From Tubiluchus corallicola (taxonomy: Eukaryota > Animalia > Priapulida): a stretch of 64,000 nucleotides of DNA. The stretch lies in NCBI GenBank assembly GCA_030141605.1, contig JAQGDQ010000858.1:1-64000 (forward strand). Direction: 5' to 3'. The translations under genes were made by a program, and so were the position numbers. Numbering within the stretch: the stretch's first letter is position 1; the number at the start of each line of letters is the position of its first letter. Positions 1 through 64,000 of this stretch are shown in pieces. The notes under the pieces were generated by a model. That model was not told where the DNA came from. It was given only the letters and a program-made list of their open reading frames with translations, and did not search any database.

Positions 1-3000
1 GTCACGTACACCGGAGGCAGTTGCTCACTATCAAAACAGACAATGCTATCTTTGCTATTTCTAAACAGCCTGACTACCTCTTCAACTCTCTCTTTCAGCT
101 CAACCTTTTCACTCTTAGGCCTGGGCATCTTTGCAAAACTTGAAAATGACGAAGCAATAGAGGAGAGAGACTCTATCTGCTCCACCAAAGTACGGGTAAC
201 CTGTTTAAAATACTCGTCAAAATACCCAGCCTGCTGCTCTTTGAGGTGCTGTAAGTATTGAATACTAAGCTTCATAGGTGTCAGTGGATTTTTTATTTCA
301 TGAGCAACCTGTCTGGCCATCTCACGCCATGCTGACTCACGCTCGGAACGAGCCAACAGGACAGTACTCTCCGCCAACTCATCTACCTTTTTATTATACT
401 CATGTACCAACTTACCAATCTCATCTTCTGACTCATACTCTATCTTTATATTCGACACCCCCAGTTGTATTCCTTTGAGTTTCTCCCCTACCAAACGCAA
501 GGGAGAAGCTAATGCATTACTTATAAACACAGCCATCAGAAGGCTTATTAATGTTAGTAGTATATAAAGATTTACAAATGCTACAATAAAACCTGAAATC
601 TCATGCATCTGCTCTCTTCGCTTAGTAAAAAAGGGAATATTCAAATACCCCTTAGCCTGGCCGGCCTTATCAAACACCATAACATAAGCTGAGTAAAACG
701 ACATTTTCCCAATCTTCTCTCTATGAAGAAAACTATATCTTCCCTCCTTAGTCATAGCATTAAATGCCACCGGATTCATTCTATCCGAGGTAAGGCCTTT
801 GCTAAAAATATCATATCGCGAAGTTGCAAAAAGCACTCCCTCAGGATCAAAAAAGTTTATATCAGCCCAGAATATTTCAGATAACTGTATCAGGTCAAAT
901 TCAATTAAATCACTATTTAAACTATCCAGCCGTAACTCATCCTCAATCCTCATCTCCAGCTCAGACGATACAGACCTGAGCTTCTCACTCAAACTATCTT
1001 TAGTCCTCCTTTTAAACTGCTCATAATTATATATGATAACACCAGAACCCACAATTACCAGAGAAACAAAAAGTAGCGAGACTATAGCAAGCTGTATCTT
1101 ACGCCTGAAATCCCACTGCCTTCGCTTCAATCGCAAAGCACGTGTATTAACACCCACTACAAATATTCCTACCAGGTAGATCAAAAGAAACAGATAAGGG
1201 AAAGAGGCTATCTTGTCAATAAATGACCCGGACAGATAACTAACAACTGTGTAATTACCAGGAGCAACCCGATAAAAACAGTGTGAATACCCCTCCGCGC
1301 TAAAAAATGAAAACTCACTCTCCTCTCCATTTTCTATATCCGCTGTAAGAGCATACTCGTATGCTCCACGTCTACTCACCAGGTTTTTATCATAGTACTT
1401 AGCAAAACTAAAATACCTCCTGCGGCTACCAGCATAAAAATCTTCATCAAGCAATAGTTCGGAATAGCCTTGGCCTTCGGAGATAAGCTTCGAACGTATA
1501 TCAACAAACAAGGATAATGTATCGCCACCCACCAGGCTGGCACTTGCAACAGGTAAATGTCCAAAATAGGTAATATGCCCGTCAGGCTCATCCATAAAAT
1601 AGAACCTGCTTCCAGGAATACTCACGCCTTGCTTCTCAACCCTTTCCAAAAAAAAGTCACGACAATGGTGCAACACATTATCCGGCTGAACAAAAATACT
1701 ATCCCTCTCCCCGCACACAGTTATCTGTACCTCATAATTGCGCCAATAAGCACCAAAATAAGTCTTTATAATATACTCTTCATAAGCGCTGTATGGCATA
1801 TCTACCAAAGAAGTAGCAATACTGTCCTCCATAAGCTCCGACTCAACCTGAGACAAATATATCTCCACAGTTGGATCGCGCTCAGAGGCAAGATTAACAG
1901 CCAGAACTTTTTGGGTTTCCCGGGTACGCCTGTCAATATGCTTAAGCAAAAAGACATAAAAAAAAGTAGCGGTAAGAAGTGAAAATACAATTAAAAAAGT
2001 TGTTCTGTACTTACGAAGGCTTTCAAAGCTTACAAAAAAAGGAATAAGCAAAATAATGACATAGAAAATATATGATAAATATGCAACCCCGCCACTAGTA
2101 GCAAGGAAAAATATGGCATATGCCACTACGCCGGATATTAGAATATATAGAATCTTTTTAACTGGTGAAAATACACCTCTTGATACCGAGCAAAGCCTCA
2201 AAGCTATAAATAGAAAGCCAAATGACTGAAGGGCCTGAGCTGCAAGGCTCAACAAATTGACTGTTGATATGCGAAACTCCCGGTAAATGCTAAACGTTAT
2301 ATTAGAGTTTAGTATAAGAATACGAAAAAGATATACCATTAATGTAAAATAAAGAGCAGCAAACAGGAATGGGAAAGCTGATAAAAATGACAGCTTTCCT
2401 GATGCCGGCATATCTTTTTTATGATAACAACTAAAAAAAACAACAGATGCATAAAACATCAACACAGACAATATAATAAACTCACCCAGAGAAGACAACC
2501 ATGAACTAAAGGCAAAATAACGTGGGGAGTAGAAGCCTAAAAAATCAAATGTTCTGGGAAGTTTTAGCCAGTTGACTAAAACAAACATGAGCAAAGCAAC
2601 AGAGAGCCCTGCCAGAACTTTATATGCTCCGTGAACATCCTCTCGTGACCTTAAAAAGGTGATCGAATACAGCAAAAAAAGGAAAATACCCAGCAAAAAT
2701 AATAACGCTGGCAAAATAAGGCTTGATACAGGACAAACAGCTCCTCCCTTTTGCTGTACCGAAAACATAAAGTCCCCTTTTAAACTCCTAACATTACAAT
2801 CTTCCTCACCAGGTATATTGCTAATAAATACATTATCCAGCAAATGAAAATCACGATGAAAGGCATCTTTTAAGTACCTGTTTTGATAAGGAAATGTTTC
2901 CCTTACTAACATGTAACCTATAACGGTGTGGTTCCCCTCTCTCTTGCCATATATGCAGAACCAGCCGGTGGGCAACTTTTTAACTGTTCCATTGGTAAAA

Positions 3001-3335
3001 TATACATCTGGCAGACCACCAAATGCAACCAAAGAGGAGGACCAGTACTTAAGAGTATCTCCCTCAAATACACAAAAAGCAAACCCCTCTTTTGAGTACC
3101 CTTCAAGCTCTTCTTTGTCCAACTCAAAAGGCACACTCCCCTTCCCTACCCTCTCCATAATCATATCTATTGCGGAAAAAAGCTTCCCCTCTTTTTCATG
3201 AAGCACTCTCGACACCTTCAAGGTTAAATCACCGACAGTGAAAAAATTTAGCAAATAGTACTCCCTTCCCCAGGCCAACAAAATAAAAAGTAGACAAGCC
3301 GATAAAATGCTATTTCTTTTCAACTGTTGCTTCAT
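1..3335 (-). CDS. Large multi-pass membrane sensor histidine kinase (NtrY-like, HAMP-HisKA); 3' end runs off the window
   Basis: Absent from the ORF track because there is no stop in the window. ATG at 3335 (MKQQLKRNSILSACLLFILLAWG...). The H-box ESAWREMARQVAHEIKNPLTPMKLSIQYLQ near 250-340 is in the same frame (His codon at 302-300). Many hydrophobic segments lie between; I did not check every intervening codon. Confidence 0.88.
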   Translation of the reverse strand, partial: MKQQLKRNSILSACLLFILLAWGREYYLLNFFTVGDLTLKVSRVLHEKEGKLFSAIDMIMERVGKGSVPFELDKEELEGYSKEGFAFCVFEGDTLKYWSSSLVAFGGLPDVYFTNGTVKKLPTGWFCIYGKREGNHTVIGYMLVRETFPYQNRYLKDAFHRDFHLLDNVFISNIPGEEDCNVRSLKGDFMFSVQQKGGAVCPVSSLILPALLFLLGIFLFLLYSITFLRSREDVHGAYKVLAGLSVALLMFVLVNWLKLPRTFDFLGFYSPRYFAFSSWLSSLGEFIILSVLMFYASVVFFSCYHKKDMPASGKLSFLSAFPFLFAALYFTLMVYLFRILILNSNITFSIYREFRISTVNLLSLAAQALQSFGFLFIALRLCSVSRGVFSPVKKILYILISGVVAYAIFFLATSGGVAYLSYIFYVIILLIPFFVSFESLRKYRTTFLIVFSLLTATFFYVFLLKHIDRRTRETQKVLAVNLASERDPTVEIYLSQVESELMEDSIATSLVDMPYSAYEEYIIKTYFGAYWRNYEVQITVCGERDSIFVQPDNVLHHCRDFFLERVEKQGVSIPGSRFYFMDEPDGHITYFGHLPVASASLVGGDTLSLFVDIRSKLISEGQGYSELLLDEDFYAGSRRRYFSFAKYYDKNLVSRRGAYEYALTADIENGEESEFSFFSAEGYSHCFYRVAPGNYTVVSYLSGSFIDKIASFPYLFLLIYLVGIFVVGVNTRALRLKRRQWDFRRKIQLAIVSLLFVSLVIVGSGVIIYNYEQFKRRTKDSLSEKLRSVSSELEMRIEDELRLDSLNSDLIEFDLIQLSEIFWADINFFDPEGVLFATSRYDIFSKGLTSDRMNPVAFNAMTKEGRYSFLHREKIGKMSFYSAYVMVFDKAGQAKGYLNIPFFTKRREQMHEISGFIVAFVNLYILLTLISLLMAVFISNALASPLRLVGEKLKGIQLGVSNIKIEYESEDEIGKLVHEYNKKVDELAESTVLLARSERESAWREMARQVAHEIKNPLTPMKLSIQYLQHLKEQQAGYFDEYFKQVTRTLVEQIESLSSIASSFSSFAKMPRPKSEKVELKERVEEVVRLFRNSKDSIVCFDSEQLPPVYV

Positions 3336-3338
3336 AAA

Positions 3339-3812
3339 CTACTGATGATGATAAGGCTCCCTATTTATTATAGTCATTGCACGATAAAGTTGCTCTACAA
3401 AAATCATTCGTACCATCTGATGAGAAAATGTCATTTTTGATAACGATATTGTACCATTTGTCCTTTGGTATACAGAGTGAGAAAAGCCGTACGGCCCTCC
3501 AATAAAAAAAACAAGATGCCGAACACTATCCAACATCTTTCTCTCAATCCAACTTGCAAAAGCTACAGAAGTAAGCCCGTCACCATGCTCATCAAGAAGT
3601 ATCAATACATCAGATAGATTAAGCCTGGCAAGAAGCAGCGACCCCTCTTTTCTCTTCTGCTCCCCAGCAGACAGCTTTTTAGCACCCTTCACGTCAGGTA
3701 TAACCTTTAGCTCAAACGGAACATAGTGAAACAACCTCTTCGTATAAATGTCTATTCCCTCTTGTAGATAACTCTTATCGGTTTTTCCAACCATGAATAA
3801 AGTAACCTTCAC
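3339..3812 (-). CDS. rlmH: 23S rRNA (pseudouridine1915-N3)-methyltransferase
   Basis: 157 aa SPOUT protein with LLDEHG, FFIGGPYGF, SLSKMTFSHQMVRMIFVEQLYRA and C-terminal PYHH. Confidence 0.96.
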   Translation of the reverse strand: MKVTLFMVGKTDKSYLQEGIDIYTKRLFHYVPFELKVIPDVKGAKKLSAGEQKRKEGSLLLARLNLSDVLILLDEHGDGLTSVAFASWIERKMLDSVRHLVFFIGGPYGFSHSVYQRTNGTISLSKMTFSHQMVRMIFVEQLYRAMTIINREPYHHQ

Positions 3813-4050
3813 TTGTAAATCAATGTCAATTAGTACTCTGCCTCCACTTCTGTCTCATACCCGCTACAACAACTGTAAACTAACTCTCTTTGCAAACATA
3901 TCCTTGCACTTAACCAAGCTTAAAATTAAAAATTAACCAGGACTTTCCCAGACCGGAAGCTAACTTTCACAGCAATAGCAAACAACCTGCACATAACTTT
4001 ACGCAATTACCGCAATTTGGTTCAAAGCTAGCTCTATTCCCAGACTATTT

Positions 4051-4177
4051 AGGCTTTTACAAAAAAAAGATCTTGCTTTAGGTTGGAGAAAAATTTGATG
4101 AAAATCACAAATTACTGATATAAATGAGGGTTTTGACAAAAGCATTAATAAAAAGATGAGCTTTGCAAATGCAGCCT
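4051..4177 (+). repeat. Palindromic dispersed element, copy R1 (short variant)
   Basis: AGGCTTTTACA...GATGAAAATCACAAATTACTGATATAAATGAGGGTTTTGACAAAAGCATTAATAAAAAGATGAGCTTTGCAAA; aligns by eye with the other copies. Confidence 0.88.
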
Positions 4178-4250
4178 TACAATAAAATTCGACCTTATAT
4201 GTATAAAGACTACCATTTAGCAATATAATTTGTATCTTGGAGGTTAAACT

Positions 4251-4388
4251 AGGCCTTTACAGGGCAAAAGACGGTATCATCTTGAGAAAAAATTCGATGA
4301 AAAATCGCAGCTTACTGATGTAAATAAAGATCGTGAAAGAGGTTTTGACTAAAATGTTAATAAAAAGATAAATTTTGCAAAAGACCTC
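4251..4388 (+). repeat. Palindromic dispersed element, copy R2
   Basis: AGGCCTTTACA...TTCGATGAAAAATCGCAGCTTACTGATGTAAATAAAGATCGTGAAAGAGGTTTTGAC...TTAATAAAAAGATAAATTTTGCAAAAGACCTC. Confidence 0.9.
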
Positions 4389-4437
4389 ACAACTGTCTTT
4401 ATTGAGACATGATTATATCGGTATAAATACTATTGGT

Positions 4438-4866
4438 TTGAATAAAAGTACAATACTACTTCCAGCCTTTTGTGGCTTTTTCTTATCTTTAGCTCTTCTT
4501 TCCAGTGCTCAAGTACCAGATCAAATAGTGAGGGGATTTAAAGCAGGAAATGCAAAAACTATTGCTCAATATTTCAATGAAAGCATTGAGCTTATGATTT
4601 CCGATACAGAAAATGTCTGCTCAAAAGCTCAGGCTGAGCAAATACTAAAAGGATTTTTTAATAAAAATATCCCTTCCGGCTTTAAAATAGTGCATCAGGG
4701 AGACGAAGAGCACACAAAATATGTTGTGGGAAATCTTCAGTCAGACCATAACCTATTTCAGGTGCAAATACTTCTGAAAAAGAAAGGAGGTAAACAAACA
4801 ATTCATAAACTTCGAATTGAAAAAAATAAAAACTCAAAAAAATATCGCCATGTCGAGATGGAATAA
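4438..4866 (+). CDS. DUF4783-like secreted protein
   Basis: Signal peptide ending SSA|Q, then FKAGNAKTIAQYFNESIEL and CSKAQAEQILKGFF. The ORF-track start (4375) lies inside repeat R2, so TTG 4438 is more plausible. Confidence 0.75.
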   Translation: MNKSTILLPAFCGFFLSLALLSSAQVPDQIVRGFKAGNAKTIAQYFNESIELMISDTENVCSKAQAEQILKGFFNKNIPSGFKIVHQGDEEHTKYVVGNLQSDHNLFQVQILLKKKGGKQTIHKLRIEKNKNSKKYRHVEME

Positions 4867-5851
4867 CCTAAAAGTAAAATCAACCAACTCAACAAATAGT
4901 ATAATAGAGAAAGCTAAAAAAATTACTATCCCTTTCTTTGACAATGTGCCACTTTATGATGTCTCTGTATTTTTCTGGAAAGGCATTATAAATGGCTCAA
5001 TTACAACAAGAGCGTCAGCCATTGCCTTCAACTTTATACTAGCTCTATTTCCGGCAACAATCTTCTTTTTTACCCTTATTCCCTACATTCCCATAGAGGA
5101 CTTTCAACAGGATCTATTTATGATAATAAATAACATAATGCCTAGTGATACTTCTCTAATTATTACTATAGAGGATGTTATTATGAGGCCACACGGTGGG
5201 CTTCTATCATTTGGATTCTTTGCAACGCTGATATTTGCGACAAACGGAGCAAGCTCAATAATATCTGCTTTTAACGCAACAACACATGCTATTGAAACCC
5301 GTTCATGGCTAAACCAAAGATTAGTAGCGCTGGTGCTTGTTCTTATAATATTCGGGTTGACAACACTGAGTGTTACCCTTATAGCAGTAAGCGAGACAGT
5401 AATGTATTTTTTGGTTAAAGAAAATATATTACAAATAAACCTAACTTACTATCTGCTTTCAATTGGAAAATGGATTGTAATTTGTGCTCTTTTATTTTTT
5501 GCCAACGCCTTTCTCTTTTATCTCGCTCCAGCAAAAAAATCAAAGTTTCGCTTTATCTCAGCCGGAGGCTCTTTAGCAACATCATTAACAATTATAACAT
5601 CTATCGGATTCTCTTTCTATATAAATAACTTTGGCAACTACAATAAACTGTATGGCTCTATTGGTACATTGCTTGTCGTAATGATGTGGCTGTACCTTAA
5701 CTCTCTGGCACAACTATTAGGCTTTGAATTAAATGCCAGTATTACATCCGCAAGAAGTAATAGTCATACCTTTTCAGCAAAGAAACATAGCCCCCCCTTA
5801 ATCGCAGTAAAACAGGAGAATAAAAATAATAACTACGGCATATCAATGTAG
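4850..5851 (+). CDS. YihY/virulence factor BrkB family membrane protein
   Basis: ITTRASAIAFNFILALFP, about 6 TM segments, YINNFGNYNKLYGSIGTLLVVMMWLY...LLGFELNASI. ATG 4850 preferred over TTG 4817. Confidence 0.9.
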   Translation: MSRWNNLKVKSTNSTNSIIEKAKKITIPFFDNVPLYDVSVFFWKGIINGSITTRASAIAFNFILALFPATIFFFTLIPYIPIEDFQQDLFMIINNIMPSDTSLIITIEDVIMRPHGGLLSFGFFATLIFATNGASSIISAFNATTHAIETRSWLNQRLVALVLVLIIFGLTTLSVTLIAVSETVMYFLVKENILQINLTYYLLSIGKWIVICALLFFANAFLFYLAPAKKSKFRFISAGGSLATSLTIITSIGFSFYINNFGNYNKLYGSIGTLLVVMMWLYLNSLAQLLGFELNASITSARSNSHTFSAKKHSPPLIAVKQENKNNNYGISM

Positions 5852-5853
5852 TG

Positions 5854-5994
5854 GAAACCTTTGCAGTGCAATAAAACCTGACACGGATTGAAGAGAAGCT
5901 CATTAATAAAACTGTAATTTACTAACGTAAATGAGGATTTTGAAGAAGGTTTTGGCGACAGTATCAATAAAAAGATGAACTTTGCAAAGCTTTC
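5854..5994 (+). repeat. Palindromic dispersed element, copy R3
   Basis: Ends GAAACCTTTGCA / TGCAAAGCTTTC (11/12 inverted match); core ATTTACTAACGTAAATGAGGATTTTGAAGAAGGTTTTGGC; starts 2 nt after the yihY stop. Confidence 0.9.
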
Positions 5995-6040
5995 TCAATC
6001 AAAAAACACTAGCTCTATTAAGAAGAGTTTAAAAACATCA

Positions 6041-6598
6041 ATGGAGAACAAATCAAGTAAAACAATACTAGGAATAGATCCCGGTTCAAATGTAATGGGA
6101 TATGGCATAATTAGAATCAGGGAAAAAAAAGTATCAGTAGTTACAATGGGAGTTATTAAAACATCCCGCATGGGGGATCACTACCAAAAACTTCGCCATA
6201 TTTTCAACCGTACACTTCATCTGGTAAACGAATTCACGCCAGATGAAGCTGCCCTTGAAGCCCCATTTTTTGGGAAAAATGTCCAGTCAATGCTAAAACT
6301 GGGGAGGGCACAAGGTGTTGCAATGGCAGCAGTTCTTTCTAAAGGCATCCCTGTTTTTGAGTATGCTCCACTGCGAATCAAGCTATCTATTACCGGAAAT
6401 GGAAGTGCCTCAAAAGAGCAAGTAGCCTTTTTCCTTCAGCAGATGTTTAATATCAAAATCATGCCACCGGAGCTTGATGCCACCGATGGGCTAGCAGCAG
6501 CAGTGTGCCATCATCTAAGCCCTAAAGACTACCTATCAGGTAAATCCTACAAAAACTGGGAAGACTATATACGCAAAAATCCGAAAAAAGTTAAATAA
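6041..6598 (+). CDS. ruvC: Holliday junction resolvase RuvC
   Basis: ILGIDPGS, LEAPFFGKNVQSMLKLGRAQG, GNGSASKEQV, DATDGLAAAVCH. The in-frame upstream ATG at 5975 comes from repeat R3. Confidence 0.96.
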   Translation: MENKSSKTILGIDPGSNVMGYGIIRIREKKVSVVTMGVIKTSRMGDHYQKLRHIFNRTLHLVNEFTPDEAALEAPFFGKNVQSMLKLGRAQGVAMAAVLSKGIPVFEYAPLRIKLSITGNGSASKEQVAFFLQQMFNIKIMPPELDATDGLAAAVCHHLSPKDYLSGKSYKNWEDYIRKNPKKVK

Positions 6599-6622
6599 AG
6601 CACTACAAACCATTAACTATCC

Positions 6623-7021
6623 TCATGCGGTAAGCTCAGCTCTTATTTTCGCTGCAATTTCAGAGAACTCCTCATTTGATAGCCTGAGCTTTGGATTTGC
6701 AAAATTAATATCTCGCTCTGTCTGTAGTGGAACTAAGTGTATATGAGCATGTGGCACCTCAAGCCCCAAAACTACAACTCCGATTTTAATACAGGGGATA
6801 GCCTTTTTAAGAGCCACAGCAACCTTTTTGGCAAATAAATGCAGCTCAGCAAAAAGATCATCATCCATATCAAAAAGATAGTCAATCTCTCTTTTGGGGA
6901 TAACCAGGACGTGCCCTTTAACCAAAGGGAACACATCCAAAAAGGCAAGGAAATCTCCATCTTCAGCAATTTTGTATGCCGGGATATCTCCATTTACAAT
7001 TTTTGTAAAAACACTTACCAT
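6623..7021 (-). CDS. HIT family nucleotide hydrolase
   Basis: MVSVFTKIVNGDIP start; histidine triad VPHAHIHLVP. Confidence 0.93.
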   Translation of the reverse strand: MVSVFTKIVNGDIPAYKIAEDGDFLAFLDVFPLVKGHVLVIPKREIDYLFDMDDDLFAELHLFAKKVAVALKKAIPCIKIGVVVLGLEVPHAHIHLVPLQTERDINFANPKLRLSNEEFSEIAAKIRAELTA

Positions 7022-7099
7022 ACTTACGCAAAGTAATACATGGCAGCAATACGCCCCCATTTCAAACCACCCATTCCCCTCTTATTACTAACTGGATAA

Positions 7100-7579
7100 C
7101 TAAATATCAAGTCCTATATTGATTATTTCAAACGGTATAACTCCTGTTGGCACTTTAATTTCTACCTCTGTCCCTACCTTCTTGCCCAAGAGACCCTGGG
7201 CAATTGGAGTATCAACACTTATCTTCCCTGCTTTAATATCCGCCTCATGCTCTGAAACAATAGTATACGACATCACTGCACCGCTCTTCTTATTCTTTAT
7301 TGTCACCTTATTAAATATCTGAACCACAGATATATCAATCTTAGACTTGTCAATAATCCTCGCATTCATTATCTGCTCCTTGAGCTGCGCAATCTTGGCT
7401 TCCAGCATACCTTGAGCATCTTTAGCAGCATCATACTCTGCATTCTCAGAAATATCACCTTTTTCTATCGCCTCCCCAATCTGTTTTGAAATGGCGGGGC
7501 GCTCAATTGAAATAAGCTTCTCAAGTTCGGATTTCAGTTTATCCAAGCCTTTTGAAGTTATATAAGTTACCTTAGCCAT
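7100..7579 (-). CDS. greA: Transcription elongation factor GreA
   Basis: GDISENAEYDAAK and ISVDTPIAQGLLGKKVG motifs; 159 aa. Confidence 0.96.
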   Translation of the reverse strand: MAKVTYITSKGLDKLKSELEKLISIERPAISKQIGEAIEKGDISENAEYDAAKDAQGMLEAKIAQLKEQIMNARIIDKSKIDISVVQIFNKVTIKNKKSGAVMSYTIVSEHEADIKAGKISVDTPIAQGLLGKKVGTEVEIKVPTGVIPFEIINIGLDI

Positions 7580-7599
7580 TTTACCTGATTTAGATAGTT

Positions 7600-7636
7600 A
7601 AAAAAATAAGAAGAATCCCATGTGCCAGGACTCTTC
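7600..7636 (-). terminator. Intrinsic terminator-like hairpin in the greA leader
   Basis: Minus strand reads GAAGAGTCC-TGGCACATG-GGATTCTTC then TTATTTTTTT, between the promoter motif and the greA ATG. Confidence 0.65.
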
Positions 7637-7659
7637 CCCATATCTGAGTCTTATATATA

Positions 7660-7667
7660 CAAATGTA
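7660..7667 (-). promoter_or_regulatory. Bacteroidota sigma70 -7 element for greA
   Basis: Minus strand TACATTTG matches TAnnTTTG, about 80 nt upstream of greA. Confidence 0.6.
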
Positions 7668-7691
7668 ATGTTTTTCCCGAAAACTACACTA

Positions 7692-7820
7692 TGAGACCTT
7701 TACAAAGCGAAATATTTTTGTTTATACAGAGGGGCCTTTTGATGAAAAGTCACAACTTACTGACATAAATGAAGATTTTGACAAAACATTAATAAAAAGA
7801 AGAGCCTCGCAAAGCTCTCA
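7692..7820 (+). repeat. Palindromic dispersed element, copy R4 (short variant)
   Basis: TGAGACCTTTACAAAGC...GATGAAAAGTCACAACTTACTGACATAAATGAAGATTTTGACAAAACATTAATAAAAAGAAGAGCCTCGCAAAGCTCTCA. Confidence 0.92.
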
Positions 7821-7864
7821 CTATATAAAATTAATCAAAAAAATAAAGATGCAAAAAACAGAAC

Positions 7865-8386
7865 TTAATACTTTCTATTTATGATTTCTGAGTAGATCAC
7901 TGCCTTTTTGAGACTAAACCCCTTTTTTATCCGCGCTTTTCGAAAATACGCTTTTCCCTCTTTATGAACGGAGGGGGATGTATCTTTTTCAGGTAAAACT
8001 GCTGTTGATGCTTCATCACTTTTCACAGGCTCAACCACAACGGGCTTTTCCATAACTTCCACGGGCTCTGCCTCCTCCTCTATATAAGTGGGAGGGGAGC
8101 CGTCAAAAACATTTTTTTCTCCAAGCAACTCCTCCAGTTTCTCAAAAATAGTTGATGCAGGACGGGACTCCTCTTCCACTTCATAGTCCGAGGTAACTGC
8201 ACCCTCTTCTTCTTCCTGCCACTCCTCCTCTTCCCACTCTTCCTGCCTCTTTTTCATCGCCTCACTCTTTCTATGCTTGTCATAAATCTGAGCTATTATT
8301 GATATAACTACCAGAATAACAAAAATATAGCTGCCTATATCTGCGTTTAAAAGTACAACGTTACCAATAGTGAATTCCGCGTGCAT
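7865..8386 (-). CDS. Hypothetical single-pass membrane protein with acidic cytoplasmic tail
   Basis: N-terminal TM (YIFVILVVISIIAQI), Glu-rich middle, C-terminal FSLKKAVIYSEIINRKY motif recalled from Bacteroidota hypotheticals; start uncertain. Confidence 0.72.
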   Translation of the reverse strand: MHAEFTIGNVVLLNADIGSYIFVILVVISIIAQIYDKHRKSEAMKKRQEEWEEEEWQEEEEGAVTSDYEVEEESRPASTIFEKLEELLGEKNVFDGSPPTYIEEEAEPVEVMEKPVVVEPVKSDEASTAVLPEKDTSPSVHKEGKAYFRKARIKKGFSLKKAVIYSEIINRKY

Positions 8387-8405
8387 TTTTGTATTTTTGA
8401 TGTTT

Positions 8406-8873
8406 ATGATGTTAAAGATAGATAAAAATGTTAAAACTCAACTCCTTAGTACAGCTGCATTTTTGTTAATAATACCTGTTTTAACTACTGCTTTCAGTTG
8501 TGCTGATAAGCAGAAAGCACACCCTGTTCCTGATGCACATGTAGACTTTTATATAAGCTTAAATACAGGTGATTATCTCACCATTTCCGGAAACTCAATG
8601 TCCTTTCCAGGCGGTTACGGTGGCGAAGTCATAGTAACATGTGTAAACTCAAATACCTTAGAATATAATGCATATGATGCTGTATGCACATATGAAGTCC
8701 GTCCATCTTGCCTTATTGCTCTTTCCAATGGAGGAGTTACAGGTAAGTGCTCATGCTGCGACTCAGAATTTAGCCTTTTTGGAGGCGGATATCCAATCAA
8801 AGGTTCGGCAACTTTCGCCCTGAAAAGGTATAAAGTAAGCGCCTCATCCAATGGGTTGCGAGTGTATAATTAA
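8406..8873 (+). CDS. Rieske/ferredoxin-like lipoprotein
   Basis: Lipobox TTAFSC; AYDAVCTYE...C...KCSCCDSEFSL...GYP...LKRY pattern; TATTTTTG motif at 8392-8399 just upstream. Confidence 0.72.
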   Translation: MMLKIDKNVKTQLLSTAAFLLIIPVLTTAFSCADKQKAHPVPDAHVDFYISLNTGDYLTISGNSMSFPGGYGGEVIVTCVNSNTLEYNAYDAVCTYEVRPSCLIALSNGGVTGKCSCCDSEFSLFGGGYPIKGSATFALKRYKVSASSNGLRVYN

Positions 8874-8878
8874 TATTA

Positions 8879-9012
8879 TGAAGCTATTGCGAAAATGAAA
8901 AATCTTGATTCAGTTTTAAAAAAAATCGATGAAAATCGCAATTTACTGATGTAAATGGGTGGGTGTTTCAAAGAAAGTATTAATAAAAAGATGAGCTTTT
9001 GCAAGACTCTCA
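8879..9012 (+). repeat. Palindromic dispersed element, copy R5
   Basis: TGAAGCTATTGCGA...TCGATGAAAATCGCAATTTACTGATGTAAATGGG...TATTAATAAAAAGATGAGCTTTTGCAAGACTCTCA; the terminal TCA is the ahcY stop codon. Confidence 0.9.
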
Positions 9013-10431
9013 ATACCTGTAATGCTCAGGCTTGTAAGGGCCATCCTTAGGTACGCCTATATAGTCTGCCTGCTCCTCTGTAAGTTCGGTTAACTTAACT
9101 CCCAGTTGGTCAAGGTGCAGGCGCGCTACATCCTCATCTAGCTTTTTTGGTAACATGAAAACACCAATACTATAATCGTTCTTCCAGAGATCAATCTGCG
9201 CAAGCACCTGGTTAACAAATGAATTACTCATCACAAATGAAGGATGTCCAGTCGCGCACCCTAAATTGACAAGCCTTCCTTCAGCTAAAACATAAATCGC
9301 ATGTCCGTCAGGAAATACATACTTGTCCACCTGTGGCTTTATATTAACCTTTTCAACCCCTTCCAGCAGCTCCAACTGCAACACCTGTATCTCATTATCG
9401 AAATGCCCGATATTGCACACTATTGCCTGATCTCTCATGGAAGCCATATGCTTAGCAGTAATAACATCTTTATTCCCTGTAGTAGTAACAAAGATATTTC
9501 CCTCCTCCAACGCCTCCTCAATAGTTGTCACCTTATAACCCTCCATAGCTGCCTGCAATGCACATATAGGATCTATCTCTGTAACAATAACCCGCGCGCC
9601 ATACCCGCTCATTGAACGTGCACACCCTTTGCCCACATCTCCATACCCACACACAACAACAACCTTACCTGCCACCATAACATCTGTAGCACGCTTAATA
9701 CCGTCAGCAAGGGACTCTCGGCAACCATATAAATTATCAAACTTTGACTTCGTTACAGAATCATTCACATTAATTGCAGGAAAAAGCAACTCACCATTCT
9801 CCTTCATGCGGTACAGGCGATGTACTCCCGTTGTAGTCTCTTCCGAAACACCACGGATATCTTTTACCATTCTTCCCCAGCATCCAAAATTATCTTTTAA
9901 CACCTTCTTCAGTATCTTTCTCAATTCTACTTCATCCTTATCTCCACCCAACATATCCAGTACTGCTTCATCCTTTTCAGCAGCTACCCCCATATGGATC
10001 ATCAATGTGGCATCACCACCATCATCTATAATGATCTGAGGCCCTTTACCTTCCCCAAAATCCATAGCTCTCAAGGTACACCACCAATACTCCTCAAGGC
10101 TCTCCCCTTTCCATGCAAAAACAGGGATACCACTTGCCGCAATAGCTGCCGCTGCATGATCCTGCGTAGAAAATATATTACATGACGCCCAACGCACATC
10201 CGCACCGAGTGAAGTGAGGGTCTCAATAAGTACAGCCGTCTGCACAGTCATATGTAAAGACCCCATAATACGAGCTCCGGCTAAAGGGGATTTCCCCTTG
10301 TACCTATCACGTATAGACATAAGGCCAGGCATTTCTTTTTCAGCAATCGCGATCTCCTTACGCCCAAGTTGCGCCAACGTAATATCTTTTACTTTATACT
10401 CAACATTTGTTATACTATTCGTTTCTTTCAT
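9010..10431 (-). CDS. ahcY: Adenosylhomocysteinase
   Basis: [73 protein letters not shown]. Confidence 0.98.
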
Positions 10432-10481
10432 GATTATCCGTAAACATATTCTAGGTTATGAAATTAGCAAAAATAACGAAA

Positions 10482-10624
10482 TGAAGCTTTTGCATAGCGA
10501 AAGAAGCTGGTTCAGGATGAAGAAAAATTTGATAAAAAACCATAAACTACTGATATAAACGAGGATTTTGAAGAGGATCTAAACAAAAATACTAGTAAAA
10601 AGATAGGCCTTACAAAAGCATTCA
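10482..10624 (+). repeat. Palindromic dispersed element, copy R6
   Basis: TGAAGCTTTTGCA...GGTTCAGGATGAAGAAAAATTTGATAAAAAACCATAAACTACTGATATAAACGAGGATTTTGAAGAGGATCT...TACAAAAGCATTCA. Confidence 0.9.
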
Positions 10625-10652
10625 CGCTTTAACCCCGGCAATATATAAAAAC

Positions 10653-12812
10653 TCAAGGCTTGTTCGATAAAACAATTGAAAGATTCGGGATATTTACAGG
10701 CGTATGTGGCGTTGACGGATTATACGAAGACAGCCCAATGACTGCATACCCATCTTTTGGTATAGGAATTGTTCCCAAGGGCTTGTTATACATCTTTTGA
10801 GGAACACCCATATCAATACCGATATACACCGTGGTGTCAAACCTATTGTATGACCTTACCACAAGCACATTTTTCCCTTCCTGTACTCGCAACAAGAGAG
10901 TATTAAAGTATGGGGTCGAATCTGTCCCATTATTTTTGAAAAGCAACTCCTCTCCATTCATCCACACCTGCGTCCCGTGTGCTCCTTCAATATTAACAAC
11001 CTGAGGCGCCCTTCTATCCGACTCAAACTCATACCTCAAATACCACGATGAAAGAATTCCGGAAGATAACTCACATGAAAGCTTTCCTGAACTAAAGCTG
11101 TCGACAGGCTTCCAGCAATCAAAACCATCCTTCTCAAAAGCCACTTTATGTGTCCGCTGAAAAGTTCCCCCGATGGGACCACACACCCACGCTTTCTCAT
11201 TTGAAAACTCTAACTTCGGTATCTTAACCCTGTTACCCTTTAGCCTGACCACCCTCTCCATATCATCAATCCGCAAAAACATATCCTCCCCTTTCTCCTG
11301 CTCTGTAAAGAACAGTTGCCCCTCCACCTCCTCCCCTCTCCGGGAAGAGACCACCCATTCAGCCCTTGTAACAACAGGGATTAAGGAGTAATATTCAAAA
11401 CCAGAATAACTGTAGTACTTTTTCGCATTACCCTTGTTAAGACTAACTCCACTCTCATTGACCTCCAGTATACTTTTAGGCAGAACCTCAGGATTATCAC
11501 TAAAATTAACCTTAACAACCTTTACATCTTTATAATAATCAATATTAGCAGGCAACAAAACACTCAACTCTCCCTTACCGCTGCTGTAAACAACATCTGT
11601 ACCAGATGCACCCAGAAGTGTAGCAGACAAAATACGGCCTTCCGGTACCGGGAGGCTTACTCTTCTGCTCTCCGGCACATTTAAAAGATGGAGATAGAAG
11701 CTATTGTCTTTTTGTGTTATCTCTCCCCACTCAAACGAATTATGAAACGGATTTGGGGAGGTACCATATATTGCCTCTCCGTTTCTCTTTAACCAGCTAC
11801 CCATTTTTTGGAGTACATCAGACTCAAAATCGACCAGTGAGCCATCCCCCCTTGGCCCGATATTAAGCAGGTAATTTCCTCCATGCGCCACCACTCTGAT
11901 TAAGCTCGCCAACTTCTCCATATACTTCTCATGCACGCTACCTCTGCTCTGCCAGGAGCGGTAGCTCCACGTCTCATTAAACATAGAGGCAGGAGTTTGC
12001 CACGGAATATCCATATGGAAATCAGGATAAAAATTGTCCCCCATAACATTAAAATCCCCTTGGTCATTTCCAATCCTCCCACTTACAAGACACTCAGGCT
12101 GCAGGCTGTGAACAAGCTCCCTCAACTCTCTGCTCTGCTCATACGTGAGCGCTCCCATATCAAACCACATCTCGCTTATCGACCCATAATTTGTCAGCAA
12201 CTCCTCTACCTGCCTTAAATTGTACTGGTGATGCCCGTACGTTATAGGATCGGCATTGTGGCTTGAAATAGGAACAGCACAGGGGAAGTGCCAGTCTATT
12301 AATGAATAATAAAGCCCCATCTTTAGCCCGCTACGCTGACAAGCATCGGCAAGCTCCCTTATTGGATCGCGTTGAAAAGGAGTAGCATCAACAATATTGT
12401 ACCCTGTATACTGTGAATGATACATACAAAAACCATCATGGTGTTTCGCTGTTATAACAACAGAGCCCATACCCGCCTCATTTGCAAGCATAACAACAGA
12501 ATCAGCACTCCATTGCACAGGATTGAATCCCGCAGCTATATCGTCATACTCATCACTATACATATGTGTGTGAGCCCTAATCTGCTCACTATAACCATGC
12601 TGCACCTTCTCCCCTTTCCACACTCCTCCCAACTTCGAATATAACCCCCAGTGAATAAACATTGAAAACTTTGCATCCCTCCACTCCTTAATAACTTCCT
12701 GAGAAACACCGGAACACCCATCCTCCGACATTGACAAACTGTTACTACAGCTACATAAAACTGAAAATATCACAAAAAGGGACAGCTCTCTACTCATAAC
12801 CTTAATAAACAA
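10653..12812 (-). CDS. Alpha-L-fucosidase (GH29), probable lipoprotein with C-terminal accessory domains
   Basis: WRDAKFSMFIHWGLYS, ITAKHHDGFCMY, YYSLIDWH, EMWFDMG, GGNYLLNIGPRGDG, WLKRNGEAIYGT. Alternative ATG at 12797. Confidence 0.93.
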   Translation of the reverse strand: MFIKVMSRELSLFVIFSVLCSCSNSLSMSEDGCSGVSQEVIKEWRDAKFSMFIHWGLYSKLGGVWKGEKVQHGYSEQIRAHTHMYSDEYDDIAAGFNPVQWSADSVVMLANEAGMGSVVITAKHHDGFCMYHSQYTGYNIVDATPFQRDPIRELADACQRSGLKMGLYYSLIDWHFPCAVPISSHNADPITYGHHQYNLRQVEELLTNYGSISEMWFDMGALTYEQSRELRELVHSLQPECLVSGRIGNDQGDFNVMGDNFYPDFHMDIPWQTPASMFNETWSYRSWQSRGSVHEKYMEKLASLIRVVAHGGNYLLNIGPRGDGSLVDFESDVLQKMGSWLKRNGEAIYGTSPNPFHNSFEWGEITQKDNSFYLHLLNVPESRRVSLPVPEGRILSATLLGASGTDVVYSSGKGELSVLLPANIDYYKDVKVVKVNFSDNPEVLPKSILEVNESGVSLNKGNAKKYYSYSGFEYYSLIPVVTRAEWVVSSRRGEEVEGQLFFTEQEKGEDMFLRIDDMERVVRLKGNRVKIPKLEFSNEKAWVCGPIGGTFQRTHKVAFEKDGFDCWKPVDSFSSGKLSCELSSGILSSWYLRYEFESDRRAPQVVNIEGAHGTQVWMNGEELLFKNNGTDSTPYFNTLLLRVQEGKNVLVVRSYNRFDTTVYIGIDMGVPQKMYNKPLGTIPIPKDGYAVIGLSSYNPSTPHTPVNIPNLSIVLSNKP

Positions 12813-12912
12813 CTTTGGTAAACTTTAAATATCTATTTAACAAAAACAGAACCTATTTCTCTTTGCAATAATATTAAAAAAACGGGGAACACTTGCATTA
12901 AAGCTACAAAAC

Positions 12913-13047
12913 GAGAACTTTACAACAGGACAAACTTGATTCATACTGAAAAATCTATGATAAGCCACTCCTTACCTGCACAAATGAAGGTTTTGAAAAA
13001 GATTTTGAAAAAAATATTAATTAAAAAGATAAGCTTGACAATGCCCC
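12913..13047 (+). repeat. Palindromic dispersed element, copy R7 (degenerate)
   Basis: GAGAACTTTACA...AAATGAAGGTTTTGAAAAAGATTTTGAAAAAAATATTAATTAAAAAGATAAGCTTGACAATGCCCC. Confidence 0.8.
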
Positions 13048-13121
13048 CAAAATATAAAAGCTGAAGAGCTCTAACCCTCCTTCCCATTAATATTCAACCC
13101 ATTATTATAAACACAACCCAG

Positions 13122-14477
13122 CTACTCCTTCAGCGCGGCCAGAATATCTCTTAAAAAAACATTATGGTCAAAATGAGACTCCGAAAACCCAAGCCTTACA
13201 ACAACCATACTCTTTGATGGTATAACAAAGATCCTCTGCCCCCTGTGCCCCTGACAGGCATACATATCCTCAGGCACATCAGGAAGGTCAAGCGACTTAT
13301 TCAGCCAAAACTGTGCCCCGTATTTTCCATCCGAGGCCTTTGCAGGAGAACGCGTATAGCCAACCCAGCCTACAGGAAGAATAGTGTCACCACTCCACAC
13401 CCCATCATTATAGTATAGCAACCCAAACCGCGCCCAATCTCTCGCTGTTGCATAGCTATACGATGACCCAACGAAATTTCCGGCAGCATCTGTCTCAAAA
13501 AACATGCTATACATACCTGCCTTACTGAAAATTTCCTTATATGGCATAGAGTAATATGTTATATCATCATCCAACACCTGCCTGATAACTCCCGATAGTA
13601 TATTTGTTGTCCCTGATGAATAAAACCACTCCTCGCCAGGCCTTTTACAGGCAGGTGCCCGAATGGCAGCTCCATACATATCTGCCTGCCTGTAAAGCAT
13701 TGTCGTTACATCCGAAACCGTGCTGTACCCTTCATCCCACCGCAATCCGCTACTCATGCGCAACAGATTGTCTACAGTAATACTCTCTCTCTCATCACCC
13801 TGCCACTCATTTACAGGAGTACCCTCTCCTACAGACAGTACTCCCTCCCTTACAAGCACACCCACCATTGCATTAACAATGCCTTTGCTCATTGACCAGC
13901 CCCACAACCTTGTATGCTCTCCTATCCCTTTCTCTTCCCAGTACCTCTCCCCGACAATCTCTCCTTTATACAGCACCACAACTGCTGCCGTACGCTTAAC
14001 ACTTTCCCCACTACTATCGAAAGCACGCTCAACAGCGCTACCCAGCCTCTCATAGTCGATACTACCAAAAACAGTATCCTTCACCCTATCGCCCTGCGGC
14101 CAAGGCTTCCTCCACAAAGCATTGCTATCACCTCTGGGAACATTGAATGATGCTTTTTGCACATCACCAATGGGCATATCTCCTATTAGAGCACAACCAA
14201 ACCCTTCCCGGTAAACAGCAGTCTGCTTGGCAAATCCGAAAAACGAAGAAGTAACACTTTTATCCTCATAATTGATGCGGTTGCGCGTATATTTTACTAT
14301 CGAATAATCCAGGTCCTGCCCTATCACAGACTTTGGAGTTCTCTCCGCAACAAACACTCCGGAAGCAAGACACTTAGCCGCATAGCCACTCGCTATATAC
14401 AGCCTGGGATGCAGTAGCAAACAGACCAAAGCCAAAACGGAGGCAACTATCAGAAGAATAAAGACTTTGCGTTTCAT
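13122..14477 (-). CDS. Serine hydrolase, beta-lactamase/AmpC-like family
   Basis: SxxK in WSMSKG, LLRMSSGL, YSSGTTNIL, ATARDWARFGLLY, GHRGQRIFVIPS; N-terminal TM anchor. Confidence 0.9.
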   Translation of the reverse strand: MKRKVFILLIVASVLALVCLLLHPRLYIASGYAAKCLASGVFVAERTPKSVIGQDLDYSIVKYTRNRINYEDKSVTSSFFGFAKQTAVYREGFGCALIGDMPIGDVQKASFNVPRGDSNALWRKPWPQGDRVKDTVFGSIDYERLGSAVERAFDSSGESVKRTAAVVVLYKGEIVGERYWEEKGIGEHTRLWGWSMSKGIVNAMVGVLVREGVLSVGEGTPVNEWQGDERESITVDNLLRMSSGLRWDEGYSTVSDVTTMLYRQADMYGAAIRAPACKRPGEEWFYSSGTTNILSGVIRQVLDDDITYYSMPYKEIFSKAGMYSMFFETDAAGNFVGSSYSYATARDWARFGLLYYNDGVWSGDTILPVGWVGYTRSPAKASDGKYGAQFWLNKSLDLPDVPEDMYACQGHRGQRIFVIPSKSMVVVRLGFSESHFDHNVFLRDILAALKE

Positions 14478-14591
14478 AAATAGCAAGCATTTGAAAACCC
14501 TTAAACCATAAACCTTACCTTCACCAGCTCAGCTCTTACCTCACAAAATTAAAATCTTCACATTAACAACTGCCCATACAAAGAGATTTTT

Positions 14592-14599
14592 TATATTTG
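14592..14599 (+). promoter_or_regulatory. -7 promoter element for tRNA-Arg
   Basis: TATATTTG (TAnnTTTG), 16 nt before the tRNA. Confidence 0.7.
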
Positions 14600-14615
14600 C
14601 ACCGTTCAGTAGATT

Positions 14616-14689
14616 GGTCTAGTAGCTCAACTGGATAGAGCAACAGCCTTCTAAGCTGTAGGTTCCAGGTTCGAGTCCTGGCTGGATCA
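14616..14689 (+). tRNA. tRNA-Arg(TCT)
   Basis: Cloverleaf: GGTCTAG/CTGGATC acceptor, GCTC/GAGC D stem, ACAGC-CTTCTAA-GCTGT anticodon arm, CCAGG-TTCGAGT-CCTGG T arm; CCA not encoded. Confidence 0.97.
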
Positions 14690-14696
14690 CAAAAGC

Positions 14697-14738
14697 CAGC
14701 AAACAATATCTGTAAGTTATTGTTTGCTGATCTTTTTT
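14697..14738 (+). terminator. Rho-independent terminator after tRNA-Arg
   Basis: Perfect 12 bp stem CAGCAAACAATA/TATTGTTTGCTG followed by ATCTTTTTT. Confidence 0.7.
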
Positions 14739-14789
14739 GCTACCAGACTAAAGCAGTGGCTTTTGTATACTCCCTATGTTACAAGAGCT

Positions 14790-15548
14790 CTAGTACGCAT
14801 TAATAATCCCAAGAAACCCTTCCGCATCCAGCGCAGCGCCTCCAATTAGTCCTCCGTCAATATCGGGCCGGGCAAATAGTTCCGGTGCGTTATCTGCTTT
14901 ACAAGAGCCACCATAAAGAATCGATGTCTCATTGGCAATACTCTGCCCAAACCTGCCGGAAATAAGCGAGCGAATAAATGCAAGCATATCCTGAGCTTGA
15001 TCCGATGAAGCAGTTACACCTGTTCCAATCGCCCAAATCGGTTCATAAGCGATCACCACCTTTCTAAACTCATCTGCTGTCAGTTGGAAAATAGTTTCAT
15101 CCAGCTGCTGCTTTACAAACTCATTCTGTATTCCCGCCTCCCGAATATTCAGTGCTTCACCACAACAGTAAATAGGGGTAAGCCCACTTTCCAGTGCCAA
15201 AGCAACCTTCTTATTTAATATTTTACTATCCTCATGATAATATTCACGTCGCTCCGAGTGCCCGAGAATAACATAACATGCCCCTGTCGACCTAATCATA
15301 TCGACTGAAACTTCGCCGGTAAATGCTCCTTTAGACTCAGCAGCACAGTTTTGAGCAGAAACACTAATACGGTTCCCATCCACAGCCTCAACCACCTTTG
15401 TCAGGTGAGTGAATGGTGTTCCAAGCACCACCACCACATCTTTTGCCCCTTTCATGGCAACCAGCTTATCAATGTCTTTCGCCAATATCAGGCCTTCATT
15501 AACGTTAGTATTACACTTCCAGTTACCTGCTACAATTTTCTTTCTCAT
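14790..15548 (-). CDS. tpiA: Triosephosphate isomerase
   Basis: IVAGNWK, GAFTGEVS, ILGHSERR, IAYEPIWAIGTG, LYGGS, DGGLIGGA. Confidence 0.98.
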   Translation of the reverse strand: MRKKIVAGNWKCNTNVNEGLILAKDIDKLVAMKGAKDVVVVLGTPFTHLTKVVEAVDGNRISVSAQNCAAESKGAFTGEVSVDMIRSTGACYVILGHSERREYYHEDSKILNKKVALALESGLTPIYCCGEALNIREAGIQNEFVKQQLDETIFQLTADEFRKVVIAYEPIWAIGTGVTASSDQAQDMLAFIRSLISGRFGQSIANETSILYGGSCKADNAPELFARPDIDGGLIGGAALDAEGFLGIINAY

Positions 15549-15582
15549 TACTTATCTATTTTTAAATAATTATCTACTGTCT

Positions 15583-15627
15583 CGAGGTCTTTACAAAGCA
15601 AAATAATTAATACTTGCAAAGATCTCG
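15583..15627. repeat. Ends-only 45 bp derivative of the palindromic element (R8)
   Basis: CGAGGTCTTTACAAAGC-AAAATAATTAATA-CTTGCAAAGATCTCG: both termini kept, core lost. Confidence 0.72.
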
Positions 15628-15691
15628 CACCTATATCAACAATAATACAAAACTTACATCTGGCCACTAATCAAAAAGATTAAGGACTCAC

Positions 15692-16873
15692 CTATTTCCT
15701 GTTTAGCCCTCCACTCTTCTCCGATAGAATATAGCTCATCATACTACCCTCATCAGGAATATCATTATAATGCCACTTACCCAATATTGTACCCCTGCGT
15801 ATAAGCAAAAGACCTGGATTGGAGCGCACAATTGTTTTCAGGACAGTTTCATCACAATTAAAGAATGGATATTGGGCACCTGTAAGTGATATAAAACTAT
15901 CCACTTCCTCCTTAGGTGAAGCAGTGAGACATATAAAATCATACCCTTGCTCAACTGCCCAGCTATACAGATCATTGATATTATCCTGGCTTTTCCTGCT
16001 CGACTTCCCGATACTGTACGCTATAACCATAAATATGTAACTATCTTTCTCCAAAAAGTACTCGGTCACATCTACTCCATCAGGTGCCCTTATAAGAAAA
16101 TCAACTATCGGAGGCTCATACCCTTTCGATATTAAAATTGGCTTCCCCATTCTGTCAAACTCCCAGTTAACTGTGTCCTGCCACGGAAAATCAGCATCAT
16201 CAAATTTTTTCACCTCTCCACTTCTCTTATCTCGATAATAATAAATACTCTTGTATATATTCTCAGGCGCATCCTCTGGTATAACCATCCCTTCTGCGAT
16301 ATTCACTCCAACTTTATATGGTCTGAAATCAATTATTGGGAGATGGTTAAAAGACCACAAAACAAGCACTATATACACTATAAGGAATAAAAACAATGCA
16401 CTCTTCGTAACCATACGGTGCATTATAGTCAGCAAATAACTATTTTTTCGCTCTACAAAAATAATGACAGCACAAAACAAAAGAACAACATTTTTATAAA
16501 ATGTTTCCCAATTTGAAATCACCAGTGCATCCCCAAAACACCCGCAATTCGAAACAGGATTTTGAAGCGCTATATAAAGGGTTAGTGGAGTAAAAACAAT
16601 CATAAAAAGCAGTGCAGGCCAGGGTGTGTATTTAGAATATACTCCCAAAATAAGCGCTACACCTACAGCAAATTCAGTAAATGAAAGAAAAAATGACAAT
16701 GGCAAAGCAATAGCAGCAAACGAATCTAAGCCAAAAGCTATGAAATAATCAGATAACTTATATGCAAAGCCATGAGGATCGATTCCTTTTATAAAACCGG
16801 ATAGTGCAAACACCACCCCTATAACTAACCGGCACGCTTTTCTAAATAGCTTCATTCTGGCAACTGCTAACAT
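15692..16873 (-). CDS. DoxX/MauE-like membrane protein (BT_3928-type)
   Basis: RLVIGVVFALSGFIKGIDPHGFAYKLSDYF, PVSNCGCFGDA, DFRPYKVG, DETVLKTIVRSNPG; adjacent to tpiA as usual in Bacteroidota. Confidence 0.85.
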   Translation of the reverse strand: MLAVARMKLFRKACRLVIGVVFALSGFIKGIDPHGFAYKLSDYFIAFGLDSFAAIALPLSFFLSFTEFAVGVALILGVYSKYTPWPALLFMIVFTPLTLYIALQNPVSNCGCFGDALVISNWETFYKNVVLLFCAVIIFVERKNSYLLTIMHRMVTKSALFLFLIVYIVLVLWSFNHLPIIDFRPYKVGVNIAEGMVIPEDAPENIYKSIYYYRDKRSGEVKKFDDADFPWQDTVNWEFDRMGKPILISKGYEPPIVDFLIRAPDGVDVTEYFLEKDSYIFMVIAYSIGKSSRKSQDNINDLYSWAVEQGYDFICLTASPKEEVDSFISLTGAQYPFFNCDETVLKTIVRSNPGLLLIRRGTILGKWHYNDIPDEGSMMSYILSEKSGGLNRK

Positions 16874-16917
16874 ATCGCTTTAAACCTCTATACCTTACTT
16901 ACTAGACATGAAAATTT

Positions 16918-17460
16918 TCACTCATCCCACAACTCAAGCTTTATCAACGCAAAAATCGCATAATTAATCATGTCCAAATAATTTGCGTCAACTCCTTCAG
17001 AAATGAGTGTTTGTCCGTCATTATCCTCTATCTGCTTGGTACGCTTTATTTTCATCAATATAAGATCTGTGTATGAACTGATTCGCATTTGTCTCCACGC
17101 CTCATCGTAATCGTGATTCTTGTCCAACATCAACTTCTTAGCCTCATTGAGATTGTTGAGGAACAGCTTCTCTGCCTCCTTAGGTTGAAGATCCTCATCC
17201 GAGGGACCAGTTCTCAACTGTATTAGCGCCATTGAACAATAATTAACAATACCGATATATTCGGCCTTAACATCATCACTGACTTTTGATGCTCCCTTTT
17301 CTTCAATACTTCTTACCCTTTGTGCCTTTATATATATCTGATCAGTCATTGACTTAGGGCGAAGTACTCTCCATGCAGTCCCATAATCCTTCATCTTTTG
17401 AATAAATACCTCCCTGCACACATTTACTATATGCTCAAACTGCTGAACTGTTTTTTCCAT
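16918..17460 (-). CDS. DUF1599-family protein
   Basis: Two repeats KMKDYGTAWR / KNHDYDEAWR; NYLDMINYAIFALI. Confidence 0.88.
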   Translation of the reverse strand: MEKTVQQFEHIVNVCREVFIQKMKDYGTAWRVLRPKSMTDQIYIKAQRVRSIEEKGASKVSDDVKAEYIGIVNYCSMALIQLRTGPSDEDLQPKEAEKLFLNNLNEAKKLMLDKNHDYDEAWRQMRISSYTDLILMKIKRTKQIEDNDGQTLISEGVDANYLDMINYAIFALIKLELWDE

Positions 17461-17530
17461 TCTTCAGATTTTGAGCATAAAAATATAAAAAGCTTTTTAA
17501 AATTGACAGCTGGCTTCAACTATAAATAAC

Positions 17531-17667
17531 GGGACTTTTACAAAGCGAAAGATTTCGAGTTCAGGCTGAAAAGGCTCGATAAAAACCGCGGTTTAATAAT
17601 ATAAATGGGGGTTTTGAGAAGTGTTTTGACAAAAATATTAAAAAGAACATACTTTTGCTAAGGGCTC
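17531..17667 (+). repeat. Palindromic dispersed element, copy R9 (a left-end fragment follows at about 17691-17735)
   Basis: GGGACTTTTACAAAGCGAAAGATTTCGAGTTCAGGCTGAAAAGGCTCGATAAAAACCGCGGTTTAATAATATAAATGGGGGTTTTGAGAAGTGTTTTGAC...TTTTGCTAAGGGCTC. Confidence 0.9.
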
Positions 17668-17840
17668 AAATATTGCAAAAGCATTATACCGAAGTCTTTA
17701 CAAAACAACCTAATTGGGTCCAGGCTAAAATAACCCTCCATTAAGTATAAGTGTAACTGGCAGAGGTAAAGTCCACACAAAGTGTCTTATCCAGTCCCAT
17801 CTTAAACTATACAAATAAATATAATAAAGGGCGCAAACTA

Positions 17841-19955
17841 CTAATAGAATTTTATTCTTTTATCTACAATATTAGCATTCTCCTTTAGTACTTCGAAAGC
17901 CTGATAATTGACACGGTGTCCCAAAGATGACTCAAGCCTCTCACGGCTCTGTTCGATATCCTGCTCTTCTTCACCCGGCTTTTTAGAAACCACTTCCACA
18001 ACATACACGCTATTGTTTCCCTTTACCGGTGCAGAAACCTCTTCTACACCAATGGCAGCAACGGTGCCTATTATGGCAGGCTCCATTCCGACACCGGGAA
18101 TAGAAAAAGACTCAAAAGTTACACCTTCTGCATCCTTCACTTCTTCCTCAAGTTTGGCAGCTATAGCATCCAGATTCGTTTCATCTCCAATCTCATTTAT
18201 AATATACTCTGCTTTCTTGTCTTTTTTCACAGCAGTCTCAACACGACTCTTAACTGAACTAAAAGACAATGTGCCTGCCTCTGTAGCGGAGTTAAGCATG
18301 CCTACAACAAACGAGTCGCCCAACTCAAAAACAGGCGAACCTTCATTATTGACGATAAGGTTACCCACTTTGCCATTATTAAATGCAGAGCGAATTAACT
18401 CACGTGAATCATCAACGCCTCTTATACCCCTATCAGTCTCCTTTACAGTTCTAACTTTTTTATCTACTCCAAACTCTGTAGCCGAGGCCCTAAATAGCTC
18501 CGGACTCCTGCTGTTTGCAGCAAACCTGGAAGCATCTGAAAAAGCAAATTGATAAGTAGCGCTACTCGGCTCCACTTTTCTCTCTATTGTAGCTAACTGA
18601 ACATTAGGCGCACTTTTACCTCTTTTGGTCACTTGTAAAATATGTATCCCAAACTGCGTTTTTACCAGCTGTATCTCTTTCACCTTTCCTGTAAAAGCAG
18701 CCATATCAAACTCTTTAACCATTGCCCCACGATGAATCCACCCCAGATCGCCACCATTCCCCGCAGAACCGGGATCCTTTGAGTTCTCCTTTGCCAGATC
18801 ACCAAAATTAGCTCCGCTTTCCAGCATCGTCTTTAAACTATCAGCTAGGGACTGTGCCTCAGACATATTCATCTCCGCATCCAGCTGCAAAAGAATGTGC
18901 TGCGCCTGAACAGAATCAGGCATGCTAGCAAAACTCTTTATCTTGGTCAACTTCCACGTCTCATCCTCTTTATAAGGACCATAAATATCCCCAACACTCC
19001 CGTCAAACGCAAACTCACCCACTTCCTCAGAAGGCAAACTCTCCTTTTTATAAAATGTATTATCAAAAGGGGTATCAGAATTCATATTTACAAAAGAGAC
19101 ATCATCTTCTATCTCCGCAAACTCACTTTTAATCCTCTCTATCCACTCTTTTGCTTGAATATCATCATCCTCCAATGCTTCTACAGGAAAAACAACATAC
19201 TCAATATCACGTGTTCGTTCTTGCTCATATTCGCTTTTATGCGCCTGATAATAACCTTTCATCTCTTTGTCTGACACCTCTATAATACTGTCGGGAACAG
19301 ACGCATATGACTTGCCTACATACTTGATATCCATTATATTATCACGATTGCTTGCATCGGCTTCCGCATCAATAGCAGTAACATACAACCCTTTCTTCAA
19401 AAGAGTATTGTACTTCGTGAGCTTATGCTCCGCCAGAACCTCGTTCTCAACAAAAAGCCAGTAAGAACGCTGGGGAACATCTCCAGCCTCGTTTATATGC
19501 TTTAAAAACTGCATAATCTGAGACTGATCTACCTGCCCTGTATTAGGGTCGCGAAACATGCCTTCTATCATGGGGTGGATATTATCACCCTGCACCATAT
19601 CAAACAGCTCTTCAGGACTCACACCCAGCCCCAATCTGTCATAAACATCTTCCATAACATACAGGCGTATTATATCTTGCCAGGCTTGATCTCTTACCTG
19701 TACCATACTTTCCCGTGTCAGGGAGGAGCTTCTGGTATTAACTTTATAAATTTCAGATACCTCATCCACCTTGCCCTGAAACTCCATATAGTTGATACTA
19801 TTTCCGGCAATTTTAGCAACCTCCATCTGTTTACCCTGAAAGATAGAACCTCCTGACTGTAGCATATCTCCCAATATAAAAGCTACCAGTGCCGTTCCAA
19901 TTACTATGGCGATCAATAATCCCGCCTTGTCTCTGATTTTCTGTAATGTTGCCAT
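17841..19955 (-). CDS. PpiD/SurA-type peptidyl-prolyl isomerase
   Basis: MATLQKIR N-terminus with TM; parvulin domain VQAQHILL...SKDPGSAGNGGDLGW...VKTQFGIHILQV. Confidence 0.92.
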   Translation of the reverse strand: MATLQKIRDKAGLLIAIVIGTALVAFILGDMLQSGGSIFQGKQMEVAKIAGNSINYMEFQGKVDEVSEIYKVNTRSSSLTRESMVQVRDQAWQDIIRLYVMEDVYDRLGLGVSPEELFDMVQGDNIHPMIEGMFRDPNTGQVDQSQIMQFLKHINEAGDVPQRSYWLFVENEVLAEHKLTKYNTLLKKGLYVTAIDAEADASNRDNIMDIKYVGKSYASVPDSIIEVSDKEMKGYYQAHKSEYEQERTRDIEYVVFPVEALEDDDIQAKEWIERIKSEFAEIEDDVSFVNMNSDTPFDNTFYKKESLPSEEVGEFAFDGSVGDIYGPYKEDETWKLTKIKSFASMPDSVQAQHILLQLDAEMNMSEAQSLADSLKTMLESGANFGDLAKENSKDPGSAGNGGDLGWIHRGAMVKEFDMAAFTGKVKEIQLVKTQFGIHILQVTKRGKSAPNVQLATIERKVEPSSATYQFAFSDASRFAANSRSPELFRASATEFGVDKKVRTVKETDRGIRGVDDSRELIRSAFNNGKVGNLIVNNEGSPVFELGDSFVVGMLNSATEAGTLSFSSVKSRVETAVKKDKKAEYIINEIGDETNLDAIAAKLEEEVKDAEGVTFESFSIPGVGMEPAIIGTVAAIGVEEVSAPVKGNNSVYVVEVVSKKPGEEEQDIEQSRERLESSLGHRVNYQAFEVLKENANIVDKRIKFY

Positions 19956-20029
19956 TAATATGTAATCGTTTTTCTAATTTTTTTAATATACTGCAACCTG
20001 AGTAAAGTATAACCCAGATTTTTATGACA

Positions 20030-20037
20030 CAAATATA
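20030..20037 (-). promoter_or_regulatory. -7 promoter element upstream of the ppiD-like gene
   Basis: Minus strand TATATTTG. Confidence 0.6.
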
Positions 20038-20123
20038 ACACTTTTCGGGTTACTCAACCCGCAAGCTAGATAAAGTGAGCTGCAAGCAGCACTGCCACAT
20101 TTCAAAACCACAAGCCAAGTACC

Positions 20124-21392
20124 TTAACTAACTATCTGTAACTCAACTAACTCAATGCGAGTTTTTGACCCTCTGAGTATTTTAAACTTGAAGTTATCAA
20201 TAGTGATGGAGCTATTTGCCTTAGGAATACTGGCATAAGCGTGCAATATGAACCCTGCTACTGTTTCGTAATTCTCATCAACAGGCAGATTAAGATTATA
20301 CTTTTCATTTACCGCGTCAATCTCCATTCTTCCTGAAAAGACATATACACTATCAGATATTTTCCTGTCGGTAACATCTACACTATCATGTTCGTCCTCA
20401 ATTTCTCCAAAAATCTCCTCCAATATATCCTCAGTAGTAATCATACCTGCCGTACCTCCAAACTCATCCACAACCACTGCAATGCTCTTATGTTCCTGCA
20501 AAAACTTGCTAAGCAACTTCTTGGCGTCCATTGTTTCCGGTACAATAGTTACACTGTGAAGGCAGTCATCAATAGACAACGGGTTGTCAAATAGGTCGGA
20601 GGTGTGTATGTACCCAATTATACTATCAATACTCTCTTTGTAAATCAATATCTTAGAATGCCCCGTCTCTACAAAACGCTGCTTGGCCCTATCAATATCG
20701 GCAGTTATCTCAAGCGCTTCAATCTCAGGGCGAGGAACCATGCACTCTCTCAACTTAACCTTTGAGAAATCTAAAGCATTTCGAAAAAGCCGAATCTCAC
20801 TGTCCACCGTACCGCTGGCTTCAACCAGTTGGCTTTCAAGAGCAGTAGTGCTCACAAAATGGCTAAGATCAACCTTGCTAAAAACCTTCTCTTCCTGCCT
20901 GCCTGCAATATTAGTGCGAAACAGTCGCTTAAGAAGAATTGTAGAAAAGGCAATCGAAAACCTGGATATCGGATAAAATAAGAAATAGAAAAACCCTACA
21001 GGTATAGCAAACAAGTTAATAGCAAAATTAGGATTAAACCGAAAAAGTGTTTTGGGGATAAACTCCGCAACAAATAATATAACAATTGTAGATAGGACTG
21101 TTTGTAATAGCAGAACCAGGCCATCGCTTTGAAAAAGAGAAAAGAAATAAGGCTCAACGATCTTTGCAAAAGCAAGCCCATACATAACCAGTGCTATATT
21201 ATTCCCTATCAACATTGTTGCTATATAGTTTCCAGGGTGTTGTGTATATCTGGATATAAGCTTGCTATTGAGAATATTAATATCTTTTTCCAGCTCAAGC
21301 CTAAGCTTATCGGAAGCAATATAAGCTATTTCCATTCCCGAAAAGAAGGCTGATGCTAAAAGAGTTACCGCTATCAATATCAATTCATTCAT
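20124..21392 (-). CDS. Hemolysin/CNNM family protein (DUF21-CBS-CorC)
   Basis: SAFFSGMEIA, AEFIPK, CMVPR, VVVDEFGGTAGMITTEDILEEIFGEIEDEHD. Confidence 0.93.
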   Translation of the reverse strand: MNELILIAVTLLASAFFSGMEIAYIASDKLRLELEKDINILNSKLISRYTQHPGNYIATMLIGNNIALVMYGLAFAKIVEPYFFSLFQSDGLVLLLQTVLSTIVILFVAEFIPKTLFRFNPNFAINLFAIPVGFFYFLFYPISRFSIAFSTILLKRLFRTNIAGRQEEKVFSKVDLSHFVSTTALESQLVEASGTVDSEIRLFRNALDFSKVKLRECMVPRPEIEALEITADIDRAKQRFVETGHSKILIYKESIDSIIGYIHTSDLFDNPLSIDDCLHSVTIVPETMDAKKLLSKFLQEHKSIAVVVDEFGGTAGMITTEDILEEIFGEIEDEHDSVDVTDRKISDSVYVFSGRMEIDAVNEKYNLNLPVDENYETVAGFILHAYASIPKANSSITIDNFKFKILRGSKTRIELVELQIVS

Positions 21393-21482
21393 TCACAAAG
21401 TCAAAAGCAAAAAATAAAACTACTGAGAAATACCCCAATGAAAAACCAACACTCAAGGAGTTGACTGTAAGCCTGCTGACAA

Positions 21483-22091
21483 CTACTCCTCATCTACATA
21501 TATAGACCCCCTTGGCTCCAATATTTTCCATTTTGACATATCCTGATTGGATTCAAATCCAATTCCTGTAATTACCTGATCTTTCTGAATAAAACGGACA
21601 AATTTATCAGAAAATATCCTTTCCTCCTTTTCAATCCATACAAGATATTCTGTTTTTAAGGTGTCGCCTGCGTCATTAACAGCTACTACGTTGCCAATAG
21701 CCTCCCACTTACCATTATTATCATAACTTTTACCATAATTGGCAGAAAGCTCTGAAAGGTGCTCTTCACCATCTTCCTGGTATCTTATAATATGAAAACC
21801 ATCTGGGAACTCAGTATAGGGATCCTCCTCCGACTCAAACGCTATTAGCCTTGGAGTCTTTAATCGATAACTGGGTATACCTCCCTCTGTATAAACCACT
21901 TCAAGCCCAGAAGCATCCAGAGTAGGCAACCTCTGTCCGGCAAAAATGTCTTTTGGAGCAGTATGTGCTATCTTATTATCATTACACGATGAAAAAAGCA
22001 TTAACACTCCTGCAAGAAAAATAATAATGCCTTTTTCAAAACTTATGTAATACAGTATATTACTAGCGCACCCGCACTTTTGTTGCTTCAT
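21483..22091 (-). CDS. lptC: LPS export periplasmic protein LptC (Bacteroidota type)
   Basis: Lipobox LFSSC; EFPDG, GNVVAVN..GDTLKTEYLVW, IFSDKFV, GIGFESNQD; position between TPR and hemolysin genes. Start uncertain (ORF open to 22148). Confidence 0.8.
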   Translation of the reverse strand: MKQQKCGCASNILYYISFEKGIIIFLAGVLMLFSSCNDNKIAHTAPKDIFAGQRLPTLDASGLEVVYTEGGIPSYRLKTPRLIAFESEEDPYTEFPDGFHIIRYQEDGEEHLSELSANYGKSYDNNGKWEAIGNVVAVNDAGDTLKTEYLVWIEKEERIFSDKFVRFIQKDQVITGIGFESNQDMSKWKILEPRGSIYVDEE

Positions 22092-23706
22092 TAATCCAAC
22101 CTCCAATGGTGTAACTATCCCCGTTTGAGTACCCTTCAAAAAAAGCATTCTCTCTATTGGGAAAATAGCGACGATATGTTGATATCTCTTTATCGGCCTC
22201 TAACGCCAACTCAGGATCAACACCCTTCGCTTTTGTAAAATAATCGACAGCAAGACAATAAACCATATTTTGCTCAAACTCACTGCCTTCTACATCTTTA
22301 GCCGCAGCAGCATAAATACTTCCTATTAAGATATAGGGCTTTCCAGATTTCTCATCCAAGCGAATTGCCCGTCTTGCCAGGTTGCGGGCTTTAGAATAAC
22401 TTCTTTGTGTAAACACAAGCGACGCCAGCTCATATATATAAGTTGCCTTCTCTATATTATCCTTCTCCTCTCTGATCGCCTCCTCATAATACTCAATTGC
22501 CTTACCTGTATCGTTCCTTCTCAGAAAGAGACGCGCCATAGAGCGGGCTGCTCCTGCTGAAGGCTCAAGACGGTACAGATTTTCTGCAGCATTTGCATAC
22601 AATTTACTATCTGTACAATCCTCGCGAATAAGCATTCTCAGCATCTTCTTCAGCAAATTGACATCATTAGGAGCTTCATCAAACTTTGCACCATACAACC
22701 TCAGCAGATCTTTACAGTCTGCGGCACCGGAATTTTCAAATGTACTGTTTAATGCACTCTGAACATCTTTATAGGTGCCGTTATTAGAATCTTCAGCAAG
22801 CTTTGCTTCTATGACATCACTTGCCTTTTCATAAATATTAAAAACCTTATCTGCATTAAAATCACCTACTGAAAAAAGAAATCTTGTGGCTTGCATTAGC
22901 TGTAGTAAAACTGCTGCTTCTGTATCATTCTTTCCCTTCTCTAGCGCCGCCTCCAGCCATCCATAACAGTTCTTATAAATCTTTTCCTTCTGCTTATCAG
23001 TAAGAGCCTCCTGATCTCCAAACTTATGCTTCAGGTAAGATGTAGCCTTGCGCCCAAGGTTGTAGCCCTCTCTTCCAAAATACTCTATTCTCTTATCGTA
23101 AATATCCATAAGTTTATTAAGATACTCCTCTTTCTCAGTAGCAGATGAAGAAGGGCTGAGAATTAACTCATCATAAATCTTTATTCCATGAATGTAGACA
23201 TTCTCAGATGACTTGGGATACTTTTCATAAATAAAACTCCATGAAGACAAGGCAGACTTGTAATCTTTTTGCTTATAGAACTGGTCATATATAGAGTAGT
23301 TACTCATATAATCCCTTTCCTTGTCTTTGATAAGTTGCGCTTGGTTTCTGGTATCAACTTTTGAGCCTTTATCATCAGCAATAACATTATCCGCTTTACC
23401 TCCAAGATAGTAATTAATCACGTCATCCGTATTATGCTCTATATCAAGCCTCTCTGCAATGTCAGGAAAAGCAAAAGTAATATATTTAGACTTGTTGCCA
23501 ACTTCAACCTCATACACCCCATCAAAACTTGTAAAATAGCTACTTTTCGATTTATGCACAGTAACCTCTACTCCGGCAGCAGGTTTTCCATCACGAAATA
23601 CAGTACCTGTAACCTTTCTTTGAGCTAATGCTGTCTGTATCCCCAATGTTAGTATAGCAAGGCATACAATGAATGCTCGAAGAACAATTGCTTTTGTGTT
23701 GTTCAT
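22063..23706 (-). CDS. Secreted TPR protein with N-terminal carboxypeptidase-regulatory-like domain
   Basis: Signal peptide ALA|Q; RKVTGTVFRDGKPAAGVEVTV; helical repeats; C-terminal YFP...FF...IGGWINE. Confidence 0.85.
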   Translation of the reverse strand: MNNTKAIVLRAFIVCLAILTLGIQTALAQRKVTGTVFRDGKPAAGVEVTVHKSKSSYFTSFDGVYEVEVGNKSKYITFAFPDIAERLDIEHNTDDVINYYLGGKADNVIADDKGSKVDTRNQAQLIKDKERDYMSNYSIYDQFYKQKDYKSALSSWSFIYEKYPKSSENVYIHGIKIYDELILSPSSSATEKEEYLNKLMDIYDKRIEYFGREGYNLGRKATSYLKHKFGDQEALTDKQKEKIYKNCYGWLEAALEKGKNDTEAAVLLQLMQATRFLFSVGDFNADKVFNIYEKASDVIEAKLAEDSNNGTYKDVQSALNSTFENSGAADCKDLLRLYGAKFDEAPNDVNLLKKMLRMLIREDCTDSKLYANAAENLYRLEPSAGAARSMARLFLRRNDTGKAIEYYEEAIREEKDNIEKATYIYELASLVFTQRSYSKARNLARRAIRLDEKSGKPYILIGSIYAAAAKDVEGSEFEQNMVYCLAVDYFTKAKGVDPELALEADKEISTYRRYFPNRENAFFEGYSNGDSYTIGGWINEATKVRVR

Positions 23707-23726
23707 ATCAAATTATTATTTAAAAA

Positions 23727-25007
23727 TTAATCTATTTTGCGTTTATGAAACCATCTGTCGTACAAAAGAACCTGGAGCGTAAATTTCGTATACGACTCCC
23801 GTATCAATCCATTTTCAAACGATCCAAATCTTCCCAGTTCGGTAGAAAAATTTACAGTGGAAACGGAACGGCTCAAAGGGAACCCTATACCAAATGTTAA
23901 GCCCTGACTATTTATCTGTGTCCCATTTAAAACTAAATATGAATTTTCATAGAAAAGCCCTGCTCGGTAAGCAATTCGGCTCCAATAGTTTCTTATTGAA
24001 TACATATTGGGAATAAACTCTGCCCCCGCCGAATAACGATTTCGATTGGTCAAATACTCAGAAGACTCCCCTGTATATGTAGCCTTTGACCACTCCTGAT
24101 AATAGTAGTCGACCCCCAGGGTCAGTTTATTATTCATCACATATGATGCTCCCACTCCTAACGACATAGGAAAAACTGTTTTCTCACTGCTGCTCTCTAT
24201 ATACAACAAAGTATCTACAACCTGCCCCGCCTGCCCATTAAACAACACCCTTTGCTTAAGCCTGGAACCCACAGACGAATACCCTTTTTTTGGCTCCCAT
24301 ACTGCCCCCAAAACTATTGTATTGTTTCTTTTATCTACATGCCTATATTGCGCCCCCAGAGAAAAACCAAAATCTGTAACCTTCAGCCTGCTTTCACTAA
24401 AATAATCATACATCTGCTCAGATGAAGGAAAAACAAGAGTCGAACTGTTTACAATACTGCCAAACATTAACCAAGCATTAACTCCCACACTTAAATAATC
24501 TGTAATATCAAACGAGTTGCCCCAAAATGCCCTTGCCAGTGTACCGCTTCCAATATACCCGGTAAAATACTCAGTATCACCTACCTCCTGAACCTCACCA
24601 ATTGCATACCCCTTATTTGAGTATGGAAGCACACCAAAAGCAGAAGCCCACCTCTTTGTCACAGGAAAAGAAAGGGCCAGATAGTTAAAATTTCCACTAC
24701 TACTAGCATGCTTACCTGCATCGGACTCATAAATCACATGCTTCGATGACAGCCCAAACTCTACAATAAAAGACATACTGTCAATCGCCGTATAAGATGC
24801 CGGATTGGCAGAATTTATCTGATACTTATAACGCATACCTATACCTGCTCCCCCCATTGCTTCCGAGCGCCCAAAGCCATAACCGCTTAATGAACCGAAA
24901 CCGTACCTCGAATAAGGTGAATTGATGCTATTATTATTTTGAGTACTACCCGAAAAAGATATGCATATCAATGCAGCCATAACGAGGTAGGTTTTACTAT
25001 TTAACAT
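23727..25007 (-). CDS. Outer-membrane beta-barrel protein (FadL/TodX-like)
   Basis: SPYSRYGFG, AMGGAG, NPASY, alternating beta strands, C-terminal DRWFHKRKID. Confidence 0.8.
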   Translation of the reverse strand: MLNSKTYLVMAALICISFSGSTQNNNSINSPYSRYGFGSLSGYGFGRSEAMGGAGIGMRYKYQINSANPASYTAIDSMSFIVEFGLSSKHVIYESDAGKHASSSGNFNYLALSFPVTKRWASAFGVLPYSNKGYAIGEVQEVGDTEYFTGYIGSGTLARAFWGNSFDITDYLSVGVNAWLMFGSIVNSSTLVFPSSEQMYDYFSESRLKVTDFGFSLGAQYRHVDKRNNTIVLGAVWEPKKGYSSVGSRLKQRVLFNGQAGQVVDTLLYIESSSEKTVFPMSLGVGASYVMNNKLTLGVDYYYQEWSKATYTGESSEYLTNRNRYSAGAEFIPNMYSIRNYWSRIAYRAGLFYENSYLVLNGTQINSQGLTFGIGFPLSRSVSTVNFSTELGRFGSFENGLIRESYTKFTLQVLLYDRWFHKRKID

Positions 25008-25731
25008 TATACTCCAATATTCTATTTAGGCCAAAAAAAGCAGCATCAGTTTCTACAAATATGATATTTTTTAGCTTTTTATCAAAGAATGTAGCATCGC
25101 CACCGGTAATTACAACCTTTAACTTTGGCCATTCCAGCCGCATATTATTAATCATAGAATCAACTTCAAAAATGATGCCATTGAGGACTCCCGCTAATAT
25201 AGCCTCTTCCGTTGTGGTACCAAGTCTTTTCCACTTACTCATTTTCTTAACATAAGGTAACTGACTGGTAAATGTATTCAATGCTTTAAAACGAAGCTCT
25301 ATGCCGGGAGAAATATTTCCACCCCAAAATCGCTCATCCTTATCTATAATATCAAAGGTAATTGCTGTACCCGCATCAATAACCAAAAGATTACAACCAG
25401 GGAACAACAAGCTCGCACCAGACACCACAGCAAGCCTGTCCACCCCTATAGTCTGCTTTGAACCATACATATTATCTATTGGTAAAGGCGTATTGTACCC
25501 CAGCTCAATAAACTTGGGAATTCTATTACCTAGCACCTTACACAGCTCACTCGATTTTTTACCATTTGACACAGATGACAATATAGCAGCATCAGGAACA
25601 GAAAAATCTCTGTACAACTTATCCAGCTCGTTACTATCAAAAATATCGAACGTAAAAGACCTGATGACTTTGCCATCCTCAAAAATCGCAACCTTTGTCT
25701 TGCTGTTTCCTATATCTATAACCAAATTCAT
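24997..25731 (-). CDS. coaX: Type III pantothenate kinase
   Basis: LVIDIGNSKTK, GVDR, LVIDAGTAITFD, GGNISPG, VITGGDA. Confidence 0.95.
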   Translation of the reverse strand: MNLVIDIGNSKTKVAIFEDGKVIRSFTFDIFDSNELDKLYRDFSVPDAAILSSVSNGKKSSELCKVLGNRIPKFIELGYNTPLPIDNMYGSKQTIGVDRLAVVSGASLLFPGCNLLVIDAGTAITFDIIDKDERFWGGNISPGIELRFKALNTFTSQLPYVKKMSKWKRLGTTTEEAILAGVLNGIIFEVDSMINNMRLEWPKLKVVITGGDATFFDKKLKNIIFVETDAAFFGLNRILEYNVK

Positions 25732-25743
25732 ATTAAATATAGA

Positions 25744-26589
25744 CTACGCATCTTTTATACTCATACTGATGTCCAAAGCATCTGCCGAGTGAGTCAAAGC
25801 TCCAACAGATATATAATCAACTCCTACAGATGCTACCTCTCTCACCCTCCCGATATCCATATTACCAGAAGCTTCAATTTTCGCCTTCCCATCTACAACC
25901 TGAACACCCCTTCTCATAGTATCAACATCCATATTATCAAACATAATAATATCTGCCCCCGCTTCAATTGCCTCCTTTACCTCATAAATATTCGTTGTCT
26001 CCACTTCGACCTTTATTTTATCAGACACCTTCCCCCTTATGCTTAAAACAGCCAAAGCTATGCCTCCTGCAACCTTTATATGATTATCTTTGACCATAGC
26101 CATATCATAAAGCCCAACTCTGTGATTTGTCCCCCCCCCCATTCTAACAGCATACTTGTCCAGAGACCTAAAGCCGGGGATTGTTTTTCTAGTATCAAGA
26201 ATCTCCGCTTTGAAACCCCTAATAGCCTCAACATATTTTGATGTCTCGGTTGCAATACCACTCATCCTCTGCAAAAAATTTAAAACGAGCCTCTCCCCAC
26301 TTAACAAAGCACGAAAAGGCCCCTCTATTTTAGCCAGAACCTCACCTCTCTTCACCGGTTGCCCATCACATGCAAACTGCTCCCATATAGTATTGGGGCT
26401 AAGCTTTTGAAAAACTCTCTCTGCAATTGGAAGTCCAGCCACTATCCCATCAGCTTTAGCAGCTATGACTGCAGTAGTTAGCAAACTCTCAGAAACAATA
26501 CTATCAGTAGTAACATCCCCGGTGCCAATATCCTCATTAAGCGCAATATCTATTAACTTGTCTATTGCTTCAAAATTCAAACTACTCAT
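25744..26589 (-). CDS. nadC: Nicotinate-nucleotide pyrophosphorylase (carboxylating)
   Basis: EDIGTGDVTT, ERLVLNFLQRMSGIAT, LDTRKT, HRVGLYD, KDNH, EVE, EASG, ISVGALTHS. ATG 26589 overlaps the nadB stop (ORF open to 26613). Confidence 0.96.
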   Translation of the reverse strand: MSSLNFEAIDKLIDIALNEDIGTGDVTTDSIVSESLLTTAVIAAKADGIVAGLPIAERVFQKLSPNTIWEQFACDGQPVKRGEVLAKIEGPFRALLSGERLVLNFLQRMSGIATETSKYVEAIRGFKAEILDTRKTIPGFRSLDKYAVRMGGGTNHRVGLYDMAMVKDNHIKVAGGIALAVLSIRGKVSDKIKVEVETTNIYEVKEAIEAGADIIMFDNMDVDTMRRGVQVVDGKAKIEASGNMDIGRVREVASVGVDYISVGALTHSADALDISMSIKDA

Positions 26590-28165
26590 CCTCTGCTTTT
26601 CTAACGGATTCATAATCTATCTTTTCCCCTTTCTGTTGTATTATATGCCTCTCCTGACTCTTAGACTCTACAAGAAAGTCATCTCTCACATTTGCTCCCC
26701 TACTCTCCTTCCTAGCAAGAGACGATACGGTAATAAGCCTGCAGGCATTTGCCATACCGCTGACTACCATGCGGTTATAATCATTCTTATGTGGCAAATA
26801 GTTTTTTGCAACCTCCTCAATATCCCTTACAGCCTCCCTTAGGTGCTTTTCATCTCTAATAATACCCACCTTTTCACTCATTATGTTCGCAAGATAGCTT
26901 TTTACAGACAAAAACTCCGAATCAGACTGGCTGCTCCCGGTAACTTCATCAACATCTACCCGGCATCTGGGTTTATGCTTCAGCCTACATGCCTTATCAA
27001 TAACTCTTTTCCCATAGACAAGACATTCAAGTAAAGAATTGCTTGCCAACCTATTGGCTCCCATCACTCCGGTAGAAGCAACTTCACCACAAGCAAACAA
27101 TCCATTCATACTAGTCTCCCCCCAAAGATCTGTTCTCACCCCACCCATCATGTAGTGCGCCGCAGGAACTACAGGAATAAGATCTGTAGTCATATTAATG
27201 CCAAGACTCTTTAACTTTGTGTCTATTGACCTAAATCTCAAGCGCATACTATCAACATTCAGATGCCTCAAGCTTAAATATACAGAACTGCCTGTCTCCT
27301 TAACTTTTCTAAATACAGCAGAAGCCACAACATCACGAGGAGCCAACTCCGCCAGAGGGTGGCACTCCTTCATAAATCGCACACTATTTTTATCAAGAAG
27401 ATAAGCCCCCTCCCCACGAACAGCTTCACTGATCAGGAAAGGCTCTTCTTTGGGTATATTTAGTACTGAAGGATGAAACTGTATAAACTCCATATCTGCA
27501 ACCTTGGCACCTGCCTGCCATGCAAGAGCCACCCCATCGCCTGTGGCTGTACAAGGATTTGTTGAGCAAGAGTAAAGTCGGGCAATCCCACCCGTAGCCA
27601 ACACAGTCGCCTTTGCCCTAAACAGAAAGTTCTCCTCACTTTTAAGATTAATCGCGTGAACACCCGTACAATAACCTTCTGCCTCCAGAATTTTTATTGC
27701 TACGGTGTGCTCAAATGAAGTTATATTTTCGCAGCTTAAAACTTTTTGCAACATGAAGTTTGTCATCACTTTACCGGTAGCATCACCATCAACATGCAGT
27801 ACTCTTCTCCTGGAATGTCCTCCCTCCAGTCCCAATAAAAACTTCCCTTCAGCATCACAATCAAACTTCATCCCCATATTCATCAATTCAAATATTCGCT
27901 CCCTCCCCTCTGCAACCAGTATTTCAACAGCATCATAATCACACAAACCCCGACCTGCTGTCAACGTATCGTTTAGATGGCTTGTAAGAGAATCTCCCGG
28001 CCCAACAGCAGCTGCAACACCTCCCTGTGCCTGATAAGAGCTTCCAACACCCAATTCCGACTTGGAAAGTAACGCAACGGTTCCATGGCTTGCAGCATGA
28101 AAAGCCGCCACTAGACCTGCAAGACCACTTCCAATTATTATAAAATCAAAATCCCGAAGATTCAT
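26582..28165 (-). CDS. nadB: L-aspartate oxidase
   Basis: IIGSGLAGL, AQGG, LEGGHSRRR, MEFIQFHP, LISEAVRGEG, ELAPRDVV, PAAHYMMGG, GANRLASNSLLE, RKESRG. Confidence 0.95.
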   Translation of the reverse strand: MNLRDFDFIIIGSGLAGLVAAFHAASHGTVALLSKSELGVGSSYQAQGGVAAAVGPGDSLTSHLNDTLTAGRGLCDYDAVEILVAEGRERIFELMNMGMKFDCDAEGKFLLGLEGGHSRRRVLHVDGDATGKVMTNFMLQKVLSCENITSFEHTVAIKILEAEGYCTGVHAINLKSEENFLFRAKATVLATGGIARLYSCSTNPCTATGDGVALAWQAGAKVADMEFIQFHPSVLNIPKEEPFLISEAVRGEGAYLLDKNSVRFMKECHPLAELAPRDVVASAVFRKVKETGSSVYLSLRHLNVDSMRLRFRSIDTKLKSLGINMTTDLIPVVPAAHYMMGGVRTDLWGETSMNGLFACGEVASTGVMGANRLASNSLLECLVYGKRVIDKACRLKHKPRCRVDVDEVTGSSQSDSEFLSVKSYLANIMSEKVGIIRDEKHLREAVRDIEEVAKNYLPHKNDYNRMVVSGMANACRLITVSSLARKESRGANVRDDFLVESKSQERHIIQQKGEKIDYESVRKAEDE

Positions 28166-28458
28166 CAAAGCAAATAGGGTTACAAAAAATAATAAGCGAC
28201 AAAATTAATATTTTGCCATATGTAACCTTGCTTAAAAATACTATAATTCATCCTGCTCCTCTTTTTTAATGATATTCCACCCCATATCTGGCAATCCGGC
28301 GATCTTCCGTTTTTACTCCTATCTACTCCGCCCGGCTGCTTAAAGAGAAAAGGGTTAACATGGCATTAAAAACTGCTTTTAACCCTCAAAAGCCCCCAAA
28401 CCTTATCTTTATCTCCCTTTTCTCACCCAACTTCTCCACTCAAAACCTTGTACAATCA

Positions 28459-28488
28459 TTTTAAAGTTGTAACTATTACACTTTTAAA
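28459..28488. promoter_or_regulatory. Palindromic operator candidate (NrtR-like GT-N7-AC core)
   Basis: TTTTAAAGTTGTAACTATTACACTTTTAAA in the divergent nadB/RND intergenic region. Confidence 0.4.
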
Positions 28489-28620
28489 CCAAAAACGACA
28501 CACAATGGTAAATATAAAAAAGTCAGTTGGGGATTCGCTCCTATCGAATCGCAATAAAAACTGACAAACTATAGCCTCCAAATTTACCACCAAGCCGGCT
28601 ATCTCTGTACATTGATATTC

Positions 28621-28635
28621 TTTGCAAAGGTCTCA
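28621..28635. repeat. Isolated terminus of the palindromic element family
   Basis: TTTGCAAAGGTCTCA matches the consensus end exactly; no recognisable core next to it. Confidence 0.55.
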
Positions 28636-28928
28636 TTTCTTAACTGAACATACCATGCAGATTATAAAAGCTCTGTTTTTCGAATAGCCGAATAGCGAGA
28701 AAGTATACGCTACTACAAAAACTATCCCAACACCTCTGTTTTAATTGAAAATATTTTGAGCAGAACAGACAATTACTACTTTTGTAGTTTGATTTCTATT
28801 ATAGAATATTACAACACATTTCTTAATGTTTCTAAGGGCTTGTTTTGATAGTATCGGCATACCATATATAATTGCTAAACTATTAAAACCAATCTATTAT
28901 TAACAAGCTCAAATAAGACAGATTGATT

Positions 28929-30062
28929 ATGAATGGGAGAAAAATATTTGTTATTGTCGGGCTAATTTTAATGCTTGGAGGGGCATTTATGGCTATGAAT
29001 ATATTGGCAGGAATGAAAAAAGAATTGCCAAAAAAACCGGAAATAGAAGCAAAGCGATATGTTAAAACACAATCGGTTGAATACACAAATCTAATATCAA
29101 CTGTTACTTCAACAGGGCGGGTCCTGGCAACAAACGAAGTTTTACTTGTTGCGGAAGCATCGGGCAGGATAGAGCCGGGCAATGTAGTATTAAAGAAGGG
29201 TGCTTCCTTTAAAAAGGGAGATATGGTATTGACAATTTATAAAAATGAAGCAGAAATGCTTTTAAAATCACGTAAAAGCCAATTCCTTAACATATTTGCA
29301 AATATGTTACCCGATATAAGGGTTGACTACCCAGAACACTATGATAGTTTCATAAGTTTTTTCAGGGCAATTGACCTTAACAAAGACTTGCCTCCACTTA
29401 CCCAAGATGTCGTTTCAGCCGATGAAAAACTGCGTATTTTTCTTGCAGGCAGAAATGTGCTATCAGAGTACTATTCGATAAGAAAAGACGAAATGGCACT
29501 TAAAAGATACTCCCTTTACGCCCCATTTAACGGAACATTCACACAAGTCAATTTTGAAGTTGGGGCCTATGTAAATACGGGAACACAGCTTGCAAAAATG
29601 ATCAGCACTGATAACCTTGAAGTTGAAGCACTAGTAGAAAATGACCAAAGCGAGTGGATTAAAATAGGCTCAAAAGCGTCTATTATCTCAGGAGGCAGAG
29701 GGAAAGAGTGGACAGGGAAAGTTGTAAGAAAATCCGGATTTGTCGACTTTAACACACAATCGCGCAGCATCTTTGTTAATATAGATCAGAAAGGACGCGA
29801 CAAGGTTATAGTTGGAGAATATTTGCTGGTAAGGTTTGACGGACAAAAAATTAAAGAGGCGATAGAGATACCGAGAAATGTAATATTCAATAGCAATGAA
29901 GTGTTTGTAGTTATTGACGGAAGATTAGAAAAATCTACTGTTAATATAATAAAAATTAATGAGAGAACAGCTATAGTAAATGGGCTTGAACCAGGGAGCG
30001 AACTGGTAGTAGAGCCACTGATAAATGTGAAAGAAAAAACAGTTGTTGAGACGATAAGATAA
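28929..30062 (+). CDS. RND efflux membrane fusion (periplasmic adaptor) protein
   Basis: N-terminal TM, AEASGRI, LYAPFNG, VGAYVNTGTQL, IEIPRNVI; first gene of an MFP-RND-TolC run. Confidence 0.9.
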   Translation: MNGRKIFVIVGLILMLGGAFMAMNILAGMKKELPKKPEIEAKRYVKTQSVEYTNLISTVTSTGRVLATNEVLLVAEASGRIEPGNVVLKKGASFKKGDMVLTIYKNEAEMLLKSRKSQFLNIFANMLPDIRVDYPEHYDSFISFFRAIDLNKDLPPLTQDVVSADEKLRIFLAGRNVLSEYYSIRKDEMALKRYSLYAPFNGTFTQVNFEVGAYVNTGTQLAKMISTDNLEVEALVENDQSEWIKIGSKASIISGGRGKEWTGKVVRKSGFVDFNTQSRSIFVNIDQKGRDKVIVGEYLLVRFDGQKIKEAIEIPRNVIFNSNEVFVVIDGRLEKSTVNIIKINERTAIVNGLEPGSELVVEPLINVKEKTVVETIR

Positions 30063-30100
30063 CTCTTGGGATAAATCACCATTAAAACTCTTTAAAAACA

Positions 30101-33100
30101 ATGAGAAAACTGGTATCACAGTTTGTTAAATATCCCTTCTATGCAAACCTTATTATTGCAGTGCTCCTGCTCGCTGGCGGGGTGAGCTTGTTCACAATAA
30201 AAAAATCATTCTTTCCTGAAAGAAGCTCACGATTCATTTTTGTTTCAGTATTTTATCCCGGAGCTTCCCCTACAGAGATGGAAGAAGGGATAACATCGCG
30301 CATTGAAGAAGCTACCCGTAGCATTGTAGGCATTAAAGAGATAACCTCCACATCATCAGAAGATGTCTCCTCTGTAAGAATAGAAATAACAGGAGAATAT
30401 GACATTAACGAAACGCTAATGGATGTAAAAAATGCTGTAGATGGGATCCCCTCTTTTCCATCTGCCGCAGAAAAACCTATTGTATACAAGCAGCGGACTA
30501 CCTCAACAGCGCTGTTTTTGTCACTTACGGGAGATGTAAGCCTGATGACCCTGAAAGAGTATGGGCAGCGTGTGGAAGAAGACCTCCTTACATCAGGAAT
30601 TGTTAGCCAGGTGAGACTAAGCGGGTTCCCTTCTCCCGAAATATCTGTTGAAGTACATGAAGAGGACCTGTTACGTTACGGAATAACATTTAGTGAAGTA
30701 TCGCAGGCTATCTCTGCAAATAATAGTGATATATCGGGAGGGCAAATCCGCTCTGATGAAGAAGAAATCTTAATACGCCTACGCTCAAGAACTACAGATC
30801 CTGACAAAATAGGTGATATTATTTTGAGAGGAAGTCCGGAAGGAGGATATGTGCGCATCAGAGATGTTGCAGAAATAAAAAAGAAATTTTCCGATGTACC
30901 ACAAAGAACATACAAGAAAGGAAAGCCTCTTATCGCTCTCACAATAAGTAAGCTCATCTCTGAAGACTTAGAAGGAATAACCAAGCTCTGTAAAAAATAC
31001 ACAGAAGAATTTAACGCTAACGACCACGGAGTTACCCTCGAGGTGGAATTTTCATATCTCGAAATACTGAAAAGCAGGCTGGATCTTTTGTTGAGCAATG
31101 GCTCTGTAGGATTGATACTGGTAGTTATCTCATTGGCAATGTTATTAAACTTCAGGTTGTCATTGTGGGTAGCATGGGGTATTCCTTCCTCTTTCTTGGC
31201 AATGTTTATTGTAGCAAACCAAATGGGACTAACGATAAATATGCTATCGTTGTTTGGGATGATCCTTGTAATTGGAGTGCTTGTTGATGACGGGGTTGTA
31301 ATAGGCGAAAACATATATCAGCATTTTGAAATGGGGAAAAGCCCTAAAAGGGCTGCTGTTGATGGAACAATGGAGGTTGCACCGGCAGTAATTACATCTA
31401 TCTCCACAACAATTGTTGCTTTTCTTCCTCTGCTATTTTTAACAGGAAGTATGGAGCGAATGAGAGAAATGGCATATGTCGTTATTCTAACCCTGTTTTT
31501 CTCTCTGATTGAAGCATTTTTTGTTTTGCCAGCCCACCTTGCCAGCCATGCTGTACTCAATCCGCGAATCCTTGAAAAAGACAGAACAGGGGTGAAAAAA
31601 TATATAGAAAGAGCTATTGAATGGCTGCGGGATAGAGTGTATTACAAAACATTAAAACTAATCCTCTGTTACCGGTACTTTGTCATCGGCATCCCTCTTG
31701 CCATGTTTTTGATAACAACTGGCTTTATGCAGTCTGGAAAAATAAAAACAACTTTTTTCCCCGCTATGGAGTTCGACAGTTTTAACCTGAATATTGCATT
31801 TGTCCCGGGATCAGGAGAAAAACGAACTACAGAATTTCTTAAAGAGTTTGAAAGAAAAGTATGGGAGGTCAACGAGGAGATGTTAAAAGAATACCCTAGC
31901 GCTTTTGATAATATCAAACCATCACTCTGGGATAAAATAACAGGTCGCGAAATAGATACATCGAGAACAATCATTAATGATATATTTCTCAATGTGGGAA
32001 CAGCATTTGACGGACTGGAAAAAGGCTCTCATGCTGGCAGCCTCTCCATATACCCTCGCAACCTGGAAGGAACAGGGATTAGCTCATTTGAAATAGTTAA
32101 CAGGGTCAGGGAAAAAATTGGAGAAGTGCCGGAAGCTAAAAAATTTACTGTTGCCGGAAGGGTCATGTTCGGTATGCCTGTATCTATATCTCTACTTGGT
32201 AGAAATATAGAAGAGTTGGAAAATGCGCGGGACTTTATGTTTGAAAAGCTGGGGGAGATGCCGCAACTAAAAGATATTGTTGACAACAATGCGCTTGGGA
32301 AACAGGAAGTTCGCCTGGAGCTAAAACCCAAAGCCTACATGCTGGGGCTCAATAAATCAATGATTGTCAATCAAGTAAGACAAGGATTTTATGGAGAGCA
32401 GGCACAAAGGCTACAAGAGGGGCGTGATGAATTAAGGGTGTGGGTACGTTATCCTAGCGAAGGACGTGAACAGATAGGACAACTGGAGCGAATGAAAATA
32501 AAAACTCCCGCAGGAGAATTTCCGCTTATTGAGTTAGCCAGATACAGCTTGGAGCGTGGCCCAGTTGCAATACAGAGATACAACGGCATGAGGGAAATAC
32601 GTGTAGAAGCAGATATCGTGGACAGAGATGAGTCTGTCCCCGAGCTTATCGCTCAGATAGAGAAACAAATTATACCCGAGTTAAAAGTAAAATATCCGGG
32701 GGTAAGCTTAGAGAGCCAAGGACAACAAAAAGAGAGCAAAGAGTCTGGAAAAATTATATCAAACTACTACTCAATCGCCTTCTTCATAATTATAATGATA
32801 TTGATGATACACTTCAAATCATTTGAACAGCCTCTACTGGTGCTGTGTATGATACCACTATCTGTATTGGGAGCCGTCTGGGGGCATGGAGTTCACGGGA
32901 AGGTGGTGTCAATGCTTTCCCTTTATGGCATAATAGCTCTTTCTGGAGTGATTATAAACGATGCCGTGGTGTTTCTGTCAAGATATAATGACCTGATAGT
33001 ACGCAAAGTAAAAGTCAAGGACGCAATAATCGCAGCTGGAAAGTCTAGACTGCGCCCTATACTTCTGACCACTATTACCACTTCCATAGGTCTGTTTCCC

Positions 33101-33412
33101 CTGATCCTTGAAAAAAGCTTTCAGGCACAGTTTCTCATTCCTATGGCTATCTCACTTGTATACGGTGTTGCATTTGGAACACTGTTTATACTTATCTTTT
33201 TCCCCGCCACTATCTTAATACTCAACGATATAAGAGTTTGCAGAAAACAACTGGCAAGGGCTATAAAAATGTACTGGAGGGGGGAGAATCCTGATTGGGC
33301 ACAACCTGAAAGAGAAGAGGTAGAGATCGCTATGATACATAGTAAGCGTAAAATTGAGGATGTAAAAGAACCAGAAGTGAATATGATGGTTAGCGATCTT
33401 GATTTAACATAG
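30101..33412 (+). CDS. AcrB/AcrD/AcrF family RND transporter
   Basis: 1103 aa; YPGASPTEMEEGI, IGVLVDDGVVIGENI, GVIINDAVV, SRLRPILLTTITT, PMAISLVYG. Confidence 0.95.
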   Translation: MRKLVSQFVKYPFYANLIIAVLLLAGGVSLFTIKKSFFPERSSRFIFVSVFYPGASPTEMEEGITSRIEEATRSIVGIKEITSTSSEDVSSVRIEITGEYDINETLMDVKNAVDGIPSFPSAAEKPIVYKQRTTSTALFLSLTGDVSLMTLKEYGQRVEEDLLTSGIVSQVRLSGFPSPEISVEVHEEDLLRYGITFSEVSQAISANNSDISGGQIRSDEEEILIRLRSRTTDPDKIGDIILRGSPEGGYVRIRDVAEIKKKFSDVPQRTYKKGKPLIALTISKLISEDLEGITKLCKKYTEEFNANDHGVTLEVEFSYLEILKSRLDLLLSNGSVGLILVVISLAMLLNFRLSLWVAWGIPSSFLAMFIVANQMGLTINMLSLFGMILVIGVLVDDGVVIGENIYQHFEMGKSPKRAAVDGTMEVAPAVITSISTTIVAFLPLLFLTGSMERMREMAYVVILTLFFSLIEAFFVLPAHLASHAVLNPRILEKDRTGVKKYIERAIEWLRDRVYYKTLKLILCYRYFVIGIPLAMFLITTGFMQSGKIKTTFFPAMEFDSFNLNIAFVPGSGEKRTTEFLKEFERKVWEVNEEMLKEYPSAFDNIKPSLWDKITGREIDTSRTIINDIFLNVGTAFDGLEKGSHAGSLSIYPRNLEGTGISSFEIVNRVREKIGEVPEAKKFTVAGRVMFGMPVSISLLGRNIEELENARDFMFEKLGEMPQLKDIVDNNALGKQEVRLELKPKAYMLGLNKSMIVNQVRQGFYGEQAQRLQEGRDELRVWVRYPSEGREQIGQLERMKIKTPAGEFPLIELARYSLERGPVAIQRYNGMREIRVEADIVDRDESVPELIAQIEKQIIPELKVKYPGVSLESQGQQKESKESGKIISNYYSIAFFIIIMILMIHFKSFEQPLLVLCMIPLSVLGAVWGHGVHGKVVSMLSLYGIIALSGVIINDAVVFLSRYNDLIVRKVKVKDAIIAAGKSRLRPILLTTITTSIGLFPLILEKSFQAQFLIPMAISLVYGVAFGTLFILIFFPATILILNDIRVCRKQLARAIKMYWRGENPDWAQPEREEVEIAMIHSKRKIEDVKEPEVNMMVSDLDLT

Positions 33413-33417
33413 ACAAA

Positions 33418-34746
33418 ATGAATACACAAAGGATGATCAAGATTATATTAGTTGGGACACTGTCTCTCTTTACTCTACTATCTCCCAAATCAGAGGTAAA
33501 AGGGCAACAGCCTCTTAACTTTTCTGATGCAATATCAAAAGCATTAAAAAACAACTATGATATAGTCATTGTAAAAGGGAATAAAGAAATAGCTTCACTA
33601 AACAACAGGTGGGGAACAGCAGGAAGGTATCCTGATATTAACTTCTCTGCTAATTCAAATAATGAATGGGGATCTAATGAACAGAACGACTATACACAAA
33701 ATACATTGAGAGGAGGTGTTACTCTTGACTGGATGCTTTTTAACGGCTTCTCTGTCAATATATCCAAAGCAAAACTGAATGACCTGGAGCAACTCTCTAA
33801 AGGCAACACATCAGTAATTGTTGAAGAGACTGTCCACGCGGTAACACTTGGATACAACCTTGTGCTTCTTGAACAGCAAAGGCTAAATGTACTAAAAGCT
33901 CTGATGAAGCTATCGGAAGACCGCTACAACTATGAAAGAGACAAAAAAGAGATTGGCAGCTCCGTTACATTTGATGTCTTACAGGCGCAAAATGCTTACT
34001 TAGCAGATAAAGCAAACCTCCTCGCACAAGAGGTAATGCTAAAAAATGCTATCAGGGATTTGAGTTACATTATGGGAGAAAAAGAGGCCGATACATGGGT
34101 TTTTCCTGATTCACTTGAACCGGTTATTAACAACTATATAATTGCCGATTTACAACAAAAAATGTACTCTAATAATAATACTCTAAAGAACCAGTTTATT
34201 AATCAAAGTCTGATGGAGCGAGAAACTGCATTAGCAAAAAGCAATTTCTATCCATCGCTAAGATTGTCCACAGGTATAGAAGGGAGCAGTAGCAAAATAA
34301 AATATGACAACGGGAACAATATAAATAGCGACTTGTGGAAATATTACGGCAACCTTACACTCAGCTATAACCTGTACAGTGGCGGGGTAAGAAGCAGAGC
34401 AGTGCAAATTGCTAAAATAGGTGAAGGCTTAGAGCAGGTTAAAACCGAATCACTAAGGCACTTACTAACAAATCAGCTGTTAAATATTTACGAGCTGTAT
34501 GAGTTGAGGAAAGAACTGCTGGGTGTAGCTAATGAAGCGTATGCAGCTGCTAAGCTTAACATGCAAATTGCAGAGGATAAATTTCGCAACGGATCAATTA
34601 ACTCTTTCAACTATCGCGATGTACAACTAATCTACCTGAATGCAGCTCTGAGTAGATTGCAAACAATATATAACCTTATAGAATCAGACATTTCACTTAT
34701 AAGGATCACGGGAGGTATTATCATGGAGTATGCTCCCGATATCTAA
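33418..34746 (+). CDS. TolC family outer membrane efflux protein
   Basis: Signal peptide, ALKNNYDI, duplicated YP..N/S and L..G motifs; follows the RND gene. Confidence 0.9.
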   Translation: MNTQRMIKIILVGTLSLFTLLSPKSEVKGQQPLNFSDAISKALKNNYDIVIVKGNKEIASLNNRWGTAGRYPDINFSANSNNEWGSNEQNDYTQNTLRGGVTLDWMLFNGFSVNISKAKLNDLEQLSKGNTSVIVEETVHAVTLGYNLVLLEQQRLNVLKALMKLSEDRYNYERDKKEIGSSVTFDVLQAQNAYLADKANLLAQEVMLKNAIRDLSYIMGEKEADTWVFPDSLEPVINNYIIADLQQKMYSNNNTLKNQFINQSLMERETALAKSNFYPSLRLSTGIEGSSSKIKYDNGNNINSDLWKYYGNLTLSYNLYSGGVRSRAVQIAKIGEGLEQVKTESLRHLLTNQLLNIYELYELRKELLGVANEAYAAAKLNMQIAEDKFRNGSINSFNYRDVQLIYLNAALSRLQTIYNLIESDISLIRITGGIIMEYAPDI

Positions 34747-34792
34747 GAACTCCATACTTTTGTTATCATCAGGCTCTCTACCCTTAGAGAAA

Positions 34793-36166
34793 CTACCTGT
34801 CAAACAGAAGCCTCTCTCCCTTCACATTATCATAAAACACGCCTTTGCCCCCGTGCGCACTGCTCTCATATACTAGATTCCCATTAACAAGGGTATGGGT
34901 AACCATATAGTTAAACGATTCTCCCTCAAACATAGACCAGCCGCACTTATAATTAATATTATCTTTATTGACGATCCACCTACGAGGTTCTACCAACACT
35001 ATATCAGCACGATATCCTTTTCTAATAAATCCTCTGTTCTTAATACTAAACAGCTTTGCAGGAGAATGGCACATTTTCTCAACTACCTTCTCAATTGATA
35101 ATTTACCCTGATGAAACAGATCCAGCATTACCATAAGTGAGTGCTGTACCATTGGACCTCCCGAGGGGGATTTAAAATAGGTATTGCTCTTCTCTTCAAA
35201 AGTGTGTGGAGCATGATCTGTTGCAACAACATCAATTCTGTTATCTACTACTGCTTCAATAAGCGCTAAGCGATCGTGCTCCGATTTTATTGCAGGATTC
35301 CATTTTATTGTGGCACCATACTTTTTATAATGCTTATCGGAAAACCATAAATGATGCACACAAACTTCCGATGTAATACTCTTATCCTCGACTGAGCCCG
35401 GCTTAAAAAGTGCAGCCTCTGCCGCCGTCGATAGGTGCAGTACATGTAGCCTAGCATTATATTTTTCAGCAAGCTCTATGGCTTTTGATGTTGAAGCAAA
35501 GCAGGCTTCAGCACTCCTTATATTTGGGTGCTCCCATATTGGAACACTTTCTCCGTATTTTCCTTTTGCAATAGTAGTATTACGCTGTATTATAGATTCC
35601 TCCTCACAATGAGTTGCAATAAGCATGTTTGATTTGGAAAAAATGTTGGAAAGTGCAAGAGGATTATCAACCAACATATTTCCTGTGGAAGACCCCATAA
35701 AAACTTTTATACCACACACCTTTTTAGCATCCGTTTCCAACAACTCATCAAGATTATCATTAGTAGCACCAATATAGAATGAATAATTTGCCAGAGAGGT
35801 TGCCGATGCACGTAGATATTTTAGCTCCAACTGCTTATGGCTGGTAGCCTGAGGAACAGTGTTGGGCATCTCCATATAAGAGGTGACCCCTCCCGAAACA
35901 GCAGCCCTTGACTCAGATGCAATATCTGCTTTATGTGTAAGCCCTGGCTCTCTAAAATGAACCTGATCGTCAATTATCCCTGGCAATAATAACTTACCGG
36001 TAGCATCTATTGTGACAGACTTTTTTAATATTGCATCAGGCACCTTCCCTCTGAATATCTCAAAAATATCCCCCCCACGAATGAGAAGGCTTGCACCATC
36101 AAACACTTGCCCTTCATTGATAATTCTGGCATTAACAATAACGATATCTCTCATCTCTGTCAACAT
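34793..36166 (-). CDS. pyrC: Dihydroorotase
   Basis: PGIIDDQVHFREPG, MEMPNT, KVFMGSSTG, HVLHLST, IKWNPAIK, ATDHAPH. Confidence 0.93.
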   Translation of the reverse strand: MLTEMRDIVIVNARIINEGQVFDGASLLIRGGDIFEIFRGKVPDAILKKSVTIDATGKLLLPGIIDDQVHFREPGLTHKADIASESRAAVSGGVTSYMEMPNTVPQATSHKQLELKYLRASATSLANYSFYIGATNDNLDELLETDAKKVCGIKVFMGSSTGNMLVDNPLALSNIFSKSNMLIATHCEEESIIQRNTTIAKGKYGESVPIWEHPNIRSAEACFASTSKAIELAEKYNARLHVLHLSTAAEAALFKPGSVEDKSITSEVCVHHLWFSDKHYKKYGATIKWNPAIKSEHDRLALIEAVVDNRIDVVATDHAPHTFEEKSNTYFKSPSGGPMVQHSLMVMLDLFHQGKLSIEKVVEKMCHSPAKLFSIKNRGFIRKGYRADIVLVEPRRWIVNKDNINYKCGWSMFEGESFNYMVTHTLVNGNLVYESSAHGGKGVFYDNVKGERLLFDR

Positions 36167-36263
36167 CTACTAATTTGCACACCCCCAATTAAATCACACA
36201 GCTTTTAAATTGGAATACTGAACTGTGCTTAGTTTTAGCCAGAATTATCATCAGATAGCACAC

Positions 36264-36995
36264 CTAACATTTGTAACTCCTGAAAAAACTTTGCAATTTC
36301 ATTTTTATTACCCCAAAAAATGCCTCCCCAAATATACCCCCACTCATTTTAGACAAACCATCCTTTCTATCTGTAAATATAATAGGTACCTCTACTATGT
36401 TAAAACCAAACTTCCAGGCGGTAAACTTTATCTCTATTTGAAACCCATACCCCTTCATTTTGATATTTTGGGGCTTGATAGTTTCCAGCACATTACGTCT
36501 ATAACACTTAAAACCAGCAGTAGTATCCATTATTTTCATCCCTGTTACCATCCTCACATATACCGATGCAAAATATGACATAAGCACCCTTTTGAGCGGC
36601 CAGTTAACTACATTTACCCCGGAAATGTATCGAGACCCAATAGCAACATCCGCACCGCCGCTTTTACACACTTCATACAGGCCCATCAAGCTGTCAGGAC
36701 TATGAGAAAAATCGGCATCCATTTCGAAAATATAATCATACCCTTTCTCAACAGCCCACTCAAACCCCCTGATATAAGCCGTACCCAAGCCAAGCTTTCC
36801 CTCTCTTTCCACCATAAAAAGAGACTTTGGATACTTCAGAATAAGGTTCTTTACTATTAAAGCCGTGCCATCAGAAGAATTATCATCCACCACAAGTATG
36901 TGAAAATCTTTTTTGAGAAGAAATATCTCACCTACTATTTTTTCAATATTCTCCCTTTCATTATAAGTCGGTATTATTATAACACTATCTGACAC
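36264..36995 (-). CDS. Polyprenol monophosphomannose synthase (GT2, DPM1-like)
   Basis: IIPTYNERENI, VDDNSSDGT, GKLGLGTAY, EMDADFSH, GSRY, DTTAGFKCY. Confidence 0.93.
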   Translation of the reverse strand: MSDSVIIIPTYNERENIEKIVGEIFLLKKDFHILVVDDNSSDGTALIVKNLILKYPKSLFMVEREGKLGLGTAYIRGFEWAVEKGYDYIFEMDADFSHSPDSLMGLYEVCKSGGADVAIGSRYISGVNVVNWPLKRVLMSYFASVYVRMVTGMKIMDTTAGFKCYRRNVLETIKPQNIKMKGYGFQIEIKFTAWKFGFNIVEVPIIFTDRKDGLSKMSGGIFGEAFFGVIKMKLQSFFRSYKC

Positions 36996-37025
36996 CTTAT
37001 ATTAATTAAAGTAATTATTGCTAAG

Positions 37026-37033
37026 CAAATATA
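37026..37033 (-). promoter_or_regulatory. -7 promoter element for the GT2-pyrC unit
   Basis: Minus strand TATATTTG about 30 nt upstream of the GTG start. Confidence 0.6.
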
Positions 37034-37485
37034 AAATTATTTTTAATGACAGGCGCACATCAATATATCCTGCCCAAAATCCTCAGACCTCAGAACCCTG
37101 TAGGCTTATAAAATACTTCCCTGCTGCCTAGGTAATTCCAGTAATCAAACTTTTGCTTTGTCGTTAATGCTCATGATTTTTCTGATACTTTCACTGAATC
37201 CTTTACTTTCAACAATATAATGTAGCTATTGACTGTATTGCGCAAAATATTTAAAAGATCACCAATTTGCCACCTGTTTTGCTCCGTCGTTGTACAACGA
37301 TAATATTTATTTTTAATCCATCTGATTAAGTTTGTTTGGCATATCCATAAAAATCTGCAATATAATCTTCCAAAGCGCGCCACCGGCATAGCTTAACCAG
37401 AAACCAGCAGCACAAAATGAGTCAAAATAGTCATAAATAAACTTTTACTAGCTATGAAAAACTATTCATTGCTTTTGGGCAGTTT

Positions 37486-38193
37486 TCATTTTGTAAGAAC
37501 TAATAATGAATACCCTCCCATCAGCTTCACAGTTAAATCAGGAAAAAGTGAAAACATTAACTTTCTTTCGTGGCACATTTGCAATTTTAGTTGCTATTCT
37601 TTTGGGTATTACAAAAGAACCGTCAGTATAAAAATAATCTATTATATCCAATCCAGAATCTTCAAGTGTGGCCAAAGCTGTTTCTTTTGTAAAATAATGC
37701 AAATGTCCCACGCTATCTCTTACAGAAGTTAAGCGACTCCTCAATATTGAACTAACATGTATGTCAAGTGGTATGTGAAATATTTTATATTCAGCTTGTT
37801 CTTTACACTTTTCAATAAAACCAATATAATCTGAAACATGCTCAAAAACATCTATCATCAATAATAAATCAAATTTTTCTTTCTGCTCAGATGTAAAATC
37901 TTTACAAAAGAAGTTGATATTGGGCTTGTTATTTTTACGCGCCATTTTAATAGCACTTTCTGCTATGTCATAACCTTCAAAGGTAATATCACCGTTATTA
38001 AAATAACTCGTCCATCTGGTATAATATTTCTCCTGCTCCACAACCAACTTCAACTATTGTTCTTGGCTTTAGCTCATTCTTCTTTAATAATCTTCAAAAT
38101 CTGCCTTGCCTTCCATGGGGAATCCTCTACACCCCAAGTTGGATTATTTTTCAAATATTTACAATTTTCTTATGTATAAATCTTTTCTAGCAT
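37486..38193 (-). pseudogene. Class I SAM-dependent methyltransferase pseudogene
   Basis: Pieces in different frames: MLEKIYT*..YLKNNPTWGVEDSPWKARQI; KPRTIVEVGCGAGEIL (motif I); GYDIAESAI..FDLLLMIDVFEHV..GHLHYF; LMFSLFPDLTVKLMGGYSLLVLTK*. Confidence 0.82.
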
Positions 38194-38540
38194 AATTTTC
38201 ATTTATTATTCACAACAAGTTGTTTATACGCAGCTTGGGAGTTTGAAGCACCTACCTGTCACCCCGTTATATTTTTTATTAAGCATGCTCATTTTCAACA
38301 TAGCACAATCTGCCAAATAATCTTATTAATTAGCTAAATATTAACGCCTATTTCGCTTATTTTATTGTTTATTAACACTTGTAGTTCATGTTAAATTGCT
38401 AGGCGGCACCATAAAATTCACACCAAATTGTTATGCTTGTGACTTGTACAGTAAAAGGGAGGGTTTTGTGCCCTTAGCAAATTTGATGGCAATACCTCTC
38501 GATGCCTTCAGGTTCAGAAAGAAAGAGAGCGACTATAAAG

Positions 38541-39798
38541 GGACTGTCTCAAAAGTGATAGCCTCTTTTGTGTTTATTGAGTTACTAACAATTAATTGCC
38601 TGTAAATCAAAAAAAGAAAGCCTTAATGCTTCCTTAAATTCATAGATTCTTGCAACTTGCGTGTGATTTTCAATAAGTTAAAGGTGCGATTAAAAAATGA
38701 TTCTTCAAAGCAGCTAATGCTACTTCCCCCCCAGCCTTGATGATTTAATTGAAGACAAGAACCATTCGGTATATGCAGTCAATAAGGTGGCTAATAAGAT
38801 CAATATTGAACCTCTTATCAAAACATATAAAGGAGAAGGCACCTCAAGTTATCACCTTATCACCCAAGAATGCTTCTAAAAGTTATCATTTAATGTTTAC
38901 TTGAATAATGCTTACAGTACGAGAGGCATTGAGTATCAATTAAAAGGCAATATTTATTTTATGTGGTTAAGTGGCGAGTCAACCTGATCATAATACTATT
39001 TTTCGTTAGGAGTAAAGGGCTAAAAGGGGAAATTAAAAAGATGCTTGCTCTAGTTGTTGCTTTGCTGATTAAAGGAGGGTTGGTTAGCATAAAAGAGGCC
39101 TTTATTGATGGGACCAAAATTAAAGCCAATGCCAACCACTACGCTTTCGTATGGGGCAAACCCATAAATACAAACAAAGGAAAAATGAAAGACCAGCTTG
39201 AAACTCTGTAGTCATATGTAGAACAGGTTTGTAAAAAAGAAAGCTCACTGCTTGAAAACCTGATTTTAGGGAATTATCACCAGAAAAAGTTGATGCCACT
39301 ATCCAAACAATAAACAAAGCACTATCAAGCAGAACACGCCACTACACCAAGTAGTTAACCGCAATAATCGTCCAGTAGGATGGGGTCTCATAAGGCAAAA
39401 GGCAACCATATAATTTCCGTAAGCCATAACCTAATCAGTCATAAAAGTAAGGTTCGAAAGCTTTTAACAAGTGAAGAAGAAGTAAAGTGCAGGAAGCAAA
39501 GAGCCTGGGCTGTTAAAGGTGCTTTTGGAATATTAAAGCATAATAAAGGCTTTAAAAGATTTATGTTCAAAGGCCTTGATAGTGTTGAGATTGAAGCAGG
39601 GGTATTACTAATTGCTCACAATATTGCTAAAGTGAGTGCCTGGATAAACTCTTATTCAATTCATTATCTTAAAAAGATGACCTAATTTACGATTAAAAAG
39701 TTTTCAAAAAAGTATTCCTATTACCAAATTCAATTACTCATAATAATTGTTTAAAAAGTTGACAAAAAACTGTCCCAAAGTTACTTTTGAGATAGCTC
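38541..39798 (+). mobile_element. Degenerate, internally deleted IS1182-family element
   Basis: Fragments QLMLLPP, GTSSYHPRMLLK, FMWLSG..PDHNTI, FIDGTKIKANAN..FVWGK, FGILKHNKGFKRF..G..V..E....IAHN with many stops and frameshifts. Ends GGACTGTCTCAAAAGT and ACTTTTGAGATAGCTC match 13/16 as inverted repeats. Confidence 0.85.
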
Positions 39799-39849
39799 TC
39801 ATAGAAATAAACTTAACCTAGATGCACAACAGCTGTTGAAAAATATTTT

Positions 39850-39979
39850 GAGACCTTTACAAGATTAAAAAAAACCTGGTTCAAATTGAGTGAAAACTCA
39901 AAAAAAATCGCAGTTTACTGATCTAAAATAAATGCTTTGGCAAAAACATTTAATAAAAAATGAGTTTTGCAAAGGCTCC
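39850..39979 (+). repeat. Palindromic dispersed element, copy R11
   Basis: GAGACCTTTACA...CTGGTTCAAATTGA...AAAATCGCAGTTTACTGATCTAAA...TTAATAAAAAATGAGTTTTGCAAAGGCTCC. Confidence 0.9.
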
Positions 39980-40004
39980 GTTTTTATAGTCAAATACTAC
40001 TTAC

Positions 40005-40012
40005 TATATTTG
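40005..40012 (+). promoter_or_regulatory. -7 promoter element for mdh
   Basis: TATATTTG about 90 nt upstream of the ATG. Confidence 0.6.
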
Positions 40013-40103
40013 AGCACAAATTTTGGATACAAGAATTGAAACCGAAAATTTTCTATTTTCATCATTTCTGAAATAGGCAACTAATTTTAAAAATTAAGTA
40101 ATT

Positions 40104-41045
40104 ATGAAAGTTACCGTTATTGGTGCAGGAAACGTTGGTGCTACATGTGCTGATGTTTTAGCATATCGAGAAGTTGTAGGCGAAGTTGTATTAGTAGACA
40201 TAAAAGAGGGACTTGCTGAAGGCAAAGCCCTGGATATATGGCAAAAAGCTCCTGTAAATGTTTATGATACCCGCACAGTTGGAGTAACAAACGACTACAC
40301 CCGAACAGCAGGCTCAGACGTTGTGGTAATCACTTCTGGACTACCGCGTAAACCTGGAATGAGTAGAGATGACCTTATTGAGACAAATGCCGGAATTGTA
40401 AAAACAGTGACGGAAAGCGTTATCAAATATTCGCCTGAGGCAATTATCATTGTCGTATCCAATCCACTTGACGTAATGACATACCAGGCACACTTAGTAT
40501 CAAAGTTGCCACGCACAAAAGTAATAGGCATGGCTGGTATACTTGATACTGCTCGCTATCGTGCTTTCCTTGCGGAGGAACTGAATATATCGCAAAAGGA
40601 GATACAGGCTGTACTAATGGGAGGGCATGGCGACACCATGGTCCCCTTACCTCGCTACACCACTGTTGGAGGTATTCCTGTAACGGAGCTTATCGGAGAG
40701 AAAGAGCTAAGTGCAATTGTAGAGCGAACTAAATATGGAGGTGGAGAACTGGTAAAGTTAATGGGTACTTCGGCATGGTATGCACCAGGCGCAGCTGCAG
40801 CACAAATGGTAGAAGCCATAGTAAAAGACCAGCGTCGCGTATTCCCTGTTTGTATCCTGCTTGATGGCGAATACGGCATAAATAATTGCTATCTTGGAGT
40901 TCCGGTAATTTTAGGCAAAAACGGAGTGGAAAAAATTATTGAAATGCAGTTGAACAGTGCTGAAATGGCACTCTTAAAAGATAGTGAAGGGCATGTAAAG
41001 GAGGTAATGGGAGTACTTGACAAGTTGAACAGCAAATCAACGTAG
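40104..41045 (+). CDS. mdh: Malate dehydrogenase (LDH-like)
   Basis: GAGNVG, TSGLPRKPGMSRDDL, VSNPLD, GMAGILDTARYR, MGGHGDTMVP. Confidence 0.97.
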   Translation: MKVTVIGAGNVGATCADVLAYREVVGEVVLVDIKEGLAEGKALDIWQKAPVNVYDTRTVGVTNDYTRTAGSDVVVITSGLPRKPGMSRDDLIETNAGIVKTVTESVIKYSPEAIIIVVSNPLDVMTYQAHLVSKLPRTKVIGMAGILDTARYRAFLAEELNISQKEIQAVLMGGHGDTMVPLPRYTTVGGIPVTELIGEKELSAIVERTKYGGGELVKLMGTSAWYAPGAAAAQMVEAIVKDQRRVFPVCILLDGEYGINNCYLGVPVILGKNGVEKIIEMQLNSAEMALLKDSEGHVKEVMGVLDKLNSKST

Positions 41046-41090
41046 CAACTGCTACAAATTAAAATAGTATTAAAAAACATTGCGTTACAA

Positions 41091-41121
41091 ATAGAGGGTG
41101 TCTCAAAAGGGCACCCTCTAT
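41091..41121. terminator. Stem-loop downstream of mdh (TGTCTCAAAAG palindrome family)
   Basis: ATAGAGGGTGTC-TCAAAAG-GGCACCCTCTAT, 12 bp stem; no clear U-tract. Confidence 0.55.
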
Positions 41122-41317
41122 AAAAGTTTGTAACTGACAACTTTGACAATAACTTCTTACCTCGCTTGTTATAACAACAATAAACAAGCACCTGTTATTG
41201 AATAAATTTCAGCTTGCAGTTTTGAGAGTAAATTGAAGAAAAAGCTTGCAGAAAAGCGCCAGATGCTATAAATCACACCGTAAAAAATGATGCTCAGCGC
41301 TTCTTCTGTGCTCAAAA

Positions 41318-41412
41318 GATAAAAAATCTCAGCTTACTAATAGTAAACAAGGATCTAGAAGAGGGTTTTGACAAAATTTTAATAAATAAATATCAGCCTT
41401 GCAAAACTCTCA
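41318..41412 (+). repeat. Palindromic dispersed element, right two-thirds (R12)
   Basis: GATAAAAAATCTCAGCTTACTAATAGTAAACAAGGATCTAGAAGAGGGTTTTGACAAAATTTTAATAAA...CCTTGCAAAACTCTCA. Confidence 0.85.
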
Positions 41413-41531
41413 AATGGCAAGCATATCAAAAAATTATAAAATAAAAAGCTCAAAATTTCGCAAAAATAGAGTCAAATAACTTTTTGTATTTTCTATCAGA
41501 ACTGCTGGAAAACTAAAGAAACTGAATGGTT

Positions 41532-41560
41532 AAGCGAGCATGAGTTTTCATGCTCGTTTT
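41532..41560 (+). terminator. Hairpin with T-tract just before the parE promoter
   Basis: AAGCGAGCATGA-GTTT-TCATGCTCGTTTT. Confidence 0.5.
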
Positions 41561-41563
41561 AAC

Positions 41564-41571
41564 TATATTTG
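41564..41571 (+). promoter_or_regulatory. -7 promoter element for parE-parC-aroK
   Basis: TATATTTG 21 nt upstream of ATG 41593. Confidence 0.65.
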
Positions 41572-41592
41572 TGCAAAATTTTGAAAAGAAAA

Positions 41593-43440
41593 ATGATGCC
41601 AAAGTATTCAGAAGAAACTATACGCACACTCGACTGGAAAGAGCACATACGGAAGCGCCCCGGTATGTATATTGGAAAATTAGGAGATGGTTCTTCTCCT
41701 GATGACGGAATATATGTACTGCTTAAAGAGGTACTTGACAACTCCATTGATGAATTCATGATGGGGTACGGAAAACAGATAGATGTTCATGTAAGCAATG
41801 ACAACGTTCTGATACGTGACTATGGGAGGGGTATACCTTTGGGAAAAATTACAGATGCTGCATCAAAAATGAACACAGGCGCAAAATATGACTCCAAGGT
41901 TTTTAAAAAATCTGTTGGCTTAAATGGAGTTGGTATAAAAGCAGTGAATGCACTCTCAAGGGGCTTCACCATTATGTCTGTAAGGGAGAGGAATATGAAA
42001 AAAGTAGAATTTGACCGCGGAGATATTATTATAGAGCATGAGATAAAAAAGGTAGGTGAAAAAAATGGCACCTGTGTTACATTTACTCCCGATAAAGATA
42101 TATTTGGGAACTACCACTTTATGGAAGAGTACATTGCAGGCATGTTGAAAAACTATGTTTACCTTAATGCCGGTCTCACTCTTACCTACAACGAGCAAAA
42201 GTATATATCTCAAAACGGACTGCTGGACTTACTAAACGATAACCTTCCCCAGCCTAGCCTTTACCCTATAATACACCTTAGAGGCGAAGATATAGAGCTC
42301 GCTATAACGCACAGCAATCAGTACGGAGAAGATTATTACTCCTTTGTAAACGGGCAACACACTACACAGGGGGGAACCCACATGCTCGCTTTTCGTGAAG
42401 CGATAGTAAAAACCATTCGCGACTTCTATAAAAAAGATTTTGATGCATCTGACATACGCGCTTCTATTGTTGCAGCTATAAGTATAAAAGTAGAGGAGCC
42501 AGTCTTTGAATCACAGACAAAAACTAAACTGGGTTCAAAAGATATTGGCCCATCCGGCCCGTCAGTACGCAACTTCGTAATGAATTTTGTGCTAAAGGAG
42601 CTTGATAACTACTTGCATAAAAATCCAAACACAGCAGAAGTACTGCTGAAAAGGATTCAGGAATCAGAACGTGAAAGAAAAGCTATTTCAGGGATTAAAA
42701 GACTAGCAAAACAAAGAGCAAAAAAAGCTAACCTTCATAACAAAAAACTGCGTGACTGCCGTGTTCATTACAACTCTAAACATGAGAAAAAAAAGGAATC
42801 AAGTATTTTTATTACAGAGGGTGATTCGGCCAGTGGCTCAATCACAAAGTCCAGAGATGTAAGTACCCAAGCGGTTTTTAGCTTAAGGGGAAAGCCGCTC
42901 AACTCATACGGATTGACAAAAAAAGTGGTCTATGAAAATGAAGAATTTAACCTTTTACAGGCAGCTCTCAATATAGAGGAAAACTTTGACAGCCTCCGTT
43001 ATAATAAAGTTATTATAGCTACTGATGCGGATGTAGATGGTATGCACATACGGTTATTGCTAATCACATTCTTTTTACAATTCTTCCCTGAATTAATTAA
43101 ACGGGGACACCTTTACATCTTACAAACACCTCTCTTCAGAGTGAGGAACAAACACAAGACACACTACTGTTACTCTGATGAAGAGCGTAGCTCTGCAATC
43201 AAGAACCTGGGTAATAACCCTGAAATAACCCGCTTTAAGGGACTGGGAGAAATATCTCCTGATGAGTTCAAAAACTTTATAGGAAAAGACATTCGTCTTG
43301 AACCTATAATAATGAATAAGCACAAACCGGTTAAAGATATGCTAGCATTCTACATGGGCAAAAACACCCCACCCCGTCAGGATTTTATTATCAATAACCT
43401 ACATGTGGAAAAAGATGAAATTGAGACGGCTCGAACTTAA
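41593..43440 (+). CDS. parE: DNA topoisomerase IV subunit B
   Basis: [72 protein letters not shown]; short Bacteroidota ParE type. Confidence 0.93.
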
Positions 43441-43556
43441 AAATAAGTATGAATAGCAGCCAGTAAAACATATTGACTTGAAAGGACCTTGCCTGAAATA
43501 GGTAATTATTTATTCGCTCAGGCTCCCCGCTCCTTGGTATTTTAATCTAAGTAAGA

Positions 43557-46190
43557 ATGTCAAACGAAGAAAACGCTATACCATTATTCCCAAAAGGACA
43601 GAAGGATAAACAATCCGGTGAGTTGCACCACGTAACCTATCTGTCAGACATGTATCAAAGCTGGTTTCTTGACTACGCATCATATGTTATTCTCGAACGT
43701 GCAGTTCCGTATATAAACGATGGGCTAAAGCCTGTACAACGCCGTATACTTCACGCTATGCGTCAAATGGACGACGGGCGCTATACCAAAGTTGCTAATA
43801 TTATAGGGCAAACCATGATGTATCACCCTCACGGTGATGCATCTATAGGCGAGGCTCTGGTACAACTGGGACAAAAGGAGCTACTTATTGACACACAAGG
43901 TAACTGGGGAAGCATGCTCACAGGCGACAGCGCTGCTGCACCACGATACATAGAAGCACGGCTATCAAAATTCGCACTTGAAGTTATCTTTAACCCAAAA
44001 ACAACTAACTGGCAACTATCATATGATGGGAGAAATAACGAGCCTGTCACCCTACCTGTAAAGTTTCCACTGCTCCTAGCACAAGGAGTAGAGGGAATTG
44101 CTGTAGGGCTGGCATCCAAAATACTACCCCACAACTTTAATGAGCTGATCAGTGCTAGCATAGCACACCTCCGAAACAAAAAATTTGAGCTATACCCCGA
44201 CTTCCCAACCGGAGGATTTATGGATGCATCAAAATATAACGACGGGGAGAGAGGAGGAGTAGTAAAGATAAGGGCAAAAATTGAGAAGCACGACAACAAA
44301 ACACTTATCATCTCTGAACTACCATATGGAAAAACAACTTCATCTTTGATCGACTCAATCATAAAAGCAAATGATAAAGGAAAAATAAAAATCAAACGCG
44401 TTGATGACAATACCGCAGAAAATGTGGAAATACTCATACATCTTGGCGTGGGTATAAGCCTGGATAAAACAATCGATGCTCTCTATGCATTTACCGACTG
44501 TGAAATATCTATATCGCCAAACTGTTGTATTATAGAGAACGATAAGCCCCGGTTTTTGGGAGTGAGCGAAGCACTAAAAAAAACTACCGAGTACACCATA
44601 CTACTTCTTGAAAAAGAGTTACAAATAAAAAAAGCCGAACTGGACGAAAAGTGGCATTTTGCCTCGCTGGAAAAAATATTTATAGAAGAACGCATCTATA
44701 AAGACAAGCAGTTTGAAGAGGCAAAAAATATGAATGATGCAATCAGCTATATTGGTAAAAAGCTAGACCCCTGGAGGGAGAAAATGAAGCGGGATATTAC
44801 ACGTGAAGATATCCTGAAACTGATGGAAATACGAATGTCCAGGATACTAAAATTTAATGCAGATAAAGCCAATGAAGCTATAGCCAGTATTGAAAACACT
44901 ATAGCAGAAGTTATAAACAATATAGAAAATATTATACCATACACTATTGACTGGTATAAGCACCTCAAAAGCAAGTTTGGTAAAGGGCGTAAGCGCAAAA
45001 CAGAAATTCGTAGCTTTGAAAATATTGAAGCTACAAAAGTGATTGTAGCAAACCAAAAGCTCTATATCGACCGCGAGGATGGATTTGCTGGCACCACCCT
45101 TAAAAAAGCGGAATATGTGTGCGACTGCTCAGACATTGATGATATAATAGCTTTTAGGAAAGACGGCTCATACGTTGTAAAGAAAGTTTCCGAAAAGCTG
45201 TTTATAGGTAAAAATATACTCTACTTGGCAATATTTAAAAAGAACGACCGGCGTACGGTATATAACCTCGTATACAGGGATGGAAAAATGGGGAATGTCT
45301 ATATGAAGAGGTTTTCTGTCACTGGAATAACACGCGACAAAGAATACAACATGACACAGTCCAAGCCAGGGACGCGTATACTCTACTTTAGCGCCAACCC
45401 TAACGGAGAGGCAGAATTGCTGAAAGTTAACTTAAGGTCGAAGCCCAAGCTCAAGAAACTTGTTATTGAAATAAATATGGCGGACCTGGCAATTAAGGGA
45501 CGGCAGTCAGTAGGTAATCTTGTAACAAAACATAGTGTAAACAAAGTAACGCTGAAAGAAAAAGGTGTCTCAACGCTGGGTGGGCGCAAAATATGGTTTG
45601 ATGAAGATGTGCTGCGCCTTAATGCAGATGGGCGCGGAAAATTCCTGGGAGAGTTTTCAGGAAAAGATAAAATACTTGTCATGTACAAAGAAGGCTTCTT
45701 TAAATTGTACTCGTATGAACTATCCAACCATTTCGAGAATGACATACTTACAATAGAAAAGTTTAATCCCAATAAAATAGCCTCAGTAGTATATTGGGAC
45801 AGTAATGTCAATTGCTATTATGTGAAAAGGTTCCAAGTAGATATTTCTACAAACAAACCGTGTTGTTTCATTGGAGAAAATGAAAAAAATAAGCTGGTAA
45901 ACATTACATGGGGCATCTACCCCCGATTGGAGATTGAATTTGATGATGGACATAAAAATGAAATTATCGAGGTTGCAGAATTTATTGCAATTAAATCGTA
46001 TAAAGCCAAAGGCAAACGCCTTTCAAACCATTTTATTAAAAACATACATGAACTAGAACCAACAATAAAAGACGAAGCAGACAAAGCCGAGCAGGTACAC
46101 TTAGAGGGAAACAACCCACCCCCCGAAGATGCTAGCTCCGGTAAAGGTAACACATCTGTACAGCAGGAACTAGACTTTAGTGACCTATGA
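43557..46190 (+). CDS. parC: DNA topoisomerase IV subunit A
   Basis: FLDYASYVILERA, DGLKPVQRRIL, YHPHGDASI, AAAPRYIEARL; follows parE. Confidence 0.93.
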   Translation: MSNEENAIPLFPKGQKDKQSGELHHVTYLSDMYQSWFLDYASYVILERAVPYINDGLKPVQRRILHAMRQMDDGRYTKVANIIGQTMMYHPHGDASIGEALVQLGQKELLIDTQGNWGSMLTGDSAAAPRYIEARLSKFALEVIFNPKTTNWQLSYDGRNNEPVTLPVKFPLLLAQGVEGIAVGLASKILPHNFNELISASIAHLRNKKFELYPDFPTGGFMDASKYNDGERGGVVKIRAKIEKHDNKTLIISELPYGKTTSSLIDSIIKANDKGKIKIKRVDDNTAENVEILIHLGVGISLDKTIDALYAFTDCEISISPNCCIIENDKPRFLGVSEALKKTTEYTILLLEKELQIKKAELDEKWHFASLEKIFIEERIYKDKQFEEAKNMNDAISYIGKKLDPWREKMKRDITREDILKLMEIRMSRILKFNADKANEAIASIENTIAEVINNIENIIPYTIDWYKHLKSKFGKGRKRKTEIRSFENIEATKVIVANQKLYIDREDGFAGTTLKKAEYVCDCSDIDDIIAFRKDGSYVVKKVSEKLFIGKNILYLAIFKKNDRRTVYNLVYRDGKMGNVYMKRFSVTGITRDKEYNMTQSKPGTRILYFSANPNGEAELLKVNLRSKPKLKKLVIEINMADLAIKGRQSVGNLVTKHSVNKVTLKEKGVSTLGGRKIWFDEDVLRLNADGRGKFLGEFSGKDKILVMYKEGFFKLYSYELSNHFENDILTIEKFNPNKIASVVYWDSNVNCYYVKRFQVDISTNKPCCFIGENEKNKLVNITWGIYPRLEIEFDDGHKNEIIEVAEFIAIKSYKAKGKRLSNHFIKNIHELEPTIKDEADKAEQVHLEGNNPPPEDASSGKGNTSVQQELDFSDL

Positions 46191-46705
46191 GAATATACCT
46201 GATAGGATATATGGGGTGTGGAAAAACATTCATAGGAGCAAGCATTGCCCGACTGCTTAACTTTGAATTTGTAGACCTGGATGAATATATCGAAAAGCGT
46301 CAGCTATGCACTATCTCAAAAATATTTGAGGAGGCAGGAGAGAAGAAATTCCGGGAAATTGAGAATAAAGCACTACAAAAAATGACTAAGCTTGAAAATG
46401 TAGTGGTTGCAACAGGAGGAGGAACCCCCTGCTTCTATGATAATATGGACATAATGAATGGCTCCGGACTCACCATCTACATTGCTGTTAACGCCTATAT
46501 CCTTGCAAACAGACTGGCGAATTCAGAAATAGAACGCCCTCTCATAAAAGGGAAATCACACAAAAACCTTATAAAATTTATTGAAAAAACCATTAAAACG
46601 AGGGAGCCTTTTTATGACCGTGCTAAAATTAAAATATCCGGAAGTGACAACCTAACTGCTGAAGAGGTTATAGACAAAATAAACGAACATGCCTCCGGGC
46701 TATAA
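46187..46705 (+). CDS. aroK: Shikimate kinase
   Basis: Walker A GYMGCGKT, DLD, IF...GE..FR..E, ATGGG, RPL, R...Y. Confidence 0.95.
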   Translation: MRIYLIGYMGCGKTFIGASIARLLNFEFVDLDEYIEKRQLCTISKIFEEAGEKKFREIENKALQKMTKLENVVVATGGGTPCFYDNMDIMNGSGLTIYIAVNAYILANRLANSEIERPLIKGKSHKNLIKFIEKTIKTREPFYDRAKIKISGSDNLTAEEVIDKINEHASGL

Positions 46706-46892
46706 AAAATTACAAAAAGCAAGGGTGCCGCACTCAATCTAATTTGCATCCCTGGCAGCATTTATAACCAGGTAAGCTCAGCCCTCAAAAGCTTTCGCCT
46801 ATTGGCTCTTGCAAAGTAAAAGATGAGCTTCACAAAAACCTCAACTCCCTCCTTCATGGAGATCAAAACGAATCTTGCCAGACACACTCTTT
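46302..46892 (+). repeat. 591 bp direct repeat, left copy (IS1634 target duplication)
   Basis: Identical by eye to 48540-49130; ends exactly at the IS left inverted repeat. Confidence 0.95.
46804..46842 (+). repeat. Internally deleted derivative of the palindromic element (R13; duplicated at 49042-49080)
   Basis: GGCTCTTGCAAAG joined to TAAAAGATGAGCTTCACAAAAACCTC. Confidence 0.6.
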
Positions 46893-48539
46893 CCTGTTTT
46901 GTGCATTGCAGCACCCAAGTTTATAATTTCATATTTAACAACTTTTTTTGCATTTCAGTTGGCTGTAATATTTTTGTTCTGACTTGTTTCGATTTGGGCA
47001 GAGTGTATTGCAGCTGCCTGATCTGCCGGATTTGTTCCAAGGCTTTTTCAGCAGAGATATCAATATTATTTGCCTTCAATAACCTTTCCAGCTCTTTGTA
47101 AATGGCATAGGCTGTGAAACAAATACAGATATGGGCTTCAATGCGTTCTTTTAAGCGGTGATAAACTGGCCGTATTCGTAAATCAGTTTTTGATATACGA
47201 AAAGCTTTTTCCACTTGCCACAACTGACTATAATTCCCGATAACATCTTTTCTCGGTAAATGGGTATTGGTTACATAACCCTTCAACCCATCCCAAACTC
47301 TATCTGACTGGAACTTATCGTAGTCGATTTTAACGGCAATCTCCCCCGACAGATTCAGATATTTATTATACCCGCGATTATTTATGTGATTCTTTGTTAG
47401 CTTGCCGGAAGCAACACGTTTTTCAAGTCTTTTTAAGCCCTTCTCTCTGTTTTTTTATCGTTGAAGGCTCTTTTTTCTGAGAAGCTGATAATCAACCTTC
47501 CATTCTTGTTTTTCAACTCAACTGGCTTGTTTTCTTTAATATCAAGAGCTATAATTTTTTCTTTTATTTTTTGACTTTCATTCTTTATCCGTCCTCCAAG
47601 TATGTACTCGTATTTGTTTTCAATCAAGGCATTTATGTTCTTCTGCGAGAGTAAAGCTGCATCGGCAACTACAATAGGCCTTTCGATATTAAATTTATTT
47701 TGAAAGGCTTCCAGAACAGGGATTAGTGTTTTTGTTTCAGAGGTGTTTCCCTCGAATATTTGATAGCCAATCGGGTATCCATATTTACCCACCAGTAAAC
47801 CTATCATTATTTGCGGTTGTTGATGCTTGCCATCTTTGTTGAATCCGGGAATACGGTAGTCATCTTCTTCTGATGCCTCAAAATACAATGTGGTCATATC
47901 ATAAAATGCGACACTTATCTTTCCTTTTAGTAGCTTCCTGGTGTGCTTAAAGGTAAGTTGTTCAATTTGTGGCTTTAAACTTGTATTTAGCTCGTCAAGG
48001 AAACGATAAATAGTGTGTACGCTAACATCTGTATTCAGGTGCTGTCTAAAATAGTCAACGGTTTTTAATTTGCTTCCCGGGTACACTAACCGACATAATA
48101 CCAGGTTGCGAAAATAATTGCAGCACCCATCATCCGGAAAGTTAAAGACTTGATAAATTTTGCCTAAAATTAATTCACTTCCTACAACTTGTAAATGATT
48201 GTTTGCAATGCTGTCCACAAAGTTTTCAACCACCAAATCATCGTGTTCAACAAAAAGCGATTGCATGCCCCTAAGCCGCTCTATCTCTGTGTTGGCAAGC
48301 AATAAAAGCAATTCTTCTTCCCGCTTTGTTTTTGCGCAACCTACGGTTTTTACAACCTTATATTTACCATGATTTTTTGAGATTATCTGTACACTCACAG
48401 AACCACTCCCGATTCTTATTTTTTCGGACAAACATGCATAAAATTAAGCATGCAGCACCCAAAATGCAAATTTGAAATTCCTATCTTGCTGATAATCAAT
48501 AGTGCATTCTTGGGGCGTCGTTGTGGTGCACAAAACAGG
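46893..48539 (-). mobile_element. IS1634-family insertion sequence, 1,647 bp
   Basis: Perfect 13 bp terminal inverted repeats CCTGTTTTGTGCA / TGCACAAAACAGG; DDE transposase inside; long flanking direct repeat. Confidence 0.93.
46921..48435 (-). pseudogene. IS1634-family transposase with two frameshifts
   Basis: MFVRKNKNR / SGSVSVQII... FYDMTTLYFE...GFNKDGK...QIFEGN...VVADAALLS...FNDKK / NREKGLKRL...WDGLKGYVTN...YSQLWQVEKAFRISKTDLRIRPVYH..KERIEAHICICF. Confidence 0.88.
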
Positions 48540-48943
48540 AGCTATGCACTATCTCAAAAATATTTGAGGAGGCAGGAGAGAAGAAATTCCGGGAAATTGA
48601 GAATAAAGCACTACAAAAAATGACTAAGCTTGAAAATGTAGTGGTTGCAACAGGAGGAGGAACCCCCTGCTTCTATGATAATATGGACATAATGAATGGC
48701 TCCGGACTCACCATCTACATTGCTGTTAACGCCTATATCCTTGCAAACAGACTGGCGAATTCAGAAATAGAACGCCCTCTCATAAAAGGGAAATCACACA
48801 AAAACCTTATAAAATTTATTGAAAAAACCATTAAAACGAGGGAGCCTTTTTATGACCGTGCTAAAATTAAAATATCCGGAAGTGACAACCTAACTGCTGA
48901 AGAGGTTATAGACAAAATAAACGAACATGCCTCCGGGCTATAA
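48540..48943 (+). pseudogene. aroK: 5'-truncated duplicate of aroK
   Basis: Identical to aroK from LCTISK onward; lacks the Walker A motif; the only upstream start is an IS-derived TTG at 48521. Confidence 0.9.
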
Positions 48944-49130
48944 AAAATTACAAAAAGCAAGGGTGCCGCACTCAATCTAATTTGCATCCCTGGCAGCATT
49001 TATAACCAGGTAAGCTCAGCCCTCAAAAGCTTTCGCCTATTGGCTCTTGCAAAGTAAAAGATGAGCTTCACAAAAACCTCAACTCCCTCCTTCATGGAGA
49101 TCAAAACGAATCTTGCCAGACACACTCTTT
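48540..49130 (+). repeat. 591 bp direct repeat, right copy
   Basis: Begins immediately after the IS right inverted repeat; identical to 46302-46892. Confidence 0.95.
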
Positions 49131-49227
49131 GAAACAGTATCAATTATATTTTGTGAAACACAAACACAACAATCTTAATAAATAAAATTCGGTCTTTAGA
49201 GCTTTTTTTGAAAGAAGATTAAAAATC

Positions 49228-50688
49228 TTATAATCTAGACCTATGTGCTTCAAAAAAGAATACTACTCCCAAAAACACAATCAAAAAAGAGGACTTAACA
49301 GCATAATGAAGAATAGTACATGGCAAGCTGATACTACTTCCGGCAAAGAATAGCACCATAGCAATTAATATGTATGCAGCTAACCTTTTGATATCATAAC
49401 TAATGGGGAAATGCTTTTTGCCCTGATAATAGGACATAGCAGACATTAAAATAGGTGTAATACAAAACGCAACTACAGATGCCATATACCCTAAAACAGG
49501 AATAAAAACAACATTTACACCTACTGTGATAAAAGCCCCTATAACTGAAAACTTCGCCCCATACCTGGTTTTATCTGTAAGTTTGTACCAGACGGACAAC
49601 GTATAATAAATTCCCATAAAAAAATTGCCCATCAATATCCATGGTAAGATATGTAGCCCGCCATGGTACTCCCTACCAATAAATACTTTGATAATATCAA
49701 TATAAAGAGTCACCACAAGGAAGATCACCAGACCTAATATAACAAAATACTTCATTATATCGACATACATCTTTTTGGACTCTTCCCCCCTATGTTGAGA
49801 AAAGAAGAATGGCTCAAAAGAGTAACGGAAAGCCTGAATAAAAAGGCTCATTAGCACGCCAAGTTTAAAATTTGCCGAATAAACACCTAGGTCTCCCATA
49901 GGATTAGTAGTATCACGAAGCAGCTTTGGGAGCAGTATCTTCTCTATATTTTGATTCACCATTCCGGCAATACCCACAACCAGGAGGGGCCAGCTGTAGT
50001 TAAGCATCTTTAGTAATACTTCCCAGCTAAAAGAGAAACTCCTGACTATCAGATCAGGAATAAAAAGCACCAGTATAACTGCTGAAGCTATCAAATTTGA
50101 AATAAAGACATACCCTATTCCAATCTCCTCTCTATAAATAAAATTGATAAATGAATAATCACCTGCAGCAGCTATCTTAGGGCAGAAATAAATAAAAAAG
50201 AGATTTAAAAACACTACCAGCCCTATACCTACAAACTTATAAATAGAAAACCTTACAGCTCTCCCCTGCAACCTCAACCTTGCATAAGGAATAGATGTAA
50301 AAGCATCAAGCGCAACAGTTATCCCCATCAACACAATATACTCAGGATGATTACCATACCCCATCCATGAGGATATATTCCCGGCAAAAGCACAAACAAC
50401 TACTATAAAAGACAGAGAAGTTACAAAAAGAGACATTAAAGTTGTCGGGTAAACGCTACCCTTCCCACCACCTTTTGCGGCATAGCGGAAATAAGAGGTC
50501 TCCATGCCATAAGTGAGTAAAACAATAAAAAACGCAACATAGGCGTAAACATTACTGACTATACCATACTCCTCTGTGGCAAACTGACGGGTATATAATG
50601 GCACAAGCCACCAATTAAGAAACCTGCCTACAATACTTGGAACACCGTATATAGCAGTCTCCCCGGCCAATTTCTTTAATCCTTTCAA
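49228..50688 (-). CDS. Polysaccharide flippase (Wzx/MOP superfamily)
   Basis: MKGLKKLAGETAIYG, LTYGMETSYFR, QAFRYSFEPFFF, LSVWYKLTDKT; about 12-14 TM segments. Confidence 0.88.
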   Translation of the reverse strand: MKGLKKLAGETAIYGVPSIVGRFLNWWLVPLYTRQFATEEYGIVSNVYAYVAFFIVLLTYGMETSYFRYAAKGGGKGSVYPTTLMSLFVTSLSFIVVVCAFAGNISSWMGYGNHPEYIVLMGITVALDAFTSIPYARLRLQGRAVRFSIYKFVGIGLVVFLNLFFIYFCPKIAAAGDYSFINFIYREEIGIGYVFISNLIASAVILVLFIPDLIVRSFSFSWEVLLKMLNYSWPLLVVGIAGMVNQNIEKILLPKLLRDTTNPMGDLGVYSANFKLGVLMSLFIQAFRYSFEPFFFSQHRGEESKKMYVDIMKYFVILGLVIFLVVTLYIDIIKVFIGREYHGGLHILPWILMGNFFMGIYYTLSVWYKLTDKTRYGAKFSVIGAFITVGVNVVFIPVLGYMASVVAFCITPILMSAMSYYQGKKHFPISYDIKRLAAYILIAMVLFFAGSSISLPCTILHYAVKSSFLIVFLGVVFFFEAHRSRL

Positions 50689-50716
50689 AATCTGATTCCT
50701 TTTACATTACACTTTA

Positions 50717-50724
50717 CAAATATA
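50717..50724 (-). promoter_or_regulatory. -7 promoter element for the flippase gene
   Basis: Minus strand TATATTTG. Confidence 0.6.
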
Positions 50725-50796
50725 GCGCAAAGTTTAATCGACAAACGCGATTTACCAGATAACTGGGCATAAAAAAACAAATAGCATAAAGTTTTA

Positions 50797-50804
50797 TATC
50801 TTTG
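50797..50804 (+). promoter_or_regulatory. -7 promoter element for the glutaminyl cyclase gene
   Basis: TATCTTTG ending 4 nt before the ATG at 50809. Confidence 0.55.
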
Positions 50805-50808
50805 AAAT

Positions 50809-51894
50809 ATGAGAGGTGTTATATTATTTTTACACATAATTCTACTTATTGCCGTTTTATTGCACGGCAGCTGCGCCACACAATCAAAGCGACCAAGAAA
50901 GCCTGTAACTGCTATAAAAGTAAAACCTTCTGGTCAAAAACCTATTGTAGGTGTAGAACTGAATTTATCTACAAAAACGAAACTAAGAGGCGGTACGCTT
51001 AAAGAGGTTGAAGTATTTGTAAATGGGGAAAGCGTATTAAAATCAAAAGAACTGGAGAACTCAGTAAAGATAGAGACAGAGTCTTACAAGCCGGGGATTC
51101 TTTCTATCAAGGTGGTTGCAGAAAGCAGCGATGGAATAAAAGGGGAAAACTACAAAAGTGTTGAACTACTTTCCAATTTAACCCCTATAAAGTACAACTT
51201 TGAGGTTGTCAACTCTTTTCAGCACAATACCGACTTCTTCACACAAGGGCTAGTAGTCCACAATGGAATACTCTATGAAGGAACAGGAAGCGGTAATGAG
51301 CAGAAAATATCAGGTATTTATAAAGTAGAACTGGAAACAGGAAAAACTTTAAAGAAGTTGGAGCTTGACAAAAAGTACTGGGGGGAAGGCATTGACATCC
51401 TTAATGGGAAAATATATCAGCTTACATACAAATCTCAAAAAGGCTTTGTATACGACCTGAAAACATTTGAAAAACTTGACTCATGGAGCTATAAAACAAA
51501 AGAGGGATGGGGATTGACAAACGATGGTAAAAACCTGATTATGAGTGATGGAAGTGAAATATTGCGATTTGTAGATCCCGAGTCACTCAGGGAGCTATAT
51601 ACAATTTCGGTATACAACCATAAAGGCCCTGTAAAATACATTAATGAGCTTGAATACATAAAAGGGGAAATATGGGCCAATGTATGGACTACAAATATGA
51701 TTATCAGGATTGCCCCTGAAAGTGGAAAGGTTCTTGGGGAAATTGACCTCAGTAGTTTAGGGGTAATGTTTCAGGGAGGAGAAAAACATATTGATGTACT
51801 GAATGGCATTGCCTGGGACAAGGAAAAGGACAGGATTTTTGTAACCGGTAAGCTTTGGCCAAGAATGTTCGAAATAAAAGTGAGCGCAAACTGA
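50809..51894 (+). CDS. Glutaminyl-peptide cyclotransferase (beta-propeller type), lipoprotein
   Basis: Lipobox LHGSC; FTQGL, LYEGTG, WGEGI, EGWGLT, MSDGS, INELEY, VLNGIAWD, VTGKLWP. Confidence 0.93.
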   Translation: MRGVILFLHIILLIAVLLHGSCATQSKRPRKPVTAIKVKPSGQKPIVGVELNLSTKTKLRGGTLKEVEVFVNGESVLKSKELENSVKIETESYKPGILSIKVVAESSDGIKGENYKSVELLSNLTPIKYNFEVVNSFQHNTDFFTQGLVVHNGILYEGTGSGNEQKISGIYKVELETGKTLKKLELDKKYWGEGIDILNGKIYQLTYKSQKGFVYDLKTFEKLDSWSYKTKEGWGLTNDGKNLIMSDGSEILRFVDPESLRELYTISVYNHKGPVKYINELEYIKGEIWANVWTTNMIIRIAPESGKVLGEIDLSSLGVMFQGGEKHIDVLNGIAWDKEKDRIFVTGKLWPRMFEIKVSAN

Positions 51895-52028
51895 CTACAT
51901 TAACAAACACAGGCTGGCAGGAAAGTCCATTACAAATCACTAATACTTTGACACTATCCATAGCCTTATAAGTCGAATACATGAAACATTACGAGTTGAG
52001 CATTAATAAAATTATACACTAACATACC

Positions 52029-52168
52029 AAAACCTTTGCAAGAAAAAAGATCTTTGTTCATCTTGAGGAAAAAATGATAGCAAGCCGTGATTTACTCAAT
52101 GCAAATGAGGGCTTTAAAGAGGATTCTAACAAAAATGTTAATAACAAGATAAGTTTTACAAAGCCCTC
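52029..52168 (+). repeat. Palindromic dispersed element, copy R15
   Basis: AAAACCTTTGCAAG...GATTTACTCAATGCAAATGAGGGCTTTAAAGAGGATTCTAACAAAAATGTTAATAACAAGATAAGTTTTACAAAGCCCTC. Confidence 0.88.
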
Positions 52169-52204
52169 TCCTCCTGTTTAGCACAATACAAACCCCAATT
52201 TCAT

Positions 52205-52212
52205 TATATTTG
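52205..52212 (+). promoter_or_regulatory. -7 promoter element, likely for purL
   Basis: TATATTTG followed by CA, between R15 and R16. Confidence 0.6.
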
Positions 52213-52219
52213 CAGAATC

Positions 52220-52356
52220 AAGACCTTTGCAGGGTGAAAGATTTTAGCTCAGGTTGAAAAAATTCGATAAAAAGCTGCAGTTTACTAATGTAAATGAGGA
52301 TTTAAAGAGAATTTTGACGAGAATATTAATAACAATGTAAGCTTTGCAAAGGTCTT
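52220..52356 (+). repeat. Palindromic dispersed element, copy R16 (best-preserved ends)
   Basis: Perfect 12 bp ends AAGACCTTTGCA / TGCAAAGGTCTT; core TTCGATAAAAAGCTGCAGTTTACTAATGTAAATGAGGATTTAAAGAGAATTTTGACG. Confidence 0.93.
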
Positions 52357-52390
52357 TAATCGTTGTTTCATTTTATGCTATCCTTATATA

Positions 52391-55300
52391 ATGATTCTCT
52401 TTTTTAAAGGTTGCTCAAGCCTCATTGCTGTAGACTCTAGCAGAAAACTCAATAAAAATGAAGTCTCCAGGCTCGCATGGCTGTTTGACAGCGTGCTTCT
52501 GTCATCTTCCGACCACAAAACTCTTGACAAAAACTACATAGGGCCACGAAAGGAAATGATAACCCCATGGAGTACCAATGCCGTAGAAATAGCCAGAAAC
52601 ATGGGTTTGGAAACTATTATACGCATTGAGAAGTTTTTGCCTACAGAAACAGATGAGCCAGAATTTGACCCTATGCTACAAGACCTATATAGAGGGATAG
52701 GGCAGGATATCTTTACTGTTAGCTATAGGCCTGACCCTGTTATCGTCATTGACGATATTGCAAAATACAACTCTGACGAAGGATTAGCTCTAAGCTGTGA
52801 TGAAATCAGCTATCTCGAAGAGGTCTCAAAGAAAATAGGGAGAAAACTTACTGACAGCGAAATATTTGGATTTTCACAGGTAAACTCGGAGCACTGCCGT
52901 CATAAAATATTTAACGGAAGCTTTGTCATTGACAATAAGGAGATGCCTTACTCCCTGTTTCAGATGATAAAAAAGACTACCAATACAAACCCCAACACCA
53001 TTGTATCGGCATATAAAGACAACTGCTCATTCAGCAAAGGCCCTGTCTCTAGCCAATTTGCACCTCACAGCCATGACAAATCTGACTACTTTGAAATAAC
53101 AGATATTAACACTGTACTATCCCTGAAAGCAGAAACCCATAATTTCCCCACCACTGTTGAACCTTTTAATGGTGCTTCTACTGGAACAGGTGGAGAAATT
53201 CGCGATCGTATGGCAGGAGGAAAAGGGAGCTTCCCTGTTGCCGGCACAGCAGTATACATGACATCTTATCCACGAACAGACGAAAATCGCAAGTGGGAAC
53301 AAGCTATCACCCCACGCCCATGGCTCTATCAGACACCAGAAGAGATACTTATAAAAGCATCAAATGGAGCATCCGACTTTGGAAACAAGTTTGGGCAGCC
53401 ACTAATAAATGGCTCTCTGCTAACATTTGAACACATAGAAAATGGGAAACAGTTTGGATACGATAAAGTGATAATGCTTGCCGGAGGCATTGGATATGGC
53501 AAAATAGAAGACAGCCTGAAAAGCACTCCTTCAAATGGAGACAAAATTGTATTACTGGGTGGCGACAACTATCGTATTGGAATGGGAGGGGGAGCTGTCT
53601 CATCTGTCGATACGGGAGAATATGAAAGCCACATTGAGCTAAATGCAGTTCAACGTGCAAACCCGGAGATGCAAAAGAGGGCATACAACACTATAAGAGC
53701 ACTGGCTGAAAGCAGTAAAAATCCAATTATCTCAATTCACGATCACGGAGCAGGAGGACACCTCAACTGCTTGTCAGAATTGGTAGAAGAGACAGGAGGC
53801 AAAATATATATCGACAAACTCCCAATAGGAGACCCAACACTATCTGCAAAAGAGATCGTTGGTAACGAATCTCAGGAGCGAATGGGAATGGTAGTCCACA
53901 AAAAAGACCTACCACTGGTAGAACGAATTGCAGAGCGGGAGCGCTCTCCCGTATATACTGTGGGTGAAATAACAGACGACAGCATATTTACCTTTGTGAA
54001 CAGGGAAAATGGAGAAAAACCTATAAACTGGGAATTGGAATACATGTTTGGCAAGCCACCAAAAACATTGCTGGAGGACAAAACCATTGATGAAAAATAT
54101 CTCGATCCTGAATATAGCAAAAATAAAATCCCCAACTATATAGAAGCTGTTCTCCAGCTGGAATCTGTAGCATGTAAAGACTGGCTTACCAATAAAGTAG
54201 ACCGCTCCGTAACCGGGAAAATTGCCAAACAGCAGTGTGCCGGAGAATTACAACTTCCGTTAAACAACCTCGGTGTTGTGGCAGTTGGTTATCAAGGAAA
54301 TGAGGGTGTCGCATCCTCAATAGGACACGCCCCCGTCGCAGGGCTTATTAATGCTGCACACGGCTCTGTGCTATCTATTGCTGAAGCATTGACAAACATT
54401 ATATGGGCTCCTCTAACACACAAGATAAAAGGTATATCTCTATCTGCCAACTGGATGTGGCCGGCCAAAAATCCCGGAGAAAACTCCCGCCTCTACAAAG
54501 CAGTTGAAGCTGCATCCGAATTTGCGTGCACCCTGGGGATAAACATTCCTACCGGGAAAGATTCGCTCTCTATGACACAAAAATATAAAGACAAAGTAGT
54601 CTACTCCCCCGGAACAGTAATCATATCTGCATCAGGAGAGGTTCGCGATATTAGAAAAACCGTTGAACCTGTCGTTAAAAATGACCCTCTAAAACCACTT
54701 TACTATATTGACTTCTCTAAATCGCCTAAAACCCTGGGAGGAAGCTCACTTGCTCAAACAATGAACAGATTAGGGCAAGAGTGCCCCACCGTATCAGACA
54801 CCAGGTATTTTGCTGACGCATTTAACACTATACAATGCTCTATTGAAAAAGGGCATGTCGCTGCAGGGCACGATATTTCGGCAGGAGGAATCCTTACCAC
54901 ACTGCTGGAAATGTGTTTTGCAAACAGTATCGGGGGGTTGGAACTTGACCTGACAAGTCTTGGAGAAAAAGACAGCGTAAAACTTCTGTTTAGTGAAAAC
55001 CCGGGTATAGTTGTACAGGCAGAAAACCAAGAAGAACTTGAAAAATCTTTGACCTCCGGAGGAATAGACTTTGTAAATATTGGCACTACCATAAGAGAGA
55101 GAGTCGTGAAAATAAAAAATGGCGACGACTCATTCAACTTTAATATTGATAGCCTGCGTAGCCTGTGGTTTAAACCCTCATACCTTCTGGACAGAAAGCA
55201 GAGCGGTGACAAGCATGCCTTAGAGCGCTTTAATAACTACAAAAACAACAAATTAGAATTTAACTTTAACTCGTTCACTGGGAAATTTACTGATCAGGGT

Positions 55301-56083
55301 ATCGATCCGGCAAGACGCAAGTCAGCAGGAATAAAATCTGCTATTATTCGTGAAAAGGGTGTAAACGGTGACAGAGAAATGGCGTGGAGCATGTACCTGG
55401 CAGGTATGGATGTAAAAGATGTTCATATGACCGATCTTATAAGTGGGAAAGAGACCCTTGAAGATATAAATATGATAGTATTTGTGGGAGGCTTCTCAAA
55501 CTCTGACGTACCCAAATCGGCAAAAGGATGGGCAGGAGCGTTTAAATATAATGACAAAGCGCGCACAACCCTGGAAAAATTTTACAGGCGTGAAGACACA
55601 CTGAGCCTGGGAGTATGCAATGGCTGTCAGCTTATGGCAGAACTTAACCTTATCTATCCTGGTGAGCAAGAAAAAGTAAAAATGAGACATAACGACTCTC
55701 ATAAATTTGAATCATCCTTTGTGAATGTTGACATTCTGCAAAACAACTCAGTGATGCTAAAATCTCTTGCAGGTATGCGCCTGGGTATATGGGTGGCTCA
55801 TGGAGAGGGGAAATTTGACTTGCCCGAAAGCATGGATAAATATAACATACCAGTCAAGTACTCGTACAACAACTACCCCGGTAACCCAAATGGCTCATCA
55901 TATAACACTGCTGCTATATGCTCAAACAACGGCCGCCACCTTGCCATAATGCCTCATCTGGAAAGAGCTATTTATCCATGGCAATGGGGATTTTACCCAT
56001 CATCTTCCGGGAATAGCAATGAAATAACTCCGTGGATAGAGGCGTTTGTAAACGCAAAAAAATGGATAGAAGCAAGAACATAA
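52391..56083 (+). CDS. purL: Phosphoribosylformylglycinamidine synthase (large PurL)
   Basis: 1230 aa; QVNSEHCRHKIFN, KAETHNFPT, GEIRD, SIHDHGAGG, NESQERM, GKDSLSM, LGVCNGCQ, AHGEG, MPHLER. Confidence 0.98.
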   Translation: MILFFKGCSSLIAVDSSRKLNKNEVSRLAWLFDSVLLSSSDHKTLDKNYIGPRKEMITPWSTNAVEIARNMGLETIIRIEKFLPTETDEPEFDPMLQDLYRGIGQDIFTVSYRPDPVIVIDDIAKYNSDEGLALSCDEISYLEEVSKKIGRKLTDSEIFGFSQVNSEHCRHKIFNGSFVIDNKEMPYSLFQMIKKTTNTNPNTIVSAYKDNCSFSKGPVSSQFAPHSHDKSDYFEITDINTVLSLKAETHNFPTTVEPFNGASTGTGGEIRDRMAGGKGSFPVAGTAVYMTSYPRTDENRKWEQAITPRPWLYQTPEEILIKASNGASDFGNKFGQPLINGSLLTFEHIENGKQFGYDKVIMLAGGIGYGKIEDSLKSTPSNGDKIVLLGGDNYRIGMGGGAVSSVDTGEYESHIELNAVQRANPEMQKRAYNTIRALAESSKNPIISIHDHGAGGHLNCLSELVEETGGKIYIDKLPIGDPTLSAKEIVGNESQERMGMVVHKKDLPLVERIAERERSPVYTVGEITDDSIFTFVNRENGEKPINWELEYMFGKPPKTLLEDKTIDEKYLDPEYSKNKIPNYIEAVLQLESVACKDWLTNKVDRSVTGKIAKQQCAGELQLPLNNLGVVAVGYQGNEGVASSIGHAPVAGLINAAHGSVLSIAEALTNIIWAPLTHKIKGISLSANWMWPAKNPGENSRLYKAVEAASEFACTLGINIPTGKDSLSMTQKYKDKVVYSPGTVIISASGEVRDIRKTVEPVVKNDPLKPLYYIDFSKSPKTLGGSSLAQTMNRLGQECPTVSDTRYFADAFNTIQCSIEKGHVAAGHDISAGGILTTLLEMCFANSIGGLELDLTSLGEKDSVKLLFSENPGIVVQAENQEELEKSLTSGGIDFVNIGTTIRERVVKIKNGDDSFNFNIDSLRSLWFKPSYLLDRKQSGDKHALERFNNYKNNKLEFNFNSFTGKFTDQGIDPARRKSAGIKSAIIREKGVNGDREMAWSMYLAGMDVKDVHMTDLISGKETLEDINMIVFVGGFSNSDVPKSAKGWAGAFKYNDKARTTLEKFYRREDTLSLGVCNGCQLMAELNLIYPGEQEKVKMRHNDSHKFESSFVNVDILQNNSVMLKSLAGMRLGIWVAHGEGKFDLPESMDKYNIPVKYSYNNYPGNPNGSSYNTAAICSNNGRHLAIMPHLERAIYPWQWGFYPSSSGNSNEITPWIEAFVNAKKWIEART

Positions 56084-56092
56084 AAACCGGCT

Positions 56093-56158
56093 GAACTTTC
56101 TCTACAAAATCAAAAAACTTCGACCTAAACTGCAAAAAAACCTGAAGAAAGCACAACT
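56093..56158 (+). repeat. Heavily decayed left half of the palindromic element (R17)
   Basis: CTCTACAAAATCAAAAAACTTCGACCTAAACTGCAAAAAAACCTGAAGAAAGCACAAC resembles the consensus left half, largely via G>A and T>C changes. Confidence 0.4.
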
Positions 56159-56166
56159 GAAAGCCT

Positions 56167-57096
56167 TTAAGTCCGAAATAGAAAATCAATATTTCTCCTT
56201 AACCTTTTGTACCCTAAATGCTCAATAGCTGTACCCGCAAAAAGTTTCTTAAACGTTGGCTTATCCAGCTCTTGCCACTCCGTAGGCGGCATCTCAATAA
56301 AATCTCCTGGACTAAAATCAGGTATATTGCAGGGATTAGCTCTCCTATTCCATGGGCACACATCCTGACATATATCACAGCCAAAAACACGATTCTTCAA
56401 CTTACCGCAAAACTCACCCGGAATCTCACTCTTATGCCCTATAGTAATATACGAAATACACTTTCTGGAATCTATTCTTCGTGGAGAAACAATTGCTCCC
56501 GTAGGACACTCATCAATACACCTAGTACAACTCCCGCAGCGCTCCTCCTCAAACGGCATATCATACTCCAACTCAATATCCAGTACCAACTCCCCGATAA
56601 ATACCCATGAACCATACTTAGGAGATATCAGCATTGAATTTTTACCAATCCACCCCAAACCCGCCTTCCTTGCCCAGACTCTGTCAAGTACAGGCGCAGA
56701 ATCAACAAACGGTCGCCCAACACAACAAGCCACCTCCCTGTTTACAAAATCAAAAAGCCTGTTTAACCTGTCTTTCACAATGTAATGATAGTCCTTCCCC
56801 AAAGCATACTTCGCCACTACAGGAGTATTTGCTTTAACCTGCCTTCGTGACGGAAAATAGTTAAGAAGAACGGAGACCACAGAACGTGCATTATCCACCA
56901 GCTTCCCAGGATCCAACCTCTTTTCAAAATGATTGACCATATACCCCATCTCTCCATACATCCCATCATCCAACCACCTCTTCAGACGCGGCATTTCCTC
57001 TGCTAAATAGTGGACAGGGGCAATACCACAATCAGAAAAACCAAGCCTAATCGCTTCGTCTTTTATAAGCTTACTATAACCTGCCTTTTTACTCAA
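56167..57096 (-). CDS. queG: tRNA epoxyqueuosine(34) reductase
   Basis: YALGKDYH, FVDSAPVLDR, AGLGWIGKN, CGSCTRCIDECPTGAI, CISY, FGCDICQDVCPWN. Confidence 0.96.
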   Translation of the reverse strand: MSKKAGYSKLIKDEAIRLGFSDCGIAPVHYLAEEMPRLKRWLDDGMYGEMGYMVNHFEKRLDPGKLVDNARSVVSVLLNYFPSRRQVKANTPVVAKYALGKDYHYIVKDRLNRLFDFVNREVACCVGRPFVDSAPVLDRVWARKAGLGWIGKNSMLISPKYGSWVFIGELVLDIELEYDMPFEEERCGSCTRCIDECPTGAIVSPRRIDSRKCISYITIGHKSEIPGEFCGKLKNRVFGCDICQDVCPWNRRANPCNIPDFSPGDFIEMPPTEWQELDKPTFKKLFAGTAIEHLGYKRLRRNIDFLFRT

Positions 57097-57164
57097 AAAC
57101 CTCTGTTTTTTTAACTAACAACAAAAAAACACACTCTGCACAGCAAGGACAGCCCACCAAGCAC

Positions 57165-57467
57165 TCAAAAACCCAACTCTAACCTTGCATCTTCAGACAT
57201 CATAGACCTATCCCAGGGAGGATCAAAAGTCAGATCTATATCACACCCTTTAATGTCAGTAACCTGCTTAACAGCACACTCCACATCACTTACTATCATA
57301 TCAGCAACAGGACAACCGGGAGCAGTCAACGTCATCACCACTTTCACAACATCTTTATCGTCAATATCCACACTATATATCAATCCAAGATCATATACAT
57401 TTACCGGTATTTCAGGATCAAAAACCTGTTTAAGCTGATCAATTACCTTATCTATCCTTTCATCCAT
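57165..57467 (-). CDS. DUF59/SufT-like Fe-S cluster assembly protein
   Basis: DPEIPVNVYDLGLIY, MTLTAPGCP, FDPPW..SMMSEDARLELG. Confidence 0.92.
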   Translation of the reverse strand: MDERIDKVIDQLKQVFDPEIPVNVYDLGLIYSVDIDDKDVVKVVMTLTAPGCPVADMIVSDVECAVKQVTDIKGCDIDLTFDPPWDRSMMSEDARLELGF

Positions 57468-57509
57468 AACTATAAAATTACTACCTGTCCTATATCTTTT
57501 ATATCAACT

Positions 57510-57944
57510 TTACCCATTGCCTTTCCCTGCAATTTTGCTATACGCTAAAGCATAAAGCTTCATCTGCTTTACCATTGACAATAATCCGTTTGAACGGGTT
57601 GGGGAAAGGTGCTGCGTTAGCCCCACACTATCTATAAAATGTGGTTTCGAATCAAGCACCTCCTTTGGAGTACGACCAGAATACACTCTCAATAATAAAG
57701 CAATAAGCCCCTTCACAATCAAAGAGTCGCTATCGGCTTCAAAAACAATCCTACCGCCAGACAACTCCTGGTGCAGCCACACCTTCGACTGACATCCCCT
57801 GATAAGGTTTTCATCAACCTTATACTGAAGAGCAATACCAGGGAGTTCATTACCCAACTCAATGATATATGAATACTTATCCATCCACTCTTCAAAAGTG
57901 GCAAACTCCTCTACTATCTCCTGTTGAACCTCATCAATAGTCAT
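57510..57944 (-). CDS. sufE: Sulfur acceptor SufE
   Basis: IRGCQSKVW, ADSDSLIVKGL, HLSPTRSNGL. Confidence 0.95.
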   Translation of the reverse strand: MTIDEVQQEIVEEFATFEEWMDKYSYIIELGNELPGIALQYKVDENLIRGCQSKVWLHQELSGGRIVFEADSDSLIVKGLIALLLRVYSGRTPKEVLDSKPHFIDSVGLTQHLSPTRSNGLLSMVKQMKLYALAYSKIAGKGNG

Positions 57945-57968
57945 TCTGATTAGAATTTAGTATAAAAA

Positions 57969-59189
57969 TTAAAACATCCCTTTTATCCTTAAAATGGCAT
58001 CATATAATATATCAGCCTCTTCGTAAGTATTGTAAAATGCAAATGACGCCCTCAAAACGCCCGACACTCCGAAATGGTCCATAGTAGGATCAGCGCAAAG
58101 ACGACCAGAACGAACAGCAATACCCATTTGGTCAAGTAAGGTGTTAATATCGAAAAAATGTATTCCCTCAACAGAAAACGAAACACACCCTGCCTTTTCC
58201 GGAGTATCCCCATATATACGCAGACCCTCTACTCCTTTAAGCTTTGCAGTTGCATACTCCAGCAAACTCAGCTCATAATCATGTATGTCTTTCGAACTGA
58301 AACGCCCTAAATACCTGATAGCCTCACCCAAACCTATAAGTCCGATATAATTCGGCGTACCCGGCTCAAACTTCAAGGGGATATCATTAAAAGTTGTACC
58401 CGAAAAACTCACACTATCTACCATCTCACCTCCGCCCATAAAAGGTGGCATTTTCTCAAGCCACTTCCTCTTGCCATACAAAATACCGACCCCTGTAGGT
58501 GCATACATCTTGTGTCCAGAAAAAACATAAAAATCACAATCCAAGCTCTGCACATCAACTGGGAGATGCACTATTCCCTGTGCTCCATCAATAAGAACAG
58601 GCACCCCTTGCCTATGTGCTATATCTATGACTTTACCAATAGGATTCACCACCCCCAGTGCATTCGACATATGAGCCACCGCAACAAGTCTCGTCCTATC
58701 AGAAATTAACGCATCAAGCTGCTCTACCTGAAGCATTCCGGTATCATCAAAGGGCAGCACCTTAACTTTTGCCCGCTTACGCTCACACAACATCTGCCAT
58801 GGGACAATATTGGCATGATGCTCCATCTCAGAAACAATTACCTCATCGCCTTCACCAATAAAAGCCTCACCAAATGAGTTTGCAACAAGATTTATAGACT
58901 CAGTTGCACCATGAGTTACCACTACCTCACAACTCTCTTTGGCATTTAAAAAATCGCGCACCAGATCCCGCGACTCTTCATAAGCCGCAGTCGTTCTGTC
59001 TGCTAAATAATGTGTTGCGCGGTGTATATTAGAATTTATCTCCTGGTAGGTCCTCCTTATACTGTCAAGCACTTGCAAAGGCTTCTGTGTCGTAGCAGCA
59101 TTGTCAAGATATACCAAACGCTTCCCACCTATACCCTCAGCAAGAATGGGAAACTCTTTACGTATTTCCGAAATGTTGATATCCTTCAT
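57969..59189 (-). CDS. sufS: Cysteine desulfurase SufS
   Basis: YLDNAATTQKP, EHHANIVPW, DGAQ, FSGHKMYAPTG, RSGRLCA. Confidence 0.95.
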   Translation of the reverse strand: MKDINISEIRKEFPILAEGIGGKRLVYLDNAATTQKPLQVLDSIRRTYQEINSNIHRATHYLADRTTAAYEESRDLVRDFLNAKESCEVVVTHGATESINLVANSFGEAFIGEGDEVIVSEMEHHANIVPWQMLCERKRAKVKVLPFDDTGMLQVEQLDALISDRTRLVAVAHMSNALGVVNPIGKVIDIAHRQGVPVLIDGAQGIVHLPVDVQSLDCDFYVFSGHKMYAPTGVGILYGKRKWLEKMPPFMGGGEMVDSVSFSGTTFNDIPLKFEPGTPNYIGLIGLGEAIRYLGRFSSKDIHDYELSLLEYATAKLKGVEGLRIYGDTPEKAGCVSFSVEGIHFFDINTLLDQMGIAVRSGRLCADPTMDHFGVSGVLRASFAFYNTYEEADILYDAILRIKGMF

Positions 59190-59219
59190 CCTACACTTAC
59201 CTCTTTAAAAAAACACCTC

Positions 59220-60587
59220 TCAACGATCGCAACGTATTGCACATGAATGGCACTCCAAAACTTCACCACGTAGGCGTTTGTCAACCAAATGATCAATACA
59301 CTCACGCAAAGGAGGAACGTTGATTGCCTGTAGCACCTCATGAGCAAAAGCAAACATAAGCATCAACCTGGCTTCCTGCTCCGAAATACCTCTGGACTTA
59401 AGATAAAACAGTGCATTATTATCAATACGCCCAACCGTTGCCCCGTGAGAACACTTCACATCATCATTATCAATAACCAACTGTGGCTTTGTATTCATGC
59501 GGGCGCTCTTCGTCAAAAGAACACTATTATTCCTTTGAAAAGCCTCCGTCTTTTGCGCTTTCTCCACAACGTGGATGCGCCCCGTAAAAGCTCCCGATGA
59601 CACATCATCAAGAATACTCTTATATAGCTGGTTACTCCGACAATCTGGGCGATTATGCTTTATAAACGTAAAACTATCTACATGCTGCTCCCTATCTGTT
59701 AGAGACAGCCCATAAGCATTTGTCTTGGCATGCTCTCCATCAAGGAGTACACTAAGGCTGTTACGCACAACTCCGCCATGTAGTGTAACTGTATTAGAGA
59801 GAAACTCCGAATCTCTTTCCTGACTTACAAACAGTCCGTTAAAACTTATCGTATTATTGTGTTGATTCTGTATAGTATATATCTCCAGTAACGAATCTTT
59901 ATCAACCACAGCCTCAGATAGGTTATTCACAATAAAATTGTGCGGAGCAATGGTGTGGTCACAAAACAGCAACTTAACATGACTGTTCTTGCCTGTAACA
60001 AACAAATTGCGCTGCGTCGCATATAAACTATCGTCTCCACTCAGAAGATTTACCACCTGTATAGGCTTATCTACTAAAACATTATCAGGCACATACACAA
60101 ATATCCCATCCTGTGAAAATGCTGTATTTAATGCAACTATCGCATCCTTTTCGGGATTAGCAATATTGCCATAATACCTATCTAGCAAATCCTTATTCTC
60201 AATAGCCGCCTGCTTCATACTTTTAACAAGCACCTTATCAGGAAGACCATTCAACCTCTGATTTCGCGCGTAGTACCAGCCATTTATCAAAAGCACCAAA
60301 TGAGTATCTAGCTCCGGCACATCGCAGCTGAAAACATCATACAAGTCAACCTCCGCCTTCTCGTACGCAAACACTCTTCTATAACTTTCGCTACTGAAAA
60401 TCCCGGATAAATCCGTGTACTTATAATTCTCAGACTTAGCCCCGGGGATACCCTGCCTCATAAATGCCTCAATAGCAGCATCGCGCTTCTCATTCAATAC
60501 ACCTGCAGAATTCTCTTCTATAACCTTACGATTCGCAAAAAAAAGGTCGGATAACCGATTACCAATATCATCTGTTGACTGTAACAT
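59220..60587 (-). CDS. sufD: Fe-S cluster assembly protein SufD
   Basis: ENYKYT, ALNTAF, FTGRIHV...AQKT, KPQL.I..DDVKCSHGATVG, LFYLKSRGI. Confidence 0.94.
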   Translation of the reverse strand: MLQSTDDIGNRLSDLFFANRKVIEENSAGVLNEKRDAAIEAFMRQGIPGAKSENYKYTDLSGIFSSESYRRVFAYEKAEVDLYDVFSCDVPELDTHLVLLINGWYYARNQRLNGLPDKVLVKSMKQAAIENKDLLDRYYGNIANPEKDAIVALNTAFSQDGIFVYVPDNVLVDKPIQVVNLLSGDDSLYATQRNLFVTGKNSHVKLLFCDHTIAPHNFIVNNLSEAVVDKDSLLEIYTIQNQHNNTISFNGLFVSQERDSEFLSNTVTLHGGVVRNSLSVLLDGEHAKTNAYGLSLTDREQHVDSFTFIKHNRPDCRSNQLYKSILDDVSSGAFTGRIHVVEKAQKTEAFQRNNSVLLTKSARMNTKPQLVIDNDDVKCSHGATVGRIDNNALFYLKSRGISEQEARLMLMFAFAHEVLQAINVPPLRECIDHLVDKRLRGEVLECHSCAIRCDR

Positions 60588-60590
60588 TAC

Positions 60591-61343
60591 CTACTCTCCT
60601 ATCTCTTTCTTGATCCAGTCATACCCTCTCTCTTCCAACTGGAGCGCAAGCTCTCTGCCTGCTGATTTCACAATGCGTCCATTATACAGCACATGCACAT
60701 AATCGGGGACAATATAATCGAGCAGCCGCTGATAATGTGTCACAACAATCGTTGCATTAGACTCACTCTTTAGTGCATTCACACCATTTGCAACTATTCG
60801 TAAAGCATCAATATCCAGTCCCGAATCTGTCTCGTCAAGAATCGATAATTTGGGCTCGAGCATAGCCATTTGAAATATTTCATTTTTTTTCTTCTCCCCT
60901 CCAGAAAACCCTTCGTTAACAGAACGATTGGTAAGCTGTGAATCAATCTCAACAAGCTGCTTCTTCTCTCGCATCAACTTGAGAAAATCGCTTGACGAAA
61001 GCTCCTCTCTACCCTGATACTTACGATGCTCATTTACCGCCGTTTTCAAAAAATTAACCATGCTTACTCCGGGTATCTCCACAGGATACTGAAAACTAAG
61101 GAACAACCCCTCCTTTGACCTCACATCCGCACTCATACTAAAAAGATCCTTCCCATTAAAAACAACCTCTCCCTTCGTAACCTCAAAACTATCGTGCCCC
61201 GCTAAAACATTAGCCAGAGTACTCTTACCCGAACCATTAGGCCCCATTATGGCATGAATCTCACCCGCCTTAACAGAAAGACTTATTCCCCTTAATATCT
61301 CCTTACCCTCTACCTTTGCATGTAAATTATTAATTACTAACAT
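60591..61343 (-). CDS. sufC: Fe-S cluster assembly ATPase SufC
   Basis: MGPNGSGKST, FQYPVEIPGV, RSVNEGFSGGEKK, LDETDSGLDIDAL, THYQRLL. Confidence 0.97.
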   Translation of the reverse strand: MLVINNLHAKVEGKEILRGISLSVKAGEIHAIMGPNGSGKSTLANVLAGHDSFEVTKGEVVFNGKDLFSMSADVRSKEGLFLSFQYPVEIPGVSMVNFLKTAVNEHRKYQGREELSSSDFLKLMREKKQLVEIDSQLTNRSVNEGFSGGEKKKNEIFQMAMLEPKLSILDETDSGLDIDALRIVANGVNALKSESNATIVVTHYQRLLDYIVPDYVHVLYNGRIVKSAGRELALQLEERGYDWIKKEIGE

Positions 61344-61390
61344 ACCTTACATCAGAAACTTAACTATAACAAATATCACTACACCTTACT

Positions 61391-62836
61391 TTACCCTACA
61401 CTCCCCTCCAAACTAATTTGTAATAACTTCTGCGCTTCAACAACAAACTCCATTGGAAGCTTGTTTATAACCTCCCTGGCATAACCATTAACAATCATAC
61501 CTACAGCATCCTCAGTTGAAATCCCGCGCTGATTACAATAAAATATCTGATCCTCCCCTATCTTGGATGTTGTAGCCTCATGCTCCACCACCGCGCTGTC
61601 ATTAGCAACCTCAATATATGGGAAAGTGTGGGCCCCACAAGCATCACCAAGGAGCAAAGAATCACACTGTGAAAAATTCCGCGCATTCTCTGCCTTCGGA
61701 GTCATCCTTACCAGTCCGCGATAGGAATTATTGCTCTTCCCCGCCGATATACCTTTCGACACTATAGTACTCTTTGTATTTTTCCCTACATGAATCATTT
61801 TCGTCCCGGTATCGGCCTGCTGGTGATTATTAGTTAAAGCCACAGAATTAAACTCTGCAGTAGAATTATCGCCTATCAAAATACAGCCCGGATACTTCCA
61901 TGTAATAGCGGAACCAGTCTCTACCTGATTCCATAATATCTTTGACGCCTTCCCTTTACACATCCCTCTCTTGGTTACAAAATTGTATATTCCCCCCTTG
62001 CCATCCTTATCCCCGGGATACCAGTTTTGCACAGTTGAATACTTTACCTCCGCACGATTAAAAGCAACTATCTCCACTACAGCAGCATGCAGTTGATTCT
62101 CATCACGCATAGGAGCCGTACATCCCTCAAGATAGGAAACATAGCTGTCATCCTCCGCCACTATCAATGTTCGCTCAAACTGCCCTGTATTGGCAGAATT
62201 AATACGAAAATATGTAGAAAGCTCCATAGGGCACTTTACTCCCTTGGGAATATATGCAAACGACCCGTCAGAAAAAACAGCCGAATTGAGTGCGGCAAAA
62301 TAATTATCTCTGTACGACACCACCATCCCTAGGTACTTCTGTATAAGATCAGGATGCTCTCTTACAGCCTCACTAAAAGAGCAAAAAATAATGCCGCGTT
62401 CGGCAAGAGTCTCTTTAAAAGTTGTTTTCACAGACACACTGTCTATTACAGCGTCAATGGCAACTCCAGCAAGCTGCTTCTGCTCTTCCAATGGTACACC
62501 AAGCTTCTCAAAAGTGCTAAGCAGCTCAGGATCAACCTCATCAAGACTGCTATACTTCGCCTCCTGGCGTGGAGCTGCATAATATATTATATCCTGATAA
62601 TCTATCTCAGGTATATTGAGGTAAGCCCAGTCGGGCATCTTCATGCTCAACCAGTGACGATATGCCTTAAGCCTAAAATTAAGCAAAAACTCCGGCTCTC
62701 CCTTCTTGGCGGAAATAAGCCGAATAACATCCTCATTGAGCCCCTTCCCAATAGACTCTGTTTCAATGTTAGAAACAAAACCATACTGATACTCGCGCCC
62801 TGTAACGCCATCTAACAACTCATCTTGCTCTTTCAT
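61391..62836 (-). CDS. sufB: Fe-S cluster assembly protein SufB
   Basis: [59 protein letters not shown]. Confidence 0.98.
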
Positions 62837-62984
62837 CTAACTTGATTTATTCTTGTCAATAATAAGCTTACATACAGCGAATTAAACACACACCACACAA
62901 CTCAACAGTTCAAAAAATTATCCGTATGAAAACTTTTTTGAAGTGTGAAGCTCTAAATATCTAAGCAAACCCAAATATTTATTG

Positions 62985-62992
62985 CAAAGATA
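62985..62992 (-). promoter_or_regulatory. -7 promoter element for the suf operon
   Basis: Minus strand TATCTTTG followed by CA, about 150 nt upstream of sufB. Confidence 0.6.
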
Positions 62993-63079
62993 CAAAATGT
63001 AACCTATTTTTGACCCTTCGGGCTTGAACCCAGGAACAGAATACTTTACAAATTGAACAATAGGGATAAATTAAATAAT

Positions 63080-64000
63080 ATGGGAGATCCTAAAAAAGGA
63101 AAATCCGAACTCTCCGAACTGGGAGAATTTGGCCTGATTCACCGCCTCACCAACAATATTGTCACTAAAAACAAAAGTACCCTTAAAGGAGTAGGCGATG
63201 ACTGCGCAGTTCTGGACTTTGGTAATAAAAAAAGCGTTGTCACAACAGATATGCTGACTGAAGGAGTTCACTTCAACCTCATGTATGTACCCTTAAAACA
63301 TCTGGGATACAAATCAGTAACTGTAAACCTTAGCGATATATACGCTATGAATGCAGAACCCAAACAAATTACTGTCTCAATAGGAGTATCCTCTAAATTT
63401 TCAGTAAAAGCTATTGACGAACTATACTCTGGTATTCACTTAGCATGCAAGCGCTATAATGTTGACCTGGTGGGTGGAGACACAACAGCATCACTCTCCG
63501 GCCTTATTATATCAATCACAGCACTTGGCGAAGCAGAAGAAAAAAACATAGTCTACCGCAGTGGCGCACGCTCAGGGGATCTACTGTGTGTAACTGGCGA
63601 CCTGGGAGGAGCCTACATGGGGCTACAGCTTCTCGAGCGCGAAAATGAAGTCTTTAAAGTGAACCGCAATATGCAGCCGCAACTGTCAGGATACGACTAT
63701 ATACTGGAGAGGCAGCTAAAGCCGGAAGCAAGACAGGATATGCTGAAAAAATTTCAGGAAATAGGAATAAAACCAACCTCTATGATTGATATATCGGATG
63801 GACTTTCCTCTGAGATACTCCATATATGTGAAGAATCCAATGTTGGGTGCAAACTCTTTGAAGACAAAATTCCGTATGACGACCAAACAAAAAAGATGGC
63901 ATTAGAAATGAATATTAACCCATTAGTAGCAGCACTAAACGGTGGTGAAGACTACGAACTACTGTTTACCATTCCTCTGAATGAATATGATAAAATCAAG
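63080..64000 (+). CDS. thiL: Thiamine-monophosphate kinase; 3' end runs off the window
   Basis: Absent from the ORF track (no stop). ATG 63080: LGEFGLI, GVGDDCAV, TTDMLTEGVHF, NLSDIYAMNA, VGGDT, MIDISDGLSSE, GGEDYELLFT. Confidence 0.95.
   Translation, partial: MGDPKKGKSELSELGEFGLIHRLTNNIVTKNKSTLKGVGDDCAVLDFGNKKSVVTTDMLTEGVHFNLMYVPLKHLGYKSVTVNLSDIYAMNAEPKQITVSIGVSSKFSVKAIDELYSGIHLACKRYNVDLVGGDTTASLSGLIISITALGEAEEKNIVYRSGARSGDLLCVTGDLGGAYMGLQLLERENEVFKVNRNMQPQLSGYDYILERQLKPEARQDMLKKFQEIGIKPTSMIDISDGLSSEILHICEESNVGCKLFEDKIPYDDQTKKMALEMNINPLVAALNGGEDYELLFTIPLNEYDKIK

What the first reader, a model, noticed from the sequence alone, without database searches (positions are those of the whole stretch)
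4051..52356. All copies of the element point the same way, independent of gene direction: possible replichore-polarised system
Seen: all 11 near-complete copies and the orientable fragments read in the + direction. They sit between divergent genes (R1/R2), convergent genes (R5), +/+ genes (R3, R15/R16) and -/- genes (R4, R6, R7, R9). I found no reverse copy. With random orientation, 11 of 11 has probability 2 x 0.5^11, about 0.001 (tandem pairs may not be independent). A simple DDE MITE with symmetric ends would not necessarily show this. Established: IS200/IS605 HUH transposases and integron attC sites act on one folded single strand at the replication fork and show replication-linked orientation bias; Ter, KOPS and Chi sites are also polar. 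Inference: the element spreads through, or acts on, one specific strand at the fork.
Basis: partly seen in the sequence, partly recalled or inferred. Interest (0 to 1): 0.8.

Follow-up and report, generated by a model that had tools for sequence, protein, structure and literature searches.

The report
Mini-transposons lined up with DNA replication
An uncultured Bacteroidales bacterium carries old copies of a 140-base mini-transposon that all point the same way in this 64-kb stretch regardless of neighbouring genes, likely because copies with their stronger hairpin strand on the exposed side of the replication fork are lost over time.

Summary
Observation confirmed: 11 full copies and 1 partial lie on +, and no significant reverse copy was found (10 independent sites, p=0.002). 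Orientation ignores gene direction. The window is one replichore; the element reads on the C-rich strand. On other contigs of the same bacterium, 11 copy pairs share a strand and 1 does not.

The proposed vehicle (HUH or attC system) is not supported. The element is an IS5-subgroup MITE with GAGACCTTTGCA inverted ends and 5-bp target duplications, around an ERIC-like asymmetric hairpin. It decays neutrally, with no conserved polar motif.

Young relatives elsewhere lean the same way but weakly: 85 of 143 in a complete genome, flipping between replichores (p 0.02-0.09 by boundary), and 118 of 195 pooled. Full IS5 elements show no detectable polarity. This old family is about 97% polarised (CI 83-99%).

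Best reading (0.40, inferred): strand-dependent loss builds polarity with age. Main rival (0.30): oriented insertion at the fork. The ori/ter flip could not be tested here because no genome is held.

The parts
4050..4175 (+). MITE copy (tandem pair with 4250)
4250..4388 (+). MITE copy
5854..5996 (+). MITE copy between brkB-like gene and ruvC (+/+)
7693..7819 (+). MITE copy with exact 5-bp target duplication, between -/- genes
8880..9011 (+). MITE copy between convergent genes
10483..10623 (+). MITE copy between ahcY and alpha-L-fucosidase (-/-)
12913..13047 (+). MITE copy, most decayed (68% to consensus), -/-
15584..15626 (+). 43-bp internally deleted copy with both ends; orientation read from its left end only
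17531..17667 (+). MITE copy (-/-)
17691..17741 (+). possible left-end fragment (E 0.82, not significant)
28621..28634 (.). lone perfect inverted end; orientation and family unassigned
39850..39979 (+). MITE copy, target duplication 4 of 5
41318..41411 (+). partial copy (right two-thirds) between mdh and parE
   Evidence: E 1.1e-11
46815..46842 (+). possible right-end fragment (E 0.44), repeated at 49053-49080 by a larger duplication
52029..52168 (+). MITE copy (tandem pair with 52220)
52220..52356 (+). best-preserved MITE copy, target duplication 4 of 5; E 1.2e-9 to the foreign family-1 profile

Best explanation
The element is a non-autonomous IS5-type mini-transposon (MITE) whose copies here all place one strand on the C-rich strand of a single replichore, and this polarity likely built up after insertion because copies with the stronger hairpin strand on the single-stranded lagging-strand template would be deleted more often. 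Shown: inverted ends, 5-bp target duplications, neutral decay, one replichore in the window, independence from gene direction, and a predicted folding advantage of the same strand in young relatives. Inferred: mobilisation in trans by an IS5 transposase; that the other contigs follow the replichores; that the G-rich strand is leading (general rule); and strand-dependent hairpin-stimulated deletion between the short duplications.
For: Ends match ISNme1/ISPg1/BrickBuilt, IS5 family (PMC4596501 Table 2); two IS5 transposases over cut-off sit between such ends. Target duplication: 63 of 123 metagenome elements exact at 5 bp, 32 of 43 in G960, window 28 of 55 positions, permutation p=0.002. Fourfold GC skew is -0.07 in + genes and +0.32 in - genes, same sign in both halves. 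The window-plus (A) strand folds more stably as DNA in 45 of 46, 40 of 40 and 43 of 43 young copies, by 4-6 kcal/mol, and in 9 of 11 window copies; it lies on the inferred leading-strand template, the side chromosomal integrons use for their folding strand (PMC5371416 section 6). Bias is weak in young copies (85 of 143 at about 2% divergence; pooled 118 of 195, p=0.004) and strong in this family at about 22% divergence (ML 0.97, CI 0.83-0.99); 10 of 10 has p=0.007 and 11 of 12 same-strand pairs p=0.005 under the young bias. A constant-rate extrapolation from G960 gives 98% (two points only).
Against: No age gradient inside G960: 9 of 16, 19 of 32 and 1 of 3 by divergence class (narrow age range). 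The window consensus folds only 0.9 kcal/mol better on A, and as RNA only 6 of 11 copies favour A. E. coli ERIC copies have a larger folding asymmetry yet split only 12 to 7, p=0.36. Core carriers with other ends split 17 of 31. G999 alone (19 of 32, p=0.38) and the metagenome loci alone (14 of 20, p=0.12) are not significant, and G960 falls to p=0.09 if the origin is set at 230 kb. Gomez 2014 argue IS orientation bias is intrinsic to transposition, not post-insertion selection (PMC3971601 section 13). One of 12 contig pairs is on opposite strands.
Confidence: 0.4

Rival explanations
1. Oriented insertion: this host's IS5 transposase docked on the replication fork (for example through the sliding clamp) and inserted the MITE one way round from the start.
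For: IS5a elements are biased in 11% of chromosomes, in either direction (PMC3971601 section 12). Very young copies already show about 60% bias. It needs no large loss of copies.
Against: The MITE's ends are near-identical, and the same paper says symmetric transpososomes give no bias (passage). Full IS5 elements show no polarity: 15 of 38 neighbours share a strand in G954, best two-switch fit p=0.75, and 5 versus 5 in G960 (my count); these samples cannot exclude a 60% bias. No biased IS family was found in Bacteroidetes (table S6 not opened).
Confidence: 0.3
2. A modest bias near 60%, or a few related insertion events, looks extreme because this window was picked for the pattern.
For: The scan selects striking windows. 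Tandem pairs are related. Pneumococcal repeats show 61-63% strand bias (PMC3049150). Three joint rows were not shown; if all were opposite, the count is 11 to 4, p=0.12.
Against: Pairs on other contigs were not part of the selection and give 11 to 1 (9 to 1 using only sides of 26 nt or more). Identity does not fall with distance (Mantel rho 0.11). The longest same-strand run among 143 G960 copies is 7.
Confidence: 0.13
3. The copies were recruited as polar chromosome sites (KOPS-, Ter- or Chi-like) and are kept in orientation by selection on a protein-binding motif.
For: Polarity is independent of genes. The core hairpin recurs in MITEs with unrelated ends.
Against: Invariant columns match neutral expectation: C 1 vs 0.8, G 1 vs 0.4, T 6 vs 6.6, A 13 vs 9.1. 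The intact element was not found in 301 family genomes.
Confidence: 0.07
4. One reading: the element moves as a folded single strand through an HUH (IS200/IS605, RAYT) or integron-type enzyme at the fork.
For: It is a long imperfect hairpin with a preferred folding strand.
Against: It has IS5-type inverted ends and 5-bp target duplications, which HUH elements do not make (own knowledge). No HUH or tyrosine recombinase among 44 window ORFs scanned.
Confidence: 0.04

Closest known systems
BrickBuilt and MITEPgRS/464 of Porphyromonas gingivalis; ISPg1/ISPg9; ISNme1 (PMC4596501, passages and Table 2 read)
   Same: Same GAGACCTTTGCA-type inverted ends, IS5 family, Bacteroidales host, intergenic, many decayed copies.
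   Different: Those MITEs carry minisatellites. The passages read say nothing on replication polarity. This element is 140 bp with a hairpin core.
Replication-linked IS orientation bias (Gomez et al. 2014, PMC3971601; sections 12 and 13 and passages read)
   Same: Orientation tied to GC-skew sign and independent of genes; IS5a biased in some chromosomes.
   Different: Reported for transposase-bearing IS, mostly in Firmicutes, none in Bacteroidetes; MITEs are not mentioned in the main text (0 occurrences).
ERIC/IRU 127-bp repeat (PMC2229807 passages; E. coli aceF-lpd copy)
   Same: Three motifs in the same order and similar spacing as in family-1 elements (alignment); long hairpin with the same favoured strand.
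   Different: TA ends rather than IS5 ends; family profiles give no significant hit; only 12 to 7 strand split in K-12.
attC sites of sedentary chromosomal integrons (PMC5371416, abstract and section 6 read)
   Same: The folding strand sits on the leading-strand template (25 of 30 integrons), which limits loss.
   Different: attC sites are arrays recombined by an integrase; these are dispersed DDE insertions.
Pneumococcal BOX, RUP and SPRITE repeats (PMC3049150 passages)
   Same: MITE-like repeats with 61-63% on one replication strand, like the young relatives here.
   Different: Explained there as mirroring gene-strand bias; here orientation ignores gene direction and reaches about 97%.

Membership tests
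IS5-subgroup MITE | Terminal inverted repeats matching an autonomous IS5 element | tested here: met
IS5-subgroup MITE | Short target-site duplication of fixed length | tested here: met
   5 bp: window p=0.002; 63 of 123 relatives exact; 32 of 43
IS5-subgroup MITE | Short, non-coding, multicopy, intergenic | tested here: met
   copies on other contigs
IS5-subgroup MITE | Cognate transposase in the same genome | not testable with these tools
   No genome held; window transposase remnants are IS1182- and IS1634-like
IS200/IS605 or RAYT/REP (HUH) substrate | No inverted ends and no target duplication (own knowledge) | tested here: not met
IS200/IS605 or RAYT/REP (HUH) substrate | Associated Y1/HUH enzyme | tested here: inconclusive
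   None among 44 window ORFs; rest of genome unavailable
Integron attC | Array of gene cassettes with an integrase | tested here: not met
   Copies are dispersed between housekeeping genes
ERIC/IRU | Sequence homology to ERIC | tested here: inconclusive
   Motif order shared by eye; no significant profile hit; no blastn match in E. coli genomes
ERIC/IRU | TA termini, 7-bp inverted repeat | tested here: not met
   PMC2229807 Table 1
Polar replichore site (KOPS/Ter/Chi) | Short motif conserved above background | tested here: not met
   (11 copies only)
Replichore-polarised element | Orientation flips at ori and ter | tested here: inconclusive
   Not testable in this genome; weak flip in relative G960, Fisher p 0.02-0.04 for five boundary choices, binomial p 0.09 for a sixth

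The most novel reading that the evidence does not exclude
Replication sieves dispersed hairpin MITEs by strand: a widespread ERIC-like hairpin core starts near 60% bias and is driven towards full replichore polarity as wrongly oriented copies are deleted, so polarity dates a MITE burst and measures lagging-strand hairpin loss in natural chromosomes.
Probability: 0.3. Interest if true: 0.7.

Novelty: new variant of a known kind. Interest (0 to 1): 0.45.

Why it matters
Replication-linked orientation is known for full IS elements and is usually put down to insertion; none was reported for Bacteroidetes. Near-complete polarity in a symmetric-ended, non-autonomous element would show either that an IS5 transpososome can orient such a substrate or that replication removes copies by strand. 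Both are testable with young copies in cultured Porphyromonadaceae. If the bias proves modest genome-wide, this is an ordinary decayed MITE.

Tried and rejected
No own genome is held. A sequence-only covariance model found nothing in 5 relatives, but only 150 candidates per genome were scored. The end pattern was at chance in 201 family genomes; the paired-end pattern hit 0 of 301; the core pattern hit 1 of 351 Bacteroidota and 7 of 251 Bacteroidales. A two-block pattern from the window copies found 0 metagenome matches. Rfam has no family for the window copies at gathering score; 12 young loci gave 4 matches far below gathering scores. Plasmid blastn with a window copy gave chance hits. No RNA holder was listed. 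Whole metagenome contigs were not available, so only 20-kb loci were used. Promoter scan: 45 versus 36 +/- 7 expected, nothing recurrent in the copies. Ascertainment by a self-trained profile was rejected. Transcription-driven orientation was rejected (G960 +/+ 7 vs 6, -/- 5 vs 5). Local hopping was rejected apart from the two tandem pairs. A family-wide strict rule was rejected: neighbours 9 same and 7 opposite in metagenome loci, 72 of 142 in G960, 3 and 3 on a Halomonas replicon with one skew sign. Literature searches for MITE polarity: 0 papers; 39 papers with 3 of 4 terms, 15 listed; 4; most subscription papers, including Wilson and Sharp 2006 on ERIC, were not searchable.
Full report
Host and setting. 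The genes are those of a Bacteroidales bacterium. The nearest matches are Prolixibacteraceae: GreA 73% (which scanned 2 of 64 parts of the collection) and PpiD 55% to Prolixibacter sp. SD074. No genome is held. Earlier AI notes on the same assembly describe animal DNA (unchecked), so this is probably a co-assembled bacterium. The window appears to cover most of a 74.6-kb contig of run X1, which may be its source.

Observation. A profile of the 11 copies, run on both strands, finds 11 full copies and one partial, all on +; leave-one-out E values are 1.7e-15 or better and no minus hit beats E 0.92. A profile from unrelated metagenome elements hits 6 copies, all +. An orientation-blind scan of paired ends reveals no extra intergenic element. 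The two tandem pairs are among the three most similar of 55 pairs, so I count 10 independent sites, p=0.002. The element reads sense at 3 +/+ sites and antisense at 4 -/- sites, so transcription does not set it. One lone perfect end at 28621-28634 is unassigned.

Replichore. Fourfold-site GC skew over 40 genes is -0.07 for + genes and +0.32 for - genes (Fisher 3e-21), with the same sign in both halves. By the general rule that the leading strand is G-rich (own knowledge), the minus strand is leading. The element's plus reading, called A here, is then on the lagging strand, which is the leading-strand template.

Beyond the window. Laying run contigs at 80% likeness shows the element on many other contigs of similar depth. 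Joints between two copies on one contig report relative strand. I told contigs apart by depth, dropped 4 rows from the source contig, 1 row whose end is not in a copy, 1 row of run X3 and 1 probable repeat, leaving 11 same-strand and 1 opposite (p=0.006); with sides of 26 nt or more it is 9 to 1. Three rows were not shown; the worst case is 11 to 4 (p=0.12). Window and joints together give a favoured fraction of 0.97 (CI 0.83-0.99; worst case 0.89, 0.72-0.96). The skew of those contigs is unknown, so a flip at ori and ter is untested.

Identity. The ends are GAGACCTTTGCA inverted repeats. A metagenome scan for such paired ends returned 121 loci (8 of 64 parts scanned) with 124-147 bp elements; 63 of 123 with flanks have an exact 5-bp duplication and other lengths are at background. 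Window flanks match at 28 of 55 positions, p=0.002, one copy exactly. The same ends bound IS5 transposases in L153 and L279 and are listed for ISNme1, ISPg1 and BrickBuilt (PMC4596501). The interior is homologous to family 1 of the metagenome elements (E 1.2e-9). It is an IS5-subgroup MITE. Copies are 68-86% identical to their consensus, transitions dominate, and invariant columns match neutral expectation. The core recurs inside other ends and resembles E. coli ERIC by motif order, without a significant profile hit.

Relatives. In complete genome G960, 143 young copies put A on the C-rich strand in 84-86 cases for five boundary choices (p 0.02-0.04, Fisher flip p 0.02-0.04) and 82 for a sixth (p 0.09); arms came from 40 sampled 20-kb regions with weak skew. 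G999 gives 19 of 32 with 4 of 36 ambiguous, or 20 of 36 by contig. Metagenome loci give 14 of 20 by corrected skew or 20 of 33 by raw skew, from loci of 8 kb or more among 119 after dropping 2 overlaps. Pooled: 118 of 195 (p=0.004), or 122 of 212 conservatively (p=0.03). Against a general rule: neighbours are unsorted in these sets, 39 full IS5 copies in G954 are unsorted, and core carriers with other ends split 17 of 31 (E. coli ori and ter recalled).

Mechanism. Young copies are long imperfect hairpins whose A strand is predicted to fold 4-6 kcal/mol better than its complement in 128 of 129 cases. Hairpins form readily on the lagging-strand template (PMC12708500 passages), and chromosomal integrons keep their folding strand off it. 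The bias here has that direction and is larger in the old family than in young ones. I therefore favour strand-dependent loss (0.40, inferred) over oriented insertion (0.30). The case is thin: no age gradient within G960, only 0.9 kcal/mol asymmetry in the window consensus, ERIC in E. coli at 12 to 7, and Gomez 2014 argue against post-insertion selection for full IS.

Novelty. Replication-linked IS orientation is known, with no biased family in Bacteroidetes (supplementary table S6 not opened and may bear on this). About 60% strand bias is known for pneumococcal repeats. My searches found no report of near-complete polarity in a bacterial MITE or of this element; the scan's own index had none. 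PMC2718517 (passages) treats only flanking-gene orientation. Verdict: new variant of a known kind, interest 0.45.

Noticed in passing
window 38530-39800: Decayed IS1182-like element with inverted ends; a similar short end-like hairpin lies near 41093-41120.
   Followed up: partly
window 46302-49120: Broken IS1634 transposase flanked by an identical duplication of at least 300 bp, 2238 bp apart, that repeats part of aroK.
   Followed up: partly
window 28923-34746: The HlyD/AcrB/TolC operon lacks the negative fourfold GC skew of most other + genes (0.20, 0.02, 0.02), possibly a later acquisition or inversion.
   Followed up: no
G960 (loci L395-L434): A young 187-bp MITE with at least 143 copies, IS5-type ends, 5-bp duplications and the same core, in a complete Porphyromonadaceae genome; a relative has 36 matches in G999.
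   Followed up: yes
L351, L352-L353, L435-L445, L356: The same asymmetric hairpin core occurs inside MITEs with at least three other kinds of ends, in Halomonas and several Bacteroidota, and resembles the ERIC centre. Why it is shared is unexplained.
   Followed up: partly
L104-L224: About 970 estimated metagenome stretches hold 124-147 bp MITEs with these ends; they fall into 20 interior clusters, several with unrelated palindromic cargo.
   Followed up: partly
W01 (NZ_CP040452.1): A 1.83-Mb record labelled plasmid has negative GC skew in all 17 sampled regions, as if it were one chromosome arm.
   Followed up: no
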